Shown: positions 1 through 64,000, numbered from the stretch's first letter. The stretch is DNA of 64,000 bases from an uncultured Methanosarcinaceae archaeon (GCA_963733675.1 CAVTET010000004.1:128001-192000), one strand, 5' to 3'. Program-made: numbers and translations. The notes: generated by a model from the sequence alone, not told the origin.

Positions 1-339
1 ATTATTGAGTTTTTCGATCCAGTAATTTATGATCCTTTCCGAATCGTAAATGTGCCTAGCTACGTGCAAGCAAGTGTAAGAGATAATTTCTATTTGCCCT
101 TTAGCCAAATAAGAATCAAAATCAGATACAGCTCCTCTTAAAATTTCTTTTGCTTCCTCAGCTTCAAGAGGTTGTGCAGTGATCCAGAGGCATAACTCAT
201 TGTTTTCCAATCCTGTTTTGAAATAAGGAACCAGAATCTCCGTCAAATCTTCTTTTGAATCATAAAATTGGCAGATATGCGTTCCCCAAGGCACATCTCC
301 AATAGTATCAATACCAGATCTTCTCAGGCTTTTGTTCAT
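1..339 (-). CDS. MEDS-domain sensor protein (probably MEDS/PAS histidine kinase), 5' part only; runs off the window
   Basis: Manual translation from ATG 339: MNKSLRRSGIDTIGDVPWGTHICQFYDSKEDLTEILVPYFKTGLENNELCLWIT..., a typical Methanosarcina MEDS N-terminus; not in ORF track. Confidence 0.85.
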   Translation of the reverse strand, partial: MNKSLRRSGIDTIGDVPWGTHICQFYDSKEDLTEILVPYFKTGLENNELCLWITAQPLEAEEAKEILRGAVSDFDSYLAKGQIEIISYTCLHVARHIYDSERIINYWIEKLNN

Positions 340-1255
340 CAACTCGTATCCAAGTTTGAGGGATAGAACACAAAAACTTAGTTCATTTGGTGTGTTTGAG
401 TCAGATTTGTTAGAAATTCTTTTGTCACATTGGGAATGCTATCCTACTATTGTTATATACCACAATAAGTAGATATAATAAATAACTAATATTAAATTTA
501 AAATTTATAAATAATATCCATTTGTAATTAATGAAGTAATCTGTTAATGTTAAAGTGATTATAATCTCAATTCATCTCGATTCCTATTTGTAGGCTAAAT
601 TCTCTTCTCCCAATGTTGCCATTATGGAAGGAATTATTCTATCATCAAAGTATAATATTTAAAAATTTATTTATACTATTTATCGTAAAATTTGGAATTT
701 AATAAGCAGGGAATCTTTTGCAACTAAATATATGCCTAAAATCACAAAATTATCATGACGTTTTGATGAATAGTAAGGCGACAATCTAATCAAATATACC
801 CGTAGTTACAAAAATTAACTTGTTCCCATCTGTACAAAAAAAGAATAATTAGTATTTCATCATGTGTTATAAAAATGTTGACATATATTGATTTATTAGT
901 TGTGTAAAAAAATCGACTAATAGATTAAAAATGATCTTTCTATCCTTTTTGTTTTATTAAAGTCGTTCGCTTACCCAATCATTAACAAGATATAGGATAT
1001 TGGCCATATAACCGATGGCATCCCAGTAAAAGCAAAAAAAGTATTAAAATGAGACTATTTAGTATTAAAATTGCAAACATTATGCAAGTGAAGTAAAAAA
1101 TCAAGCCAAATAGATATTGTGGTCAAATTCACAATTTAGGCAGTTGAAGATTTAAAGCTATAGATCTTCAGTTTAACTGCATAAGTCCTATAGTTAACTC
1201 AAAAATAGCTTCTATCAGGCTTCGAGTACATCCAAATTATGACTTGTCAGCTTTT

Positions 1256-1882
1256 TTATCTTACATCTTCTCTTAGCAGGTCGAGAACTTCCTCATCCGT
1301 GACATCATACCATTTCTCATAAGACTCCGCGACAGCCCTGAAGTATCGAGGAATTTCAAGCACTACGAGTTCATCGACTTTATTACCGATCTCTTCAGCC
1401 ACCTCTCTCCCAGCTACAGGTACTGCGACCACAATTTTTCTAGTTCCCCTCTTTTTACAGAGTTCAATGGCTGCTCTCATTGTAGAACCCATTGCAATGC
1501 CGTCATCGATAAGTATCACGGTTCTTCCTTTCATATCAGGCAAGGAATTTCCTCCTCTAAGAGTCTTTATACGCCTATCGATCTCTGCAATTTGCTGCTG
1601 TTTAATTTTCTCAATATTTACTCCTGATAGCCAGTAATATGCATTTTCAAAGATGAAAGTGCTTCCGTCCTCTGCTATTGCCCCAAAACCAGCTTCAGGG
1701 TTATCCGGAAAAGGCATTTTCCTTGCAATGATGAGGGAAAAATCTACTTTAAGATTCCTTGCAACCTGTAATCCTACTTCCACGCCCCCACGCGGAATAG
1801 CAAGAATGAGAGGGTTTTCTGCCTTGTACTTTTCAAGAGACTTGGCAAGTTTTTCTCCTGCATCTTTACGGTTTTTGAACAT
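1256..1882 (-). CDS. Phosphoribosyltransferase family protein
   Basis: MFKNRKDAG start, LAIPRGG and VILIDDGIAMGSTM PRPP-binding motif; AGGTGG RBS before ATG 1882. Confidence 0.9.
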   Translation of the reverse strand: MFKNRKDAGEKLAKSLEKYKAENPLILAIPRGGVEVGLQVARNLKVDFSLIIARKMPFPDNPEAGFGAIAEDGSTFIFENAYYWLSGVNIEKIKQQQIAEIDRRIKTLRGGNSLPDMKGRTVILIDDGIAMGSTMRAAIELCKKRGTRKIVVAVPVAGREVAEEIGNKVDELVVLEIPRYFRAVAESYEKWYDVTDEEVLDLLREDVR

Positions 1883-2342
1883 ATTCCACCTGATATTCAA
1901 TAATTGCTCCATTTTTATAAATGCAAACGTCAATTAAGTAATCCTGAAGAGCTCCTATAAACCTCGATGAAGGCTCTAAATGAAGAGCTATTTTAGGTAA
2001 ACATACTTCCAGGATATTCATTTCAACATCTTCGGGTTTGAAAACAAATTTATCCGAATATATCGATCAATACATACCAGCATTTACCTGGCAGAGCATA
2101 CCTTATATTTCTAAAAACAACTCTTGTTTCTTAATTACATTATTTGAACCTCCTACTTGTAAACATCTTCCGTACTCAAGAGTAAAGAAGTAGAAAAGTC
2201 ACTAGTGTCTCTTTAATCATTAATTGTCGAGTAAATGATTTTTGACTAAAAAAACAAGGTTTTATACTAAATGCCATAATGTCAAACTAAGGATATTGAG
2301 GACTACAGAGGATAAACGAAAACTTAATTTTAGTCCCGTAAA

Positions 2343-3110
2343 TTAAGGAAATATGCCAAAGCAGACTCGAAGATTTCTAAGAAAACGAGAGTACTGCTCG
2401 AAACGTACTTCATCTTTAGGATGAGACAGCAGCGTTAAATTAAGTTCTTTATTCCAACCAGCTCGTGACCTCATATACCGAAGAAAGAGTAGAGAAGGTG
2501 AAAGTTCTTCGGCTGAATAACCAACTGCGCATCCATTCAGTGCCCATTCACCCGGATTAATTCCTAGCATTGCACAGAATGATGAATTGTCAGCCAGTTG
2601 AGCTGTCGCAGAAACCAACTGGAATCCGAGATCAAGAGCTGTAGCCTTTAACCACATATTTTCCAAACAGTGTGCAAGTGATTGCTGTTCTACTCTAAGA
2701 AAACCCTTTTTCTCAGCTATTATGATGAAGTAGGGAGCTGTGCCAACACCTGGAACTTTCCCAATTTTCTTTATATTATCCAGCCGGTTTGTAAAACCAA
2801 TTGCTTGTTCACGGAGATGCGGGTCATTCTCCATAGCAAGTTCAAGTTTGGAAAGCATTGTTGAAACCTCTTCAAAGATAAGGGCCGCGGCAGTTGTCAT
2901 ACTTTTTGAACCCATTTTTAGGATGAAAAATCTTCGAAAATAATCCTTAGTGCTACTCGCAGCTGCAAATGGAGCATGAAGACCAGCGTCAATAATGCTC
3001 AATATATCTTTTTTTGAAGGGAATTCTTGCCAGAATCGCCTATGAGACCTTCTCTCAATTATTATTTGATCAAATATAATATTTTTTTGATTAGGTGTTT
3101 CCTTACTCAT
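2343..3110 (-). CDS. Nitroreductase family protein, C-terminus probably frameshifted near 2485
   Basis: ERRSHRRF, AGLHAP and ENMWLKATALDLG motifs; an alternative frame gives a plausible native end (..YEVTSWLE*). Confidence 0.75.
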   Translation of the reverse strand: MSKETPNQKNIIFDQIIIERRSHRRFWQEFPSKKDILSIIDAGLHAPFAAASSTKDYFRRFFILKMGSKSMTTAAALIFEEVSTMLSKLELAMENDPHLREQAIGFTNRLDNIKKIGKVPGVGTAPYFIIIAEKKGFLRVEQQSLAHCLENMWLKATALDLGFQLVSATAQLADNSSFCAMLGINPGEWALNGCAVGYSAEELSPSLLFLRYMRSRAGWNKELNLTLLSHPKDEVRFEQYSRFLRNLRVCFGIFP

Positions 3111-3420
3111 GTCTAGATCACATCCTCAGTTGCACAAAACCTAAATTTTTTTACGCACAGAGATATCATTATTATCTCAATTACAATTGAAAGGAGTTCT
3201 CTAGAGACTAAGCTCTCACAATATTTGAGACTTTTATAATTGCTCTTTGCTCTTTTGAGTGAGTCGAAAATAATTGCTTAGTCCTAAAGGTACAAAACTA
3301 AACAAGAAAAAGCAATCTTAAACTTTATTTTCGAAGCAGAGGTTTTCAAATATTACAGCTATTACATCCACAATAGAAAGTACTCTATTACCCATTTTAA
3401 ATAGTGAAGAACTATTAAGA

Positions 3421-3580
3421 CTTAAACTGCTGAATCGATAAATCAAGTGCATTAAATTTTCATCACTTGAAACTAATGAAGTTACTCCATTTTTGGACAG
3501 GTTCTTTTTCTACATCTTTGGGAACCCTTAGATTTGTAGTTAAGATGAGTTATAGGCCCATAGTTAAGATGAGTTATAGA
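3421..3580. repeat. Dispersed degenerate repeat (related copy at ~9690-9810) with a local duplication of TAGTTAAGATGAGTTATAG
   Basis: CTGAATYGATAAATCAAGTGMATTAAATTTTCA is shared by both loci. Confidence 0.5.
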
Positions 3581-3833
3581 GCAACGAAAATGCTAATTTA
3601 TCCATTTTTTAAAATAACCTCCTGCATAAATTAATACCAATATAAAGGCTGAGATTGTATTTTGACCTCTTGCTTATACATGCCTTTGATTCCTCTGAGA
3701 GATCTTCTCTACATATATTTTTTCATTAACAAAAAATATCATAAAAACTAAATACATCGATTCAGACAAAAATAAAAGCTGATCGAATATAATATTAAAT
3801 TTTTCAAAACTTTTTCTAATAAGGAGTTCTTTA

Positions 3834-4142
3834 CTACTCAATCGGAATATTTCTTGCGCACATAAAACTTTCTTTATAGGGAACCCGAATTGTGAGCATT
3901 CCCTTATTATTCACAGCAATAGCCTTTTCGGGATCTACTGGTCCATCAAGGAAAAAAGCTCCCAGATATTCCACGGTTTTACTGAAAGCCTTCAGATAAA
4001 AACTGTTTTCATGCATTACAAGGGTTATATTTTCATTCCTTACATCGGGAAGTTCAACTTCTAGGGTCAAATTTTCGCGTTTATCATCATAATACATCGC
4101 TAGTATCGGAATTTTTAATATCCTAGGCACAGAATTATTCAT
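3834..4142 (-). CDS. Hsp20/alpha-crystallin family small heat shock protein
   Basis: LEVELPDV...PVDPEKAIA..KGMLTIRVP alpha-crystallin signature; GGAGGGG RBS before ATG 4142. Confidence 0.8.
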   Translation of the reverse strand: MNNSVPRILKIPILAMYYDDKRENLTLEVELPDVRNENITLVMHENSFYLKAFSKTVEYLGAFFLDGPVDPEKAIAVNNKGMLTIRVPYKESFMCARNIPIE

Positions 4143-5550
4143 GCAATCTCCCCTCCGAAATCTTGAAGTGCAGTTCATAACTTTATTCGCTTTTTACACC
4201 ATCACTTTTTTAATTTGATGTCAATAAAGTACTGCAACTTTAAAACACCATTTGAGTCATTAGCAGCTGCTATTTCCTGGCTTACCAGACAGCAGAACGA
4301 ATAGATTTCTCATTTTCAACTTCTTGTTTAGCAGTTTTTACATAAATGCCATTTTCAATAATCTATTTGTTTGATGTTATTTCCAACATGTACTTAGTGA
4401 CTTGTATCAGTTTTTTTTGTTTCCACCCCAGTGAAATTGGAGTATAACTATTTCAATAAATGGAAACATAATTATTTGTTGCACTATAAATATACATAAT
4501 CACGAAAAAATCAACTATATAATAATAAGGTTTCTATTATAAATAAGAATGATTTCACAAAAAAATTAATTGCATTATACTTTTCTTAAAACTTATACAG
4601 TTGCAAGTTCTATAAATATCATGGATTTTTTTCCGGGCTTTTTAGGAAGTTTAATTATATTACTGTATTCATCAGGGCATATTCATAAAAAATAGATAAA
4701 TGTTTTACCGAATTCACATAAGTGAATATAATTACTGACTTTTAAAAATGAATATTTTTACAGAATTTTAAAAAGCAATTACGTAAAAAGTTAAAAATAT
4801 CTAAGTAATTTTTATTTCAAACCTATATTTTTGATAACTCAAATATTCCATATGTTATAGAAATATACATGTATCCCCCTATTTATCGCCTAATATATGT
4901 AAAAAATTGCAATAAACATATCGTAAAATTAAATAAATATTCTTGTTATCGATTTTTAATCTGAATTAATTCGAGATAATTCTTCTATAACCCTAATTTG
5001 CCAGTTTATTTTTATGTTGGAAAAATATTTTCATATCTGATAAAAATGAAGAATTAATCATTATGGTCAATAAATTTTTTACCCATTTTTAGAATTCTAT
5101 TTGACAGACTATTCTATCTCTCTGGATGATTATTTTCTTAATTTTTGATCAAATTTTTGGTATTGAATTCAACAGATGAATAGCTAACAGATTAAATCTA
5201 AATACTGTATAATAAAATATATATCAAAAATGTTAAAATGGGAACAAATATCTACACTTTCATTTTTGTGTGTTTATGGAGCTGAAAAAACAGCAAATTA
5301 GAAGAATTTTGATGAAATGTTAGTATTCTGTCAAATGGTTTTTGACGAAAAAAGACGATTTCACACTAAATAGAATTTATACTGTCAAAATAAGGCTATT
5401 AAAACCAATTTTTCTAGCAAAATCTCGGTTTTCTAGTGTAATTATATGTACAACAAAAATATATCGTCTTTTGAATGCTAAAAAATTATCTTCCTATTTT
5501 CAGAGTTTCCGGAGACGATCTGAGTACATTGGAGACATCTAGGAAATAGC

Positions 5551-6920
5551 ATGGTGACAAAAAAGGAGACATCTTATAATTTATCTCCTTTTTTATCTGG
5601 CATGTCTAAAATAAGGAAAAAAACAAGTACTTGAATTACAGCTGCTTTATATGATGAAATTTAAAAAGCTGGCTATGCAAGCCTGGCCATTGCAGTTACA
5701 AAAAATTTAGAGCTACTACTTTAGAGAATAAACGGAAATAACCGGAGATAATCGGAGACCAAGAATAAACAATTGGAAATCGAAAATAAGAACCTAAAAA
5801 ACTAGATTGAAAGTTTAAGTATACTCTTGAACTTAGAGGCTATTCGAAAAGTCCTGCTGATCTTAATGTTATCAATGCGCACGCTAAATGTAGGATAGCA
5901 AGGTAATTTTCAATTTTCTTTTCCCATCTTATAAGGAGTCTTCTGAATCTATTCAGCCAAGAATGTGTCCTTTCTACAACCCATCATCTTGCCCTAAAAC
6001 CAGGTGTCTCTTCTTATGTTTTCTTCTCCACGACTTTTGATATGCGCAGTATAACCATATTCTTCAACCAATTTTCTGATATCGTTGAAATCATAACCCT
6101 TATCCATGCATATATTCTGAATTATGTCTTCTGCAGAAGGTCTTTCAAAGAATATGGCGTCTAAAGTCCTTTTTACAAGCTTTTTATCGTGACGATTGGC
6201 TCCATCAACGACAACAGAAAGTGGTATGCCTTTACCATCAGTTAAAATACTCCTTTTTGTACCTTTTTTGCCACGATCAGTAGGATTGGCTCCTGTTCCA
6301 GCTCCACTAATGGTGCTTTTGTCATAGCACCATCAATTGATTATCATTCCCATTCTAATCCTTTTTCGAAATCAGACTCAACAAGACCAGCCAGCCACAT
6401 GCTCTCAAATAAGCCTGATAGTTGCCATTCCTGAAATCGATAATGTACAGTGCTTGGAGCTCCATAAAATCGGGGCAATGCTTTCCATTGGCAAACAGTA
6501 AAAAGGAGATAGAAAATGCCACTCATTATTTTCCTATCACCCTTTCTAGGTCTTCAAGACTTCTTTTTTGGCTTAGGTACAGGTAGTAAAGGTTATATTC
6601 TTCCCCAATAATCTTTAGAAAGTTTGTAGTCCTGAACAATTTTCCGTTTTCTCATTACCACACATGATCTTAAATTGAAAGTAGATTATTTTTCGAATAG
6701 GCTCTTAGACCAGATCCTTTAGAAATTGCTCAGCTCCGCGCTAGATACAAAGAGTTACAGGCATACAATGAACCCTAAAGACTAACTTAATAAGGCAGAC
6801 CTGTATAAAGAGGACCTCAAAGAAACTCATAAAATTTATATGATACAAGTTCAAACATTCATCAATCAAAAAACAATAGAAACACTTAAAGCTAAAAAAC
6901 CATGGTGGAAATTTTGGTAA
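5551..6920 (+). pseudogene. Decayed coiled-coil protein ending KKPWWKFW, interrupted by an IS5 element
   Basis: Removing the IS joins ...LEL|RPDPLEIAQLRARYKELQAYNE...; the gene ends QVQTFINQKTIETLKAKKPWWKFW* at 6920; several stops. Confidence 0.6.
5836..6704 (-). mobile_element. IS5-family (IS1031-like) element, 869 bp, transposase inactivated
   Basis: TIRs GAG(G/C)CTATTCGAAAA, TTA target duplication (5833-5835/6705-6707), transposase fragments (CQWKALPRFYGAPSTVH, NPTDRGKKGTKRS, RWVVERTHSWLNRFRRL). Confidence 0.93.
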
Positions 6921-7482
6921 ATTAAGCATCTATGTATCTACTTCCAATAGATGAAGATATCAAGAAATAACATGTAGAGATCACGACTATATATTACTGA
7001 CCCATGTAACAGTTATTAAGAACAACTGCTTTAATGAATTAAAAACCGTTTAAAGGTGTTTTAGCCCAACTTTTTGCACAATAGCGTAACGTTAGTATGA
7101 TGTTATTGCTCTTGGATCTCTTTTGTCAGATTTGATCAACAATCCCCACTCCATTTATCCATAACATTTTTTTCGATAAGGAATCGTTCACCGATGAATA
7201 TAAGGAATAATGTTTTCCCGAAGTCGCACAAATTACAATATCCCGAAAAATGATTTAAACAAAAAGATTAGCAGTATCAATAAGGTAATCAAGAAAATTG
7301 CCAACCAAACCCCTAAACTTAGCAATAATACGAAGAAAAGTACGACCAAAAACAATATAATCGAAATAATATCCGTTATCAAAAACATTATCAATACCAG
7401 CAAATTAGTCCTTCTTGTATATATGGGGTAGATCTTCTAGTAAAAATAAATTGAGTTTTGTGGAGAATATTTAAACAATTAA

Positions 7483-7722
7483 CTACTTTTGCTCTTCTTT
7501 AAACCTAGCAACCTTGACAACAACCCCAAAGTGATCTTTTTTATTCTCTGAAACTACATTCATTTTTCGACATTCTCTTCTCCCGTAGTCTTCAAAAAAG
7601 CACCGTTCCAGTATCCACATACATCCCAAACAGTCTCCTACATTTGGTACATCATTTAGGGTCTCAAGAAGCTTTAGATCACGTTGAGTCATATTTACAT
7701 ACCCAGTTGTACCATTTAGCAT
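7483..7722 (-). pseudogene. Relic of a terminase-small-subunit-like gene, paralogous to 39555-39971
   Basis: CMWILERCFFEDYGRRECRKMNVVSENKK aligns with CLWILERRFSADFGRRVYRKINSVSDNKN. Confidence 0.65.
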
Positions 7723-8225
7723 TATTTATTACACAAATGGAGAATATACACTTAAACTATAAAATCCTTGAAAAACAACAGAGCTCTTAGATTGGTACTC
7801 AGTAATCGTCATCAGATTTTAAACTTTTGACAATTTCAAGCCTTAAAGACTGTAGACCAGTCTATAGTTCTCATGTTCCTCTATCCAGTGAAATTCATTT
7901 AATATATGAAATTTTTTACATATGTAGAACATTTTATAGACTTTACTATCTATTTACACAGTAATTTTCTCATTCAGTGAACATTTATGTACCAATGATA
8001 TATGTATTTTTTAATAAATATATCGCAATTTAATAATTATAAGAATGAGTCATGCACTTTAACAAAAAATAAACACATTTGAAATTTGTGCCCTGGATAA
8101 TCAAATGAAAGGACCAATTAGGAATAATTGATGATTAACTTATTTTGAACTCTCTTAAACATATATTTCTAGGTTTATATAAAGGGAAAAAAACATATTC
8201 TTGGAACATTTTTGAGAATATTCGT

Positions 8226-8598
8226 TCATTCATCGTAATAAGGTATTTCGAAAATAGCAGGATACTTTTCTTTTAATCGCATGAGGAATTTTGTGTCTAA
8301 TTTTGCACTATGAAGTGTTTTCACTTTAGAAAATTGGTTAAGTGATAAATGGCAAGCTCCTTTAAGTTTAGCTTCTTTCAAGTTAACTCCTATAAGGTAA
8401 GTCCATTTAAGGTTAGCTCCTTCAAGGCGTGCTCCTTCAAGGTGAGTTCCTTCAAGGTTAGCTCTTTTAAGGTTAGCCCAAAAGGTTAGCCCCCATAAGG
8501 TTAGCCCCTTCAAGTTTAGCTTCTATGAGGTCAGCTCTTTGGAGGTTAGCTCCTTGGAGGTTAGCTCCTTGAAGGTCTTTTCTCTCTAGAATATTCAT
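8226..8598 (-). pseudogene. Pentapeptide-repeat protein, frameshifted
   Basis: ATG 8598 gives [24 protein letters not shown]...; a 1-bp loss near 8480 shifts into the [20 protein letters not shown] frame. Confidence 0.8.
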
Positions 8599-9065
8599 AA
8601 ACAATTAATTGTTTTAAACTACAATAAAAGTTACTATCTTAGAAAGATATCTTCTGTTCTCAGGATTTAGTTTTTAAAATTGTATCGATTTCCCTTGGGA
8701 TTGTCAAATTAACTCATACTTGCAGATTTTTTAATTCACTTTCACTGAAATAGATACCATTTTGAAAATTTTTGACTTCTCATTTTTGCTTCTTCTATTT
8801 TTGCCTTAAAACTGAAAAAAGACATCGATTTCATTGCAAAATATGCGTTGTGTAACTTAGTATAGAAAGATAGTAGAAATCAACAGAGCAGAAAGAAATT
8901 ATGTCGAAATTCAATGCATTTTCTTCATTTGATAAAGTGCTGATTTTTATTGTGAAGATTATAATAGCAAAAATATGGGGAAAATAACGAAGATGAAAGA
9001 TAAACAGGATATTTCAAAGTTCATCTTGAAAAACCTTTTGTATTATCGAAAAGAACATTAAAACT

Positions 9066-9656
9066 ATGAAGAAATCAATTGGTGCAAAAACACTTGCATT
9101 TCCGACACCAACTTGGGTTGTGGGAACTTATGACATGAATGGAAAGCCAAATGCAATGACTGTAGCATGGGCCGGAATTTGCTGTTCGACTCCTCCATGT
9201 ATCAGCATATCTCTACGAAAAGCAACCTATAGCTATGCCGGTATCGTGGAAAACAAGGCATTTACTGTGAATATCCCCTCTGAAAAACATTTAATGGAGG
9301 CCGATTACTTTGGCATCGCAAGTGGGAGGGATGAAAATAAATTTGAGTTAGCATGCCTTACCCCCATAAGAAGTGAGCTTGTCCCTGCTCCTTACGTAGG
9401 AGAGTTCCCAGTTGTCATTGAATGTAAACTACTTCATACCATTGAAATTGGGCTTCACACCCTATTTGTAGGAGAGATTATGGATATAAAGGCAGAAGAA
9501 TCCATACTTGACGAAAATGGGAACCCTGACATTGAGAAAATCAGACCTGTTGTATATGGGACCGGGAACAGAAGCTATTATGGCATAGGGTGTAATCTTG
9601 GAAAAGCTTTCTCAATAGGGAAAGAATGCTCAATTAAAAAGAACGAAAATATATAA
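9066..9656 (+). CDS. Flavin reductase family protein (flavoredoxin-like)
   Basis: [40 protein letters not shown] and HTLFVGEI motifs. Confidence 0.9.
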
Positions 9657-10408
9657 TACTACTCAAAATAGCGAAAAGCCATTTACGACTTACACAGCTG
9701 AATTGATAAATCAAGTGAATTAAATTTTCAGTTATCTAAAAAAATGAATCTTATTACAATATCTTGTTTAAAGTGTAGATTCAAAATCTCAATTATAGCA
9801 CATAGTTAAGTTTTGACACAACCTGAAAAGATCATCTTGCTGATTTGGGATCCAAAATAATCTACAATCAAGTATTATTTTTCAATTATATACGAGGTTA
9901 GGAATTCCTTATCCACGTAAGGACTGCCGTACTGGAATGTAACACTACAGTACAATTGTTTGGCCAGTTAGATCATTGGGCGACATAATGAAGCTACATC
10001 GTAGCCGAGAACTTCTGATCCATTTTTTTGGCATTATCAATATCTTTCAGCAGAGAAGCTCAAATCTAGCCGGTTTAAGGTCCCGAAAATTTAGTCGACG
10101 ACTTTTCCCTGTTCATTGTTTGTGATAGTTATGTTCTACTTTACAATGTAGCTTTTTTCGCCTTGGATCTGAATTCAGATCAATTTTTTAGTGAATAGTT
10201 ACTTCACAATTTAAATTATTATTATACTGATGGAGCTTTAAAAGTTATGATAAGTTCTATAAAAAAGAACATCAAAATCAGTTTTAGAAGTTAAAAAATA
10301 TAATTTTAAAGTAGAAATGTTTAATTTATAGCGCGAAGTATTAACCCATGTGTAATTGTTTAGTTATTTTTCATCATTAATATATAAACAAATATCCGGA
10401 GACTGGAA

Positions 10409-11362
10409 ATGAAAAAAGTTAAATACGATCCAGCAAGTCAAAGTCATACAATCCTAACGTTTTTAGGAATCATTGCACTGGCGGTTTTAATGTTAGTGAG
10501 TATCGCAAATGCTGCGCAATTTGCAGATCAAATCAACTCTCCGAATCACTCAATAAATTTGTACGATAAAGGAGTTGCTTTAAAAAAATTAGGTAAATTA
10601 GACGAAGCTATAAAAGCATATGACGAAGCACTTGAAATTAACTCACAGTATTTTGAAGCTTGGAACGGAAAAGGACTTGCTCTAAGCAAATTAGGTAAGT
10701 TAGATGAAGCCATAAAAGCTTATGACAAAGCAATTGAAATTAACCCACAGTATGCAGATGCCTGGTACAATAAAGGAAATACTCTATGTCAATTAAGCAA
10801 GTTCGATGAAGGTATAAAAGCATATGACAAAACTATTGAAATTAACCCGCAGTATTCAAATGCTTGGTACAATAAAGGAAATGCTTTAGATGATTTAGGT
10901 AAGTATGGTGAAGCCATAATAGCATTTGACAAAGCACTTGAAACTAACCCGAAGTTTTCATATGCTTGGAACAATAAAGGAAAAGCTCTAAGCAACTTAG
11001 GCAGGTACGATGAAGCCATAACAGCATACGACAACGCGATTAAAATCAACCCACAGGATTCAAATGCTTGGTTCCAGAAAGGCGCCGCTCTAGGAAAATT
11101 AAGCCGGTTCAATGAAGCCATAGCAGCATACGACAAAGCGATTAAGATTAACCCACAGGATTCAAATGCTTGGTTCCAGAAAGGCGCCACTCTAAGAAAA
11201 TTAGGCAATTTAGATGAAGCCATAAAAGCATATGACAAAGCAATTGAAATTAACCCACAGGATTCAAATGCTTGGATCAATAAGGGCGCTGCTCTAGGGA
11301 AATTAGGCAAGTCAGATGAAGCCATAAAAGCGTATGACAAAGCAATTGAACTTAACCAATAG
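10409..11362 (+). CDS. Secreted or membrane-anchored tetratricopeptide repeat protein
   Basis: Hydrophobic N-terminal leader followed by ~8 TPR units (AW.NKG.AL..LG..DEAIKAYDKAIEINPQ). Confidence 0.92.
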   Translation: MKKVKYDPASQSHTILTFLGIIALAVLMLVSIANAAQFADQINSPNHSINLYDKGVALKKLGKLDEAIKAYDEALEINSQYFEAWNGKGLALSKLGKLDEAIKAYDKAIEINPQYADAWYNKGNTLCQLSKFDEGIKAYDKTIEINPQYSNAWYNKGNALDDLGKYGEAIIAFDKALETNPKFSYAWNNKGKALSNLGRYDEAITAYDNAIKINPQDSNAWFQKGAALGKLSRFNEAIAAYDKAIKINPQDSNAWFQKGATLRKLGNLDEAIKAYDKAIEINPQDSNAWINKGAALGKLGKSDEAIKAYDKAIELNQ

Positions 11363-12013
11363 GATTCATAGCATGGGATAGTAAAGGAACTTTATCTATA
11401 ATAAATTAAATAAATCTGATTTGTAGGTTGAATAGTTATATTAATTCTCATTTATTTTTTATCCTTCGTGAGATAAATGTAGCAACTTTTTGGCTTTAAA
11501 ATATAACATCCATTTTAATAAAAACTGTGTATTTCCTAAATGCTCAGGTAAAATTATCCTTTCACTTCGGCTGAAAAATCTAAAAATAGATAGATGTTAA
11601 TACAAACGACAATCTGTCCATAAACTATTCTATCCTAAAAACATGAATCTAAAAATATGTTATTCTTATTATCAGAGAACCGCTCAATATATACAATCAC
11701 ATTAAAAATATTTTTTCCCCCTTGGCTTTTTGCTAACCACCTGGGGGATCAATAGGGGTAGCTCTAAGAGCCATGTCAGATTGAACAAGCAGGTGCTTAT
11801 AGACCTTGCGATCGTCTATGCTTCCAATTATTCGGTTTTATGACAGTCATTTATTCTATCAATTATATGAGTTCAAAAGAAATCCAAATTAAATTTTTTG
11901 TTTATAGAGTTTGGTTTTATTGCTGGCGTTCTTGAGTATGGAAATCAAACACAAATAAGGTTGTTTAGAGTGACATGTTTTAGAAATTTCAGTTAAAATT
12001 ATTTGATTGGCAA

Positions 12014-12297
12014 CTATCCATTTACTATTACTGATTTTGTAATCGTAGAATTCTCTCTAAAGGGTGCAATCTTCAGGTACTCCACCGAATTAAAGCAATT
12101 TAGTAACTGTTCTTCGGTTTCGAACTCGATCAGGACCAGTCTTTCGGGATTCCAGTTTCCAAACATTGGAATAACCTTTCCTCCCCGAACCAGATACCTG
12201 CCTCCATGTTTTTTTACGATTTCGGGAACTTTCTCAGCATATTTGTATACAGTTCATTGTCCAAGACTTTGATTTTTATTAGCATATAAACCGGCAT
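12014..12297 (-). pseudogene. DUF1330 family protein, frameshifted
   Basis: MPVYMLIKIKVLDNELYT then frameshift into YAEKVPEIVKKHGGRYLVRGG...RLVLIEF. Confidence 0.75.
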
Positions 12298-13398
12298 TTT
12301 TTCCTTCCATCTACTCTCTTTTAAATAGGCACAATATCAACCCCATTATCCCATAGCATATCAATATGTGTACCTTCCGAAATCCAGACACTAAAGCAAG
12401 TAAATAAGCACCTTTAGATATGTTTTACATATAGCTTGAATCCATTATTCGTAATATAAATACTAAAGAAAAAAAAGGAGAAGATAGTAAATGATATTAT
12501 ATTTTTGAATATATATAACAAATGGAATCATTTTTTCGTAATATAAATACAGACGAAAAATGGGCGAAGACGACTAAAAATATAATTTTATATATATTTA
12601 TATTAATATGTACACTTATTAATACTTACAACTAGATGTAAGCACAAAATAACTCTATTTAGACCTATATTTTAATAATTATTTACTTTGTAGATTATAA
12701 TTTTATTTAGATAGGATTTTCAAATTTAAGTCTCTTTACTTTTCCATATCAAAAACCACATAAAAGGATGCGACCCCACAATTAAATAAAATAAATCCAT
12801 TAAAATTCTTCAATTGGGTCTAGATGATTATGGCTATGGACGTTGTTTTACCTAGGCTGAATAGTTATTAATACTGTTTTTCTGGATCAAGATGTGAATA
12901 TGGACAACTCTATTATGCATAGATTTTATACTAAAATCTCTGAATTTCCTAAGTTCCATTCAGAATAAGAAAACATTGAAGATCTGTTGCATATGGAGCT
13001 TGGGGAGCTTATAGAATATATGGAGTTTATAGAACATCTGGAACTAATTAGCTAAATCCCAAGCCTAAATAGATAAATCCTGAAAAGTTGTCATCATAAT
13101 TCAGAGAATCAGATTATGTGGATTCTACACATAGTTTAGATTATCATTATATAGTATATTTGCAAAAAAGACATATTATGTGTCTAAAAACGAGTTGTCA
13201 AAGGTCGCTTAAACCGATTTATTAGGCTGTAGGCACCCCCTCTTCATGCAGTTTATAAAAGCTACTTTTAACATATTAAAGCAGAATGATCACTAAAATA
13301 AGTCAACATCATTATTCTTTTGCGAGTAAATCATATAACTCACAGTTCTAAATTTTTATAACTGGAATTGTACTAATTAGTTGAATGTCCCAATTTAG

Positions 13399-14250
13399 GG
13401 TTCCGTTGCAAAATCCTTTCTAATGATACAATAGAATAAAAAAGAAAACCAAAGATAGTAATATGCTATCTAATTCCTTTAAATAGAAGCATTATGAAGG
13501 AGAAATTATCTTATTAAATGTAAGATGTACTTAAAATACCCATTGAGCTATAGAAATTTAAAGGGAATGATGATAGAAAGAGGAATTCAAGTGATCACAG
13601 TACTATAATGAGATGAGTACATCAATATTCCCCTGAAATAAAAAAGAAGATCAGAAGACATTTAAGACCAACAAACTATTCGTGGAGAGTCAATGAAACC
13701 TATATCAAAGTAAAAGGTAAATGGAAATATTTTTATCGAGCAGTTGACTCAAATGGCGATACAATTGATTTCATGTTAAGTTCAAAACGAGATAGAAAAG
13801 CAGCAAAGAGATTCTTTAAGAAAGCTTTGAGTTCTAATCATAATCAAATTCCAAAGGTAATAACTGTTTATAAGAATCCAGCTTATCCACCTGCTATAGG
13901 TAAACTGAAAAAGGATAAAATACTACCTAAAAACATAGGTATTCGACAAATCAAGTATTTGAATAACATTATAGAACAAGATCACAGATCTATAAAGCGA
14001 ATAGTTCATTCAATGTTAGAATTTCAGTCTTTTCGATCTGCTAATAAAACTTTAAAAGGAATTGAAGCTATGAATATGATCAAAAAAGGACAAGTAATCG
14101 ATTTAAATTACTCTGTTCTTAATGAAGTCAAATACATTAATCAATTGTTTGGTATAGTTTCATAATGTTAGTACATTTTCCTTTAATATTTTGATTTTTA
14201 TTCATTACTTATAGATTTACATATTTTTTTGAATTTTTTACAACAGAACC
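13399..14250 (+). mobile_element. IS6-family element, ~852 bp, transposase disrupted in its 5' half (C-terminal ORF 13773-14165)
   Basis: TIRs GGTTCCGTTGCAAA / TTTACAACAGAACC; SWRVNETYIKVKGKWKY, KYLNNIIEQDHRSIKR motifs. Confidence 0.9.
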
Positions 14251-14480
14251 GTCCTTTGTACGTTCGATGTTTCCTGGATGTATAAACTGTATATATTCCA
14301 TCATAATCTTAGGTTCTTTTAGTTTTATTCCAGATATCTGGTTCAAATAAATTGTTTTGTCTACTCTGTGGAACCCAAAATGTAATTTCCCGTCGAATCC
14401 CTGTCTTTTGATGATAACTATCCTGGTAAATTTCGAGCTGATCATTGTGACCATTAGTACTCTTTAGCTCCATCAGCATA
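14251..14480 (-). pseudogene. Truncated DUF4429-like (PH-fold) protein cut by the IS6 end
   Basis: IVIIKRQG...KTIYLNQISGIKLKEP...YIQF fragment ends abruptly at the IS6 TIR. Confidence 0.45.
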
Positions 14481-14559
14481 TTTGTAGTTACGCCTATAAG
14501 TTGTTGTACACGTGCAGCTTGTTCTACCCCTATAGGCTGTTATGACTTTTTCGGTAATT

Positions 14560-15417
14560 TTAGGGAATAATCTCATCCCGATATTTTTCAATTCCAAGCC
14601 TGTCAAAAAGTTCTCCTAATCTTTCTCCATCAAGGCTTTCTTTTCTGTAATAATCAATAGTTTTTTCCAGAATTGAAAATAGCTGCTCCTCACTAATAAG
14701 TTCAATAATTTTTATTCCGTGCCTTGGTTTACGTCCCATACTGCCTCCAACAAAAATCGTATATCCGGTTTTTTCCGCTCTTAATACATCTTTCCTGCAA
14801 GCTACAATACAGGCTCCGCAAAGAACGCACTTTTATCTGTCTATCCTGACTTTCTCTTCCGTGATTGTTATTGCTTCCATTTTACAAGCTTTTTCACAGC
14901 TCCCACAGCCAACACAATTCTCTTCAAGAATTTTGGGTTTCGTAGCACCCATAATTCCAAAATCATTATCTTGAGGTTTTACACATACAGAAAGGCAGCC
15001 TGTGATTGCAATCTTGAGTTTCTTAGGGACGGGTTCTCCGAAATATTTCTCGTCGATCTTGTAAGCCAGTCTCTGGCAGTCAATTAACCCATATTTACAG
15101 ACACTGTTTCCATGACAAGCAACAATTGCCCTTACTTTTTTCCCAGAAGAACCTCCGAAAATCCCCTGCATTTCAAGTTCATAACTCGCTTTTTCAGCAT
15201 CTCCAAGTTTGACAAAAGGAATTTCAATCTGCTGTCTTGAAGTTAAATGGACGTAACCAGAACCATATTTCTCTGCAGCATCCGTAATTGCCCTTAGTTT
15301 TTTGGCGTCCACCCTTCCACCCACAACTTTAAGCCGCATTGGAAACATATTTTCCTGTCTCTGCGGCAGAAAACCTTTGTTTTTGAGTGAAGATTCATCA
15401 ATTCTTTTCTCGGCCAT
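14560..15417 (-). pseudogene. Nitrite/sulfite reductase 4Fe-4S protein (Dsr-like protein) with a premature stop at 14833-14835
   Basis: HLTSRQQIE, ACHG..VCKYG, KIAITGC...C and ferredoxin CxxCxxCxxxC motifs; the frame continues past TAA as KCVLCGACIVAC...EKYRDEIIP*. Confidence 0.85.
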
Positions 15418-15469
15418 ATGAGATCAATTAACTGCAAAAGCATTAATAATTAATTCCTATAATAAAAAA

Positions 15470-15745
15470 GCAGACTCAATTATACCTTTAAGAAAGAGAA
15501 AAAGGAAGAAAATTTGGGGAAAATATAGACAACAATTGAACTTGGTATTTGACAACATTAAATATAATCAAAGGAATATAGCAGAAACCATATTTTCGGT
15601 AGTCAAAAGGAAATTAGGAGAAACAATTAGGGCAAAGAAGTTCAGAAACCAAGTAAAGGAAATTAAAATTAAACTAATAGCATACAACATAAACAAAAAA
15701 ATTGTAGAAATAATCTGTATCAAATTAAGGATTTCTACAAAGCCG
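15470..15745 (+). mobile_element. 3' fragment of a DDE (IS5-like) transposase with probable right end
   Basis: YNQRNIAETIFSVVKRKLG (YxxRxxxE motif); ends in GGATTTCTACAAAGCC. Confidence 0.7.
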
Positions 15746-16172
15746 AGTAAGGTTTCTCTATAATCTTGGATTTGTGAGTTTTGGGTTATAGGTATCCTTA
15801 TTACAATGTATCTAAAAATATTTAAATTTTAATTGACTCTGTATCACTTTACTTCATCACAAAACGGAGTCCATAGTCAATATTTTTATTTACAAAACTT
15901 CTGATTTTAAATTGTTATTTATACACAGTTTTTTTGTGATTAAACCTATGTATAATCTACCTTTTTTGCAAAATCATACAGGAAAATCTCAAATTATGGA
16001 GAGATTTTACACAGCTTTTATTAAAATGTATTTTTTGAAACCAACATTTCGCTATATCCCTACTCTCCGTGTTTCCTACTAAACTATTTAGAGTAGAATT
16101 CATCAGTTTCATACATTCTAAACCCAACAATGAATATTAACCAAATAATTGAAAACGAACGATGCTTCAAAT

Positions 16173-16321
16173 GGTTCCGTTGCAAAAAATCTGGCTATTT
16201 TACAAAACGAGTGAAAAAAATCACAATTAGGATATTTATATGCCATAGACAGATCAATAATGATACAAAAAGCAATAGTTATAGCCCAAAAAGGCCATAA
16301 AATTATTTTTGCAACAGAACC
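16173..16321 (+). mobile_element. 149-bp MITE with IS6-type ends, copy 1
   Basis: GGTTCCGTTGCAAA...TTTGCAACAGAACC, matching the IS6 ends at 13399/14250. Confidence 0.88.
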
Positions 16322-16439
16322 GAAAATTCTCTCTAATACTTGACTGTCTCTTATCTTCGCTGAAATTAGACTTAAAGAATAAATTAGTCATAAAAATGTT
16401 TTTAAAAAATGGTTTCCCATATTTATAAGAGGGAAATCG

Positions 16440-16673
16440 ATGCCATATAACAGCAATTCTGAATTACCCGAGACTGTTAAGGAAAACCTACCCTAAAAAG
16501 GACAAGACATTTACCGGGAAGCTTTCAATAATGCATGGGAACAATATAAAGAACCATCCAAAAAGAGAAAGAATGAATCGAGGGAAGAAGTTTCACACAA
16601 GGTTGCATGGAGTGCAGTTAAGAAAATCTACGAAAAAAGCTCTAAAGGAAACTGGATAAAAAAGAAGGAATAA
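16440..16673 (+). pseudogene. chaB: ChaB family protein with a premature TAA at codon 19
   Basis: MPYNSNSELPETVKENLP*KGQDIYREAFNNAWEQY...SHKVAWSAVKKIYEK...W; not in ORF track. Confidence 0.85.
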
Positions 16674-16747
16674 AATTTAATTTTGGACTTTAAAGCATGT
16701 AATTTATGTGAGTATCAAGGGATAATGCTTGGTGGCATTTCAAAATT

Positions 16748-16896
16748 GGTTCTGTTGCAAAAATAATTTTAGGGCCTTTTTAGGCTATAACTATTGCTTT
16801 TTGTATCATTATTGATCTGTCTATGGCATATAAATATCCTAATTGTGATTTTTTTCACTCGTTTTGTAAAATAGCCAGATTTTTTGCAATGGAACA
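16748..16896 (-). mobile_element. 149-bp IS6-type MITE, copy 2 (inverted)
   Basis: Near-identical reverse complement of 16173-16321. Confidence 0.88.
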
Positions 16897-17101
16897 GTAG
16901 ATAATACATATTTTTTATTAAAATATATGTGCTATTAAAAGCCAAAAAGTTGTTATATTTATCTCGCAAAGGATAACAATAAATGAAAATTGGTAACTAA
17001 TTAACTTATAAATCGGATTTAGTTAGTCGAGTCAGATTAACTGCCTTATAGTACCGAGCTATTGAATCCTGCGAGTATTTCAATTGCTTTGTCATATGCT
17101 G

Positions 17102-17959
17102 TTATTGCTTCATCATACTCCAAGCTTCTGATTCCGACGGGTTAATTTCAATTGCTTTAGCATATGCTTTCATTGCTTCATCGGAATCACCTAATTTACT
17201 TAAAATAATTGCTTTATTGTACCAAACTGCGGAATTTTGTGGATTAATTTCACTTGCTTTGTCATATGTTAGTATTGCTTCATCATACTTGTTTAAATAA
17301 TCAAGAATAACTCCTTTATTGTACCAAGCTTTTGAATTCTGCGGGTTAATTTCAATTACTTTATCATACGCTTTTATTGCTTCATCGGATTTATTTAATC
17401 TATTTAGAGTAACTGCTTTATTGTACCAAGCTTCTGAATCCTGCGGGTTAATTTCAATTGCTTTGTCATATACTGTTATTGCTTTACCGGGTTGATTTAA
17501 TTGGCCTAGAACATCTCCTTTGTTGTTCCAAGCAACTGCATTTTTCGGGTTAGTTTCAATCGCTTTGTCATATGCTTTTACTGCTTCATCGAAATCACCT
17601 AATTTCGCTAAAGTTACTCCTTTATTGTTCCAAGCATTCGAATTCTGCGGGTCGATTTCAATTGCTTTCTCATAGGCTTTTATTGCTCCGTTATATTTCC
17701 CTAATTTGTTTAGAATGTTTCCTTTTTTGCACCAAACATCTGAATCCTGCGGGTTAATTTCAATTGCCTTGTCATATGCTTTTATGGCTTCATTGTACTT
17801 TTCTGAGCTCATTAGCTCGCTCCCTTTATGGGCCCAAACATTTGTAGATTGCGCCGCACCTGCTATACTCACTAGCATTAAAAGCACCAGTGTAGTGATT
17901 CCTAAAAACGTTAGGATTGTATGACTTTGACTTGCGTTATCATATGTTGTTTTTTCCAT
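17102..17959 (-). CDS. Secreted TPR protein, paralog of 10409-11362
   Basis: Same leader (YD.ASQSHTILTFLGI) and ~7 TPR repeats; decayed TPR sequence continues past the stop. Confidence 0.9.
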   Translation of the reverse strand: MEKTTYDNASQSHTILTFLGITTLVLLMLVSIAGAAQSTNVWAHKGSELMSSEKYNEAIKAYDKAIEINPQDSDVWCKKGNILNKLGKYNGAIKAYEKAIEIDPQNSNAWNNKGVTLAKLGDFDEAVKAYDKAIETNPKNAVAWNNKGDVLGQLNQPGKAITVYDKAIEINPQDSEAWYNKAVTLNRLNKSDEAIKAYDKVIEINPQNSKAWYNKGVILDYLNKYDEAILTYDKASEINPQNSAVWYNKAIILSKLGDSDEAMKAYAKAIEINPSESEAWSMMKQ

Positions 17960-18509
17960 TCTAAGTCTCCTGAAATTTGTTTAGATATTAATGATAAAGA
18001 ATAACTAAAAAAATACTGATGGATAATACTTCAATCTACAAAGTAAACTTTTCTACTGATAAAATATATCTACTAATTAATTAAAATAATTACTACATTA
18101 CTTTTAGTTGTCATCATTTTAAAAATTTTAAATTATTACATAAGAAAAATAACACTTTAACTTGCGAAACAGCAATTTTGGAAAAATCTTTTAACTACAT
18201 TACTAAATAAGCTAAAAAAAGCTGTGATGTAAGGTAGAACATAGCCATCTAAAAACAATGAAGCATAGATTTCACTTTAGAAAAACTGTGCATCAATGCA
18301 AAAAAAATGGAAGCATAACTTTGTTAACATAGTCATTGGCTCAGCACCCAACTTTTAGTTGTTTTATTTTTATATTAATGAAGTATCCTTCGTGACCTTT
18401 TTGTAGAATGTGATGTAAGATTAAATAAGCAGTAAAATCCATATCTACATTTTAGTTACGATTTTTAATTTACACAGTTTCTATCATTAGTTATTCTTCA
18501 TCATTATCA

Positions 18510-18762
18510 TTAACAATTCCATACCCATTGTTGATAGTACGGGTCCCGCACCCGATCACAATCAGGGTAGTACTGACCGTGCCACCAATAGTGATGCGAA
18601 TGGTCGTTGCCCCAGCCCCAGCCCCAGCCGCTACCATGTCCACCACGGCCAAAAACGCGATGTTCACCACGGTCACCATGTTCACCGCTCTGCATCGGCT
18701 ACTACTGCAGTAACAGATACAGCCAAAATTACTACCAACAAAATAGACAGTACCTTTTTCAT
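18510..18762 (-). pseudogene. Small secreted Gly/His/Trp-rich peptide, frameshifted after its signal peptide
   Basis: MKKVLSILLVVILAVSVTAVVADAE then a shift into GEHGDRGEHR...GWGWGWGNDHSHHYWWHGQYYPDC...WVWNC*. Confidence 0.55.
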
Positions 18763-19201
18763 TCTACTAACTTGTTATTTCAACATCTATTTCATTTACT
18801 TTATATTTTTCAAATTAATGACATACTAAAATATGACTAATTTCGATAAACATCCAGTTTCAACAAGTTTCTTAGATATACCGTATAAACACCTAGCTAA
18901 AAATTGAGATTTGTCGAAATCATTTCTAAATAATTTTTTATTGCTTTACGCATAATTTGTCGTTGCACTTTGTGATACCTATGGCTGCACAAAAAAATAT
19001 GTTTCGTAAGTCATTTATGTGAATATCACCGAATATCACCAAAAACATTTTAGAGAATTTGATTGATTTTTTAATAGTATTTCTGCTTCAGCTATTTACT
19101 TCTGATTCATGGCTTTGCTTGTTTCGGTTTTTATAGCCATATCTCTACCTCTTCCGTTATTCATAGTCTTGTTTTTGTGGTGGTGGTGCTTGAAGAATTT
19201 A

Positions 19202-20070
19202 GAGCCTATTCGAAAAATAATCTACTTTCAATTTAAGATCATGTGTGGTAATGACAAAACGGAAAATTGTTCAGGACTACAAATTTTCTAAAGATTATTG
19301 GGGAAGAATAGAACCTTTACTACATGTACCTAAGCCAAAAAAGAAGTCTTGAAGACCTAGAAAGGGTGATAGGAAAATAATGAGTGGCATTTTCTATCTC
19401 CTTTTTACTGTTTGCCAATGGAAAGCATTGCCCCGATTTTATGGAGCTCCAAGCACTGTACATGATCGATTTCAGGAATGGCAACTATCAGGCTTATTTG
19501 AGAGCATGTGGATGGCTGGTCTTGTTGAGTATGATTTCGAAAAAGGATTAGAATGGGAATGATAATCAATTGATGGTGCTATGACAAAAGCACCATTAGG
19601 TGGAACTGGAACAAGAGCCAATCCTACTGATCGTGGCAAAAAAGGTACAAAAAGGAGTATTTTAACTGGTGGTAAAGGCATACCACTTTCTGTTGTCGTT
19701 GATGGAGCCAATCGTCACGATAAAAAGCTTGTAAAAAGGACTTTAGACGCCATATTCTTTGAAAGACCTTCTCCAGAAGACATAATTCAGAATATATGCT
19801 GGATAAGGGTTATGATTTCAACGATATCAGAAAATTGGTTGAAGAATATGGTTATACTGCGCATATCAAAAGTCGTGGAGAAGAAAACATAAGAAGAGAC
19901 ACCTGGTTTTAGGGCAAGAAGATGGGTTGTAGAAAGGACACATTCTTGGCTGAATAGATTCAGAAGACTCCTTATAAGATGGGAAAAGAAAATTGAAAAT
20001 TACCTTGCTATCCTACATTTAGCGTGCGCATTGATAACATTCAGATCAGCAGGACTTTTCGAATAGCCTC
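19202..20070 (+). mobile_element. IS5-family element, second 869-bp copy, transposase inactivated
   Basis: Near-identical reverse complement of 5836-6704; TTA duplication at 19199-19201/20071-20073. Confidence 0.93.
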
Positions 20071-20073
20071 TTA

Positions 20074-20696
20074 GTCGAATACCCCGCAGCTAGCTGCGGA
20101 GACGAAAACTCCCAAATAACTGTTATTTTACTAACTGGTCTATGAGATTTTTGATAGTTTTTGATTTTCACGAATCATTTACGTATTATTTATAAGCATA
20201 TGACAAAATTAGGGTATTTGTCAAATAGTCTTGTATTTTGAGCTAAAGTTGTGCTATAATATGGAACTTTTCATGCGAGCTACTTGTCTATAAAAATGAT
20301 CAGATTGTTTTTTTTGCATGAAATATCATAAAAAATTTATTATAGGTAATGAAATCCTAAACTATTTAAAATATGTATGCTTTGGAATTGGTAAAAGACA
20401 CTTTTTTGAGTTTAATTTAATCGATAATGATGGTGATACACATCTTTTAGTTGATTCTGAACCAAAATATACTCCTTCAAGAGTGATGAAAATTATAAAA
20501 TATCTCACAGCAAAAGAATATTTAAAACAAGAATAAATTTGATGGGAAAAATTGTGAAAATACTATTTTTTTTAGAATTGTTTTGATAACGTAGTTCCAT
20601 TTCATAGTGCAAAGGTAGCATAAAATATAAATCAATTCATTATAAATGTTATCGAGAAAGTTCCCATCCCAGCGGCAAACTGTAGGGTATTCGATT
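20074..20696 (+). mobile_element. tnpA: Degenerate IS200/IS605-family element with tnpA pseudogene
   Basis: End hairpin CCGCAGCTAGCTGCGG and a related right end (CAGCGGCAAACTGTAGGGTATTCGA); tnpA remnant MKYHKK...DGDTHLLV..EPKYTPSRVMKIIK..TAKE. Confidence 0.75.
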
Positions 20697-21272
20697 GGAA
20701 TAAAAACTCTAAAATTATAAGGCTATGAATCAGTTGTTAGTGCACAAATGATCCTTCGTGTGGACAAATATTCAGCTTTGTGAAAAATAATTAATAGTTG
20801 GACAGACTATAACGTCGACAAATGATTTTATTCACACATCTCCTTTTATATCACTACAAAAAATAAAGATTTACAGCATCTGTTTCTCCTATCTAATAGA
20901 ATAAAATATAAGTTCAAGCCAGTCTTTAGTTTATCCACCTACTCAAAAGATAGTCTTCGTGTCATATTTGATTGATATTATTTGAAGGCCCTCTTGAACA
21001 AAGTGTCAGTATCATAATTTCTTATGGCTATTCAACTTGGGCAAAAAATATCAATATCTATCTCTACTAATATTCAATGAGCAAATTTCGGTGAATTTAT
21101 TTGATTTAATTGTTGGCTATTGATCTTATTTCTCATTTTTTATCAATTAGTGTCAAGGATATCTATTGTATCCAAAAAGATATCAAACAACTGATTTTTT
21201 TATGTAAGCTGCATAGTTACAGTTTTATATATAACGTTAATTAAGAGCATACCTTTTAGGATATCGATTTTC

Positions 21273-22640
21273 TTATTTGTATTCCGTCAGTCTCACAACC
21301 CTGGCAGTGACTTCGGAGGCCAGTTCAATATCTACAAGATAAATATAGTCCGAAATATTAGAAAGCCCGCCTGCTCCACTGGCGCCTATAATCAGCGAGT
21401 AAACTTTTGCTTTATATTTCCTTTTTGTCTCTTCCCAGCTTGTAAGTAACAGTTTGTCAGATATCTCTGACTTTCCATCGGTAATGAAAACCAGATCCGC
21501 AACCTGAAAGTCATTTTCCTTGAGTGATTTAAGGCCTGATGCAAGCGCAGTGTTGAAATCCGTTCCCCCACCGAACGTATAAAGTAAGAAATTCAGAAAT
21601 TTCTCAGACATCTTTTTTCTGCTGCTTAGTTCTATTTCCAGGTGTTGGTTGGTCGATGCAAAAAAAATGACTTTCATGTCCCTCTGTTGAGAGAGCATTA
21701 GCTTTGCCATAGCCAGCACCACAGACTTTGCCAGGGTCTGAGGAGCGCCGTGCATGGATCCAGAAGTATCCACAAGAACAATCATAGGACCTTTGGGCTT
21801 TATACTTGGGGGGCTTGTATAGTGTTTTCCAAATAACTGGTAGCTCAGAAGTTTTCCTTCAAGCATATCCGCATAGAACTTTCGCTTCAGGGAGGGGTTC
21901 AGAAGCTTTATGGCTTCCATGGGGAGGATGTTGTTGATAGAATCTGAGAAATTCACGGTCTGTATCCTATTTTTCCCGAAGATAGATAGGCTTATGTGAT
22001 CACTTGGTGGGTTGAATTCCTGCCTGCCGATGAAATTTACAATTTTTATCAGATCAGGATTTTTTTCGAAAAAGGTTGAATAGCTTTTCAGTGTTTTAAA
22101 CTGCAGGTAAAAAGGTTCTTTTTGGAGTTCTTTTATAGAATAGTTCCAATTTCGTCCGGGAAAAAGGAGCGCAAGAGTATCAAAAAGATCCAGGTTTTCT
22201 TCCATTTCCATGATAAATTCATTCAATATCTTGTAAATTCCCTCCATTATTCCTTCCAGAAATACCCAATGATTGTTCTTCTGCATAAATTCAAGGACAG
22301 ATTCCTGAAAGGCAAGATCTGCAAAATTCCTGATTTCTTGATATTTTTTGTCTTCATCAGGTGAGTTGTTTCCCCACATAATGAGAGTTTCTTTCAAACT
22401 CTTTTCAAACTCTGTCAGGATAGCATCCATTCCATCTTCGAATTCTTTGATGTATTTTCCTCTTGAAACTCTGTTTGAAGGCTCTAAAAAAAGTTCCATT
22501 ATATCATATACCAAGGGAAGAAGAATTTTCAAACCTGCAATCCCGGCTCCTCTACTTCTTTTTGCTATTTTTTGGAGTTTGGACCAAGATTTTGAATTTT
22601 TCAGGGCGAAGAAGATCGGATAAAAGGATCCGAAAACCAC
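21273..22640 (-). CDS. VWA-domain protein (ViaA/YieM-like); N-terminal region (to ~23030) appears disrupted
   Basis: GPMIVLVDTSGSMHG MIDAS motif, GGGTDF, DLVFITDG. Confidence 0.8.
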   Translation of the reverse strand: MVFGSFYPIFFALKNSKSWSKLQKIAKRSRGAGIAGLKILLPLVYDIMELFLEPSNRVSRGKYIKEFEDGMDAILTEFEKSLKETLIMWGNNSPDEDKKYQEIRNFADLAFQESVLEFMQKNNHWVFLEGIMEGIYKILNEFIMEMEENLDLFDTLALLFPGRNWNYSIKELQKEPFYLQFKTLKSYSTFFEKNPDLIKIVNFIGRQEFNPPSDHISLSIFGKNRIQTVNFSDSINNILPMEAIKLLNPSLKRKFYADMLEGKLLSYQLFGKHYTSPPSIKPKGPMIVLVDTSGSMHGAPQTLAKSVVLAMAKLMLSQQRDMKVIFFASTNQHLEIELSSRKKMSEKFLNFLLYTFGGGTDFNTALASGLKSLKENDFQVADLVFITDGKSEISDKLLLTSWEETKRKYKAKVYSLIIGASGAGGLSNISDYIYLVDIELASEVTARVVRLTEYK

Positions 22641-23968
22641 GATAAATCTGTTAGGATCTTTTATTTCATAAGCTTGGCCAAAGATAATCTCTGAGATTAT
22701 AACTTCAGCTACTTTTTCCCTTAGGTGGCGAGGAACAGCTCTTGGAATGGCTACCGTGCTTCTTAGTTCTTTACCCAGCAGGAAATTAGTTTGCCTTTGA
22801 AGGTCACATATAGGTAGCTTGATAGTTTATCTCCTAGTAAGTCTATTAGTTTAGCATGGTAATCAGAAGATTTTCGAAGACTCTCATCTGAATTATGTAG
22901 CGTCGTTGATATAATCACTTGACCTGATGAAGCAAATTATATCATTAAGGGCTTTTTTCAAGATTTTATTTAATGTTGCAACTTCTTCTACCAATTCTCT
23001 TGAATTTGCAACCAACTATCCAGAGTTAAGAGTACTAAAATGAAAATTCATTTGAAATATACTGTTTTTAATTATATAATCCACTTTCTACGGGTGTACA
23101 CAAGAATGTCATTCTTTTCTCAATATGGTTGGAGCTTAAAAAACAAATATGAATTCTTCGAATAATAGGCTCGAATAAAATGAAAGTATACACCATATGA
23201 TTCTTTTTTGAACATTGATTACATCGTTATTTTGGACAAGAAGTTTGCTCTAATTTGGTTTTGAAAACCGTCCAACAATTAATAAGTTAATTATCATCTT
23301 AGGCTCAAATGTGGATTCTCTTTCTTAAATTGTAACTCTGAACAAGGGATAGGCTACTGATGGCCTCAAGGCTAGGTCTTCATTCAATGATAATGGGAAA
23401 ATCGGCTAGCTTTTGTAAAATTATTTATTAAGTTGATGACTTAATTGGATCTTTCAAAAAAGCAGGGCTTTCGGGGGCAATTAAATAAAACCGAAATTGT
23501 TAATGGGCATCAAAAGAGTATATTAATATGTAATTAAAAAACGGTTTTTATAAAATATTTTTCTCAAATTAATTTAAATTAAAACCGATATCAATAAAAT
23601 TCATTCAACTTCACTATGCTTTTTTAATACTTTTTTTGTATTTAATGAGGCATAAATCGGTGAAAACTTGTATATTCTTATGAACTACGGAATAATCAGA
23701 CTTACAAAAACATAGACAACGAATAAGATATATTTTCAAAATTTTAAGACTTACCCCTTCAAGAAAGGGATTTTGATATAATGTGAATTGTGATTAAATT
23801 TACTTTTTGAACACTTGAAGTTTCAACTCTATAGATTTATCATTTAATCGTGTAAGTCCTTTGAAAAATAAATCTATAGGTTGATACTAATTATTGAGAA
23901 ATTCTCATCCACAATAAGCTGTATTATTTGATTGAGTTAAATAATTGAAGGCATCATAAATTTCTTGG

Positions 23969-24274
23969 TTATTTTTTTTCCACTTTTTCTTCCTTTAAAT
24001 ACTTTTTTGCTATGATAAAAACCACGAATGCGATGATAATAAAGTTTATCAAATCTCCTAGAAAAGCACCCCAACTTATTAATATAGGCCCTATTCCAAA
24101 TGTTGCAGTCCGCCAAGCTCCACCCGGAATAAAAGGTGTAATACTTGGCATGACTATGTTATCAACAAAAGACTTTATGAAAGCTGTGGAGGCTATACCC
24201 ATGATTAAAGCAATCGCAAGTGGGACTACTTTGTATTCAAAAAGAAATTCTTTAAACTCACTCATTAGTCCCAT
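23969..24274 (-). CDS. mscL: MscL-family mechanosensitive channel (short methanogen type)
   Basis: EFKEFL..YKVVPLAIA..., SFVDNIVMP, WGAFLGDLINFIIIAFVVF. Confidence 0.85.
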   Translation of the reverse strand: MGLMSEFKEFLFEYKVVPLAIALIMGIASTAFIKSFVDNIVMPSITPFIPGGAWRTATFGIGPILISWGAFLGDLINFIIIAFVVFIIAKKYLKEEKVEKK

Positions 24275-24489
24275 GTTATCCTTCTCAAAAATTAAAGTTA
24301 TTCACTTGTATCAGCAACTTGTTCGCTGTGATCTATTAGCTATAGATTAGCATATGTAATTTAGACCTTCAGTATTTTAAATTAATTATGCGAAAAATAG
24401 TCTCGGAAAAAAAATTATTCCAACATAAAATATTTTAAGCTCCAACATGCACAGTTCTTTTGTGCGAAAGTCTATGTATTATCTTATTT

Positions 24490-24735
24490 TTCAGCCGAAA
24501 TTTTAGGACATTTTAACCTGCCTGTGAAGAGAATAAATAATTTTTATTAAAACATATGTTATAGTAATGAACCAAAAAGTTGCTATTTATCTCACGAATG
24601 ATGAAAATAAATGAAACTTAGCAACTATTTGACCTACAAATCGAATTTATTTAATCTATTTAGATAAAGTTCCTTTATTGTATAAAGCTATTGAATCCTA
24701 CGGATCAATTTTAATTGCTTTGTCATATTCAAAGA
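24490..24735 (-). pseudogene. Relic 3' end and downstream region of a third TPR-gene copy
   Basis: YDKAIKIDP*DS remnant followed by ~200 bp homologous to 11363-11580 and 16900-17100. Confidence 0.65.
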
Positions 24736-25029
24736 CTTTATTACCTCAAATTGTTTTTGGGAGGTGTTTCTGATTTGTAGAACTAGTTTCTGAACTGAAG
24801 ATATTCGAAAATACTGAAGCAATGAGAAAGTTGATATAGTCAAATTAGTATATTTCAGAGAGCTTATTTCGTTCAACTCAATGAATTTTTTTGGATATAT
24901 TTATTGCATCTATCCTAAAGTGACATTTAAATTTAATCGTGGTATTTAAATTAAATTCTACTTCTTGTAATCTCTTGTATTTTAAACTTAAGAGATAATT
25001 ATACAAATCTTCCCGCCTATTTTACTACG

Positions 25030-25957
25030 ATGCAACGTGTTATTCTCCATGTAGACATGGATTATTTTTTTGCAGCTATAGAGGAGCGGGAAAATCCGGA
25101 ACTTAGAGGAAAAGCCATAGTAGTCTGCATGTTCTCAGGACGAAACGAGCTAAGTGGAGCTGTCAGCGCCTGTAACTATGTCGCACGGGAATATGGGATC
25201 ATATCGGGTATTCCTTGTTCGAAAGCAAAAAAGCTGAATCCCAAAGCTGTCTTCCTGCCTGTTAGGAAGGAGTTTTACACACGGTTTCGAACAGGGTCAT
25301 GGAAATTCTTCGAAGTCATGTTGATATCAGAGAGGATAGGGATACCTTTGAGCAAATAAGCATTGATGAGGCATTCTTGGAAATTACTGAAAAAATAGGT
25401 GGGGACTTTAGCCGCGCTTTTGAAATCGGCATGCTGATCAAAAATGAAATCAAGGAAAAAGAAAATCTGACATGTTCAGTAGGTATCGGACCAAATAAGC
25501 TTATTGCCAAGATGACCTCCTCTATAAAAAAACCTGATGGAATCACTGTTGTGAGTCCCAATGAGCTTGAGAGTTTCCTATTGCCTCTTAAAGTGTCCAA
25601 ACTCTGGGGAATTGGTGACGTAACTGCAGGGAAACTGCAGAAAATGGGTGTTGTTATGATAAAGGATCTTGCAGAGCATGATGCTACACACCTGATTTCC
25701 ACATTCGGAAAAAACCGAGGAATCTGGCTCAAAAAAGCTGCAGCAGGAATCGATGATTCTCCACTGAAAGACAGAGATGGTTCCGAACAGATAAGCCGAA
25801 TTTCAACTTTATCTGAAGATACTCTTGACATTCAGCTTATTTTTCAGTTACTTGATAAACTAGTTGAGGATTTAACCTCCAAAATAGATTCAGTGGAACT
25901 CTCCTTCAGGACTGTAACCGTTATGGTCATAAATTCAAACTTTCGAATGTATACTAA
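25030..25957 (+). pseudogene. dinB: Host DNA polymerase IV (DinB/Dbh), 5' part; 1-bp frameshift near 25281 and interrupted by the integrative element at 25957
   Basis: HVDMDYFFAAIE, SACNYVAR, SIDEAFL and KPDG motifs split over two frames; breaks at ..NFRMYT. Confidence 0.93.
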
Positions 25958-25984
25958 CATTTAAACAAAATTGTTAGAATGTAT
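25951..25984. repeat. attL: 7-bp core ATACTAA plus arm repeat TTGTTAGAATGTAT
   Basis: Core matches 46834-46840; the arm is the exact reverse complement of 46806-46819. Confidence 0.88.
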
Positions 25985-26073
25985 TTTATTTTAAATATTC
26001 CAATTTAAAGCTTTTGATTTGAATCGCTATATAGCCTAGATCATTGTAAGGTAAAATGAATATGATAATCTGA

Positions 26074-27174
26074 TTAATAATCAACTATAAGAGTCTGCTT
26101 GTTGTCTCTTGCCCTTAGTTTGGTAACACCTACACCCACAAGCCGTAACTTCTTGTCGTTGAATTCCTCAATTAATTCCATTGCTGTATTTTTAATTACA
26201 TTTATATCAGAAGTCCAAACCGGTACAGACTTCGCACGTGTGAGAGTAGAATAGTTAATTAAACGGACTATGATGGTTACAGTCTTAAACAGACAGTTAT
26301 TTTTCTTTAAGTTCTCATGCACACTACCAGCAAGCATATCTACACTTTTTGCAATTTTATCAGGATCGTCAACATCTTCATCAAAAGTTATGTGCCTGCT
26401 TATGGACTTTACCCCTTCTCTCTCTTCAACATCTTCAAAATCAATGCCTTTGGCGCGTTGTTTCATTAGAATGCCCATTTTACCGAACTTTTCAGAAAGC
26501 ACCTGAACTTTGAAGTTAGCAAGTTCTTCTACCTTGTTTATTCCAATCTCTTTTAGTGCTTCAGTTGTTTTTTTACCAATGTAAGGAATTACAGATACTG
26601 GTAGTGGAAAAAGGAAGTCTCTGACATTTTCAGGTCTAACAACTGTTAACCCATCGGGTTTTTGAAAGCCAGATGCTATTTTGGCTACCAATTTATTTGG
26701 ACTAATACCAACTGAACATGTAATTCCTTCTTGTTGCTTAATTTCATCCTTAATCTTGTGTGCGCAAAGAATAGCATCGTCAAAATCACTAATATTAAAT
26801 GGCACAAGGTAGGCTTCATCTATGCTTACTTGTTCAAATTTTTCAGAAAATCCTCGCAAAATAGACATCACATTGGATGATGCCGTTTTATACAACTCCA
26901 TATTCACAGGTAAAAAAGTGCAATCGGGACACAATTTATGAGCCTTGCTTACAGGCATTGCGGAATATACTCCATATTTCCTTGCTTCGTATGAACATGT
27001 GCTTACAACGCCCCTTCGAAGTGTTGGATCAAACCCCATAACAACACACAGAGCCTTCCCTCTCAAATCAGGATGCTCTCGTACTTCTACTGATGCAAAA
27101 AAAGAATCCATATCAACGTGCAGGACTATCCGCTTTTCAAGGTTATCTGTTTCAGAACTTGAGGCAGACATCAT
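26074..27174 (-). CDS. dinB: Element-borne, intact DNA polymerase IV (DinB/Dbh)
   Basis: HVDMDSFFASVE, STCSYEAR, SIDEAYL, KPDG, LRLVGV and a C-terminal PIP-like QTLIVDY; 366 aa. Confidence 0.95.
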   Translation of the reverse strand: MMSASSSETDNLEKRIVLHVDMDSFFASVEVREHPDLRGKALCVVMGFDPTLRRGVVSTCSYEARKYGVYSAMPVSKAHKLCPDCTFLPVNMELYKTASSNVMSILRGFSEKFEQVSIDEAYLVPFNISDFDDAILCAHKIKDEIKQQEGITCSVGISPNKLVAKIASGFQKPDGLTVVRPENVRDFLFPLPVSVIPYIGKKTTEALKEIGINKVEELANFKVQVLSEKFGKMGILMKQRAKGIDFEDVEEREGVKSISRHITFDEDVDDPDKIAKSVDMLAGSVHENLKKNNCLFKTVTIIVRLINYSTLTRAKSVPVWTSDINVIKNTAMELIEEFNDKKLRLVGVGVTKLRARDNKQTLIVDY

Positions 27175-27461
27175 TGTAAGATGGACAAAACACCTAATAA
27201 AATGTTGTGAAAATCGGGTGCCCTTATATAAAAGCTTTTTAGAAGAGCTAGTTGAGATAGGGATCCAATTAGGCTAAAATTCAGCTTTTCTTACTGCATT
27301 AGAAGCTCACTATAGGAAGAACCGAAGGGGAATGATGCTTTATTACGAGTATAATTGGCTCTAATGATAGCCTGTAAAGAGGCTATCAATTTCGAAACTT
27401 TATCTCTTGAATTATGCATTATTTAACTGGATATTTTATAATATGGATGTAGCAAATTATA

Positions 27462-27496
27462 TATATAATTAAATAGGTAATAGGTTACTGTATTCC
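27462..27496 (+). promoter_or_regulatory. TATA box with NrpR-like operator(s); near-identical to the anfH promoter
   Basis: TATATAATTAAATAGGTAATAGGTTACTGTATTCC, 33/35 identical to the reverse complement of 38645-38679; contains GGTA-N6-TACT and GGTT-N6-TTCC. Confidence 0.7.
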
Positions 27497-27498
27497 CC

Positions 27499-27860
27499 AA
27501 TGATATATTTCGTGATTTTAAAAAACATTAAGCATAGACCAATTGGGAAATGGTAGCAAGATATAGTCTTATGGATTAATTTCATTGGCATGCCAAATAA
27601 AAATGATTTAGGTCATAGTAAGTTCTGACTGGATGGAATAAGTAATTGCCGGACTGGGAGAAGCTTGGTATTATCTCTGGGAAAATATCTTCGGCAGAGG
27701 AAAGTAAAAGTGGATTACTGCTGATGATATGTATTATGATAGGCTCTTAAAAAACTGATCATGATGTTTGTGAAAGATGAAGTCGTCGACGAAGTAATAA
27801 AAAGCATTTTCAGATATATAAATTGGTGGATTATGGACACAGAAATAATCCTAATAGACC
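27499..27860 (+). pseudogene. Vestige of a second nitrogenase operon: nifH-type 3' end and trailer, then a decayed nifI1
   Basis: 27499-27647 matches the anfH 3' end and trailer (37530-37678; MVARYSLMD*); 27650-27860 encodes FGRGK*K.GITADDMYYDRL..LIMMFVKDEVVDEVIKSI (PII/NifI1). Confidence 0.8.
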
Positions 27861-27966
27861 CATTGCAGCGAGAAGACATCTAGTTATTATATATCTACTA
27901 TGAAATCTAGATAAATAATTGCGTCTTAATATAAATGCAAAATCTGAATTAATATAGAGGGAAATT

Positions 27967-28794
27967 ATGAGAAAAAAATTGCTTCTTCTGCTAGTATTAT
28001 TAAGTGTGTTCCTTGCAGTAGGATGCGTTGGTGATAAAAGTGAATCTCCAAATACAACCGGAACTCCAGTTACAGAAGTAACTTCAGCTACAGCTGTACC
28101 TGAAACTATAACAGTTTCTGGAGCTGCTAGTCTTACGGAAGCTTTCACGAACATTGCTTCCAAGTTTAAAAAGGAGAATCCTGGAACGAATATAAATCTC
28201 AACTTTGGAAGTTCAGGTAACCTACGCATGCAAGTAGAAGGGGGTGCACCCGTCGATGTTTTTGCCTCAGCTGATGAGAATCAAATGAATATACTTAGCA
28301 ATAAATCACTTATTGTAAACAGTTCACGAAAAGACTTTGCTCATAATTCACTTGTGCTTATTGTCCCTAAAAGCAGTACTCTTAATATAACGAACATAAA
28401 AGATCTAGCTAATCCTAATGTTCAAAAAATAAGTATTGGAAACCCTGGTACTGTTCCAGTAGGTGAATACTCGCTCCTTGCACTGACTGACGCTGGTTTG
28501 TGGAGTCAGCTAAAAAATAAAGCTGTACTTGCTGAAGATGTCAAACAAGTATTTGTATACGTGGAAAGAGGAGATGTTGATGCAGGTTTTGTATATATAA
28601 CCGATGCAAAGACTGCACAACCTGGGACTATAAAAATAGTCACAAGTGTGCCTGTCAGTACCCCCATCAACTATCCAATAGCTGTAGTTTCTTCTTCTAC
28701 GCACAAAGAAAAAGCTCAGAAGTTCATTGATTTCGTGATCGGGAAAGATGGACAAGACATACTTAGTACATATGGTTTTGTTCCTCAATCTTGA
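27967..28794 (+). CDS. modA: ModA-like oxyanion ABC transporter substrate-binding lipoprotein
   Basis: Lipobox AVGC, GAASLT, NFGSSG.L..Q..GGAPVDVFASA, VPVGEY, DAGFVY.TDA. Confidence 0.9.
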   Translation: MRKKLLLLLVLLSVFLAVGCVGDKSESPNTTGTPVTEVTSATAVPETITVSGAASLTEAFTNIASKFKKENPGTNINLNFGSSGNLRMQVEGGAPVDVFASADENQMNILSNKSLIVNSSRKDFAHNSLVLIVPKSSTLNITNIKDLANPNVQKISIGNPGTVPVGEYSLLALTDAGLWSQLKNKAVLAEDVKQVFVYVERGDVDAGFVYITDAKTAQPGTIKIVTSVPVSTPINYPIAVVSSSTHKEKAQKFIDFVIGKDGQDILSTYGFVPQS

Positions 28795-28981
28795 TAAAAG
28801 ATGAGACTTACGTATCTGAGAAGCAAAATTCAGCATAGCAAGCTTCATAGTTTAAATTGAAATTCAGTTAGTTAAAGCTTTTATGCTCATGATTCTCGGC
28901 TCAATTGCGGAAGTCTTAATTCTTTTTATCACAAGATTTTGAACTCGAGTTATAGTTAGGATTAGGAAAGAGATGAAATAA

Positions 28982-29297
28982 ATGAAAGTCGCTGTCGTTT
29001 CAAGTGATGGCAAGGTTATCAATCAGCATTTCGGAAATGCATCTCGCTTTTTGATATTTGAGGTTGATGGCGGTGAAATTCAATTCACAGAAGTTAGAGA
29101 GACTACACCTTTATGTGGCTCGGCAAATTACGAAAGTAAAGATGACGGTTTTGTGCAGGATAATTTATTTGATTAAAGACTGTGAAGTGGTACTCTGTGC
29201 AAGAATCGGAAGGAAACCAAGAGAGGAATTAAGAGAAAATGGAATTAACCCAATAGAAGCTCCATATTTTATTCATGAAGCTTTAAAAAGTATTTAA
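28982..29297 (+). pseudogene. NifB/NifX-family cofactor-binding protein, frameshifted near 29148
   Basis: [26 protein letters not shown] joined to DCEVVLCARIG..P...L...GI.P in the neighbouring frame. Confidence 0.85.
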
Positions 29298-29545
29298 CTT
29301 ATGCAATTTAATTGTAAAACAGCAGCATAAGCACCGAATTATATAAATTTTAATAATTTGTTGAGTAGAAAAATCTCTCACTGGAAGAACCCAACTACCT
29401 ACAGTACAAAAAAATTTGACTTCGAGTTTACAGCAAATTCACGACACCACCAGCTTTCGAATAGCTATTTTCCCTAATAGTTTAAAGTTGATACTATATT
29501 AGTAGAATATTAATTCAAAAATTTATTAAATGGAATGAACAACAC

Positions 29546-30250
29546 ATGAAAATCCATTACATTCAGCATGTTGAATTTGAAACTCTTGGAACTATCGCTC
29601 AATGGAGCGAAAAAAAGGGGCACTCTTTATCGAGTACACATTTATACGCAGATGAGAGCTTTCCCAGTATGGATAACTTCGATCTTCTCATAATTATGGG
29701 TGGACCGATGAATATTTATGAGTATGAAAAATATCCATGGCTGATTGAAGAAAAAAAGTTTATCGAAGAAACTATCTATGTAGGAAAAGCATTACTCGGG
29801 ATCTGCCTGGGAGCTCAGCTTGTTGCTGATGTCCTAAAAGCTGAGGTATTTAAAAACAATTATACGGAAATTGGATGGTTTCCAGTGTTTACACTCAAAC
29901 AAGCAAGATCCAAGATTTCCTTTTTGGAAAATATTCCTGAAAAAATCATTGCTTTTCACTGGCATGGAGACACTTTTAATTTGCCTGAAGATGCAAAGAG
30001 ACTTTTTTTAAGTGAAGCCTGTGAAAATCAAGGGTTTATTTATAATGATAGAGTAATTGGGCTCCAATTTCATCTTGAAATGAGCAACGAAACAATCAGA
30101 AACGCGATTGAAAATTGCAGTGATGAACTGGTAGATGGAAAATATATCCAGAAAGAAAAAGAAATGCTAAGTAAAGATACACTTCTTGCTGATTCAAGGT
30201 TATTAATGTTCAAATTACTAGATAATTTAGAAAAAATGATTGGATCTTAA
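29546..30250 (+). CDS. Class I glutamine amidotransferase
   Basis: QHVEFE, IMGGPM, LGICLGAQL, WHGDTF, GLQFHLE triad motifs. Confidence 0.9.
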   Translation: MKIHYIQHVEFETLGTIAQWSEKKGHSLSSTHLYADESFPSMDNFDLLIIMGGPMNIYEYEKYPWLIEEKKFIEETIYVGKALLGICLGAQLVADVLKAEVFKNNYTEIGWFPVFTLKQARSKISFLENIPEKIIAFHWHGDTFNLPEDAKRLFLSEACENQGFIYNDRVIGLQFHLEMSNETIRNAIENCSDELVDGKYIQKEKEMLSKDTLLADSRLLMFKLLDNLEKMIGS

Positions 30251-30349
30251 AAAGGAACTCAGTATTTGGCTTTGGAGATAAAATTTAATAAAAATTATTT
30301 TTAGATATACAAAGTGGGAATTCGATAAAATGTAGAGGAAAGGTGTTCT

Positions 30350-30886
30350 TTGATGGATCAGGTTCGCTATACTCAGAGAAATTGCACAGATCGGAAGAAA
30401 ATCGAAAGCTTTCTTTTGCGGGTAAGAACCGGCGTGCTTGGAATGACAAGTGATATTTTTCCATACGCTATTCCGGTGAATTATGTATGGTACAACGGTT
30501 CTGTTTACTTTCATGGCATGGGTTCGGGCAAAAAGGAAAATATTCTTTCTCAGAATCCGTTCGTTTGTTTCACGATATATGAGGAATATGGTACTGTGAC
30601 CGATCCGATGCCTTGCCACGCAGATACGGCATACATGAGCGTAATGCTTTTTGGAAAGGCTGAAAAGGTGACTGATCCTGAGGAGGCTAGCGAGACTCTC
30701 CAAAAATTGGTTGAGAAATATATGCCAAAGTACTACAGTAATCCTTTAACTAGCACTTTGATTGAGAAATATCGCTCTTCACTTGATGGGAATGCAGTTT
30801 CAGTTTTTCGGATAACGCCACAGGAAATGACAGCTAAAGAAAACTCAGTGGGATCCGATAAACTGTTGAACATAGAAACGCGGTAA
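30350..30886 (+). CDS. Pyridoxamine 5'-phosphate oxidase-like split-barrel flavoprotein, probably an Anf3 homolog
   Basis: PYAIPVNYV..GSVYFHG..SGKK, YMSVMLFGKA; adjacent to the anf operon. Confidence 0.75.
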   Translation: MMDQVRYTQRNCTDRKKIESFLLRVRTGVLGMTSDIFPYAIPVNYVWYNGSVYFHGMGSGKKENILSQNPFVCFTIYEEYGTVTDPMPCHADTAYMSVMLFGKAEKVTDPEEASETLQKLVEKYMPKYYSNPLTSTLIEKYRSSLDGNAVSVFRITPQEMTAKENSVGSDKLLNIETR

Positions 30887-31453
30887 CCGTATGCTGTAGT
30901 TACATGAAACAAAGTCGCTTTAGAAAAATGTTCATCCAACGCACCTTTTTATTGTATACTCGACATTAGCAACAACTGATAGTGAAAGCTGTTCTAGGTT
31001 TGTTGGCAGGACTGTTTGAAACAGTACTAGTGATGACTGTTGGATGAAATATGATAGAAGACAAAAGGTACTTTTCATGACCGATAAACATAACAGACGT
31101 GGAAAGTCTAAAATGAAAGAACGAGTTTTTTAATCACTTTTTATGTGTTCTGTCTTAAAACACAGTTTTTATCAATTAACCAGCGAATAGTTGGCTTCCA
31201 ATAAATTGTTTCTATTAAACCGTAAATCTCGGTAACGTCGTAAAAATTATGGCTTTATTCCTTTCGGCCTTGAACTCCGGTCTTGTAAGACAGGCATATT
31301 CGCCAAATATATCAGGCAAACACCCTAGCTCATGTATACATTCGTTTTTCGGCTTAATATAAATATAGTTCCAACGATAATTGCTAAAAGCAAAGGTATA
31401 AAACCGTCTAATCAATATTCTGCATTCAAAACCATAAATTCGACATTATAATA

Positions 31454-32404
31454 TCAGCAGTAACATTCGTCACAAGTATTATGGCAATCCTTAGTGACAA
31501 AATCATCAATTCTGAAAGAGCATTCTGAAATTTTGTATTCCGCATCCGACTTTTCACTTTTTCGTTTGCTGAAGCAAACACATCCGTCGAAAAAACTGAT
31601 CTTCATTGGTACAACTGCCAGCTTGTCGTCAAAATAATAGCTTCTCTTAAATGACGGTTTATGGACTATTTCTTTGCCGTCACGACAAAATACTGTTAGC
31701 TTCACCATGGAAGTTATAAGAGATTTCACGCTTCCATTTTCTGAGAAAACAAGAGAATTGCTTTCACCGTCAATGCCTAGAGCGTCAGGGTCAAAAGCAA
31801 GTACCTTGCCTATTGGCGTATTAACGTTCAAAGCGCTATAAGGCTCGACTGATTTTATTTTCCCATCCGGGTACAGGCAGACCCCAATCCGTGTCTGAAT
31901 TTCTCCTGCATGCGTTTTAATAAGAATTGTATCTTTAGGCCATAATGTAATGCTTTTAAGTTCTCCGGTTTCATATAGTGTTATGTTTATAACCTTACCT
32001 TTAAAGACATCGAACGGTAGATTGATCTGTAATTCTGGAGAAATATTATATTCGTCATCTTCCGTCCAAAAAGCGCTGATGCTCCCAAATACAGGGAAAA
32101 TACGTTTTACTGTCCCGCTTTCATAAAAAGTAATCATCTCTGCTGGAAGGCTCCCAAGCCTTGTATTTACACTCAAAGGATCCTGCAAAACCATACTTGC
32201 AATGTTCCCACTTTCATAAAAGGTCATAGATTTCATGAGCTTTTTCCTTTTTCCATCATCCTTATATTGCGGGATAAAGATGCCACAAGGAATGCTTATA
32301 GCATTTTTTTGTTTTAGAATGCAGCGTTTGATTATTCCGTTTTTATGGTATTCTGCGGAAGCGATACCCTTTAAAACACCATAATTTGTACTTGCTGTTT
32401 CCAA
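31454..32404 (-). CDS. Hypothetical protein with MORN-like YESG repeats, last gene of the anf operon
   Basis: Repeated FYESG/LYETG/LYPDG units; TTG start with RBS overlapping the anfO stop. Confidence 0.7.
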   Translation of the reverse strand: METASTNYGVLKGIASAEYHKNGIIKRCILKQKNAISIPCGIFIPQYKDDGKRKKLMKSMTFYESGNIASMVLQDPLSVNTRLGSLPAEMITFYESGTVKRIFPVFGSISAFWTEDDEYNISPELQINLPFDVFKGKVINITLYETGELKSITLWPKDTILIKTHAGEIQTRIGVCLYPDGKIKSVEPYSALNVNTPIGKVLAFDPDALGIDGESNSLVFSENGSVKSLITSMVKLTVFCRDGKEIVHKPSFKRSYYFDDKLAVVPMKISFFDGCVCFSKRKSEKSDAEYKISECSFRIDDFVTKDCHNTCDECYC

Positions 32405-32418
32405 ATAATCGCCGCCTT

Positions 32419-33048
32419 TCACAGAGTTTGCACATGCACTATTTTAACGGTCTTTTCATTCGGCAATGAATTCACAGTTTCATATTCAAACCCTAAGACT
32501 CTTAAATTTGTAGTAAACCACTTTGAAATATGACTGCAAATGACATCCAGACGGTTGAATTCTCCATTTTTCAGATAGGGTAACAGAATTTTCTTTGAAG
32601 TTAGTTGCGGATTCTTTGAAAGGATTTTTTCCATATTAAGACAAAAATCACCTTTATTCGTACCAGGTTCCAAAAATTGCATGATATCGAATTTGCTGGG
32701 TTTCCCCTGCTGCTTCTCAATTATCTCCCTCATTTCTTTTTTGACTGAATCGAGAACATCAAACCCACTTTTTTCTACAAGGAATATTGCAAAGCCTGCT
32801 ACTTCAAAAATACCGGACGCTATTCCTGGTATTTCACTTGCAACCACTATTTTTACATTATCAAGCTGCTTTATGGTATCCTCCACAGCCATGCGTACTG
32901 CAGCAATACTCTTTGCGCTGCAAACTTTATTTTCAAATCTGTTCAGGACTTTCCATTCCCCACCATCTTCTTCATATGTTACAATGAATCCCGGTTCAAA
33001 TATTGAACTCGTTTTTTGGTCATTGCTTTCTACAACTGAAATTTTCAA
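32419..33048 (-). CDS. anfO: Fe-only nitrogenase accessory protein AnfO
   Basis: Downstream of anfK; LTSKKILLPYL and LDVICSHI motifs; TTG start with GGAGG RBS. Confidence 0.8.
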   Translation of the reverse strand: MKISVVESNDQKTSSIFEPGFIVTYEEDGGEWKVLNRFENKVCSAKSIAAVRMAVEDTIKQLDNVKIVVASEIPGIASGIFEVAGFAIFLVEKSGFDVLDSVKKEMREIIEKQQGKPSKFDIMQFLEPGTNKGDFCLNMEKILSKNPQLTSKKILLPYLKNGEFNRLDVICSHISKWFTTNLRVLGFEYETVNSLPNEKTVKIVHVQTL

Positions 33049-33363
33049 GACACATCCTCCTTTCGTGTTGCAATTCACGAAGATTTCGGGCAAGATTAAA
33101 ATATTTTCTCGCCATCGGAACTATCTATTAGATTTACATAAGCTGCGTGGGATTAATTTCACAGTCATAAGAATATATTGTTGAGGCAGTCCGAATAGAT
33201 CCCACTGCTTGCATCCGGGTATGCCAGAGAAAATTTGATTTGCGTCTTTTTCGGAGGGATTTTGCCAGAATGTGATTCCAATCAGGAACTGGCAGAATCT
33301 AATAAAATCCCAGCTAAGTCTTACAACATTTGATTCTCAGAATCCTCATTTATTGAATATTCC

Positions 33364-34752
33364 TTACCATACATTCAGTAACCATTCCTTATTCCTCTTG
33401 TACTCCATGTCGGTGAATAGCGTGTTTGCCATCTGTTCCGCGAGCCACATCGCTCCCGCATATCCGACAACAGGATGGCGGTACAGTCCTGCACGGTCGA
33501 AGGTGGGAAAACCTACGCGTACCATGGGAATATTGTTGTCGATGGCTGTCCATCGACCCTTGGAATGGCCCAAGATGAGATCAAGTTCAACTTCCTTGTT
33601 CTTAATCCGGCTTTCCAGTTCCCATAGATCTGCATTCATAATGATCTGCATGTCGAAATCGACTTTTTCCTTAAATGCCTTGATACGTGGATCGTTTTGA
33701 TATGCCTGATTATCGTCGCCGAGAAGAAGAATCATGGGCTTCATCTCCAGATCGAGGCAAAATTCAGCCAGACCAATAACCAGATCTGGGTTTCCGTAGA
33801 TAGCAACTCTCTTGTCGGCGAAAAACATGTGAGTCAGATCTGTCAGCGCATCGATTGCAATTCCTCTTTCACGAACTAGTGATTCGGGAATTGGTTTTCC
33901 AGTCATTTTTTTTACATTCTGCAGGAAGGTATCCGTGTTGCGGATGCCAATAGGAGTGGGCCCTATTATCGCCGGAACGTTGAATTTTTTCCCCAGAAAT
34001 TTGGCGGCTTTTCCACCTTCGTATTTGTTCAGGGCAATTGTTCCCAGTGCATCCGCTGTTCCAATCAACTCTTCGATCGTAGTGCTGCCATGAGAGACTC
34101 CACTTTTGTCTGGCATCAGAGGGGAATCGAAGCTTTCGATTTCGAAAAGAACTGTCGCATCCACATCCATTTCCGACAGAAGATGCTTGAGCGCTGTTAC
34201 GTCTCCTGGATTGACCCATCCAGTAATCAGATTGAGTTTTCCGTTGGGTTTGTCTTTTTTTGCAAACGCACTTACTAGATCCTGCACTGCGACATCGTAT
34301 CCACTCACCATACTTCCCTTAAAACTAGGTGCATGGATCGGAATAAGATAGACTTCCCTATCGGCATATTTTTCTTTCAAAAGTCCCTTTTTGAGCTTTC
34401 TTATGAGACCATCGATATCATCGCCGATGATTTCCGTCGAACATGTAGTGATGATTGGCACGACTTTCACATGCGGATACCGCATTAAAAGCACATCTAC
34501 CGCTTCTTCGACGCGTTTGAGAGCACCGAACACTGCTCCATCCTCGTGAACAGAGGAAGACGCGATCTCGAAGCTATCCTTGAAATGTTGTGCGAACAGC
34601 ATGCGGACGAACATAACGCAGCCTTGTCCTCCATGAACTATTGCGATACAATCTTTAATTCCTATGCTGGCATACTGCGCTCCACAAGGCTGACATGTTA
34701 ATATTGGATTGATAACGCCGCCACGCTCTCGTTGTTTAATTTCACAAGACAT
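33364..34752 (-). CDS. anfK: Fe-only nitrogenase beta subunit
   Basis: INPILTCQPCGAQYASIGIKDC, HGGQGCVMFVR, C-terminal KEWLLNVW. Confidence 0.95.
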   Translation of the reverse strand: MSCEIKQRERGGVINPILTCQPCGAQYASIGIKDCIAIVHGGQGCVMFVRMLFAQHFKDSFEIASSSVHEDGAVFGALKRVEEAVDVLLMRYPHVKVVPIITTCSTEIIGDDIDGLIRKLKKGLLKEKYADREVYLIPIHAPSFKGSMVSGYDVAVQDLVSAFAKKDKPNGKLNLITGWVNPGDVTALKHLLSEMDVDATVLFEIESFDSPLMPDKSGVSHGSTTIEELIGTADALGTIALNKYEGGKAAKFLGKKFNVPAIIGPTPIGIRNTDTFLQNVKKMTGKPIPESLVRERGIAIDALTDLTHMFFADKRVAIYGNPDLVIGLAEFCLDLEMKPMILLLGDDNQAYQNDPRIKAFKEKVDFDMQIIMNADLWELESRIKNKEVELDLILGHSKGRWTAIDNNIPMVRVGFPTFDRAGLYRHPVVGYAGAMWLAEQMANTLFTDMEYKRNKEWLLNVW

Positions 34753-34765
34753 AATTTCCCCTTCT

Positions 34766-35116
34766 TTAATAGAGTGGGTTACTAAGTTCTTTATTCAGTG
34801 ACCCCGTAATTGTCAAGTAGTCTATACGATCTTTGAGTCCCTTCATGAGCAGTTTGATATCCTTTTTTTCCATCATGGCCAGCCATGGATACGTACTTTT
34901 GAAACCCTTAGCTAAAAGCACAGCATCTACCCAATAGCATCTGTCAGTTGGAGTTTCGAGTTCGATGGATTCCTCACACAATAGCTGCATGGTTTTTGTA
35001 AGGATCCCCTCATTCTGATTCTCTCTGTCCCAGGCACGGGAATGAAACTGCCACAGACACCATTTCATAATATAATCTACGAGTTGCTCGATCCTGTCTT
35101 TCATAAGATTTTCCAT
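34766..35116 (-). CDS. anfG: Fe-only nitrogenase delta subunit
   Basis: [30 protein letters not shown]; lies between D and K. Confidence 0.95.
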
Positions 35117-35126
35117 TATATTCCCC

Positions 35127-37110
<1,984 letters not shown>

Positions 37111-37122
37111 AATTGTACCCTC

Positions 37123-37440
37123 TTAAAGACCCACAGCTCCGGTCCGTATCGTGATCGCATTGTCAACGGGAGTCACAAAAATTTTACCATCTCCGTAATT
37201 ACCTGTGTATGCTTTGCATTTGATAAGTTTAACAACTTCTTCAACAGACTGATCTTCTACAACTAGCATAATCATAGTTTTAGAAAGTTCATCATAATGT
37301 GTCGTTCCTACTGTGATCCCCTTCTGTTTCCCACGGCCAAATACATTTATTTTTGTTAGTGATAAAAAGCCAGCCTCTGCAAGCTCTTCAATAACTTCAT
37401 CAGTGGTTTCAGGACGTAATATAGCTCTGATCATTTTCAT
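37123..37440 (-). CDS. nifI1: PII-family nitrogenase regulator NifI1
   Basis: MKMIRAILRPE, FGRGKQKG, YTGNYGDGKIFV; AGGAGG RBS. Confidence 0.92.
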   Translation of the reverse strand: MKMIRAILRPETTDEVIEELAEAGFLSLTKINVFGRGKQKGITVGTTHYDELSKTMIMLVVEDQSVEEVVKLIKCKAYTGNYGDGKIFVTPVDNAITIRTGAVGL

Positions 37441-37597
37441 ATGATGCCTCCTTTTTCGCCAAACAAAATTTATAACACGAAACTTCATTCGGCGGTAAAC
37501 TAAATTTTGTGTGTAACAATGAAATTTTAAATTACATCTTCAATCCAGTCAGAATGTACTATGACACTAATCATTTTCATTCGGCATGCCAATGAAA

Positions 37598-38446
<849 letters not shown>

Positions 38447-38644
38447 TTAGAGTTTATCCGAAAACTCATCATTTATTTATTTAAACATCATACTCTTTTG
38501 AACACCATATTTGAAACAATCAATAGCTTCTGAACAGAAATAGCGATATTTGTCTTCCGTTGCTCACTTCTTTTTATGACCCCCAGAGTATAGTTCGTGT
38601 GCATTTGGTATGTTTATTTCTAAATAATTAGTGACAAATTTAAA

Positions 38645-38679
38645 GGAATACAGAAACCTATTACCTATTTAGTTATATA
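38645..38679 (-). promoter_or_regulatory. anfH promoter: TATA box followed by NrpR-like operator(s)
   Basis: Minus strand TTTATATAACTAAATAGGTAATAGGTTTCTGTATTCC ~220 bp upstream of anfH; duplicated at 27462-27496. Confidence 0.7.
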
Positions 38680-38920
38680 AATAGTTTTTTATCACTTAGT
38701 GTTATCAATTTTTTGGTTATAACATACTATTCTAGGGGCATAGGTAAATCATTACAAAAAACAACATCAGTAATTCTGTTATTCCTGAAAAAAGTACTTG
38801 ATTTGTCTTGTATTGAATTTATGATTCAAACCCGAGTTTGACAGTTTAATAAAAGTACTTGCTCTTTTTTAAGTCCCAAATTTCTAATACCAAAACTAAA
38901 ATTACCATCTTTATTCTCAT

Positions 38921-38960
38921 TCGAATACCAAGCAGCTTGCTGCAGGGATGGAAACTTCCC
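38921..38960. mobile_element. Solitary IS200/IS605-type end
   Basis: TCGAATACCAAGCAGCTTGCTGCAGGGATGGAAACT resembles the ends at 20074 and 20660-20696. Confidence 0.55.
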
Positions 38961-39024
38961 CGGAAACCGTTGTTAATTAACAAACGTTAGAAACTATTTA
39001 TGTTATAGTTAGTATTTTGTATTG

Positions 39025-39058
39025 TTTATCTATATATATATATATATATATAGATAAA
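39025..39058. repeat. 34-bp perfect palindrome TTTATC(TA)11GATAAA
   Basis: Read directly from the sequence. Confidence 0.9.
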
Positions 39059-39554
39059 TAACGTTATTTATATGAGAATCGTAGCTAAACAAAAATAGCG
39101 GTTCAAAAATGTGAAATGATAAAACTTAAAGACTGTCCATAAAGTCATTAATGGCATGTTGTAAAGTATCCAGACAGGTAGCGGAAAATATACGTAAATG
39201 TTATGAACTCATTAGAAGCCCATGGTGAAGTTTAAATCACCGCGCTAATAGAAGATTACAGACTTGCTAAAAATTATGCTTTAGATGGATTATAAGGATA
39301 TATTTTTATAATTTGCATACTATAAATTAGTTTCAAAATATCAAGATGATATTCAAAGTTTAACCCAGGCAAATAGCAGGCAAAACATTAAGCTGCTTCT
39401 GGCCAGTGCAGAAAAAAGAAGGTGGGTGGATATTTTGCTTAGTTAGGCTACAATTAAGCCAGCATATAAAATGAAAAATAAAGTATATTCGTGAAAATAG
39501 GTCTAATTCGGATAAAAACGTTTAGACAATCAGTAATTTGTGACTTTATTTAGC

Positions 39555-39971
39555 TCAAACAAACTTCTCTAGAATTTCTTTTCTAATTTCATCTGTGTCT
39601 TTAACTATTATCTCAACATTCTCATTTTTGTTGTCTGAAACTGAATTAATTTTCCTATAGACCCTTCTTCCAAAGTCTGCCGAAAAGCGTCTCTCGAGTA
39701 TCCAAAGACATATCCGAGTGTCTCCAGCTTTTGCCGCTAAGTTTAGGCGTTCCAAAAGTGCTTTTGCGGCATCAGCATTCCGCTGTTGGATAAATGTATA
39801 AAACTCAAAATATTTTCCAGATTTCTCTATCTTACCCCTATTCATATAATAATTGAAAGTTTTATACGTGATTCCTGCAGCTTCGGCAGCAAGAGAATAT
39901 GTGAGTCCCAAAGAAACATTATCACCGATTTTATTTTGTAGTTCAGGAGTTAATTTACAAGGTCTCGCCAT
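39555..39971 (-). CDS. Terminase small subunit-like HTH protein
   Basis: MARPCKLTPE...AAEAAGIT..TF..Y HTH, then WILERRF..DFGR; resemblance judged by eye. Confidence 0.55.
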   Translation of the reverse strand: MARPCKLTPELQNKIGDNVSLGLTYSLAAEAAGITYKTFNYYMNRGKIEKSGKYFEFYTFIQQRNADAAKALLERLNLAAKAGDTRICLWILERRFSADFGRRVYRKINSVSDNKNENVEIIVKDTDEIRKEILEKFV

Positions 39972-40597
39972 GGTCGCACCGTTTTTTATTTTAAATAATT
40001 GATATAAGTGGATCTTGTATTTAATATTAAGTTAGTTTTGTTCCGTATTAGATGGGCTTTAGGCTGGATTATTCAAAAAGAACTATTAGAGTGGTGTTCG
40101 ATATGTTTGACTATGCTAATTAATTAATAGGACTCTCACTAAAAGTCTCCCTACTATCCCCAGAATAAGGCCATTGTTTGGACAAATCAAATCCCCATGA
40201 TTTTACTGCCATGGCACGGTGAGTACCCACGAGACATTTTTCATATATTTTCATTACTTTTAAATAATATAAATTACATATATATTATATTTACTTCCAT
40301 TTTTAGATAGGATTTCGCATAAATTACATAACACTGCAGTTCACGAGATCAACGTTTTTGGTATCTAAGGTTAGCCTGATCACGATAATGTCTAAATAAA
40401 TTTTGATTTTAAAATTAATAACATTATGGTTGCAATTTTGGCTATCAAGTCAATTAATAAAAATTTATGGCACCTTTTGCCGTCTCTTGGCACTTCGAAG
40501 GATATTAGATAGATATTGCTTTATAAAGTTGGGCTTTATCTAACATGATATTTAATGTATATACATCCATATAATTTAATTTTATTACCTGGAATCG

Positions 40598-40954
40598 TTA
40601 TTCGGTTGTTAACACGTGTATTTTTAAAGTGGGATATCCTTCATAAAAATTATCACATAAAACAGTTACAATGGGACTTTTACCCCGTTGTCTTATAGTT
40701 TTGATCATCCCACAATTTTCTAAATCGTCCAATGCTTTCGGAAAAGCCCAATCCGGGATAGGTAAAAATGAATTTATACCTTTTAAAGTGACTACTAAAT
40801 CATTAGATTTCTTCACCCCTTTTAAATGCCAAATATACATAGCCATCCTGTATGTATGCCCCACTGAATTGGATGGTAACTTCACAATCCATTCTGAAGG
40901 CATTTGAGCTATGAAAGAACCTTTTATTTTATCTTTAGAATTTACCAACATCAT
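40598..40954 (-). CDS. Winged-helix protein of the PolA module (putative origin-binding protein)
   Basis: KALDDLENCGMIKTIRQRGKSPIVTV wHTH-like C-terminus; directly downstream of the repeat array. Confidence 0.55.
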   Translation of the reverse strand: MMLVNSKDKIKGSFIAQMPSEWIVKLPSNSVGHTYRMAMYIWHLKGVKKSNDLVVTLKGINSFLPIPDWAFPKALDDLENCGMIKTIRQRGKSPIVTVLCDNFYEGYPTLKIHVLTTE

Positions 40955-41054
40955 CTTACCCCATTATAATACTATTTTTAAATATTAAGAATAAATAAAG
41001 AAGATATATAAAAGAAATATAAGTAGTAAAACCGATATCATAAGACTTTAGAAT

Positions 41055-41159
41055 TTAGCTGTACAGCTAATTAATTTTAGCTGTAGGGCGAAATATATTT
41101 TGCTGTGCAGCTAATTAATCTTGCTCTACAGCTAAATTGGAATTTGGCTTTATAGCTAA
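41055..41159. repeat. Array of five 16-bp imperfect palindromes (consensus TTAGCTGTACAGCTAA), iteron-like
   Basis: Units start at 41055, 41077, 41099, 41120 and 41144; next to a very AT-rich tract at 40955-41050. Confidence 0.85.
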
Positions 41160-41205
41160 ATGGAATAGTCTGCCAAAGATTTTTGAGCCCCATTTATTAT
41201 GATTT

Positions 41206-42960
41206 TTACTCTTGCTTTACTTCTGTGAGTATCCGCATAATAAGCTCCCAAGTTTCGGCACCTTTCTCGTCTATATACCTGTAAGGATAGCGGACAATAT
41301 CGACATCCGTTTTCAGTCTGTTACCAGCACCTAAAACAAGTTCGGATGCATCAGACATCAGCTTTCTTGCTTCCTCTATCTCTTTGTCTGCCCCTTTTTC
41401 ATCGCACTCAATCATCAACGCATCGTGAACTGGAGCAACAATTTTAATTTTATTCTCCGAAAGAAGGATGCATGCGACTCTCAGAATTTCAGCCCCAGTG
41501 GCTTGAATTGGGAAATTTCGGACGGTCAACATTTCCTTATTGCTGGAGCCCGAAACAATCATTTTCCATTTATAACAGGTTTCAATCCTTTTCATTAAGC
41601 AGGCTTGAGTCCAGATCATATCTACCCAGCGCCAATAATTCTTGAAGACTCTTTTATGGTGACTAAGCAGTTCCTTGGCATAAGGTGTAGGCTTATCAAT
41701 TTTAACCCCAAGTGATTCTGCACCCAGGCCATACTGAACACCAAGTACACACGATTTAAAGAGCTGTCTCATACTGCCATGCGTTTCTTTTGTAGCGTCT
41801 GCTGGAACTGCACCTGCTAATTTCGCAAAAGCCAGATATGGATCCCCACTCTGATATGCTTCAATCATATTAGGATCATTAGAGAGAACTGCTGCAATAA
41901 AGAACTCTTGCTGTGCATAATCAATATACGCAAGTACTTTCCCCTCAGTCGGTGTTATGAGACTTCTCAGACTAGCAGGAAGCCCAAACATAAACCTAAC
42001 TCTTAATTCTCCTCTATTTTTTTTCTCTTCGTCATCCTTAGGGGCATTTCTACCGGTCTTAGTCCAGAAAGGAGAGATTAAGGTTCGACTTCTGTCATCT
42101 GAACCAGCTATAATAGACTTGAAGTTTAACCCGCCGATGAGAGCTTTTAATTCTTTCAAAGGCCCGATTTCAGGATGGATTTCCGCCATTTCCTTGAAAG
42201 TTTCCTTATCGGTTTTTGGCAGACCTGTCTCGGTTCTTGGCCACATCCAATTATTGACTTGTATAAATCTTTCGAAATTATTGACCTTAAAACTGGTTCC
42301 TTCGTAAATTCCAAATTTGTCGATATTTTTTATCAATTTGAATTTTATTTTTTCCCAATTTTCTTGTAACTCGTTAAGTAAATCGGCATCAATTGGTATA
42401 CCATAATATTCGATTTCTGCCACATATTTCATATACTCTCCTCGAAAGAGCGAAGTGGGTACGTCGAAATCAGGGACTGTAATCGTCCGTTTGAATAACT
42501 CTACTGTTTCAAGCACGTCAGATTCGCAATAACTCATAATGTATTCTTGATCTTCTTCCGAGTAAGGAGCGCCAGCTAAAACACGATCTCTTGCAGCATC
42601 TTTCTCCACTTTACTAATAGTCTCTATTCCAAAAGCTTTACACGCATCCAGTAAGTTTGCACCTCTTCTTTCATAAGAATGATTAGAAAAGCATCTGTAC
42701 TCTACGAACGTATCAATCACATTGAATGGTAAGGGCCAGTTTAAGACCAGGTGGCATCCCCACTCCGCTGAGCTCATATGGGCAACAAACAAGTCATTTT
42801 CACCTATTGAGTAGGGCGGCTGTGGATTGCTTTCTTCAAAAAGCCACAGTCTTTTAGTTTCGCCAGAATTTATCTCATGGAAAACAACACAGACAGGTAA
42901 GGGATGTTCGCTAGGTTTTGCGATAAATTCGAAGTCCACAATGTAGACGTGGTCAAAAAT
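41206..42960 (-). CDS. Family A DNA polymerase (3'-5' exonuclease + polymerase, no 5' nuclease), fused in frame to the end of the upstream gene
   Basis: ExoI VDFEF, ExoIII YCESDV, motif A IDYAQQE, motif B RQLFKSCVLGVQYG, motif C VHDALMIE. Confidence 0.88.
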   Translation of the reverse strand: MFDHVYIVDFEFIAKPSEHPLPVCVVFHEINSGETKRLWLFEESNPQPPYSIGENDLFVAHMSSAEWGCHLVLNWPLPFNVIDTFVEYRCFSNHSYERRGANLLDACKAFGIETISKVEKDAARDRVLAGAPYSEEDQEYIMSYCESDVLETVELFKRTITVPDFDVPTSLFRGEYMKYVAEIEYYGIPIDADLLNELQENWEKIKFKLIKNIDKFGIYEGTSFKVNNFERFIQVNNWMWPRTETGLPKTDKETFKEMAEIHPEIGPLKELKALIGGLNFKSIIAGSDDRSRTLISPFWTKTGRNAPKDDEEKKNRGELRVRFMFGLPASLRSLITPTEGKVLAYIDYAQQEFFIAAVLSNDPNMIEAYQSGDPYLAFAKLAGAVPADATKETHGSMRQLFKSCVLGVQYGLGAESLGVKIDKPTPYAKELLSHHKRVFKNYWRWVDMIWTQACLMKRIETCYKWKMIVSGSSNKEMLTVRNFPIQATGAEILRVACILLSENKIKIVAPVHDALMIECDEKGADKEIEEARKLMSDASELVLGAGNRLKTDVDIVRYPYRYIDEKGAETWELIMRILTEVKQE

Positions 42961-43501
42961 GGGATGATTATGGTCTTCGATGGTTTTGTCCTTGAAAGCT
43001 ATCTCCATAGCTTTTATTATGTTTTCCGGTTCCTCAGGCCATTCCGGATCCGGAAGTTTACTCATTGCGAAAACCGTATCGTAAACCCCAATTGAGTCAT
43101 TTGTTTGAAGCTTTACCCAATGAGTTTCTGCCTTTTTGTAAGCTAACCTTCTGGTACGGGTTATACTCATGATCCTTCCCCTCTGCGTCAGGTTGGTCGA
43201 TTTCTGAGAGAAATATTTCACCCGACCCGTAGGTAATGCCCGTATAAATTGTGACAAGTTTTAACTTTTTAGTCTCGACCACCTCAGGGTATAGAGCTCG
43301 ATTGAGAAGGTATTTTCCTTCTTCACCACTGCTGCCACCCAAATCTAAAATGTAGGTAGGAAACTTCCATTCGGATTCAGGCCTGATCCTGAAAAATTCC
43401 ACACCAGGTTTAGGTTTCTTGACAGGAATTGAAGTTACTGCACGTTTCACAATGATGGGGGTAGCTTCAGTGACTCGGAGAGCCTAAAAATTAAAAGCCA
43501 T
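42961..43501 (-). pseudogene. PolA-associated hypothetical protein with an in-frame amber at codon 6 and a +1 frameshift near 43158
   Basis: MAFNF*ALRVTEATPIIVKRAVTSIPVKKP...DHEYN|RTRRLAYKKAETHWVK...PDPEWP...AFKDKTIEDHNHP. Confidence 0.65.
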
Positions 43502-43603
43502 TTAAATCCCCCAATGTTAAATAAAAGGTCGCTAGGTTGTACATGCAACCGTTGGTTGCAGAGCTGAAAACGAAAATTATATTTATTGTGTAGACCATAT
43601 TAT

Positions 43604-43840
43604 TCATGATGCATCACTTCTCATTTCTGGGTCGATCTGTTCTTGTAGGTCACTAGCGATGAAAGTAGGCATCTGTAGGGGTGTTTTGCGAAATTTCCGA
43701 TTGCTTGGACGCTGCGGTATTTTCAAAGCACTTTCATCAACACTTTTGGTTAGTATGATTTTTGACTTTTCAACCCATCTTTCTAGGCTCGTATACCTTT
43801 TTTGAAAACCAAGAATATCAAATTCGGTTTTTAGTATCAA
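43604..43840 (-). CDS. Small hypothetical protein in the element operon
   Basis: Start overlaps the upstream stop (43837-43840). Confidence 0.4.
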   Translation of the reverse strand: MILKTEFDILGFQKRYTSLERWVEKSKIILTKSVDESALKIPQRPSNRKFRKTPLQMPTFIASDLQEQIDPEMRSDAS

Positions 43841-44028
43841 AGCAATCCCCTCTCTCGTTTTATAGCTTGAAGAGTTGTTTCTCCACGTTCAACAGAGTTT
43901 TTTATTTGCTGGAGACGATCCTGAGCCATTTGCTCAATTTTGAGCATAGTTTGAAACGCTTTTGGCATGTGCTGATTCAGTTCGATGTTTATGGAAAAAT
44001 TCTTATCATCTTCTGATACAGGATTCAT
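43837..44028 (-). CDS. Small hypothetical protein in the element operon
   Basis: ATGA-type overlap with the AbrB-like gene. Confidence 0.55.
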   Translation of the reverse strand: MNPVSEDDKNFSINIELNQHMPKAFQTMLKIEQMAQDRLQQIKNSVERGETTLQAIKRERGLL

Positions 44029-44231
44029 TGGTATTCACCACCTTGTATAGGGTTAAGAGCTGCCGTATCTTGTAGGGTATCGCCAGCTATGATTCTCAGT
44101 CTTTTTTCGCTGTCCATCTCTACAACTACAGTTTTCACGTCTAAACCCATTGATTTCATCCACTGCATTTGAAGCGAAATCATGTAGCTTCCACTTTGTT
44201 TGATTACGTTTCTTTTTCCAAATTTGAACAT
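44025..44231 (-). CDS. AbrB/MazE-like swapped-hairpin DNA-binding protein
   Basis: RNVIKQSGSYMISL..QWMKSMGL...VVVEMD...LRI; GAGGT RBS. Confidence 0.7.
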   Translation of the reverse strand: MFKFGKRNVIKQSGSYMISLQMQWMKSMGLDVKTVVVEMDSEKRLRIIAGDTLQDTAALNPIQGGEYQ

Positions 44232-44297
44232 ATTTACCTCTTAATTAATGTTGTAATGCAAATTAGAAGATGAAATTAATCATATATATTTATTTTT

Positions 44298-44448
44298 TAT
44301 AGGTAATAAATATCAAAATACCTATATATAGGTAAATTTGTACAATTCACCTACTATTAATATGCCGGTTACCAATATATCTTAATAAACGTTTGAGCTA
44401 CCTATAAAATATGAAAACAGAAACTAATAAAGAACTAATTATAGGTAG
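44298..44448. promoter_or_regulatory. Divergent promoter region with repeated TATAGGTA half-sites and the palindrome TACCTATATATAGGTA (44319-44334)
   Basis: Half-sites at 44298, 44319/44327, 44399 and 44440, between or overlapping two divergent regulator genes. Confidence 0.55.
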
Positions 44449-45421
44449 TTTATTAGAATCCCCAAAAACGACTGGACAATTAGCATGTGAGCTAAACTAT
44501 GTTAATAAAAAAGGCATTGCAGGTTACAGTACAATTAGGAACGATTTACAAGATCTTGTAGAAAATGGATACATTGAAGGTGAAAAGGTAAAATCCGGGA
44601 AACTGGGAATCCCTCCAACATTATATTCAACTACCCTAAACATTCAGAATCTGAAACTGATACTGGAAGAGTATCCTCGCTTGATGCCAAAAATGCAAAA
44701 AAACGCTTCCATTTCCAAAAATATATTATCTCATTATTCGGATATAATTTATGGTTCAAATGATAGTGAATATTATAGCACCTTTGGGGGAAATGGAAAT
44801 GAAGGCTGGTCTATAGAGTCTAGGGAACTATTTATCCACGCCATGTATTCATTTTCTGATCCACTTTCTGATTCACTTAAGAAGGATTGGGAAGAAAATT
44901 CAGGAGATAAACTTTTTGAAAACACAAAAAGAGATTTTGAGAAAAAATTACAATTGTCCCCTGAATTCTTCAGACTTTTTCTGACCAATGACAAGAATAA
45001 ATTAATGATAGATATTAAACAACTTTCTGAGCTGTCAGAAAATAACATAATATACCTAACGGATTGGGACTATGAGCATCATCCAGATAACTCGCTATCG
45101 ATATTTGCAATAACTTTATCCATCAACATAGCATTCGAAGCATGCGTTTCCATGGATATAATAAAAGGACAATCAAATAGAGAAGCTATAAAATACTTAA
45201 CACAAAAAAAGAACGAAATATCAGATGCAGAAATTGCACATTTAAGAAACTATTATATGCATACTAAACTTGCACCTGAGTTTCTTAAAGGGAAAAAATT
45301 AATTCCCATCAAGAACCCCAAACTTGAAAAGATAGAACGAGAATTCAAAGACCATGGAGGAGATTACCTAGTTTATTATACTCCGATAAACCGGGGATAT
45401 AATAACAGGATAGTCTACTAG
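44411..45421 (+). CDS. N-terminal winged-HTH protein, putative element repressor
   Basis: LLESPKTTGQLACEL...YSTIRNDLQDLVENGYI...PTLYS wHTH; C-terminal domain not recognised. Confidence 0.65.
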   Translation: MKTETNKELIIGSLLESPKTTGQLACELNYVNKKGIAGYSTIRNDLQDLVENGYIEGEKVKSGKLGIPPTLYSTTLNIQNLKLILEEYPRLMPKMQKNASISKNILSHYSDIIYGSNDSEYYSTFGGNGNEGWSIESRELFIHAMYSFSDPLSDSLKKDWEENSGDKLFENTKRDFEKKLQLSPEFFRLFLTNDKNKLMIDIKQLSELSENNIIYLTDWDYEHHPDNSLSIFAITLSINIAFEACVSMDIIKGQSNREAIKYLTQKKNEISDAEIAHLRNYYMHTKLAPEFLKGKKLIPIKNPKLEKIEREFKDHGGDYLVYYTPINRGYNNRIVY

Positions 45422-45502
45422 AATTAAGATTTTGACAGTTTAATTCTGTCTATTTCTGGTTTTCAGTTTGGGTGCACAAATCCTATATTAAAAAGTTATT
45501 TT

Positions 45503-46792
45503 TTAAGTTATTTTAGCTAACAGTTCGTTAAGTCTCGTTTCTACCATTTCCTCCATTTTCTTTTCGAGTAGGCGTTCTAATTCGGAATCTATCGGCTTCA
45601 TTTTCTCGATTTCTGTCCTTAATTCCTGCAGTTCAGAACGCTCTACGACATGCCGTGCTGTCTCAGCCTGTAATATTTGGTTTTCCTGCTTAATCCTGAG
45701 ATATTCCTGGCTTTCGCTTATGTCAGTCTCTTTTTGTATTGTGAGATAAGGCACACAAGTTTTGAATCGTTCTTTTAATTGATCTGCATCGTGCCAGAAG
45801 TAGGTCCTATCTGTTGAGTTAGCTTTGTGTCCAAGCATATGATCAACAAAATAAAAATCAAATCCTGCGTTGATAAGTGCGGAGTTGAAATACTTTCTCA
45901 TGTTGTGGCTTCTTACTATTGCCCATCCATTGGGATTTTCTTTTCCGCACTTCTCAGAGAGCCGAGCATACAATCTATTGAACGAATCATCAGTATACTT
46001 ACGTACGTCTTCCTTTGCTTGCCATTGTTCATCTGTTCCACAAGGCATTTCGAGGTATTTATCTGAAATATTCCTGAGAACGAAGAGATAACCCTCATCT
46101 CTAGTTACAAGTTGTTTTTCTAACTGAGTCCTGCGTACGGGGTTCATTCCTTTCTTCGGAGCCCTGTTTCTGAACTTGATATAATAATTAACTGCATTAG
46201 AGGCTTCTGGTGTTAAAAATGTGCAGAACAGAACTCCTGTTTTAGTCCTTCTCAATTTCAGTGTAGTAATTCCTGTTTCAGGGTCGTAATTTCCCTTGAA
46301 ATCGCTTATTCTCAAATTGCATATGTCAGCGGCGGCTAGTCCACTTGAAATACCAGTGAGAACAATAGCTTTTTCTAGCACGTCAGCGACTTTGAGCACG
46401 TCACAGATATCATCTTTCAAAATTTGTTTTGTGTTTTCCTTCTTAGGCTCAACAACATTGTTACCTTGTAACTTTGGGACTTCTACATAGAAAGCTTTGT
46501 AAAAACTGACTACACAGTTAATATAGTTCCTGACTGAAGTGGGCGCAAAATTGTTTTCCAAGTATTTCCTGAAACCAAGTAATCGAGTAAGAATTTTACG
46601 CCTTCTCATAATTATTTGCTTTGAAGCTTCATCTTCCGCTTCAGTCAATAATTCATCTGGTGTTAAGCCAGTAAATTGAATATACTGATTGAAACCGATT
46701 AGGTAGTTATCCACTGTCTTAGGTTTCTTTCTAATAATGTCTATCCACTGTATTATAACAGGATCGTTCTTCAAGTCTGTGTAATTCGTCAT
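45503..46792 (-). CDS. Tyrosine recombinase/integrase
   Basis: RRTKTG (K), SHNMRKYF (HxxR), MLGHK and TYF (Y) motifs; C-terminal coiled coil; starts next to attR. Confidence 0.92.
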   Translation of the reverse strand: MTNYTDLKNDPVIIQWIDIIRKKPKTVDNYLIGFNQYIQFTGLTPDELLTEAEDEASKQIIMRRRKILTRLLGFRKYLENNFAPTSVRNYINCVVSFYKAFYVEVPKLQGNNVVEPKKENTKQILKDDICDVLKVADVLEKAIVLTGISSGLAAADICNLRISDFKGNYDPETGITTLKLRRTKTGVLFCTFLTPEASNAVNYYIKFRNRAPKKGMNPVRRTQLEKQLVTRDEGYLFVLRNISDKYLEMPCGTDEQWQAKEDVRKYTDDSFNRLYARLSEKCGKENPNGWAIVRSHNMRKYFNSALINAGFDFYFVDHMLGHKANSTDRTYFWHDADQLKERFKTCVPYLTIQKETDISESQEYLRIKQENQILQAETARHVVERSELQELRTEIEKMKPIDSELERLLEKKMEEMVETRLNELLAKIT

Positions 46793-46805
46793 CTAACCAG
46801 TTTTT

Positions 46806-46840
46806 ATACATTCTAACAAATAAATACGTTTTCATACTAA
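46806..46840. repeat. attR: arm repeat ATACATTCTAACAA plus core ATACTAA
   Basis: Mirror of attL, with a 13/14-bp core-to-arm spacing. Confidence 0.88.
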
Positions 46841-47009
46841 AAGCCGCACATTAAATCACCACGTCCATTCCAAAGAAGTCCTTGTCGAAATGACCCACGA
46901 AATCATGAGTGAGTTACTTTTGGAAAGCCACGTCAAGTTCCGACGTGTGGGAGTTCGGATAAGTTCTCTTCTGAAAAGAAAAGGTCAGAAGAGTCTTTTT
47001 GACTATTGA
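46841..47009 (+). pseudogene. dinB: Displaced 3' end of the host dinB (~56 aa)
   Basis: KSRTLNHHVHSKEVLVEMTHEIMSELLLESHVKFRRVGVRISSLLKRKGQKSLFDY*: little-finger RRVGV and PIP box QKSLFDY, in frame with 25299-25957. Confidence 0.92.
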
Positions 47010-49505
47010 ATCTAGATTCTTTTGCCGTTGTGACCAATTTTAATGTGGAATCTGCCAGAAGCAATATTATTGAGTTTATCCAAAAAGACATTCTGCTTCA
47101 ATCGCTAAGAATTATTAGGATCTCTGTCATAATTAAAACCTCTATTAGTCACTTACAATGCAAGATTCTAAAAGCAAATTTTGAGTTTTTGGTGAAGAGG
47201 ATCTTGTCCAATAAGCTAGTTGATACTTTCATCTAAGAATTTATTTTGTAAACAGTTACTCGATTTCTAACCTAATCTGCATGTTGGAAGCCAAAGACGA
47301 CACCTCATAGAAAATTGAATGCAGAGGTAGAGTATGTGACTTTTTTGGGTAAGCGTCGCCTAATCATTGATAGACTACCAGTTTTAGTATCAGCTCATTA
47401 ATATAAAAGATAATAGAATATATTGAAAATAGTTAATTATTTTCATGGGCAATAAATGGGGTCTTTGTTCATAAATTATTGAAAATGGTGAATATTAGAC
47501 TGTATTTACGTTATTTCAAAAGGTGAAAAATATACTCGTTTTTCAGATTTTAGCACTTCACTAGCTCAGGCTGGATGATCTCAAGACCATCACTACTTAT
47601 TTTCACCTTCTTAAACGATGATGTCCAAAATAGCTGTATCTTTCATCCGCAAATATATATTAACATAATATATAATCAACTTCCCACAAGTACACACAAA
47701 AATGCCATCCATTTTCTTAATATGGCAGTAGCTTAAAAACGAACATGAAATTCTTCAAATAATAGGCACAAACAGCGGAAAATATATTCCACTTTACTTT
47801 TTTGACTATTAATTTCATCATTACCTTGGGCAGGAAGATTATTCAAATTCTGTTTTTCACAACTGCCTGAAAACTAAGAAGTGAATGACCATGAAGCCTC
47901 AAATGTGACTTTGATTACGGATATTAAATTGATCTTTTAGGCAATTCCAGAATAAATAGATTAAGTGACCTAAATTGTCAAAAATAGTAAACAAATCTCG
48001 TGGTTCAGACATTCATAAACATTTTTTCATTGCTACCTCTTCAGGTATATTAGGTGAAAAATAATAAAATGTTTCGATGGAGGTGATATTGGAATTTTAG
48101 CTTTTAAAGGTTGGAGAATATCTGAAAAATGTTATGCCTTTGCATGTGAATCAACAAGTGATTTATTAAATTTTTATTTATTGCTCCTTCCATATAGCAT
48201 CTACGTTTTATAATTGGAAATAAATGAAATCTGAAAACATTTTGTTCCTAAAAAGAAAAATAAAATAGATTCAAAATTAATTTCGCAACTTACACTTAAT
48301 AATATAACCCAGCTATCAAAAGTTTTTGCAAAATATCATAGCATATTTCGTTCATGCATTTGGCTTCACGAAAAACAGGACGAAAAAATGGCATGTATAA
48401 TAACTGAAGCTCATACTATTCTTTCCTCTGAAATGTTTAATCGAAACGGTGTGCTTATAGATATTTTTGGGAAAAACGATATCTTAGTCGGTAAGGAATT
48501 TATTTAGGGAAGACAGTCAATTAAGATGATAAAAAACCTTTCACCAAATGTTCGTAAAAGAAATGTTTAGATAAGAGAAATTTTGAGGCCATAAAAAAAT
48601 CTCAAAATGCGGTAGTAGGCTTTAGAAGTATCTATTGCGTCAAAATAAAAATAGAATAATTGGTAGGCTAAATATTTAAGATCATTTTATACAGTTAAGA
48701 CTGATTACAGTTACTGAAAACCGAAACAAATTTAATTTAGACAATTCCAAAAGATGTTCAAAAGTCTCATATTCAAACTTCTGACTTAAAAAGAAGCTTA
48801 TTAGTTATTTAGCTACCCAAAATCAGTCTAGTAATATTTCATTTAGTTTAAAAAATGTGCAATTGTCAATCCATTCAAAAATATAAAACAAAATCAATAA
48901 TCAACAATTAAAGAGACTGATTTTGAAAACACTTGGCCATAATAAGTTAAATAAGATGGATAATAATGCTTTTTCTCAAGCTGAATAATTAAGAAGTATA
49001 TTTTATTTCATTTTAATTATCACAAAAATTTAATAAATCAAGTAAGCATACTTAATATAGATACTTTATTATTTTCTGGGCTTTCGATTGATTAGAGTCA
49101 TTTAATTTTGGAAATAATTATCATTTTCGATTATCCCAGAAGATACTAAAAGTCTCTAAATTAAGACAAATTCGCAATCCAATTTAATCCGTTTAATGTG
49201 GATATTGGATTGATATAGAGGAGGGACAGAAGAGAGAGATTACTAACACTAAGAATTGGCTAGTTGGTGCTCAAAGATTTATATATTACAAATTAGGCAT
49301 CAAAAAAGTATAATTTGCTAGCTATGAAAGGATCAGAGGGTCCTTATTTAAGTCCCAGCGAAAAAGGGAATTGTCAAAAGCAATTTAAATAAGACCTTAA
49401 AAATGGGAATCCTTTGAAGATTAACTAGATTCTTGAAAATGAGATTGAAATCTAAAATAAAAGAATTTTTTTCCAAAGCTGAAAGCTGATTGAGGAGTTG
49501 AATCT

Positions 49506-49625
49506 ATGACAGAAAAAAAGAAGGAAGAACCAAAGAAAGAAGAAGAAACTAAAGTAGAGCCCATACACCCCTCTGAAAAAGAAAGGGGCGGTAAAAAGAA
49601 GGGGCTTCTAGATACTTGTAAGTGA
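49506..49625 (+). CDS. Possible 39-aa charged small protein
   Basis: GAGGAG RBS, then MTEKKKEEPKKEEETKVEPIHPSEKERGGKKKGLLDTCK*. Confidence 0.45.
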   Translation: MTEKKKEEPKKEEETKVEPIHPSEKERGGKKKGLLDTCK

Positions 49626-49784
49626 ATAAGCTCCTATTTAGTAGTGGGGATGAGTATGTAATCAACTCAGAAAAAAATGAGCTCGCCCTTGTTTGGAAAA
49701 TATACAGAGACTCATATGCGTATAGTATTCAGCAACTCACCTCACAATCTGAAAGTCAAACCGAATATTTATGATTTAAAATAC

Positions 49785-49875
49785 AGAGGATTTCGAAAAA
49801 CCCCTAAATTTCATCATATGCTTACAAATAGTATATGGATGACTCATGAAAATCGGAGGTTTCTCAAAATCCTCT
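49785..49875. mobile_element. ~91-bp MITE-like dispersed repeat (best-preserved copy)
   Basis: TIRs AGAGGATTTCGAAAAACC / GGTTTCTCAAAATCCTCT (16/18); related copies near 20142, 51163, 54446, 54893, 55242, 58566, 63152. Confidence 0.75.
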
Positions 49876-50559
49876 ACAATAAACTAATGAATCAATTTTT
49901 TTTGAAAATAAATTTGTGGTAATTCTGGAAGAAATCTTTTCTTTCTCCCGAAGTCATATAAGAGAAAGCAGTTAGCACATCCTCTCTCCAAAAAAAGAGC
50001 TTAAAAGTATTTCTTTACTCTGCTAAGGTAAATCTACTCTTTTTAAGGTTTCAGCTGAGTAATTGCATAAGAGTTGGTTATTGAGTTAGGAAAGAAATTT
50101 GACTTTCTCTAACGCAACTTTTCAAAATCTCCCTGATATAAATGAAGATTTTTATAAAAAATAACTAGCCTATAGCATTAAATTTCGGTGTCTTAGAAGG
50201 ATAGGAGTATGAGTTTGTCTGAAGCAAGCATCAATACTCTGTTCCTAATATTATGTGAATATCTATGGACAATCCCACTTCCTGTAGATGTCACAAGAAT
50301 TCCACTTATTTTCTCAATATGACAGTAGATTAAAAATTGATTTAACTTTGCAAATATTTCACTTCGGAAAAACAGTGTCATTGACCATTTTTACTAAGAT
50401 TCAATGAGTCGATTTCAGTGAGCTGATTTTAAATAACTATAGTCTATTGATTATGTTTTCTTTCCCCATCAATTAATACTCAGAAGTGCCTATTGCATCA
50501 AAATAGATACAACAAACTTATTTTAGGTAGGCTATAATAGTATGATATTTGATTGGCAA

Positions 50560-50900
50560 AGTTGTTTATTTGATCCACTTTTTTATTTGTTGCAAAAAAG
50601 ATGTATTTTTGCACTGATCCAACATTGCAACAATATTGAAAATTGGTTCGCCATCCTCAAACTTATATTCACATACATTAAAAGTATTTTCAGTTACCTC
50701 AATGTGCTTTTCAAGAATTCCTTAATCCTATTTTTGGATTTAGCTTCGATTACATATTCTAGCCTTCCCTCATCTTTTTTTGAGAGAACTCTCTGTCAAA
50801 AAATATCTATCCATATATAAAGGTTTCCAGCTTTACTCTCATTATTTCAATCCTTTAAAATAGGCATTTTCCGAAGGGGGCAAGTATTCTTTGCCTAAAT
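50560..50900 (-). pseudogene. Possible ISH3-like transposase fragment
   Basis: Broken frames give YMDRYF...YVIEAKSKNRIK...YIFFATNKK. Confidence 0.4.
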
Positions 50901-51162
50901 AATTTAATACTTATGGAATGCTTAGAGTCACTAATCCAACGGCCTTTGTTAAGGGCTGAAGGGACCCCTTGAATCTTTTTATTTTTGTTTAACCCTCAAA
51001 ATCATCGGCTTATTTGTAAAATGAGTTTATTTTTGTCACCATGTCAGAAGTGGTTTCAAATACCTCTAACCAGTAGTGATACACATTGAAATTAAAAAAC
51101 TTTATCATAGCTACAGTCAGATCACCTATAACATAGCATTGGTGCCTAACTGTCGATACAAT

Positions 51163-51720
51163 ATAGAAAATTTTGATAAACTTCGATTTTAACGAGTCAT
51201 ATATATACAAATTCTAAGAATAGGACAAAATTAATGGTTTCTCGAAATCCTCGAGATATCATATTGTTTTTTTTGCATGAATTATCGTGAAAAACTTCAT
51301 TTAGGCAATGATATAATCAACGATTTTGAAATATATTCGCTTTAAAATGGTAAGAGATATCTTTTTGAGTTCGATGTAATCTCTACTGATGATGATCATT
51401 TACATCTTTTCATTGGTGCTGAACTAAAAGATTCTCTTTCAATAGTGATGCAGATTATAAAAAGTACCATAGCAAGAAAAGTTGTTAAAGAATACTATGA
51501 GATTAAAAAGCAGTTGTATTTGATAGGCTTTGGAGCGATTGATGTCACATTGAAACCGTAAGTGATGCTATAACTTCAGATGTACCTAAAAATGACGTTC
51601 AAAACTAGGGCAAGCAGAAAGAAAAAGAAGTATATTAAGTAAATGAGAATATTTTATTTTGAATAATTTCCACATATCCAGAGCAAGTGAGCTACTAAAT
51701 CCATTGCTTGCAACGGAGCC
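51163..51720 (+). mobile_element. Degenerate IS200 tnpA relic fused to the 91-bp MITE
   Basis: RYHIVF..., DDDHLHLFIGAE...VMQIIKSTIARK (HUH motif). Confidence 0.7.
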
Positions 51721-51811
51721 GGATACCGAAATTTGAAGTAGGATTATAATATTTAGTTTATGTAACTTACTGGGAAAAGTTGAAAATAATCCATTGTTTA
51801 TAAAAAATTAA

Positions 51812-52444
51812 TTATGTAATATCCTCTTCGTCCCCTGCATCAAATTCCTTGTAACTGTCGCTTCCTACCATTGCGGCCGAGATAGAATCAATGCCATCAA
51901 GCCATTCCGCAACAATACCATAAGGAAGTTCAGCCATAACATTTTCGGGCAAGCTTTTCCCTTTGAGCACAAGTGCACCACATTGTGCAGTATAATCAAG
52001 AGCAAGTTCAAGGTTGTCGGAGGCTTCAGCCTCAACGGCTGCTTTTACCAGTTCCTCGATATTTGCTCCTTCTTCATAGTCACCCATAATATAACATTCA
52101 AAAGCGACAAGCGTCCCCATAAGAGAGGTCTGGATCGAGTCAATCATAAGATCGATATCTTCGGAAATTGGTTCTACCTCGGAAAGTACTATGTCCCTGA
52201 TTTCCTTCAGAATTTGTAGAGCTTGTTCTCTTAAGACAATACCTTTTTCAAAGCGAGCAGTCAATTTTAGGCAAGCTAGGATAACATCATCGACCATATT
52301 CACAAATATGGCACTTTCTTTTCCGGCTTCGTCTTCCGTTTCCTTTATCTGGAAACCGCTCTCTTTTGCCCGTCCGAGCCAGTTTTCCCAGCGCTTTTGG
52401 GTGTAGAATTCATAGGGGACCTGGTTCATTTCCTGTTCAGGCAC
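51812..52444 (-). CDS. DUF2150 family archaeal protein
   Basis: FYTQKRWENWL N-terminus; conserved methanogen neighbourhood. Confidence 0.75.
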   Translation of the reverse strand: MPEQEMNQVPYEFYTQKRWENWLGRAKESGFQIKETEDEAGKESAIFVNMVDDVILACLKLTARFEKGIVLREQALQILKEIRDIVLSEVEPISEDIDLMIDSIQTSLMGTLVAFECYIMGDYEEGANIEELVKAAVEAEASDNLELALDYTAQCGALVLKGKSLPENVMAELPYGIVAEWLDGIDSISAAMVGSDSYKEFDAGDEEDIT

Positions 52445-52523
52445 TTATAACACCGCTTCAACCTTTTTATTTATTATTAATAAGTAATCAATCCTACTAT
52501 TACTAAAGTGTGTCCATCTACAT

Positions 52524-52973
52524 TTACCAGGCTAATTTCACTTTTTTAAGAGAATAGCCGGTTTCACACTTAGAGTCAAGGCTTTCAAGCACCTCTACAA
52601 TTTTACATTTGTCTCCTCTTGAAAGTCCTTCAGGATGACATATCGCATACATGCTGCACTCCTTCTTATCGCATTTTGGAATCTCATAACCAATTTTTGC
52701 TCCGTCGACTGCTTTTCTTGATTCTATTGTAGTCAATATAGGAGCCCTGCTCACGTCCACAGCAAGTACCCCGTTATCATGCAGGAAACATTCATGGATA
52801 TCGTTGCTTCTTACTCTTTCTATCCTGTACCTACGTCCAGGTTCAAGGTTAAGGCAGGTGTTCTTTAGCCGACATTTTTTGCATTCAGGCATTTCACCTT
52901 TGAATATGAATTCCAGCCCTTCCCTTGCAAGCCGTGATCCGATAAGTGTAATTTTAGTATTGCTCTCTGTCAT
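52524..52973 (-). CDS. UPF0179 family protein
   Basis: ITLIGSRLAREGLEF, CKKCRLKNTC, C.LHD Cys motifs. Confidence 0.85.
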   Translation of the reverse strand: MTESNTKITLIGSRLAREGLEFIFKGEMPECKKCRLKNTCLNLEPGRRYRIERVRSNDIHECFLHDNGVLAVDVSRAPILTTIESRKAVDGAKIGYEIPKCDKKECSMYAICHPEGLSRGDKCKIVEVLESLDSKCETGYSLKKVKLAW

Positions 52974-53233
52974 AATACTCTTCCATTCAATTTTTATGGC
53001 CTGTGCCAGTTTTTGAGGGATGCCTGGAGCTTATCCCTAAATAAGTAAAATCCAATTATTTGAATCGATTTGAAATGAGATATAGATTAAAAATAAATGA
53101 CTATGGATTAATCTAATACACTTTAGAAGGGAATGATTTTCCTTAAGCTTTAAATAGACTATTCATCCAGCCTTAAATTAATGTATTTTAAACATACACT
53201 GATTTTCTGCTTCGATTGGATAAGAACAGCTTT

Positions 53234-54304
53234 TCAATTTATGACCTTTGTGATTCTTGCAACTTTTTCAGCAGCCGAGGGGGTCAGCCCTTTCCCGAGA
53301 ATTGTGTACCGCTCAGGGCGGATCTTATGTGCATGTAACAGGGCTTCGACTATATATCTGTCTTCTATGCCCAATTCTTCTGCATTTATGGGAGCACCTA
53401 TCTTTTTTAAGGCTTCCCTGATTTCCTGCCAGTTACCTCCGTGAAGGTACATCATCATGATTGTGCCGACACCACACTGTTCTCCGTGAAGCGCTGGTTT
53501 TGGGACTATCCTATCTAGGGAATGACTGAACATATGTTCCGATCCTGATGCAGGTCTTGAAGAGCCTGCAATACTCATTGCAACCCCGTTAGAGACCAGA
53601 GCCTTTACTACAAGCCTTGCAGAAATCTCATGCTCTGGCTTGATAGAGTCTGCAGACTCTATAATTACCCGAGCAGCCATGCGGGCGAGAGCTGCGGCAT
53701 ATTCTCCAAAGTACTCGTTAAGGAGTCTGCTTGCGAGTTCCCAGTCTAGAACTGCCGTATAATTTGAGATTATATCTCCACAACCAGCTGCAAGGAAATT
53801 GAATGGAGCTGCAGAAATGATTTCAGTATCTGCAATGACCGCAATTGGAGCCTTCGCTTTTATTGAAGTATTTTTTCCATTATCCACAATTGAGGCATGG
53901 GAAGACGCAATGCCATCGTGAGAAGCTGCAGTTGGAATACTGATGAAGGGTAGATCTAGCTTGGTTGATGCGAGTTTTGCAAGATCTATAGATCTGCCAC
54001 TTCCGACTCCAAGAAGAAAATTTGCTTCTGTTTCAAGAGCTCTTTCTATAACCTTGTCAACTTCTTCCATAGTAGTTCTACAAGTTCGAACTGTCTCTGC
54101 ATTGCTTCCAGTACTTCGAAGTTCATCACAAACTTTCTTGCCTGCAATGCCCCATGTAGTGCTGCCGGTTACTATTAGTGCATTTCCTGTCAATTTCAGG
54201 TCTCTGCATACATACCCAACATCCTCAATCACCCCGTGTCCGACGAGTACATCTCTGGGAAGCTGCATTAATTTCGAGCTATTTTTTTTGAAGGTCAATT
54301 TCAT
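53234..54304 (-). CDS. egsA: Glycerol-1-phosphate dehydrogenase [NAD(P)+]
   Basis: [41 protein letters not shown]. Confidence 0.95.
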
Positions 54305-56020
54305 ACCTACATCAGTATTTGATCATAATAAATGACAAATTGGGTTTTATAAGCCCGCATATATGTCATAAGTCACAAATCACGAAGATCGTTTGCTTAC
54401 TGGGATGTTAATATATATCAATCTTTATTACAGGCAGCTTAATCTAGAGGATTTTGATAAACCTCCAATTTTCACGAATAAAATATATACAATTTATAAG
54501 ATATGACAAAATTAAAGAAATCATTAAATTCGTTCTAAAAATTACTACTCTATACAACAGATTCTCTATTATTAGCGGACACCTAATTTCAGGTACTTAC
54601 CTTAATATGTTGATTTAATTCATCAACCGAATTCATGATTTACTTGAATCTAGTACACTATTCAAGATTAATTTTTTCAAAATACTTTTATTCAGAATAA
54701 AATGTGGGCCATTAGTTACTGAAAACCTGGAGAGGGGGAGATGTACTTTATTTATACTTCCCTCAAATACAAGAAATATACCAGTTTTTAAAATTGATCA
54801 ATAATTAAGAACATGATGCATAATTAATTTAGCTATTATTCTATAGGATTACTCCTAGATGTGTGATTTAAGACTCACAATTACATAGATTATAGAAAAT
54901 TTAGATAAACCCCTAGATTTTATCATATTCTTATAAACAACATATAAATGATTAGTAAAAATCAGAGGTTTATCGAGATCCTCAAATGTATTAGGATATT
55001 GCCACTTTGAATGAGTGATATATGAGTTTTTTAATAAGATAATATTAGTACCTATTATCTCGACTCGCATAAGGACTCATGAAGGATATAATCCTATAAA
55101 CAAGTTTATTTGGCCAATATTATTGAGGATTGCGTATTATGGATTTTCAGGTTTGTCGAGAATCTGGAGGTGGAAATCATATCTAGCTTTATTGTTTCTG
55201 TACTGCCTTTCATATTTGGAGGCTTTTATCCCTATATTTTTAAGAGGACCTGATAAACTCCTAAATTTTGTCATATGTATATAAGAGACATATAAATAAT
55301 TCGTGAAAGTCAGATATTTATTGAAATAATCTTAAAGATTTTCCGACAGGTATTTCTCAGCAACCATTGGCACATATGTTTATAAATTCCACATTTACTT
55401 CATGGTCTATGCAATAACTATAGACTGCTCTAGCTCTCAATCAGCCGGAGAAAGCAAAGTTGGGAAAGGATTTATATCTCATGTTTGTAGACATAGAACT
55501 ATTATAATTTTTTTGAAGACCCTATTCTCTTGATGCACTTCTAGAGAGTTGTGGCCACTCAAATCTCCTTATTTATACTAGGAGCACAAATAGGATTGAC
55601 ATCTTCCATTACCTGGTTATCTATAGTTTTCAAATCTTCGATATTTATAGCCCCTCTTTAATCTCTACATCCTGCTAGGCATAAGATGGATGATTCCTCG
55701 ACGTATATAGGAGTAGATACATTAGGATACTATGAAAAAGATGTAGTAACTCAATACTTCATCCAGTTAACTGACACAGTATTGGTTATGTATCCATTGA
55801 AGTTTATTATCCGCATAGAAATTTTTTATTTGATTGACGTTCACTTTGAAGATAATAGTAATATTCACCCATGAAAACGTTAATCATAATGATTTTTTTT
55901 ATCCGTGGGTTTTCTCCTTCGACCCGGAATGAAATCAGAATGATACTGGGAATCTGATATTAAATTGGATATACTGATACATGTGTTTTAATTTAAGATT
56001 AAAAGATACAAATATTTCTG

Positions 56021-56776
56021 GTGAGAATAAGTATGGGAAGAGAAGAAGATTATGGCATGCGTAGTGAAGGGGAAGTAGTACAAATCGAAACCCTGGACGA
56101 AAGGATGGAAAATAGAAGATATGTTGGGGAAAAAAAAGATTCTTATACCGCTAAAACGGAAGCAAATACCTTTCAAGTTGGCAGAAACAACTCAAAAAAA
56201 GACGAGTTTATTGGATACATGACCATGCTATGGCCGTATCTGGTTATTATAATCGTTGTATTTTTCGGATCTTTACTCATGGGTTATGCTTCAGCAGCAA
56301 GTTTCCCTCATATGGCCGATAACCTGATGAAAGAGTTTAGTTCTCGCTTCGCGCCACTCCTGACACTGAGCCCCATCTACATATTGATCACGATCTTCCT
56401 TAATAATACCTTTGTGAGCCTAGTTTCCCTGATACTCGGGATAGCTGTAGGAATTTTCCCCATACTATTTATCGCTTCAAATGGATATTTTGTTGGAATG
56501 ATCTCGTACCTGGTAGGTCAGCAAAAGGGCTTTGTCTTTATTCTCCTTGCTCTTCTCCCTCACGGAGTAGTAGAGCTGCCTACGGTCTTCCTATCTGCAA
56601 GCATAGGGCTTCGGCTTGGGCACCATGTGTTTCTCTCTCTTATAGGCAGACCGACCGAGGTCAGAGAGGAAATTAAGAACGGGCTCAAGTTCTATTTCAG
56701 CTTGATCATGCCCTTCCTTTTCATTGCAGCAATTATTGAAACTTTTATTACGCCTCGCATCCTAAGTATTATTTAA
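56021..56776 (+). CDS. SpoIIM-like (DUF95) membrane protein; true start uncertain
   Basis: IFLNN, LLPHGVVELP, AAIIETFITP. Confidence 0.85.
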   Translation: MRISMGREEDYGMRSEGEVVQIETLDERMENRRYVGEKKDSYTAKTEANTFQVGRNNSKKDEFIGYMTMLWPYLVIIIVVFFGSLLMGYASAASFPHMADNLMKEFSSRFAPLLTLSPIYILITIFLNNTFVSLVSLILGIAVGIFPILFIASNGYFVGMISYLVGQQKGFVFILLALLPHGVVELPTVFLSASIGLRLGHHVFLSLIGRPTEVREEIKNGLKFYFSLIMPFLFIAAIIETFITPRILSII

Positions 56777-57167
56777 AGAGCCTTGAAGGGTATGGATATC
56801 ACTGGAAAGGATCAGAGTATTTATTCTGGCCTACCCCCTATTATATAAATGATTACTGCTATTAGAAAGAGTTTTAATGGGTAAAGCTGTAAGGGAATTT
56901 TCATGAGTTATTGATAAAATCTGGAAAACGAGTATAAATATAATCCTATTGAAAAAATATCTAGAGTGTCTTATGGTTTGTGATTTTTTACAATTCACAG
57001 ATACTATCAGCTGTTAATTGAAAATAAATCTCTTCGAACTTCTATTTGATAAACTTCGCAGTAATTACTAGAATATGCAAGTCGAGAAATTTCCACTAGA
57101 GTATTAAGTTTGAGAAATGCTCATCATCATCCATTGGAAGAAATTTCCAAAGCTGAGGATTAGATAC

Positions 57168-58331
57168 ATGATTGACAGGAAAGAGATTAAGGAAATTGTT
57201 GAAGGTTACTATACATATGCTGATAAGATAAAAATAGGAACTATAGCATCTCACTCAGGACTCGATATCTGCGACGGGGCAATTGAAGAGGAATTCAGAA
57301 CTCTTGAAGTATGCCAAGCTGGTAGGGAAAAGACCTACAGCAAATATTTTAGATCCCAGAGAGACTCTCATGGGAAATTAAAACGGGGAATCATTGACGA
57401 GACAATTGTTTTTAATAAGTATGATGAGATCCTTCTGCCCGAAAACCAAAAAAAACTGGTTGAAGAGAATGTACTCTTTGTTCCCAACAGATCTTTCACC
57501 TCTTACTGTAATATAGATGAGATAGAGGAGAACTTCAGGGTACCTCTTGTAGGAAGCCGAAATCTCCTTCGGAGCGAAGAACGTAATGAGCTGCGTAGTT
57601 ATTACTGGATTCTGGAAAAAGCAGGTTTACCCTTCCCAGAAAAAATAGAGTCACCTAAGGATATTAACGAATTGGTAATAGTTAAGCTTCCACATGCAGT
57701 AAAAACACAGGAAAGAGGGTTTTTTACTGCTTCAAACTACGAGGAATACCTGGATAAATCCAAAACCCTCCTTAAGCAGGGGATCATTAAACGGGAAGCA
57801 CTTGAAAAAGCCAGAATAGAGCGGTATATCATAGGCCCTGTATTTAACCTTGACTTTTTTTACTCTCCAATAGAGCCTGAAATGAGCAATCTGGAACTTC
57901 TTGGCGTTGACTGGCGCTTTGAGACAAGCCTTGACGGACATGTAAGGCTTCCTGCCCCGCAACAAATTTCCCTAGTCAAACATCAGCTAACTCCTGAATA
58001 CACGGTATGCGGGCACAACTCTGCAACACTTCGGGAGTCTCTTCTCGAAAAAGTGTTTGAAATGGGAGAAAAGTATGTAATGGCTACCCAGGAACATTAT
58101 GCTCCAGGAATTATAGGACCTTTCTGTCTGCAAACCTGTGTGGACAAGGACCTGAATTTCTATATTTACGATGTAGCCCCAAGAGTGGGAGGTGGAACAA
58201 ATGTGCACATGTCAGTTGGGCATTCTTACGGTAACTCACTCTGGAGGAGACCAATGAGTACGGGAAGAAGATTAGCCTTTGAGATCAGGCGTGCTCTGGA
58301 ACTCGAGAAACTCGAAATGATAGTCACATAA
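57168..58331 (+). CDS. purP: PurP-family AICAR formyltransferase (ATP-grasp)
   Basis: IASHSGLDICDGA, VPNRSF, GIIGPFCLQ, DVAPRVGGGTN. Confidence 0.9.
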   Translation: MIDRKEIKEIVEGYYTYADKIKIGTIASHSGLDICDGAIEEEFRTLEVCQAGREKTYSKYFRSQRDSHGKLKRGIIDETIVFNKYDEILLPENQKKLVEENVLFVPNRSFTSYCNIDEIEENFRVPLVGSRNLLRSEERNELRSYYWILEKAGLPFPEKIESPKDINELVIVKLPHAVKTQERGFFTASNYEEYLDKSKTLLKQGIIKREALEKARIERYIIGPVFNLDFFYSPIEPEMSNLELLGVDWRFETSLDGHVRLPAPQQISLVKHQLTPEYTVCGHNSATLRESLLEKVFEMGEKYVMATQEHYAPGIIGPFCLQTCVDKDLNFYIYDVAPRVGGGTNVHMSVGHSYGNSLWRRPMSTGRRLAFEIRRALELEKLEMIVT

Positions 58332-58797
58332 ATATATAAAGGCTTTCCGGCATTAGTAGATATATAATTATGCAGCATATTATAAACTTTAGAATTATCG
58401 TCTGAATCTGCAAAATTCATGTCGCGAAAAAAATATAATGAAATAACTTGCCCGAATTTTCGATTATGAAAATTCAGAATCTACCCACGGATCAGAAATG
58501 GATTCCAAGTTAATTTTTAAGCCAACATCCAGCGAAAATCCCGGTTTAAAATACAATTATACTATATAGGATTTTGATAACCCTCTGAGTTTCACGAGTT
58601 ATTTATTTACCATTTGTGATCAATGACCAAATTCAGGGGTTTATCTAAATTCTCTATAAATTGCAGGCCAGATGAGTTTAGATTTGGGATTTGCGGACCC
58701 TCTTAAAAAAACAATGTAAAATTCTTATGGCACATATTTCAGATCAAATACCTGTCTTATATCGGATTAGCTTCATTTTACTGGAGGAAATTACAAC

Positions 58798-60024
58798 TTG
58801 AGTCAGCCCTGTGTTAATATCGGCATGGTAGGACATGTCGACCATGGAAAAACCACGCTTGTTAAAGCCTTATCAGGCGTCTGGACAGATACGCATAGTG
58901 AAGAAGTAAAAAGAGGAATTTCTATCAGGCTGGGGTATGCAGACTCACCATTTATGAAGTGTCCTAAATGCCTTGAGCCTTATTGTTACACTGTGGAAAA
59001 GACTTGTCCTAACTGCGGTGAAAAAACGGTAGAACATCGGACAGTGTCTTTTGTAGATGCTCCAGGACACGAAACCCTGATGGCAACCATGCTCTCAGGA
59101 GCTGCAATTATGGATGGTGCAGTGCTGGTAATTGCTGCAAATGAAGATTGCCCACAGCCACAGACAAAGGAACATTTGATGGCCCTGGATATAATAGGGA
59201 TTGAAAATATCGTAATAGTGCAAAATAAAATTGATCTTGTATCCAAAGAACGTCTTATGGAGCACTACAATCAGATAAAGGAGTTTGTCAAAGGAACGGT
59301 GGCCGAAAAAGCACCTATAATACCTATCTCTGCTCAACAGAATATCAACATTGATGTCCTGATCGACGCTCTAAAAACCCAAATTCCGACTCCTGTCCAC
59401 AAAATGGATAAGCCTGCAAGCATGCTGATTGCGCGGTCTTTTGACATCAACAAGCCGGGGGCTTCAATCGACGAAATTTATGGAGGAGTCATTGGAGGCA
59501 CCTTGACAGATGGTGTACTTCATCCTGGGGACGAACTCGAGATAAGGCCTGGAATTAAGGTTACAACCGAAGGAAGTACCAGATGGATTCCCATCTTAAC
59601 AGTTGTTTCATCTATCTATGCAGGAGCAAAAAAAGTAGAAGAAGCAACTCCAGGAGGTCTTCTGGCTGTTGGAACTTATCTTGATCCTACCCTTACGAAA
59701 GGTGATTCTTTAACAGGACAGATTGCAGGCGCACCAGGTACACTTCCAGATACTAGACACCAGTTTGTTATGGAATTACACTTGCTTGAGAGGGTTGTTG
59801 GAGTTACAAGAGAAGAAAAAATCAATGAAATTAAGACCAGCGAACCCCTTATGCTCAACATAGGAACCGCAACGACTGTAGGAGTAGTCACAAGTGCTAG
59901 GAAAAATGAAGCACAAGTAGCACTTAAACGTCCGATAAGTGCAGCCATTGGGGCACGGGTTGCTATTAGCAGGAGAATTGATTCTCGCTGGCGGCTCATT
60001 GGAGTAGGGGTAATTAAAAGTTGA
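58798..60024 (+). CDS. eif2g: Translation initiation factor 2 subunit gamma
   Basis: [34 protein letters not shown]. Confidence 0.97.
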
Positions 60025-60386
60025 AAATCATAATTGACACTAATGGATTCATGGTCCCAATCCAATTCGGAGTAGATATTTTCGAAGAACTTAATAGGCT
60101 GGGGTTTAACGAATTTTGTGTGCCCGAAGCTGTAATATTCGAGATAGAAAGACTGATAAAGCGGGAAAAAGGTTCGGACAGAACAGCCGCAAAAGTCGCC
60201 AGGTCCATGATGGGGAGATGCGAGCGAATAGTTGCTACAGGGTCTGCAGATGATGTGATTCTAAGGCTAGCAAAGAATATGGGAGCCGCTGTTCTGACAA
60301 ACGATAGAGAATTGAAGCGAAGGCTTGCAGATAATAGGATACAGACTGTTTCCATGCGTCAGAAAAACAAGCTGGACATCGTATAA
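60021..60386 (+). CDS. PIN-domain (Fcf1-like) protein
   Basis: [20 protein letters not shown]; conserved position after aIF2g. Confidence 0.88.
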
Positions 60387-60446
60387 AGAGCCACCATTTT
60401 TTTTAAGGTAGTATTGTAATTGATTGTGTTTAAAGGTGATTAACAT

Positions 60447-61031
60447 ATGTATAAAATGATGACACTAGTTGATACTGTTCGCATCCCTCCTACCTTGCTT
60501 GGGGAAGAAGTGATGTCAACTATTAAAAACGCTTTAAGGGAAAAACTGGAGGGACAAGTCGACAAAAAACTTGGTTCCCTCGTAGCTATTTGCAAGATCA
60601 CCGAAATTGGAGAAGGGCATATACTCGTAGGAGACGGGGCAGTATATTATGATGTGACGTTCGAAGCCGTCATGTTTGTACCTGAGCTCCAGGAAATAAT
60701 TGAAGGTGAAGTTGTGGAAGCCGTCGGTTTCGGAGTTTTCGTAGGCATGGGGCCAATGGACGGATTGCTTCACGTCAGCCAAATTACGGATGATTTTTTT
60801 TCATACGATTCCAAAAACGCGAGGCTTGTAACCAAAAATGGAAGCAAGTCAATCGCTGAGGGAGATCATGTGAGAGCCAGGGTTGTTGCAGTAAGCATCA
60901 ACGAAAGAGAGCCAAAAGAGAGCAAAATAGGACTTACCATGCGTCAGACTGCTCTTGGAAAACTTCAGTGGCTCGAAGAAGCCAACAAAAAGAAACAGCT
61001 TCATGAAGTTCTAAATGAAGGGACTGCATGA
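60447..61031 (+). CDS. rpoE1: RNA polymerase subunit Rpo7 (E')
   Basis: VRIPP, GDGAVYY, GPMDGLLHVSQI, KIGLTMRQ. Confidence 0.95.
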   Translation: MYKMMTLVDTVRIPPTLLGEEVMSTIKNALREKLEGQVDKKLGSLVAICKITEIGEGHILVGDGAVYYDVTFEAVMFVPELQEIIEGEVVEAVGFGVFVGMGPMDGLLHVSQITDDFFSYDSKNARLVTKNGSKSIAEGDHVRARVVAVSINEREPKESKIGLTMRQTALGKLQWLEEANKKKQLHEVLNEGTA

Positions 61032-61056
61032 AAAGAAACAAAAAAGAGGATTTTTA

Positions 61057-61242
61057 ATGACAGAAAAAGTTTGTCGTCACTGCATGAGGGTCTTGGAAGG
61101 ACAAAATTGCCCTATCTGCGGGACTTCAGATCTGGCAGAAGGATGGAGTGGGCTTTTAATTATTCTGGACGCTGAGCGCTCAAAAATCGCAAAAAAACTT
61201 GGGGTAGATATCCCAGATAGATTTGCCTTGAAGGTGCGCTGA
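61057..61242 (+). CDS. spt4: Transcription elongation factor Spt4 (RpoE'')
   Basis: CRHC...CPICG..WSG...SKIAKKLG...FALKVR. Confidence 0.93.
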   Translation: MTEKVCRHCMRVLEGQNCPICGTSDLAEGWSGLLIILDAERSKIAKKLGVDIPDRFALKVR

Positions 61243-61243
61243 T

Positions 61244-61831
61244 TTGAGAATTCAAATAGAACTGCCTAGAGAACTTCGCCCTCTTATGAAAAAACCTTTC
61301 GGTAAACTTTATGCAGGGAATGGCAGCGATACCATAGAGAAGTTTGTAGGGGAGCTTGCAAGCTCCACAAAACTTATATCCGTAGGGGATGTTACTACCT
61401 TCCACTTACTAGAAGCTGGGATTTTTCCGGACATCTGTATTGTGGACAATCGCACCAAAAGGAAACCTGTTGCTAGACATGTTTCGACTCGGAACATGGA
61501 CAACGTCTATGAAGAAGTTTCTGTGGAGAATCCAGCAGGGATTATTACAGATGAATTAATTAAAACCCTTTGTGAAGCTTTTACCTCCGAAAAGCCTATA
61601 AGGATTTTCGTAAAAGGAGAAGAAGATCTGGCCACCCTTCCTGTAATCTTGTTGGCTCCCCTGGGAGCTGTGGTTCTGTACGGCCAACCTGATGAAGGCG
61701 TAGTTTTTGTGAAGGTCACTGAGGAAAAGAAAAGGGAGATAAGGACTCTATTTGAAAAACTCATCAGCGATAATCAGAATTACGAATTGGATAAAATACG
61801 GAGAATCTTAGATGGACATAAAGATCCTTAA
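61244..61831 (+). CDS. GTP-dependent dephospho-CoA kinase (DUF359)
   Basis: VGDVTT, VDNRTKR, GEEDLA, YGQPDEG. Confidence 0.9.
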
Positions 61832-62117
61832 AGACAAAAAAAATGCACTTTTAAACAGAAGGGAACTGAATTTCATAGTGAAATATGAAGGTTCGACTCC
61901 TTCCAGAAATGATGTCAGGAATAAACTTGCTGCAATATTGAATGCACCCCTTGAAATGCTAGTAATCCAGAGAATCAAAACAGAATACGGAATGCAGGAA
62001 AGTAAGGGCTATGCCAAACTCTACGAAAATGCAAATCGCATGAAAGAAGTAGAACTGGAATACATCTTGAAGAGAAAACAAGCTCCCTTAGAAGAAACTG
62101 AGGGGAAAGAGGCCTAA
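61812..62117 (+). CDS. rps24e: 30S ribosomal protein S24e
   Basis: [18 protein letters not shown]. Confidence 0.95.
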
Positions 62118-62140
62118 AACCTTGATAGAGGTGTATACAC

Positions 62141-62290
62141 ATGCCAGTTAAAAAATACTATAAAGTCCAGGGCGATTCAGTAACCAGACTCAAGCAATTC
62201 TGTCCAAGATGTGGACCAGGTGTATTCCTTGCCGAACACAAAAACCGCCTTGCCTGTGGAAAGTGCGGTTATACTGAATTCAAGAAGTAA
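62141..62290 (+). CDS. rps27ae: 30S ribosomal protein S27ae
   Basis: [49 protein letters not shown]; below the ORF-track cutoff. Confidence 0.95.
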
Positions 62291-62699
62291 TCTATTTTAT
62301 AAAATAATTTAAATGAATTAGGAATGCTACAGTATTAATAATCTCATAGTTCCGAAATCATTTCTACAAATCAGAAAAATATCCAATAAAATTATTTAAA
62401 GCAATGAAGTGGTTAATTAAAACAACGGAAAATAACTCCACTTTTGGTATAGACACAACCAGTTTATTTCCTATATTTTTTAAATTAGGTAGTATCTTTG
62501 ATAAATTAATTTATCTGATTAAGTAAACTATGGATATCAAGAAGTTTTTAATTTTTATTTCATGCTGTTACAGCCTCTACAAATTCTCTTGAGTCTACAA
62601 CCAACGATCTAAGGTCAGAAATACGAGAATAAGAATTTATTAAATTTATATTATTTTGGATTAAATAAAAGTTGTGGTGCTGCACTCATTTTGAAAAAA

Positions 62700-63244
62700 C
62701 GTTGTATGTTCATATTACCACGCTGGTTATATAGAAATTGTTCACAATCAATTGTTTTTATTTGCTAAGTATGCTTTGTTTTCGTTCTGCATTCCCTTGT
62801 TTTGAACATACCTTTTAATTACATCGGAAGTTGTGCCATCAACCGCAGTTCCAATGTAATCTCAATTACTCTTAAGTCGATCAAATACAACTGTTTTTAA
62901 ATTTCAGAGTATTCTTCAACAACTTTTCTTGCTGTGGTACCTTTTATAATCTGCATCACTATTGAAAAAAAATAGTTTAGTTCAGCACCAATGAAAAGAT
63001 GTAAATGATCATCACCAATAGAGATTACATCAAACTAAAAACAATATCTCTTACCATTTTAAAGCGAATATATTTCAAAATCGTTGATTCTATCATTGCC
63101 TAAATGAAATTTCTCACGATATTCATGCAAATAAAAACAATATGATATCTTAGAGGATTTCGAGAAGCTCCTAAATTTGATCACATGATTATAAGTTATA
63201 TATAAGTTACTAGTGAAAATTAGAGAGGTTTAACAGAATTCTCC
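62700..63244 (-). mobile_element. Second IS200 tnpA relic fused to the 91-bp MITE
   Basis: Reverse complement homologous to 51163-51660, with the same MITE/tnpA junction; GDDHLHLFIGAE motif. Confidence 0.7.
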
Positions 63245-63409
63245 TTATTTTTATAAACACAATAGTTTGAATTCCGTAATTACATTTTAGAGTTCAAAAG
63301 TAGATAAAAATATGAATCAGTTAGTTGACAAAGGTTTTCGGGGAAGTTTGCATTCCCATTGAAAGCTAAAGGTATTCGATTTGAATAAAAAAAAGTGAAA
63401 ATTCAGTTT

Positions 63410-64000
63410 TCACTTAAGACCATAGTGTTTTATATTCCAGTCTGCAGTGTCCTGGATTTTCTGGATTTCTTCTTCACCTCCTTCCATGGTGAAGAGGTGT
63501 TTGAATCTTTTTTGAGTTCTTAGGTATTCATCGACTGGCCTGGGATCCTTGATCCTCCTGACCTGCATTATTTCTCCGTATTCCATATCATACATCGGCC
63601 AGAGACCGGTTTCTACTGCGAGTTTGGCAATCTCCAAGGTCTTTGAAGTGTCAAAGCCCCAGCCTGTAGTACATGGGGAGTGGGAATGGATATATGTAGG
63701 GCCTACGATTTCTGTAGCTTTTTTTACCTTCCGGATCATGTCTCTTGGGAAGCCTATTGAGGTTGTGGCTACATACGGAGAGCCGTGAGCTGCAATAATG
63801 GCGGGCATATTTTTTTTTGGCCGCGGGTTTCCAAAGGAGAATTTTCCAGCTGGGCTTGTTGTGGTACTAGCATCGTACGGGGTTCCACTGCTGCGTTGGA
63901 TTCCAGTGTTCATGTAGGCTTCGTTGTCCATGCATATATAAGTGAAATCATGACCCCGCTCAAAAGCACCTGAAATGGCACCGATTCCGATGTCCATCGT
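63410..64000 (-). CDS. porB: Pyruvate:ferredoxin oxidoreductase beta subunit, 3' part
   Basis: [32 protein letters not shown]. Confidence 0.92.

Follow-up and report, generated by a model that had tools for sequence, protein, structure and literature searches.

The Fe-only nitrogenase operon of the Methanosarcinaceae genome G000 lies wholly inside a 20.9-kb insertion within the host dinB gene (positions 25958-46840 of the window, the whole 64,000-nucleotide stretch of DNA that was analyzed). Comparison with related genomes indicates that this insertion is likely an integrated site-specific element that captured anf and later underwent movement or recombination between host lineages. A preliminary description had delimited a 20.9-kb block by ATACTAA direct repeats and 14-bp inverted arms, and the repeats and arms were confirmed, together with empty sites in relatives. 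The features are listed in Table 1.

Table 1. Features of the dinB insertion and its flanks in G000 (positions in the window; bit scores are given against model cut-offs)
Feature	Position	Strand	Evidence or remark
Host dinB N-terminal part, pseudogene	25030-25957	+	Cut at att core; frameshift near 25280-25300
attL core ATACTAA, left copy of 7-bp direct repeat	25951-25957
Left inverted arm, 14 bp, TTGTTAGAATGTAT	25971-25984		13 bp from core
dinB2, intact DNA polymerase IV, 366 aa, inside element	26074-27174	-	PF00817, PF11799, PF11798
Junction of element left module and anf block	27327-27398
Relic of second nitrogenase operon	27462-27752	+
ModA-type molybdate-binding protein	27967-28794	+	TIGR01256, 208.5 vs 62.5 bits; PF13531
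NifX/NifB-C-type gene (Nitro_FeMo-Co)	28982-29297	+	PF02579 on both halves
Class-I glutamine amidotransferase	29546-30250	+	PF00117
PNPOx-family flavoprotein	30350-30886	+	PF12900
MORN-repeat protein, 322 aa	31454-32422	-	PF07661; translationally coupled to anfO
anfO	32419-33093	-	TIGR02940, 248.2 vs 129.15 bits
anfK	33364-34752	-	TIGR02931, 952.7 vs 853.85 bits
anfG, delta subunit	34766-35116	-	TIGR02929, 172.4 vs 124.7 bits
anfD	35127-36809 (ORF as listed)	-	TIGR01861, 1113.4 vs 873.8 bits
nifI2, P-II-type regulator	36730-37110	-	ORF; 42% identical to nif-linked NifI2 on C1
nifI1, P-II-type regulator	37123-37488	-	ORF; 57% identical to nif-linked NifI1 on C1
anfH, nitrogenase iron protein	37598-38425	-	TIGR01287, 456.7 vs 394.35 bits
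Right boundary of anf block: anfH upstream region, then repeat patchwork	38426-39554
TerS-like helix-turn-helix gene, 138 aa	39555-39971	-	phrog_4102, E = 2e-20
orf118	40598-40954	-	Backbone gene
Family A DNA polymerase (PolA) with exonuclease region	41206-43257	-	PF00476, E = 1.2e-27
orf117	43097-43450	-	Overlaps 5' end of PolA ORF; conserved in sister elements
Three small ORFs (78, 63 and 68 aa), possible regulators	43604-44231	-
orf336	44411-45421	+	Divergent from small ORFs
Tyrosine integrase, 429 aa	45503-46792	-	PF00589, 41.3 vs 27.1 bits
Right inverted arm, 14 bp, complement of TTGTTAGAATGTAT	46806-46819		14 bp from core
attR core ATACTAA, right copy of 7-bp direct repeat	46834-46840
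Host dinB C-terminal part, 57 codons	46834-47009	+	Completes N-terminal part; matched by eye

The contiguous dinB site for which the preliminary description would have relatives searched was found, with one copy of the core, in 11 of the 12 same-genus genomes inspected (L002-L010, G046 and G032; the twelfth, G050, was excluded from judgement). At all nine of the L002-L010 loci dinB was uninterrupted through the single core copy, and wherever BLAST detected both flanks (five of the nine) the flank matches overlapped by exactly 7 bp. The ATACTAA repeats are meaningful because of these empty sites and not because of repeat length. The site was occupied in four genomes (G000, G063, G059 and G062) and in metagenome contigs, and such presence and absence at an otherwise conserved site is the pattern of an integrated mobile element. 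No genome examined had anf at this position with an intact dinB and no integrase, an arrangement named beforehand as contradicting the element. The N-terminal remnant of the host gene was 73-79% identical to dinB in 18 same-genus genomes and aligned by tblastn, in two frames, with residues 14-95 and 97-312 of the intact 366-residue DinB2; the C-terminal remnant is contiguous with it in relatives. The inverted arms match perfectly between the two ends and are also conserved in the copy of G063, attL included. The same 7-bp core at both junctions, together with these arms, is the arrangement of sites associated with a tyrosine recombinase.

The tyrosine integrase previously placed at one end of the block was upheld by its PF00589 match. 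It also matched phrog_216 (E = 6e-18) and aligned to the XerA structures 4a8e and 5hxy, and its ORF is intact in the integrated state, with the start codon 41 bp from the attR core. The catalytic residues of tyrosine recombinases follow the pattern R..HxxR..H/W..Y. The HxxR (SHNMRK), GH and Y (TYF) of this integrase align with XerA, and the first catalytic Arg of XerA is replaced by Ala. Either Ala or Ser was found there in 11 of 11 family integrases aligned, which indicates that the residue at the Arg-I position is a family-wide trait and not a lesion, one that may nonetheless bear on activity.

The remainder of the backbone consists of orf336, the small ORFs, orf117, the family A polymerase, orf118 and the TerS-like gene. 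Family matches (PF00476 and phrog_17; phrog_4102) agreed with the PolA module and TerS-like gene of the preliminary description, and PolA is presumed to be the replicase of the element. orf118 adjoins PolA in all sister elements, orf63 and orf68 are conserved in G063 E1, L061, L062 and L064, and orf336 is 80-90% identical in these same four and in L066. What had been called a regulator pair had no family match in Pfam or PHROGs, and neither had the three small ORFs, which may be regulators, nor orf118, orf117 and orf336. An intact dinB2 at the left end of the element can be added to the genes listed earlier. It scored 332.9 bits with NF002677 (cut-off 256), its full-length counterparts in G063, G059 and G062 are 89-96% identical, and it probably replaces the function of the disrupted host dinB.

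The anfH-nifI1-nifI2-anfD-anfG-anfK-anfO operon is intact, as had been described: its structural ORFs are uninterrupted, and the structural genes and anfO scored above the NCBI Fe-only equivalog cut-offs by which the Anf calls were judged. The VNFD model gave 712.6 bits on AnfD, under its cut-off of 823.1, and all of the Vnf models fell below their cut-offs, so AnfD, AnfK and AnfG are assigned at the equivalog level and are distinct from Vnf and Nif. Because the family match begins at residue 37 of AnfD, the true anfD start is probably near 36700. A tblastn search of G000 with AnfD otherwise found only NifD, NifE and a relative at 23%; homologs of nifE and nifN are present on C1, and a second anf copy on C12 is decayed. 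The operon in the element is the only intact alternative nitrogenase in G000 as assembled (a 92%-complete MAG).

The operon belongs to an 11.5-kb block (27399-38902) that fills a cargo slot between the TerS-like gene and dinB2. Toward its dinB2 end the block contains the relic of a second nitrogenase operon, made up of an inverted piece of the anfH upstream region, a 9-residue NifH tail and a nifI1 pseudogene with stops. The ModA-like gene noted earlier follows, and its family match bears the name out. The NifX-like gene is split into two frames at about 29147 in the assembly and is a single frame in G059; runs X5 and X6 lack one base at 29147, and with that shorter sequence the two halves would be in frame. 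The gene described as Anf3-like does encode a PNPOx flavoprotein, and it adjoins anfO or anfK in G004, G031, G032, G050 and G061, but the Anf3 likeness is weak (best structure match 2hti, E = 6e-54; 6rk0, E = 8e-6). The MORN-repeat protein is conserved in G046, G059 and G063.

Both edges of the block can be placed by comparison. Homology to sister elements stops near 27326, and from 27399 onward the sequence is homologous to the anf blocks that adjoin nif in G046 and G063. On the right are repeats of 75 bp (38910-38984, found in many places in the genome) and 250 bp (39102-39353) and a TA run (39018-39065), and rightward homology of the block ends at 38902 in G046, 38758 in G063 and 39418 in G059. 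Between 40.7 and 43.5 kb the G000 element is 84-96% identical to the anf-linked element of G063, and from 42.7 to 43.5 kb the dinB element of G063 is clearly the more distant of the two; from 43.9 kb onward the G000 element matches the dinB element alone, at 83-91%. These sequence matches indicate a mosaic structure of the G000 element, derived in part from the dinB element and in part from a sister element that abuts anfH in relatives.

The same element is found at the same dinB site without anf in three genomes: at about 16.5 kb in G063, where the slot holds an ABC transporter, Nramp and an MgtE-N/CBS protein; at about 8.8 kb in G059, where the slot is empty; and in degraded form in G062. 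The 11.5-kb anf block of G046 and G063 adjoins the Mo-nif operon and begins where the nif region ends, 66 bp from the homolog of G000 C1:907853. In G063 and G059, anfH is followed by the TerS-like gene, orf118, PolA and orf117, and the anf-linked copy of G063 terminates in a different tyrosine integrase. G000 itself carries a deletion scar of the native anf locus (C5:150431-152198). What is left there is the far flank, 154 bp of PNPOx gene sequence and 210 bp that lay upstream of modA; after the scar on C5 comes a 604-bp repeat (88 hits), also present at C1:907859. On the opposing side, the anfK tree has the element copy of G000 as sister to G059, G063 and G046, a topology that vertical inheritance of the sequence itself would also fit. 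The preliminary description had allowed that anf was either cargo on the element or captured by it, and capture is the option that best fits the sister elements without anf, the native block beside nif and the scar in G000.

A second host background is represented by metagenome contig L061, which at attR carries the integrase, PolA, the TerS-like gene and anfH to anfD in the same order as the window. In a comparison covering the attR half of this contig, itself possibly a strain mosaic, its anf genes are 99.0-99.7% identical to those of the window and its integrase about 99%, against about 91-93% for the flank; the differences number 12/1147 bp in the integrase and 34/377 bp just outside attR. 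The same comparison gave 48/1147 and 41/377 for G063, whose integrase is also closer than its flank (4.2% vs 10.9% different), and 105/1147 and 34/377 for G059, whose integrase is not. The anf genes of L061 are only 92-95% identical to those of G046, G059 and G063, though its flanks are 90-94% identical to all three. These results lend indirect support to the earlier suggestion of a vehicle for horizontal spread, and they make it plausible that the element disseminates molybdenum-independent nitrogen fixation.

Most likely, a classical tyrosine integrase acts on an element site, made up of right end, ATACTAA and left end, and recombines it with the 7-bp core in the dinB codons, splitting host dinB, leaving the integrase gene whole and supplying an intact dinB2 in exchange. 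The anf block would originally have stood beside the chromosomal Mo-nif operon, and a sister element of the same family would have integrated next to anfH. Recombination of this sister with the dinB-resident element may then have brought the block into the latter, after which the native copy would have been deleted and the anf-bearing version would have moved or recombined between host lineages. The insertion with its ends, its gene content and variable slot, the native locus in relatives, the scar, the mosaic structure and the second host background are direct observations, from which we infer this order of events, an active integrase, a replicative role of PolA and a route of transfer from cell to cell.

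An alternative history, which we consider unlikely, is that of a fossil: one ancient dinB integration, now immobile, was inherited vertically by G000, G063, G059 and G062, and anf was shuffled in by repeat recombination within the genome without any movement between cells. The four related genomes are indeed occupied at the same site, and the host dinB remnants of G000, G063 and G062 have independent frameshifts at different places, which indicates that the site has been occupied for long and that a single old event may lie behind the sister copies. Against the fossil stand the step in identity that falls at attR in L061 and the G063 integrase, which is also closer than its flank (that of G059 is not). 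G046, moreover, is no more distant from G000 than the occupied genomes, and its site is intact and empty, with an identical core. G062 and L065 are clearly degraded, whereas the integrase, the PolA domain, dinB2 and both att arms are all intact in G000, and the missing canonical Arg-I, which might be taken as a sign of decay, is shared by the whole integrase family. Repeat debris at the anf/backbone boundary and the 604-bp repeat at the native site would suit the fossil history, as would the lack of any attP junction, attB or empty-site variant or excised form among Logan contigs (assembled sequence only, in stretches of at most 20 kb and one end at a time).

The captured-anf element also accounts for the data better than an assembly error, in which shared repeats would have led the MAG contig to fuse a dinB-resident element with an anf locus from elsewhere. 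In Logan, contigs of X1, X5 and X6, which come from three independent studies, bridge attL, and the dinB2/anf junction is bridged in X1 (0 differences), X5 and X6; misassembled junctions, which the preliminary description had named as fatal to its proposal, are thus most improbable. The G000 MAG comprises 15 contigs (2.66% contamination), the TA run breaks short-read contigs, and the genome holds many repeats and several 85-91% identical PolA modules, but at less than 92% identity these copies are too diverged to collapse, and L061 independently links attR, the integrase, PolA, the TerS-like gene and anfH to anfD. Transfer by a virus is a separate matter. No capsid, conjugation, relaxase or other transfer gene was found among 20 ORFs searched in Pfam and 10 in PHROGs, so some helper would be needed, and the TerS-like match, with that of PolA to the phage polymerase family phrog_17 (E = 1e-49), could point to a satellite or defective provirus whose TerS-like protein redirects helper packaging, with anf traveling in helper capsids. 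This is quite improbable, given that the TerS-like gene, with 45 tblastn HSPs at other places in G000, greatly outnumbers the PolA modules and behaves as an independent repeat, that PolA is just 22-26% identical to phage and plasmid PolA and that no relative of it was found among IMG/VR contigs. We know of no helper virus for the element.

A broader version of the captured-anf reading is offered tentatively, as possible rather than probable: an active, self-replicating family of elements in peat and soil Methanosarcinaceae would target dinB, repay the host with its own dinB, carry a plug-in cargo slot and shuttle anf between species-level lineages, perhaps packaged by a helper virus through the TerS-like protein. 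In that case, some of the patchiness of anf among methanogens would trace back to this vehicle.

Symbiosis islands and other integrative and conjugative elements with nif spread the trait among related strains; these bacterial elements span hundreds of kb, are conjugative and encode type IV secretion themselves. In contrast, relaxase, coupling protein and type IV secretion were not found in the backbone ORFs of the G000 element, and with no conjugation family among these ORFs, assignment to this class was rejected. The likeness to Mesorhizobium ICESyms, in the cited part of their description, lies in a site-specific integrase element with nitrogen-fixation cargo (PMC8627217). Elements of the SSV and pT26-2 type are likewise archaeal integrative elements using a tyrosine recombinase, and in the sections cited their "suicidal" integrase gene contains the att site and is split when the element integrates (PMC7253208). 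An SSV-type element was rejected here, as the integrase ORF is intact and the core lies outside the gene (Table 1). Closer are the classical, non-suicidal archaeal elements, in which, in the cited sections of a review, the integrase adjoins att and short direct repeats flank the insert; archaeal integration sites are there mostly tRNA genes, with protein-coding genes on record for some elements (PMC8371274). The G000 element differs from them in its target, dinB, with a whole replacement paralog, and in its family A polymerase and nitrogenase operon; a word search of that review, "Archaeal tyrosine recombinases", found neither "dinB" nor "cargo" in the text covered (PMC8371274). The jumbo circular extrachromosomal elements of Methanoperedens, in the portions cited, also carry nitrogenase operons: they are archaeal mobile elements of the same order with NifHDK-type operons similar to those of the host and metal transporters, and for one of them integration through a tyrosine integrase, with direct repeats, is described (PMC13444090). 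Those elements, however, are 53-535 kb long, use tRNA-Asp as their integration site and possess chromosome-type replication genes, and their nitrogenases are of the Mo type, "Group IV-A and VII" (PMC13444090). The element described here is 21 kb long, resides in a Methanosarcinaceae genome and carries a bona fide Fe-only (Anf) operon.

The element interrupts a dinB gene, which encodes a Y-family polymerase, in a Methanosarcinaceae genome of 3.92 Mb (G000; 15 contigs, 92% complete), of which the window is C4:128001-192000. The part of the host gene left of the insertion matches residues 14-312 of an intact 366-aa DinB, with a frameshift near 25280-25300. A dinB of the host-site type was present in all 18 same-genus genomes drawn from a genus panel of 59. 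The boundaries at ATACTAA repeats, as claimed in the preliminary description, were upheld by the search of relatives for empty sites that it had proposed: dinB ran uninterrupted across one core copy, ATAC[T/A/C]AA or a variant by 1-2 bases, in nine of nine loci inspected, and where BLAST gave both flanks (5/9 loci) the flank matches overlapped by exactly 7 bp. The site was empty in G046, with an identical core and flanks about 91-92% identical to those of G000, and likewise in G032; G050 could not be judged. To the right of the host dinB, a stretch of about 250 bp (47736-47990) was 68-69% similar to sequence that adjoins the GATase paralogue where the nif genes of G046 and G063 lie.

Features of the element and of the dinB gene that it interrupts, in order from left to right (window positions)
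Feature	Position	Strand	Remarks
Host dinB, N-terminal part	25030-25957		left of first core
att cores, ATACTAA	25951-25957 and 46834-46840		two copies of a direct repeat
Inverted arms, perfect, 14 bp			13 and 14 bp inward of the cores
dinB2 (DNA polymerase IV)	left end	minus	intact; above NCBI cut-off
Relic of another nitrogenase operon	27462-27752		right of dinB2
modA			after the relic
NifX-type gene			after modA; split in the assembly
Glutamine amidotransferase			after NifX-type gene
PNPOx-family protein			after glutamine amidotransferase
MORN protein, anfO, anfK, anfG, anfD, nifI2, nifI1, anfH (in this order)		minus	all open
Repeat debris			1.1 kb, beyond anfH
TerS-like gene, 138 aa	39555-39971		beyond repeat debris
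orf118, family A polymerase (PolA), orf117, three small ORFs, orf336			beyond repeat debris, after TerS-like gene
Tyrosine integrase, 429 aa	right end		start codon 41 bp from attR
Host dinB, C-terminal part	46834-47009		right of second core; 57 codons completing the gene

A profile scan placed AnfD, AnfG, AnfK, AnfO and AnfH above their equivalog cut-offs, and no Vnf model reached its own. Every reading frame is open, and the proposed uninterrupted anfH-nifI1-nifI2-anfD-anfG-anfK-anfO operon stands. The terminal integrase, PolA module and TerS-like gene of the preliminary description were all three found within the element, and family scans identified no capsid, conjugation or transfer genes among its genes. 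The relic beside dinB2, which is common to G046 and G063, consists of a 35-bp piece of the anfH upstream region copied in inverted orientation, nine NifH C-terminal residues and a nifI1 pseudogene with stops. The TerS-like gene gave 45 tblastn HSPs at roughly 40 places on ten other G000 contigs (50-77% identical), far more copies than the PolA modules, and it therefore behaves as a separate repeat family. The G+C content of 0.43-0.45 across anfK-anfD, compared with 0.30-0.40 elsewhere, fits conserved coding sequence and is uninformative on origin. An operator of the NrpR type, for which we take the motif to be GGAA-N6-TTCC, was dropped as a candidate: of the three matches in the window none preceded anfH, and as many turned up in 16 of 100 shuffles.

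Misassembly of the junctions, which the preliminary description had named as one possible refutation, is argued against by independent contigs. Part of 25700-29700 was contained in 20 public runs, six of them with at least half of the sampled words; these were soil and peat metagenomes. Logan contigs from four runs, each of a different study (X1, X4, X5 and X6), were aligned to 25700-45699. Contigs of X1, X5 and X6 spanned attL and also the dinB2-anf junction, the latter with 0 differences in X1 and 15-24 in X5 and X6; the X4 piece ends at 27382. Among the alignments shown, 39018-39065 was unbridged because a TA run breaks contigs there. A loose end at 38978 (X1, X4, X5) was considered as an alternative junction, and its letters map to G000 C1:938242-938271, beside a paralogous repeat; it is no population variant. 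At position 29147 the X5 and X6 contigs have one base fewer, which would reunite the NifX-type halves, and X1 agrees with the window, so the split reflects either variation between strains or an error in assembly.

The element belongs to an undescribed family of integrative elements and itself most likely carries anf as captured cargo. The integrase family was found in 39 of the 59 genomes of the genus (E <= 1e-10) and in 48 of 201 genomes and 11 of 28 genera of the order (E <= 1e-30); integrases 84-94% identical were confined to G063, G059 and G062. In all three the integrase occupies this dinB site, the att ends are the same and dinB2 is full-length, and the slot that separates the TerS-like gene from dinB2 lacks anf in every one. 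In the G063 element (about 16.5 kb) the slot holds an ABC ATPase, a permease, an Nramp and an MgtE-N/CBS protein, and in that of G059 (about 8.8 kb) it holds nothing; the G062 element is degraded, with a 4.5-kb insert of TPR and CHAT-domain proteins in tandem at the att site, between two att/left-end copies (L027:11379-15953, on G062:C18). The slot, which in G000 is filled by 27399-38902, is therefore variable.

Another element of the same build, with a frameshifted integrase, orf117, PolA, orf118 and copies of the TerS-like gene, was found at G000 C5:55450-67664 and on G046:C90 (L060); it stops at a broken dinB2-type gene, next to which lies a further dinB paralogue of full length (61% identical), and the family seems to be tied to dinB genes in general. 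Additional PolA modules, 85-91% identical in protein and with integrases broken or missing, lie in G000 at C4:49137-55600 (about 73-79 kb before the window start), C1:1066242-1072365, C12:273431-275200 and C12:315879-317635. Most PolA copies break the long frame near residue 100, which suggests two genes there; the window copy is one ORF. One metagenome locus (L065) is a degraded form lacking anf, and L062 and L064 are further backbone variants. No PolA relatives were matched in IMG/VR contigs, and a search for episomal relatives of the element yielded only plasmid and phage polymerases to which PolA is 22-26% identical.

Comparison of anf neighborhoods points to a chromosomal source for the cargo. 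Of the 59 genomes of the genus, 18 have AnfG. The anf block of G000 recurs in G046 and G063 (92-94% identical, from 27399), where it starts 66 bp from the counterpart of G000 C1:907853, the point at which the Mo-nif region ends. On its far side, G046 has ordinary chromosome homologous to G000 C5:150431-151316, and in G063 and G059 a sister element follows with its TerS-like gene, orf118, PolA and orf117; the G063 copy runs up to a different tyrosine integrase where the contig stops. In G000 itself, C5:150431-152198 holds the far flank seen in G046, next to it 154 bp of the PNPOx gene and 210 bp from upstream of modA, followed by a 604-bp repeat (88 genome matches), and the same repeat abuts C1:907853 (C1:907853-908462). 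These two places represent the deletion scar of a native nif-adjacent anf locus, and since both halves end at copies of the repeat, a repeat-mediated rearrangement between them is implied. The repeat is IS-like, with a 162-aa ORF, and begins GAGGCTATCCGAAAAG; its copies, two of which lie in the window (5820-6432 and 19474-20074) among the 88 BLAST matches genome-wide, are mutually 93-97% identical.

A second, decayed anf copy runs from modA to part of anfK at G000 C12:16069-22495 and shares about 89% identity with every other copy. It retains modA, nifX, PNPOx and anfO, frameshifted GATase and MORN genes, and fragments of anfK for residues 149-462. Judged from ORFs alone, it is flanked by ordinary-looking genes and an IS6-like transposase. 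In an anfK tree (13 rows, 947 columns) it fell outside the clade of the G000 element, G059, G063 and G046 (support 99/97). In the more distant genomes G004, G031, G032, G050 and G061, the stretches fetched around anf gave no element genes at >=45% identity and E <= 1e-8, a search that filtered out weaker matches and in which two of the five contigs were short.

The G000 element itself is composed of three pieces: the left end of the dinB element, the anf block with the replication module of the sister element, and the right end of the dinB element. At 40.7-43.5 kb it is 84-96% identical to the anf-linked element of G063 versus 78-94% to the G063 dinB element, a gap clearest across 42.7-43.5 kb, and from 43.9 kb onward only the dinB element matches (83-91%). 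Recombination between the dinB element and the sister element is the simplest reading of this mosaic and suggests a route of capture: a sister element may have settled beside a chromosomal anf operon, after which the elements recombined. The left crossover is unexplained, as the junction at 27327-27398 has no evident homology. A hairpin there (GATAGCCT-6-AGGCTATC) was considered as an IS footprint and is not counted as one, because the 8-9 bases that it shares with the end of the 604-bp repeat are too few.

That the anf-bearing element has crossed between lineages is supported by indirect but pointed evidence. Relatives of the integrase are encoded at six metagenome loci, and one of them, L061, has the order host flank, attR, integrase, orf336, PolA, TerS-like gene, anfH, nifI1, nifI2, anfD, as far as fetched; its integrase and TerS-like proteins are 98% and 95% identical to those of the window. 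Nucleotide identity was 99.0-99.7% in anf, 95-98% in the intergenic and TerS-like part, 78-91% in the PolA module (98% in one 300-bp window) and 99.0-99.3% in the integrase, dropping to 92% immediately outside attR and 93% over 6.4 kb of further flank. At attR, L061 differed from G000 at 12 of 1147 positions inside (45687-46833) and 34 of 377 outside (46841-47217), compared with 48 and 41 for G063 and 105 and 34 for G059 as controls, the outside stretch being largely a decaying pseudogene and L061, seen without its left end, possibly a strain mosaic. Relative to G059, G062, G063 and G046, the L061 flanks were 90-94% identical and its anf merely 92-95%. Together with the identity steps, this contrast indicates that the element parts of G000 and L061 share a much more recent ancestor than the surrounding chromosome.

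Several observations count against present-day mobility. Excised or empty forms were not listed among the Logan contigs on 25700-45699, a stretch too short for both element ends, and no transfer genes were found. The host dinB remnant is frameshifted at different places in G000, G063 and G062 (and not in G059), which points to long residence of the element at dinB. In addition, all 11 aligned integrases (that at 45503-46792 and 10 homologues) have Ala or Ser at the first catalytic Arg of XerA, with HxxR, GH and Tyr kept.

Alternative nitrogenases are unevenly scattered among methanogens, and horizontal transfer is the usual explanation; to our knowledge, no archaeal carrier of them has been known. 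The analysis confirmed and extended the initial observation, and the locus offers a concrete, testable carrier: the element is small, its att sites are defined, and its integrase and presumed replicase are intact. The cargo slot is occupied by metal transporters in one relative and by the whole anf operon in G000, and an anf-bearing copy is present in a second, diverged host background. The arrangement is also uncommon in that the element destroys a repair polymerase gene and provides its own. In the literature searched, neither an Anf operon carried by an archaeal integrative element nor a dinB-targeting element in Methanosarcina was described. According to a review, archaeal tyrosine recombinases mostly target tRNA genes, with some sites in coding genes (PMC8371274), and the available part of a 'dark matter' survey makes no mention of a family A polymerase element. 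The nearest report, from 2026 (PMC13444090), describes jumbo extrachromosomal elements of Methanoperedens, one of them integrated at tRNA-Asp, that carry nitrogenase operons of the Mo type, a grouping that rests on its supplementary figures, whereas the G000 element carries an Anf operon.
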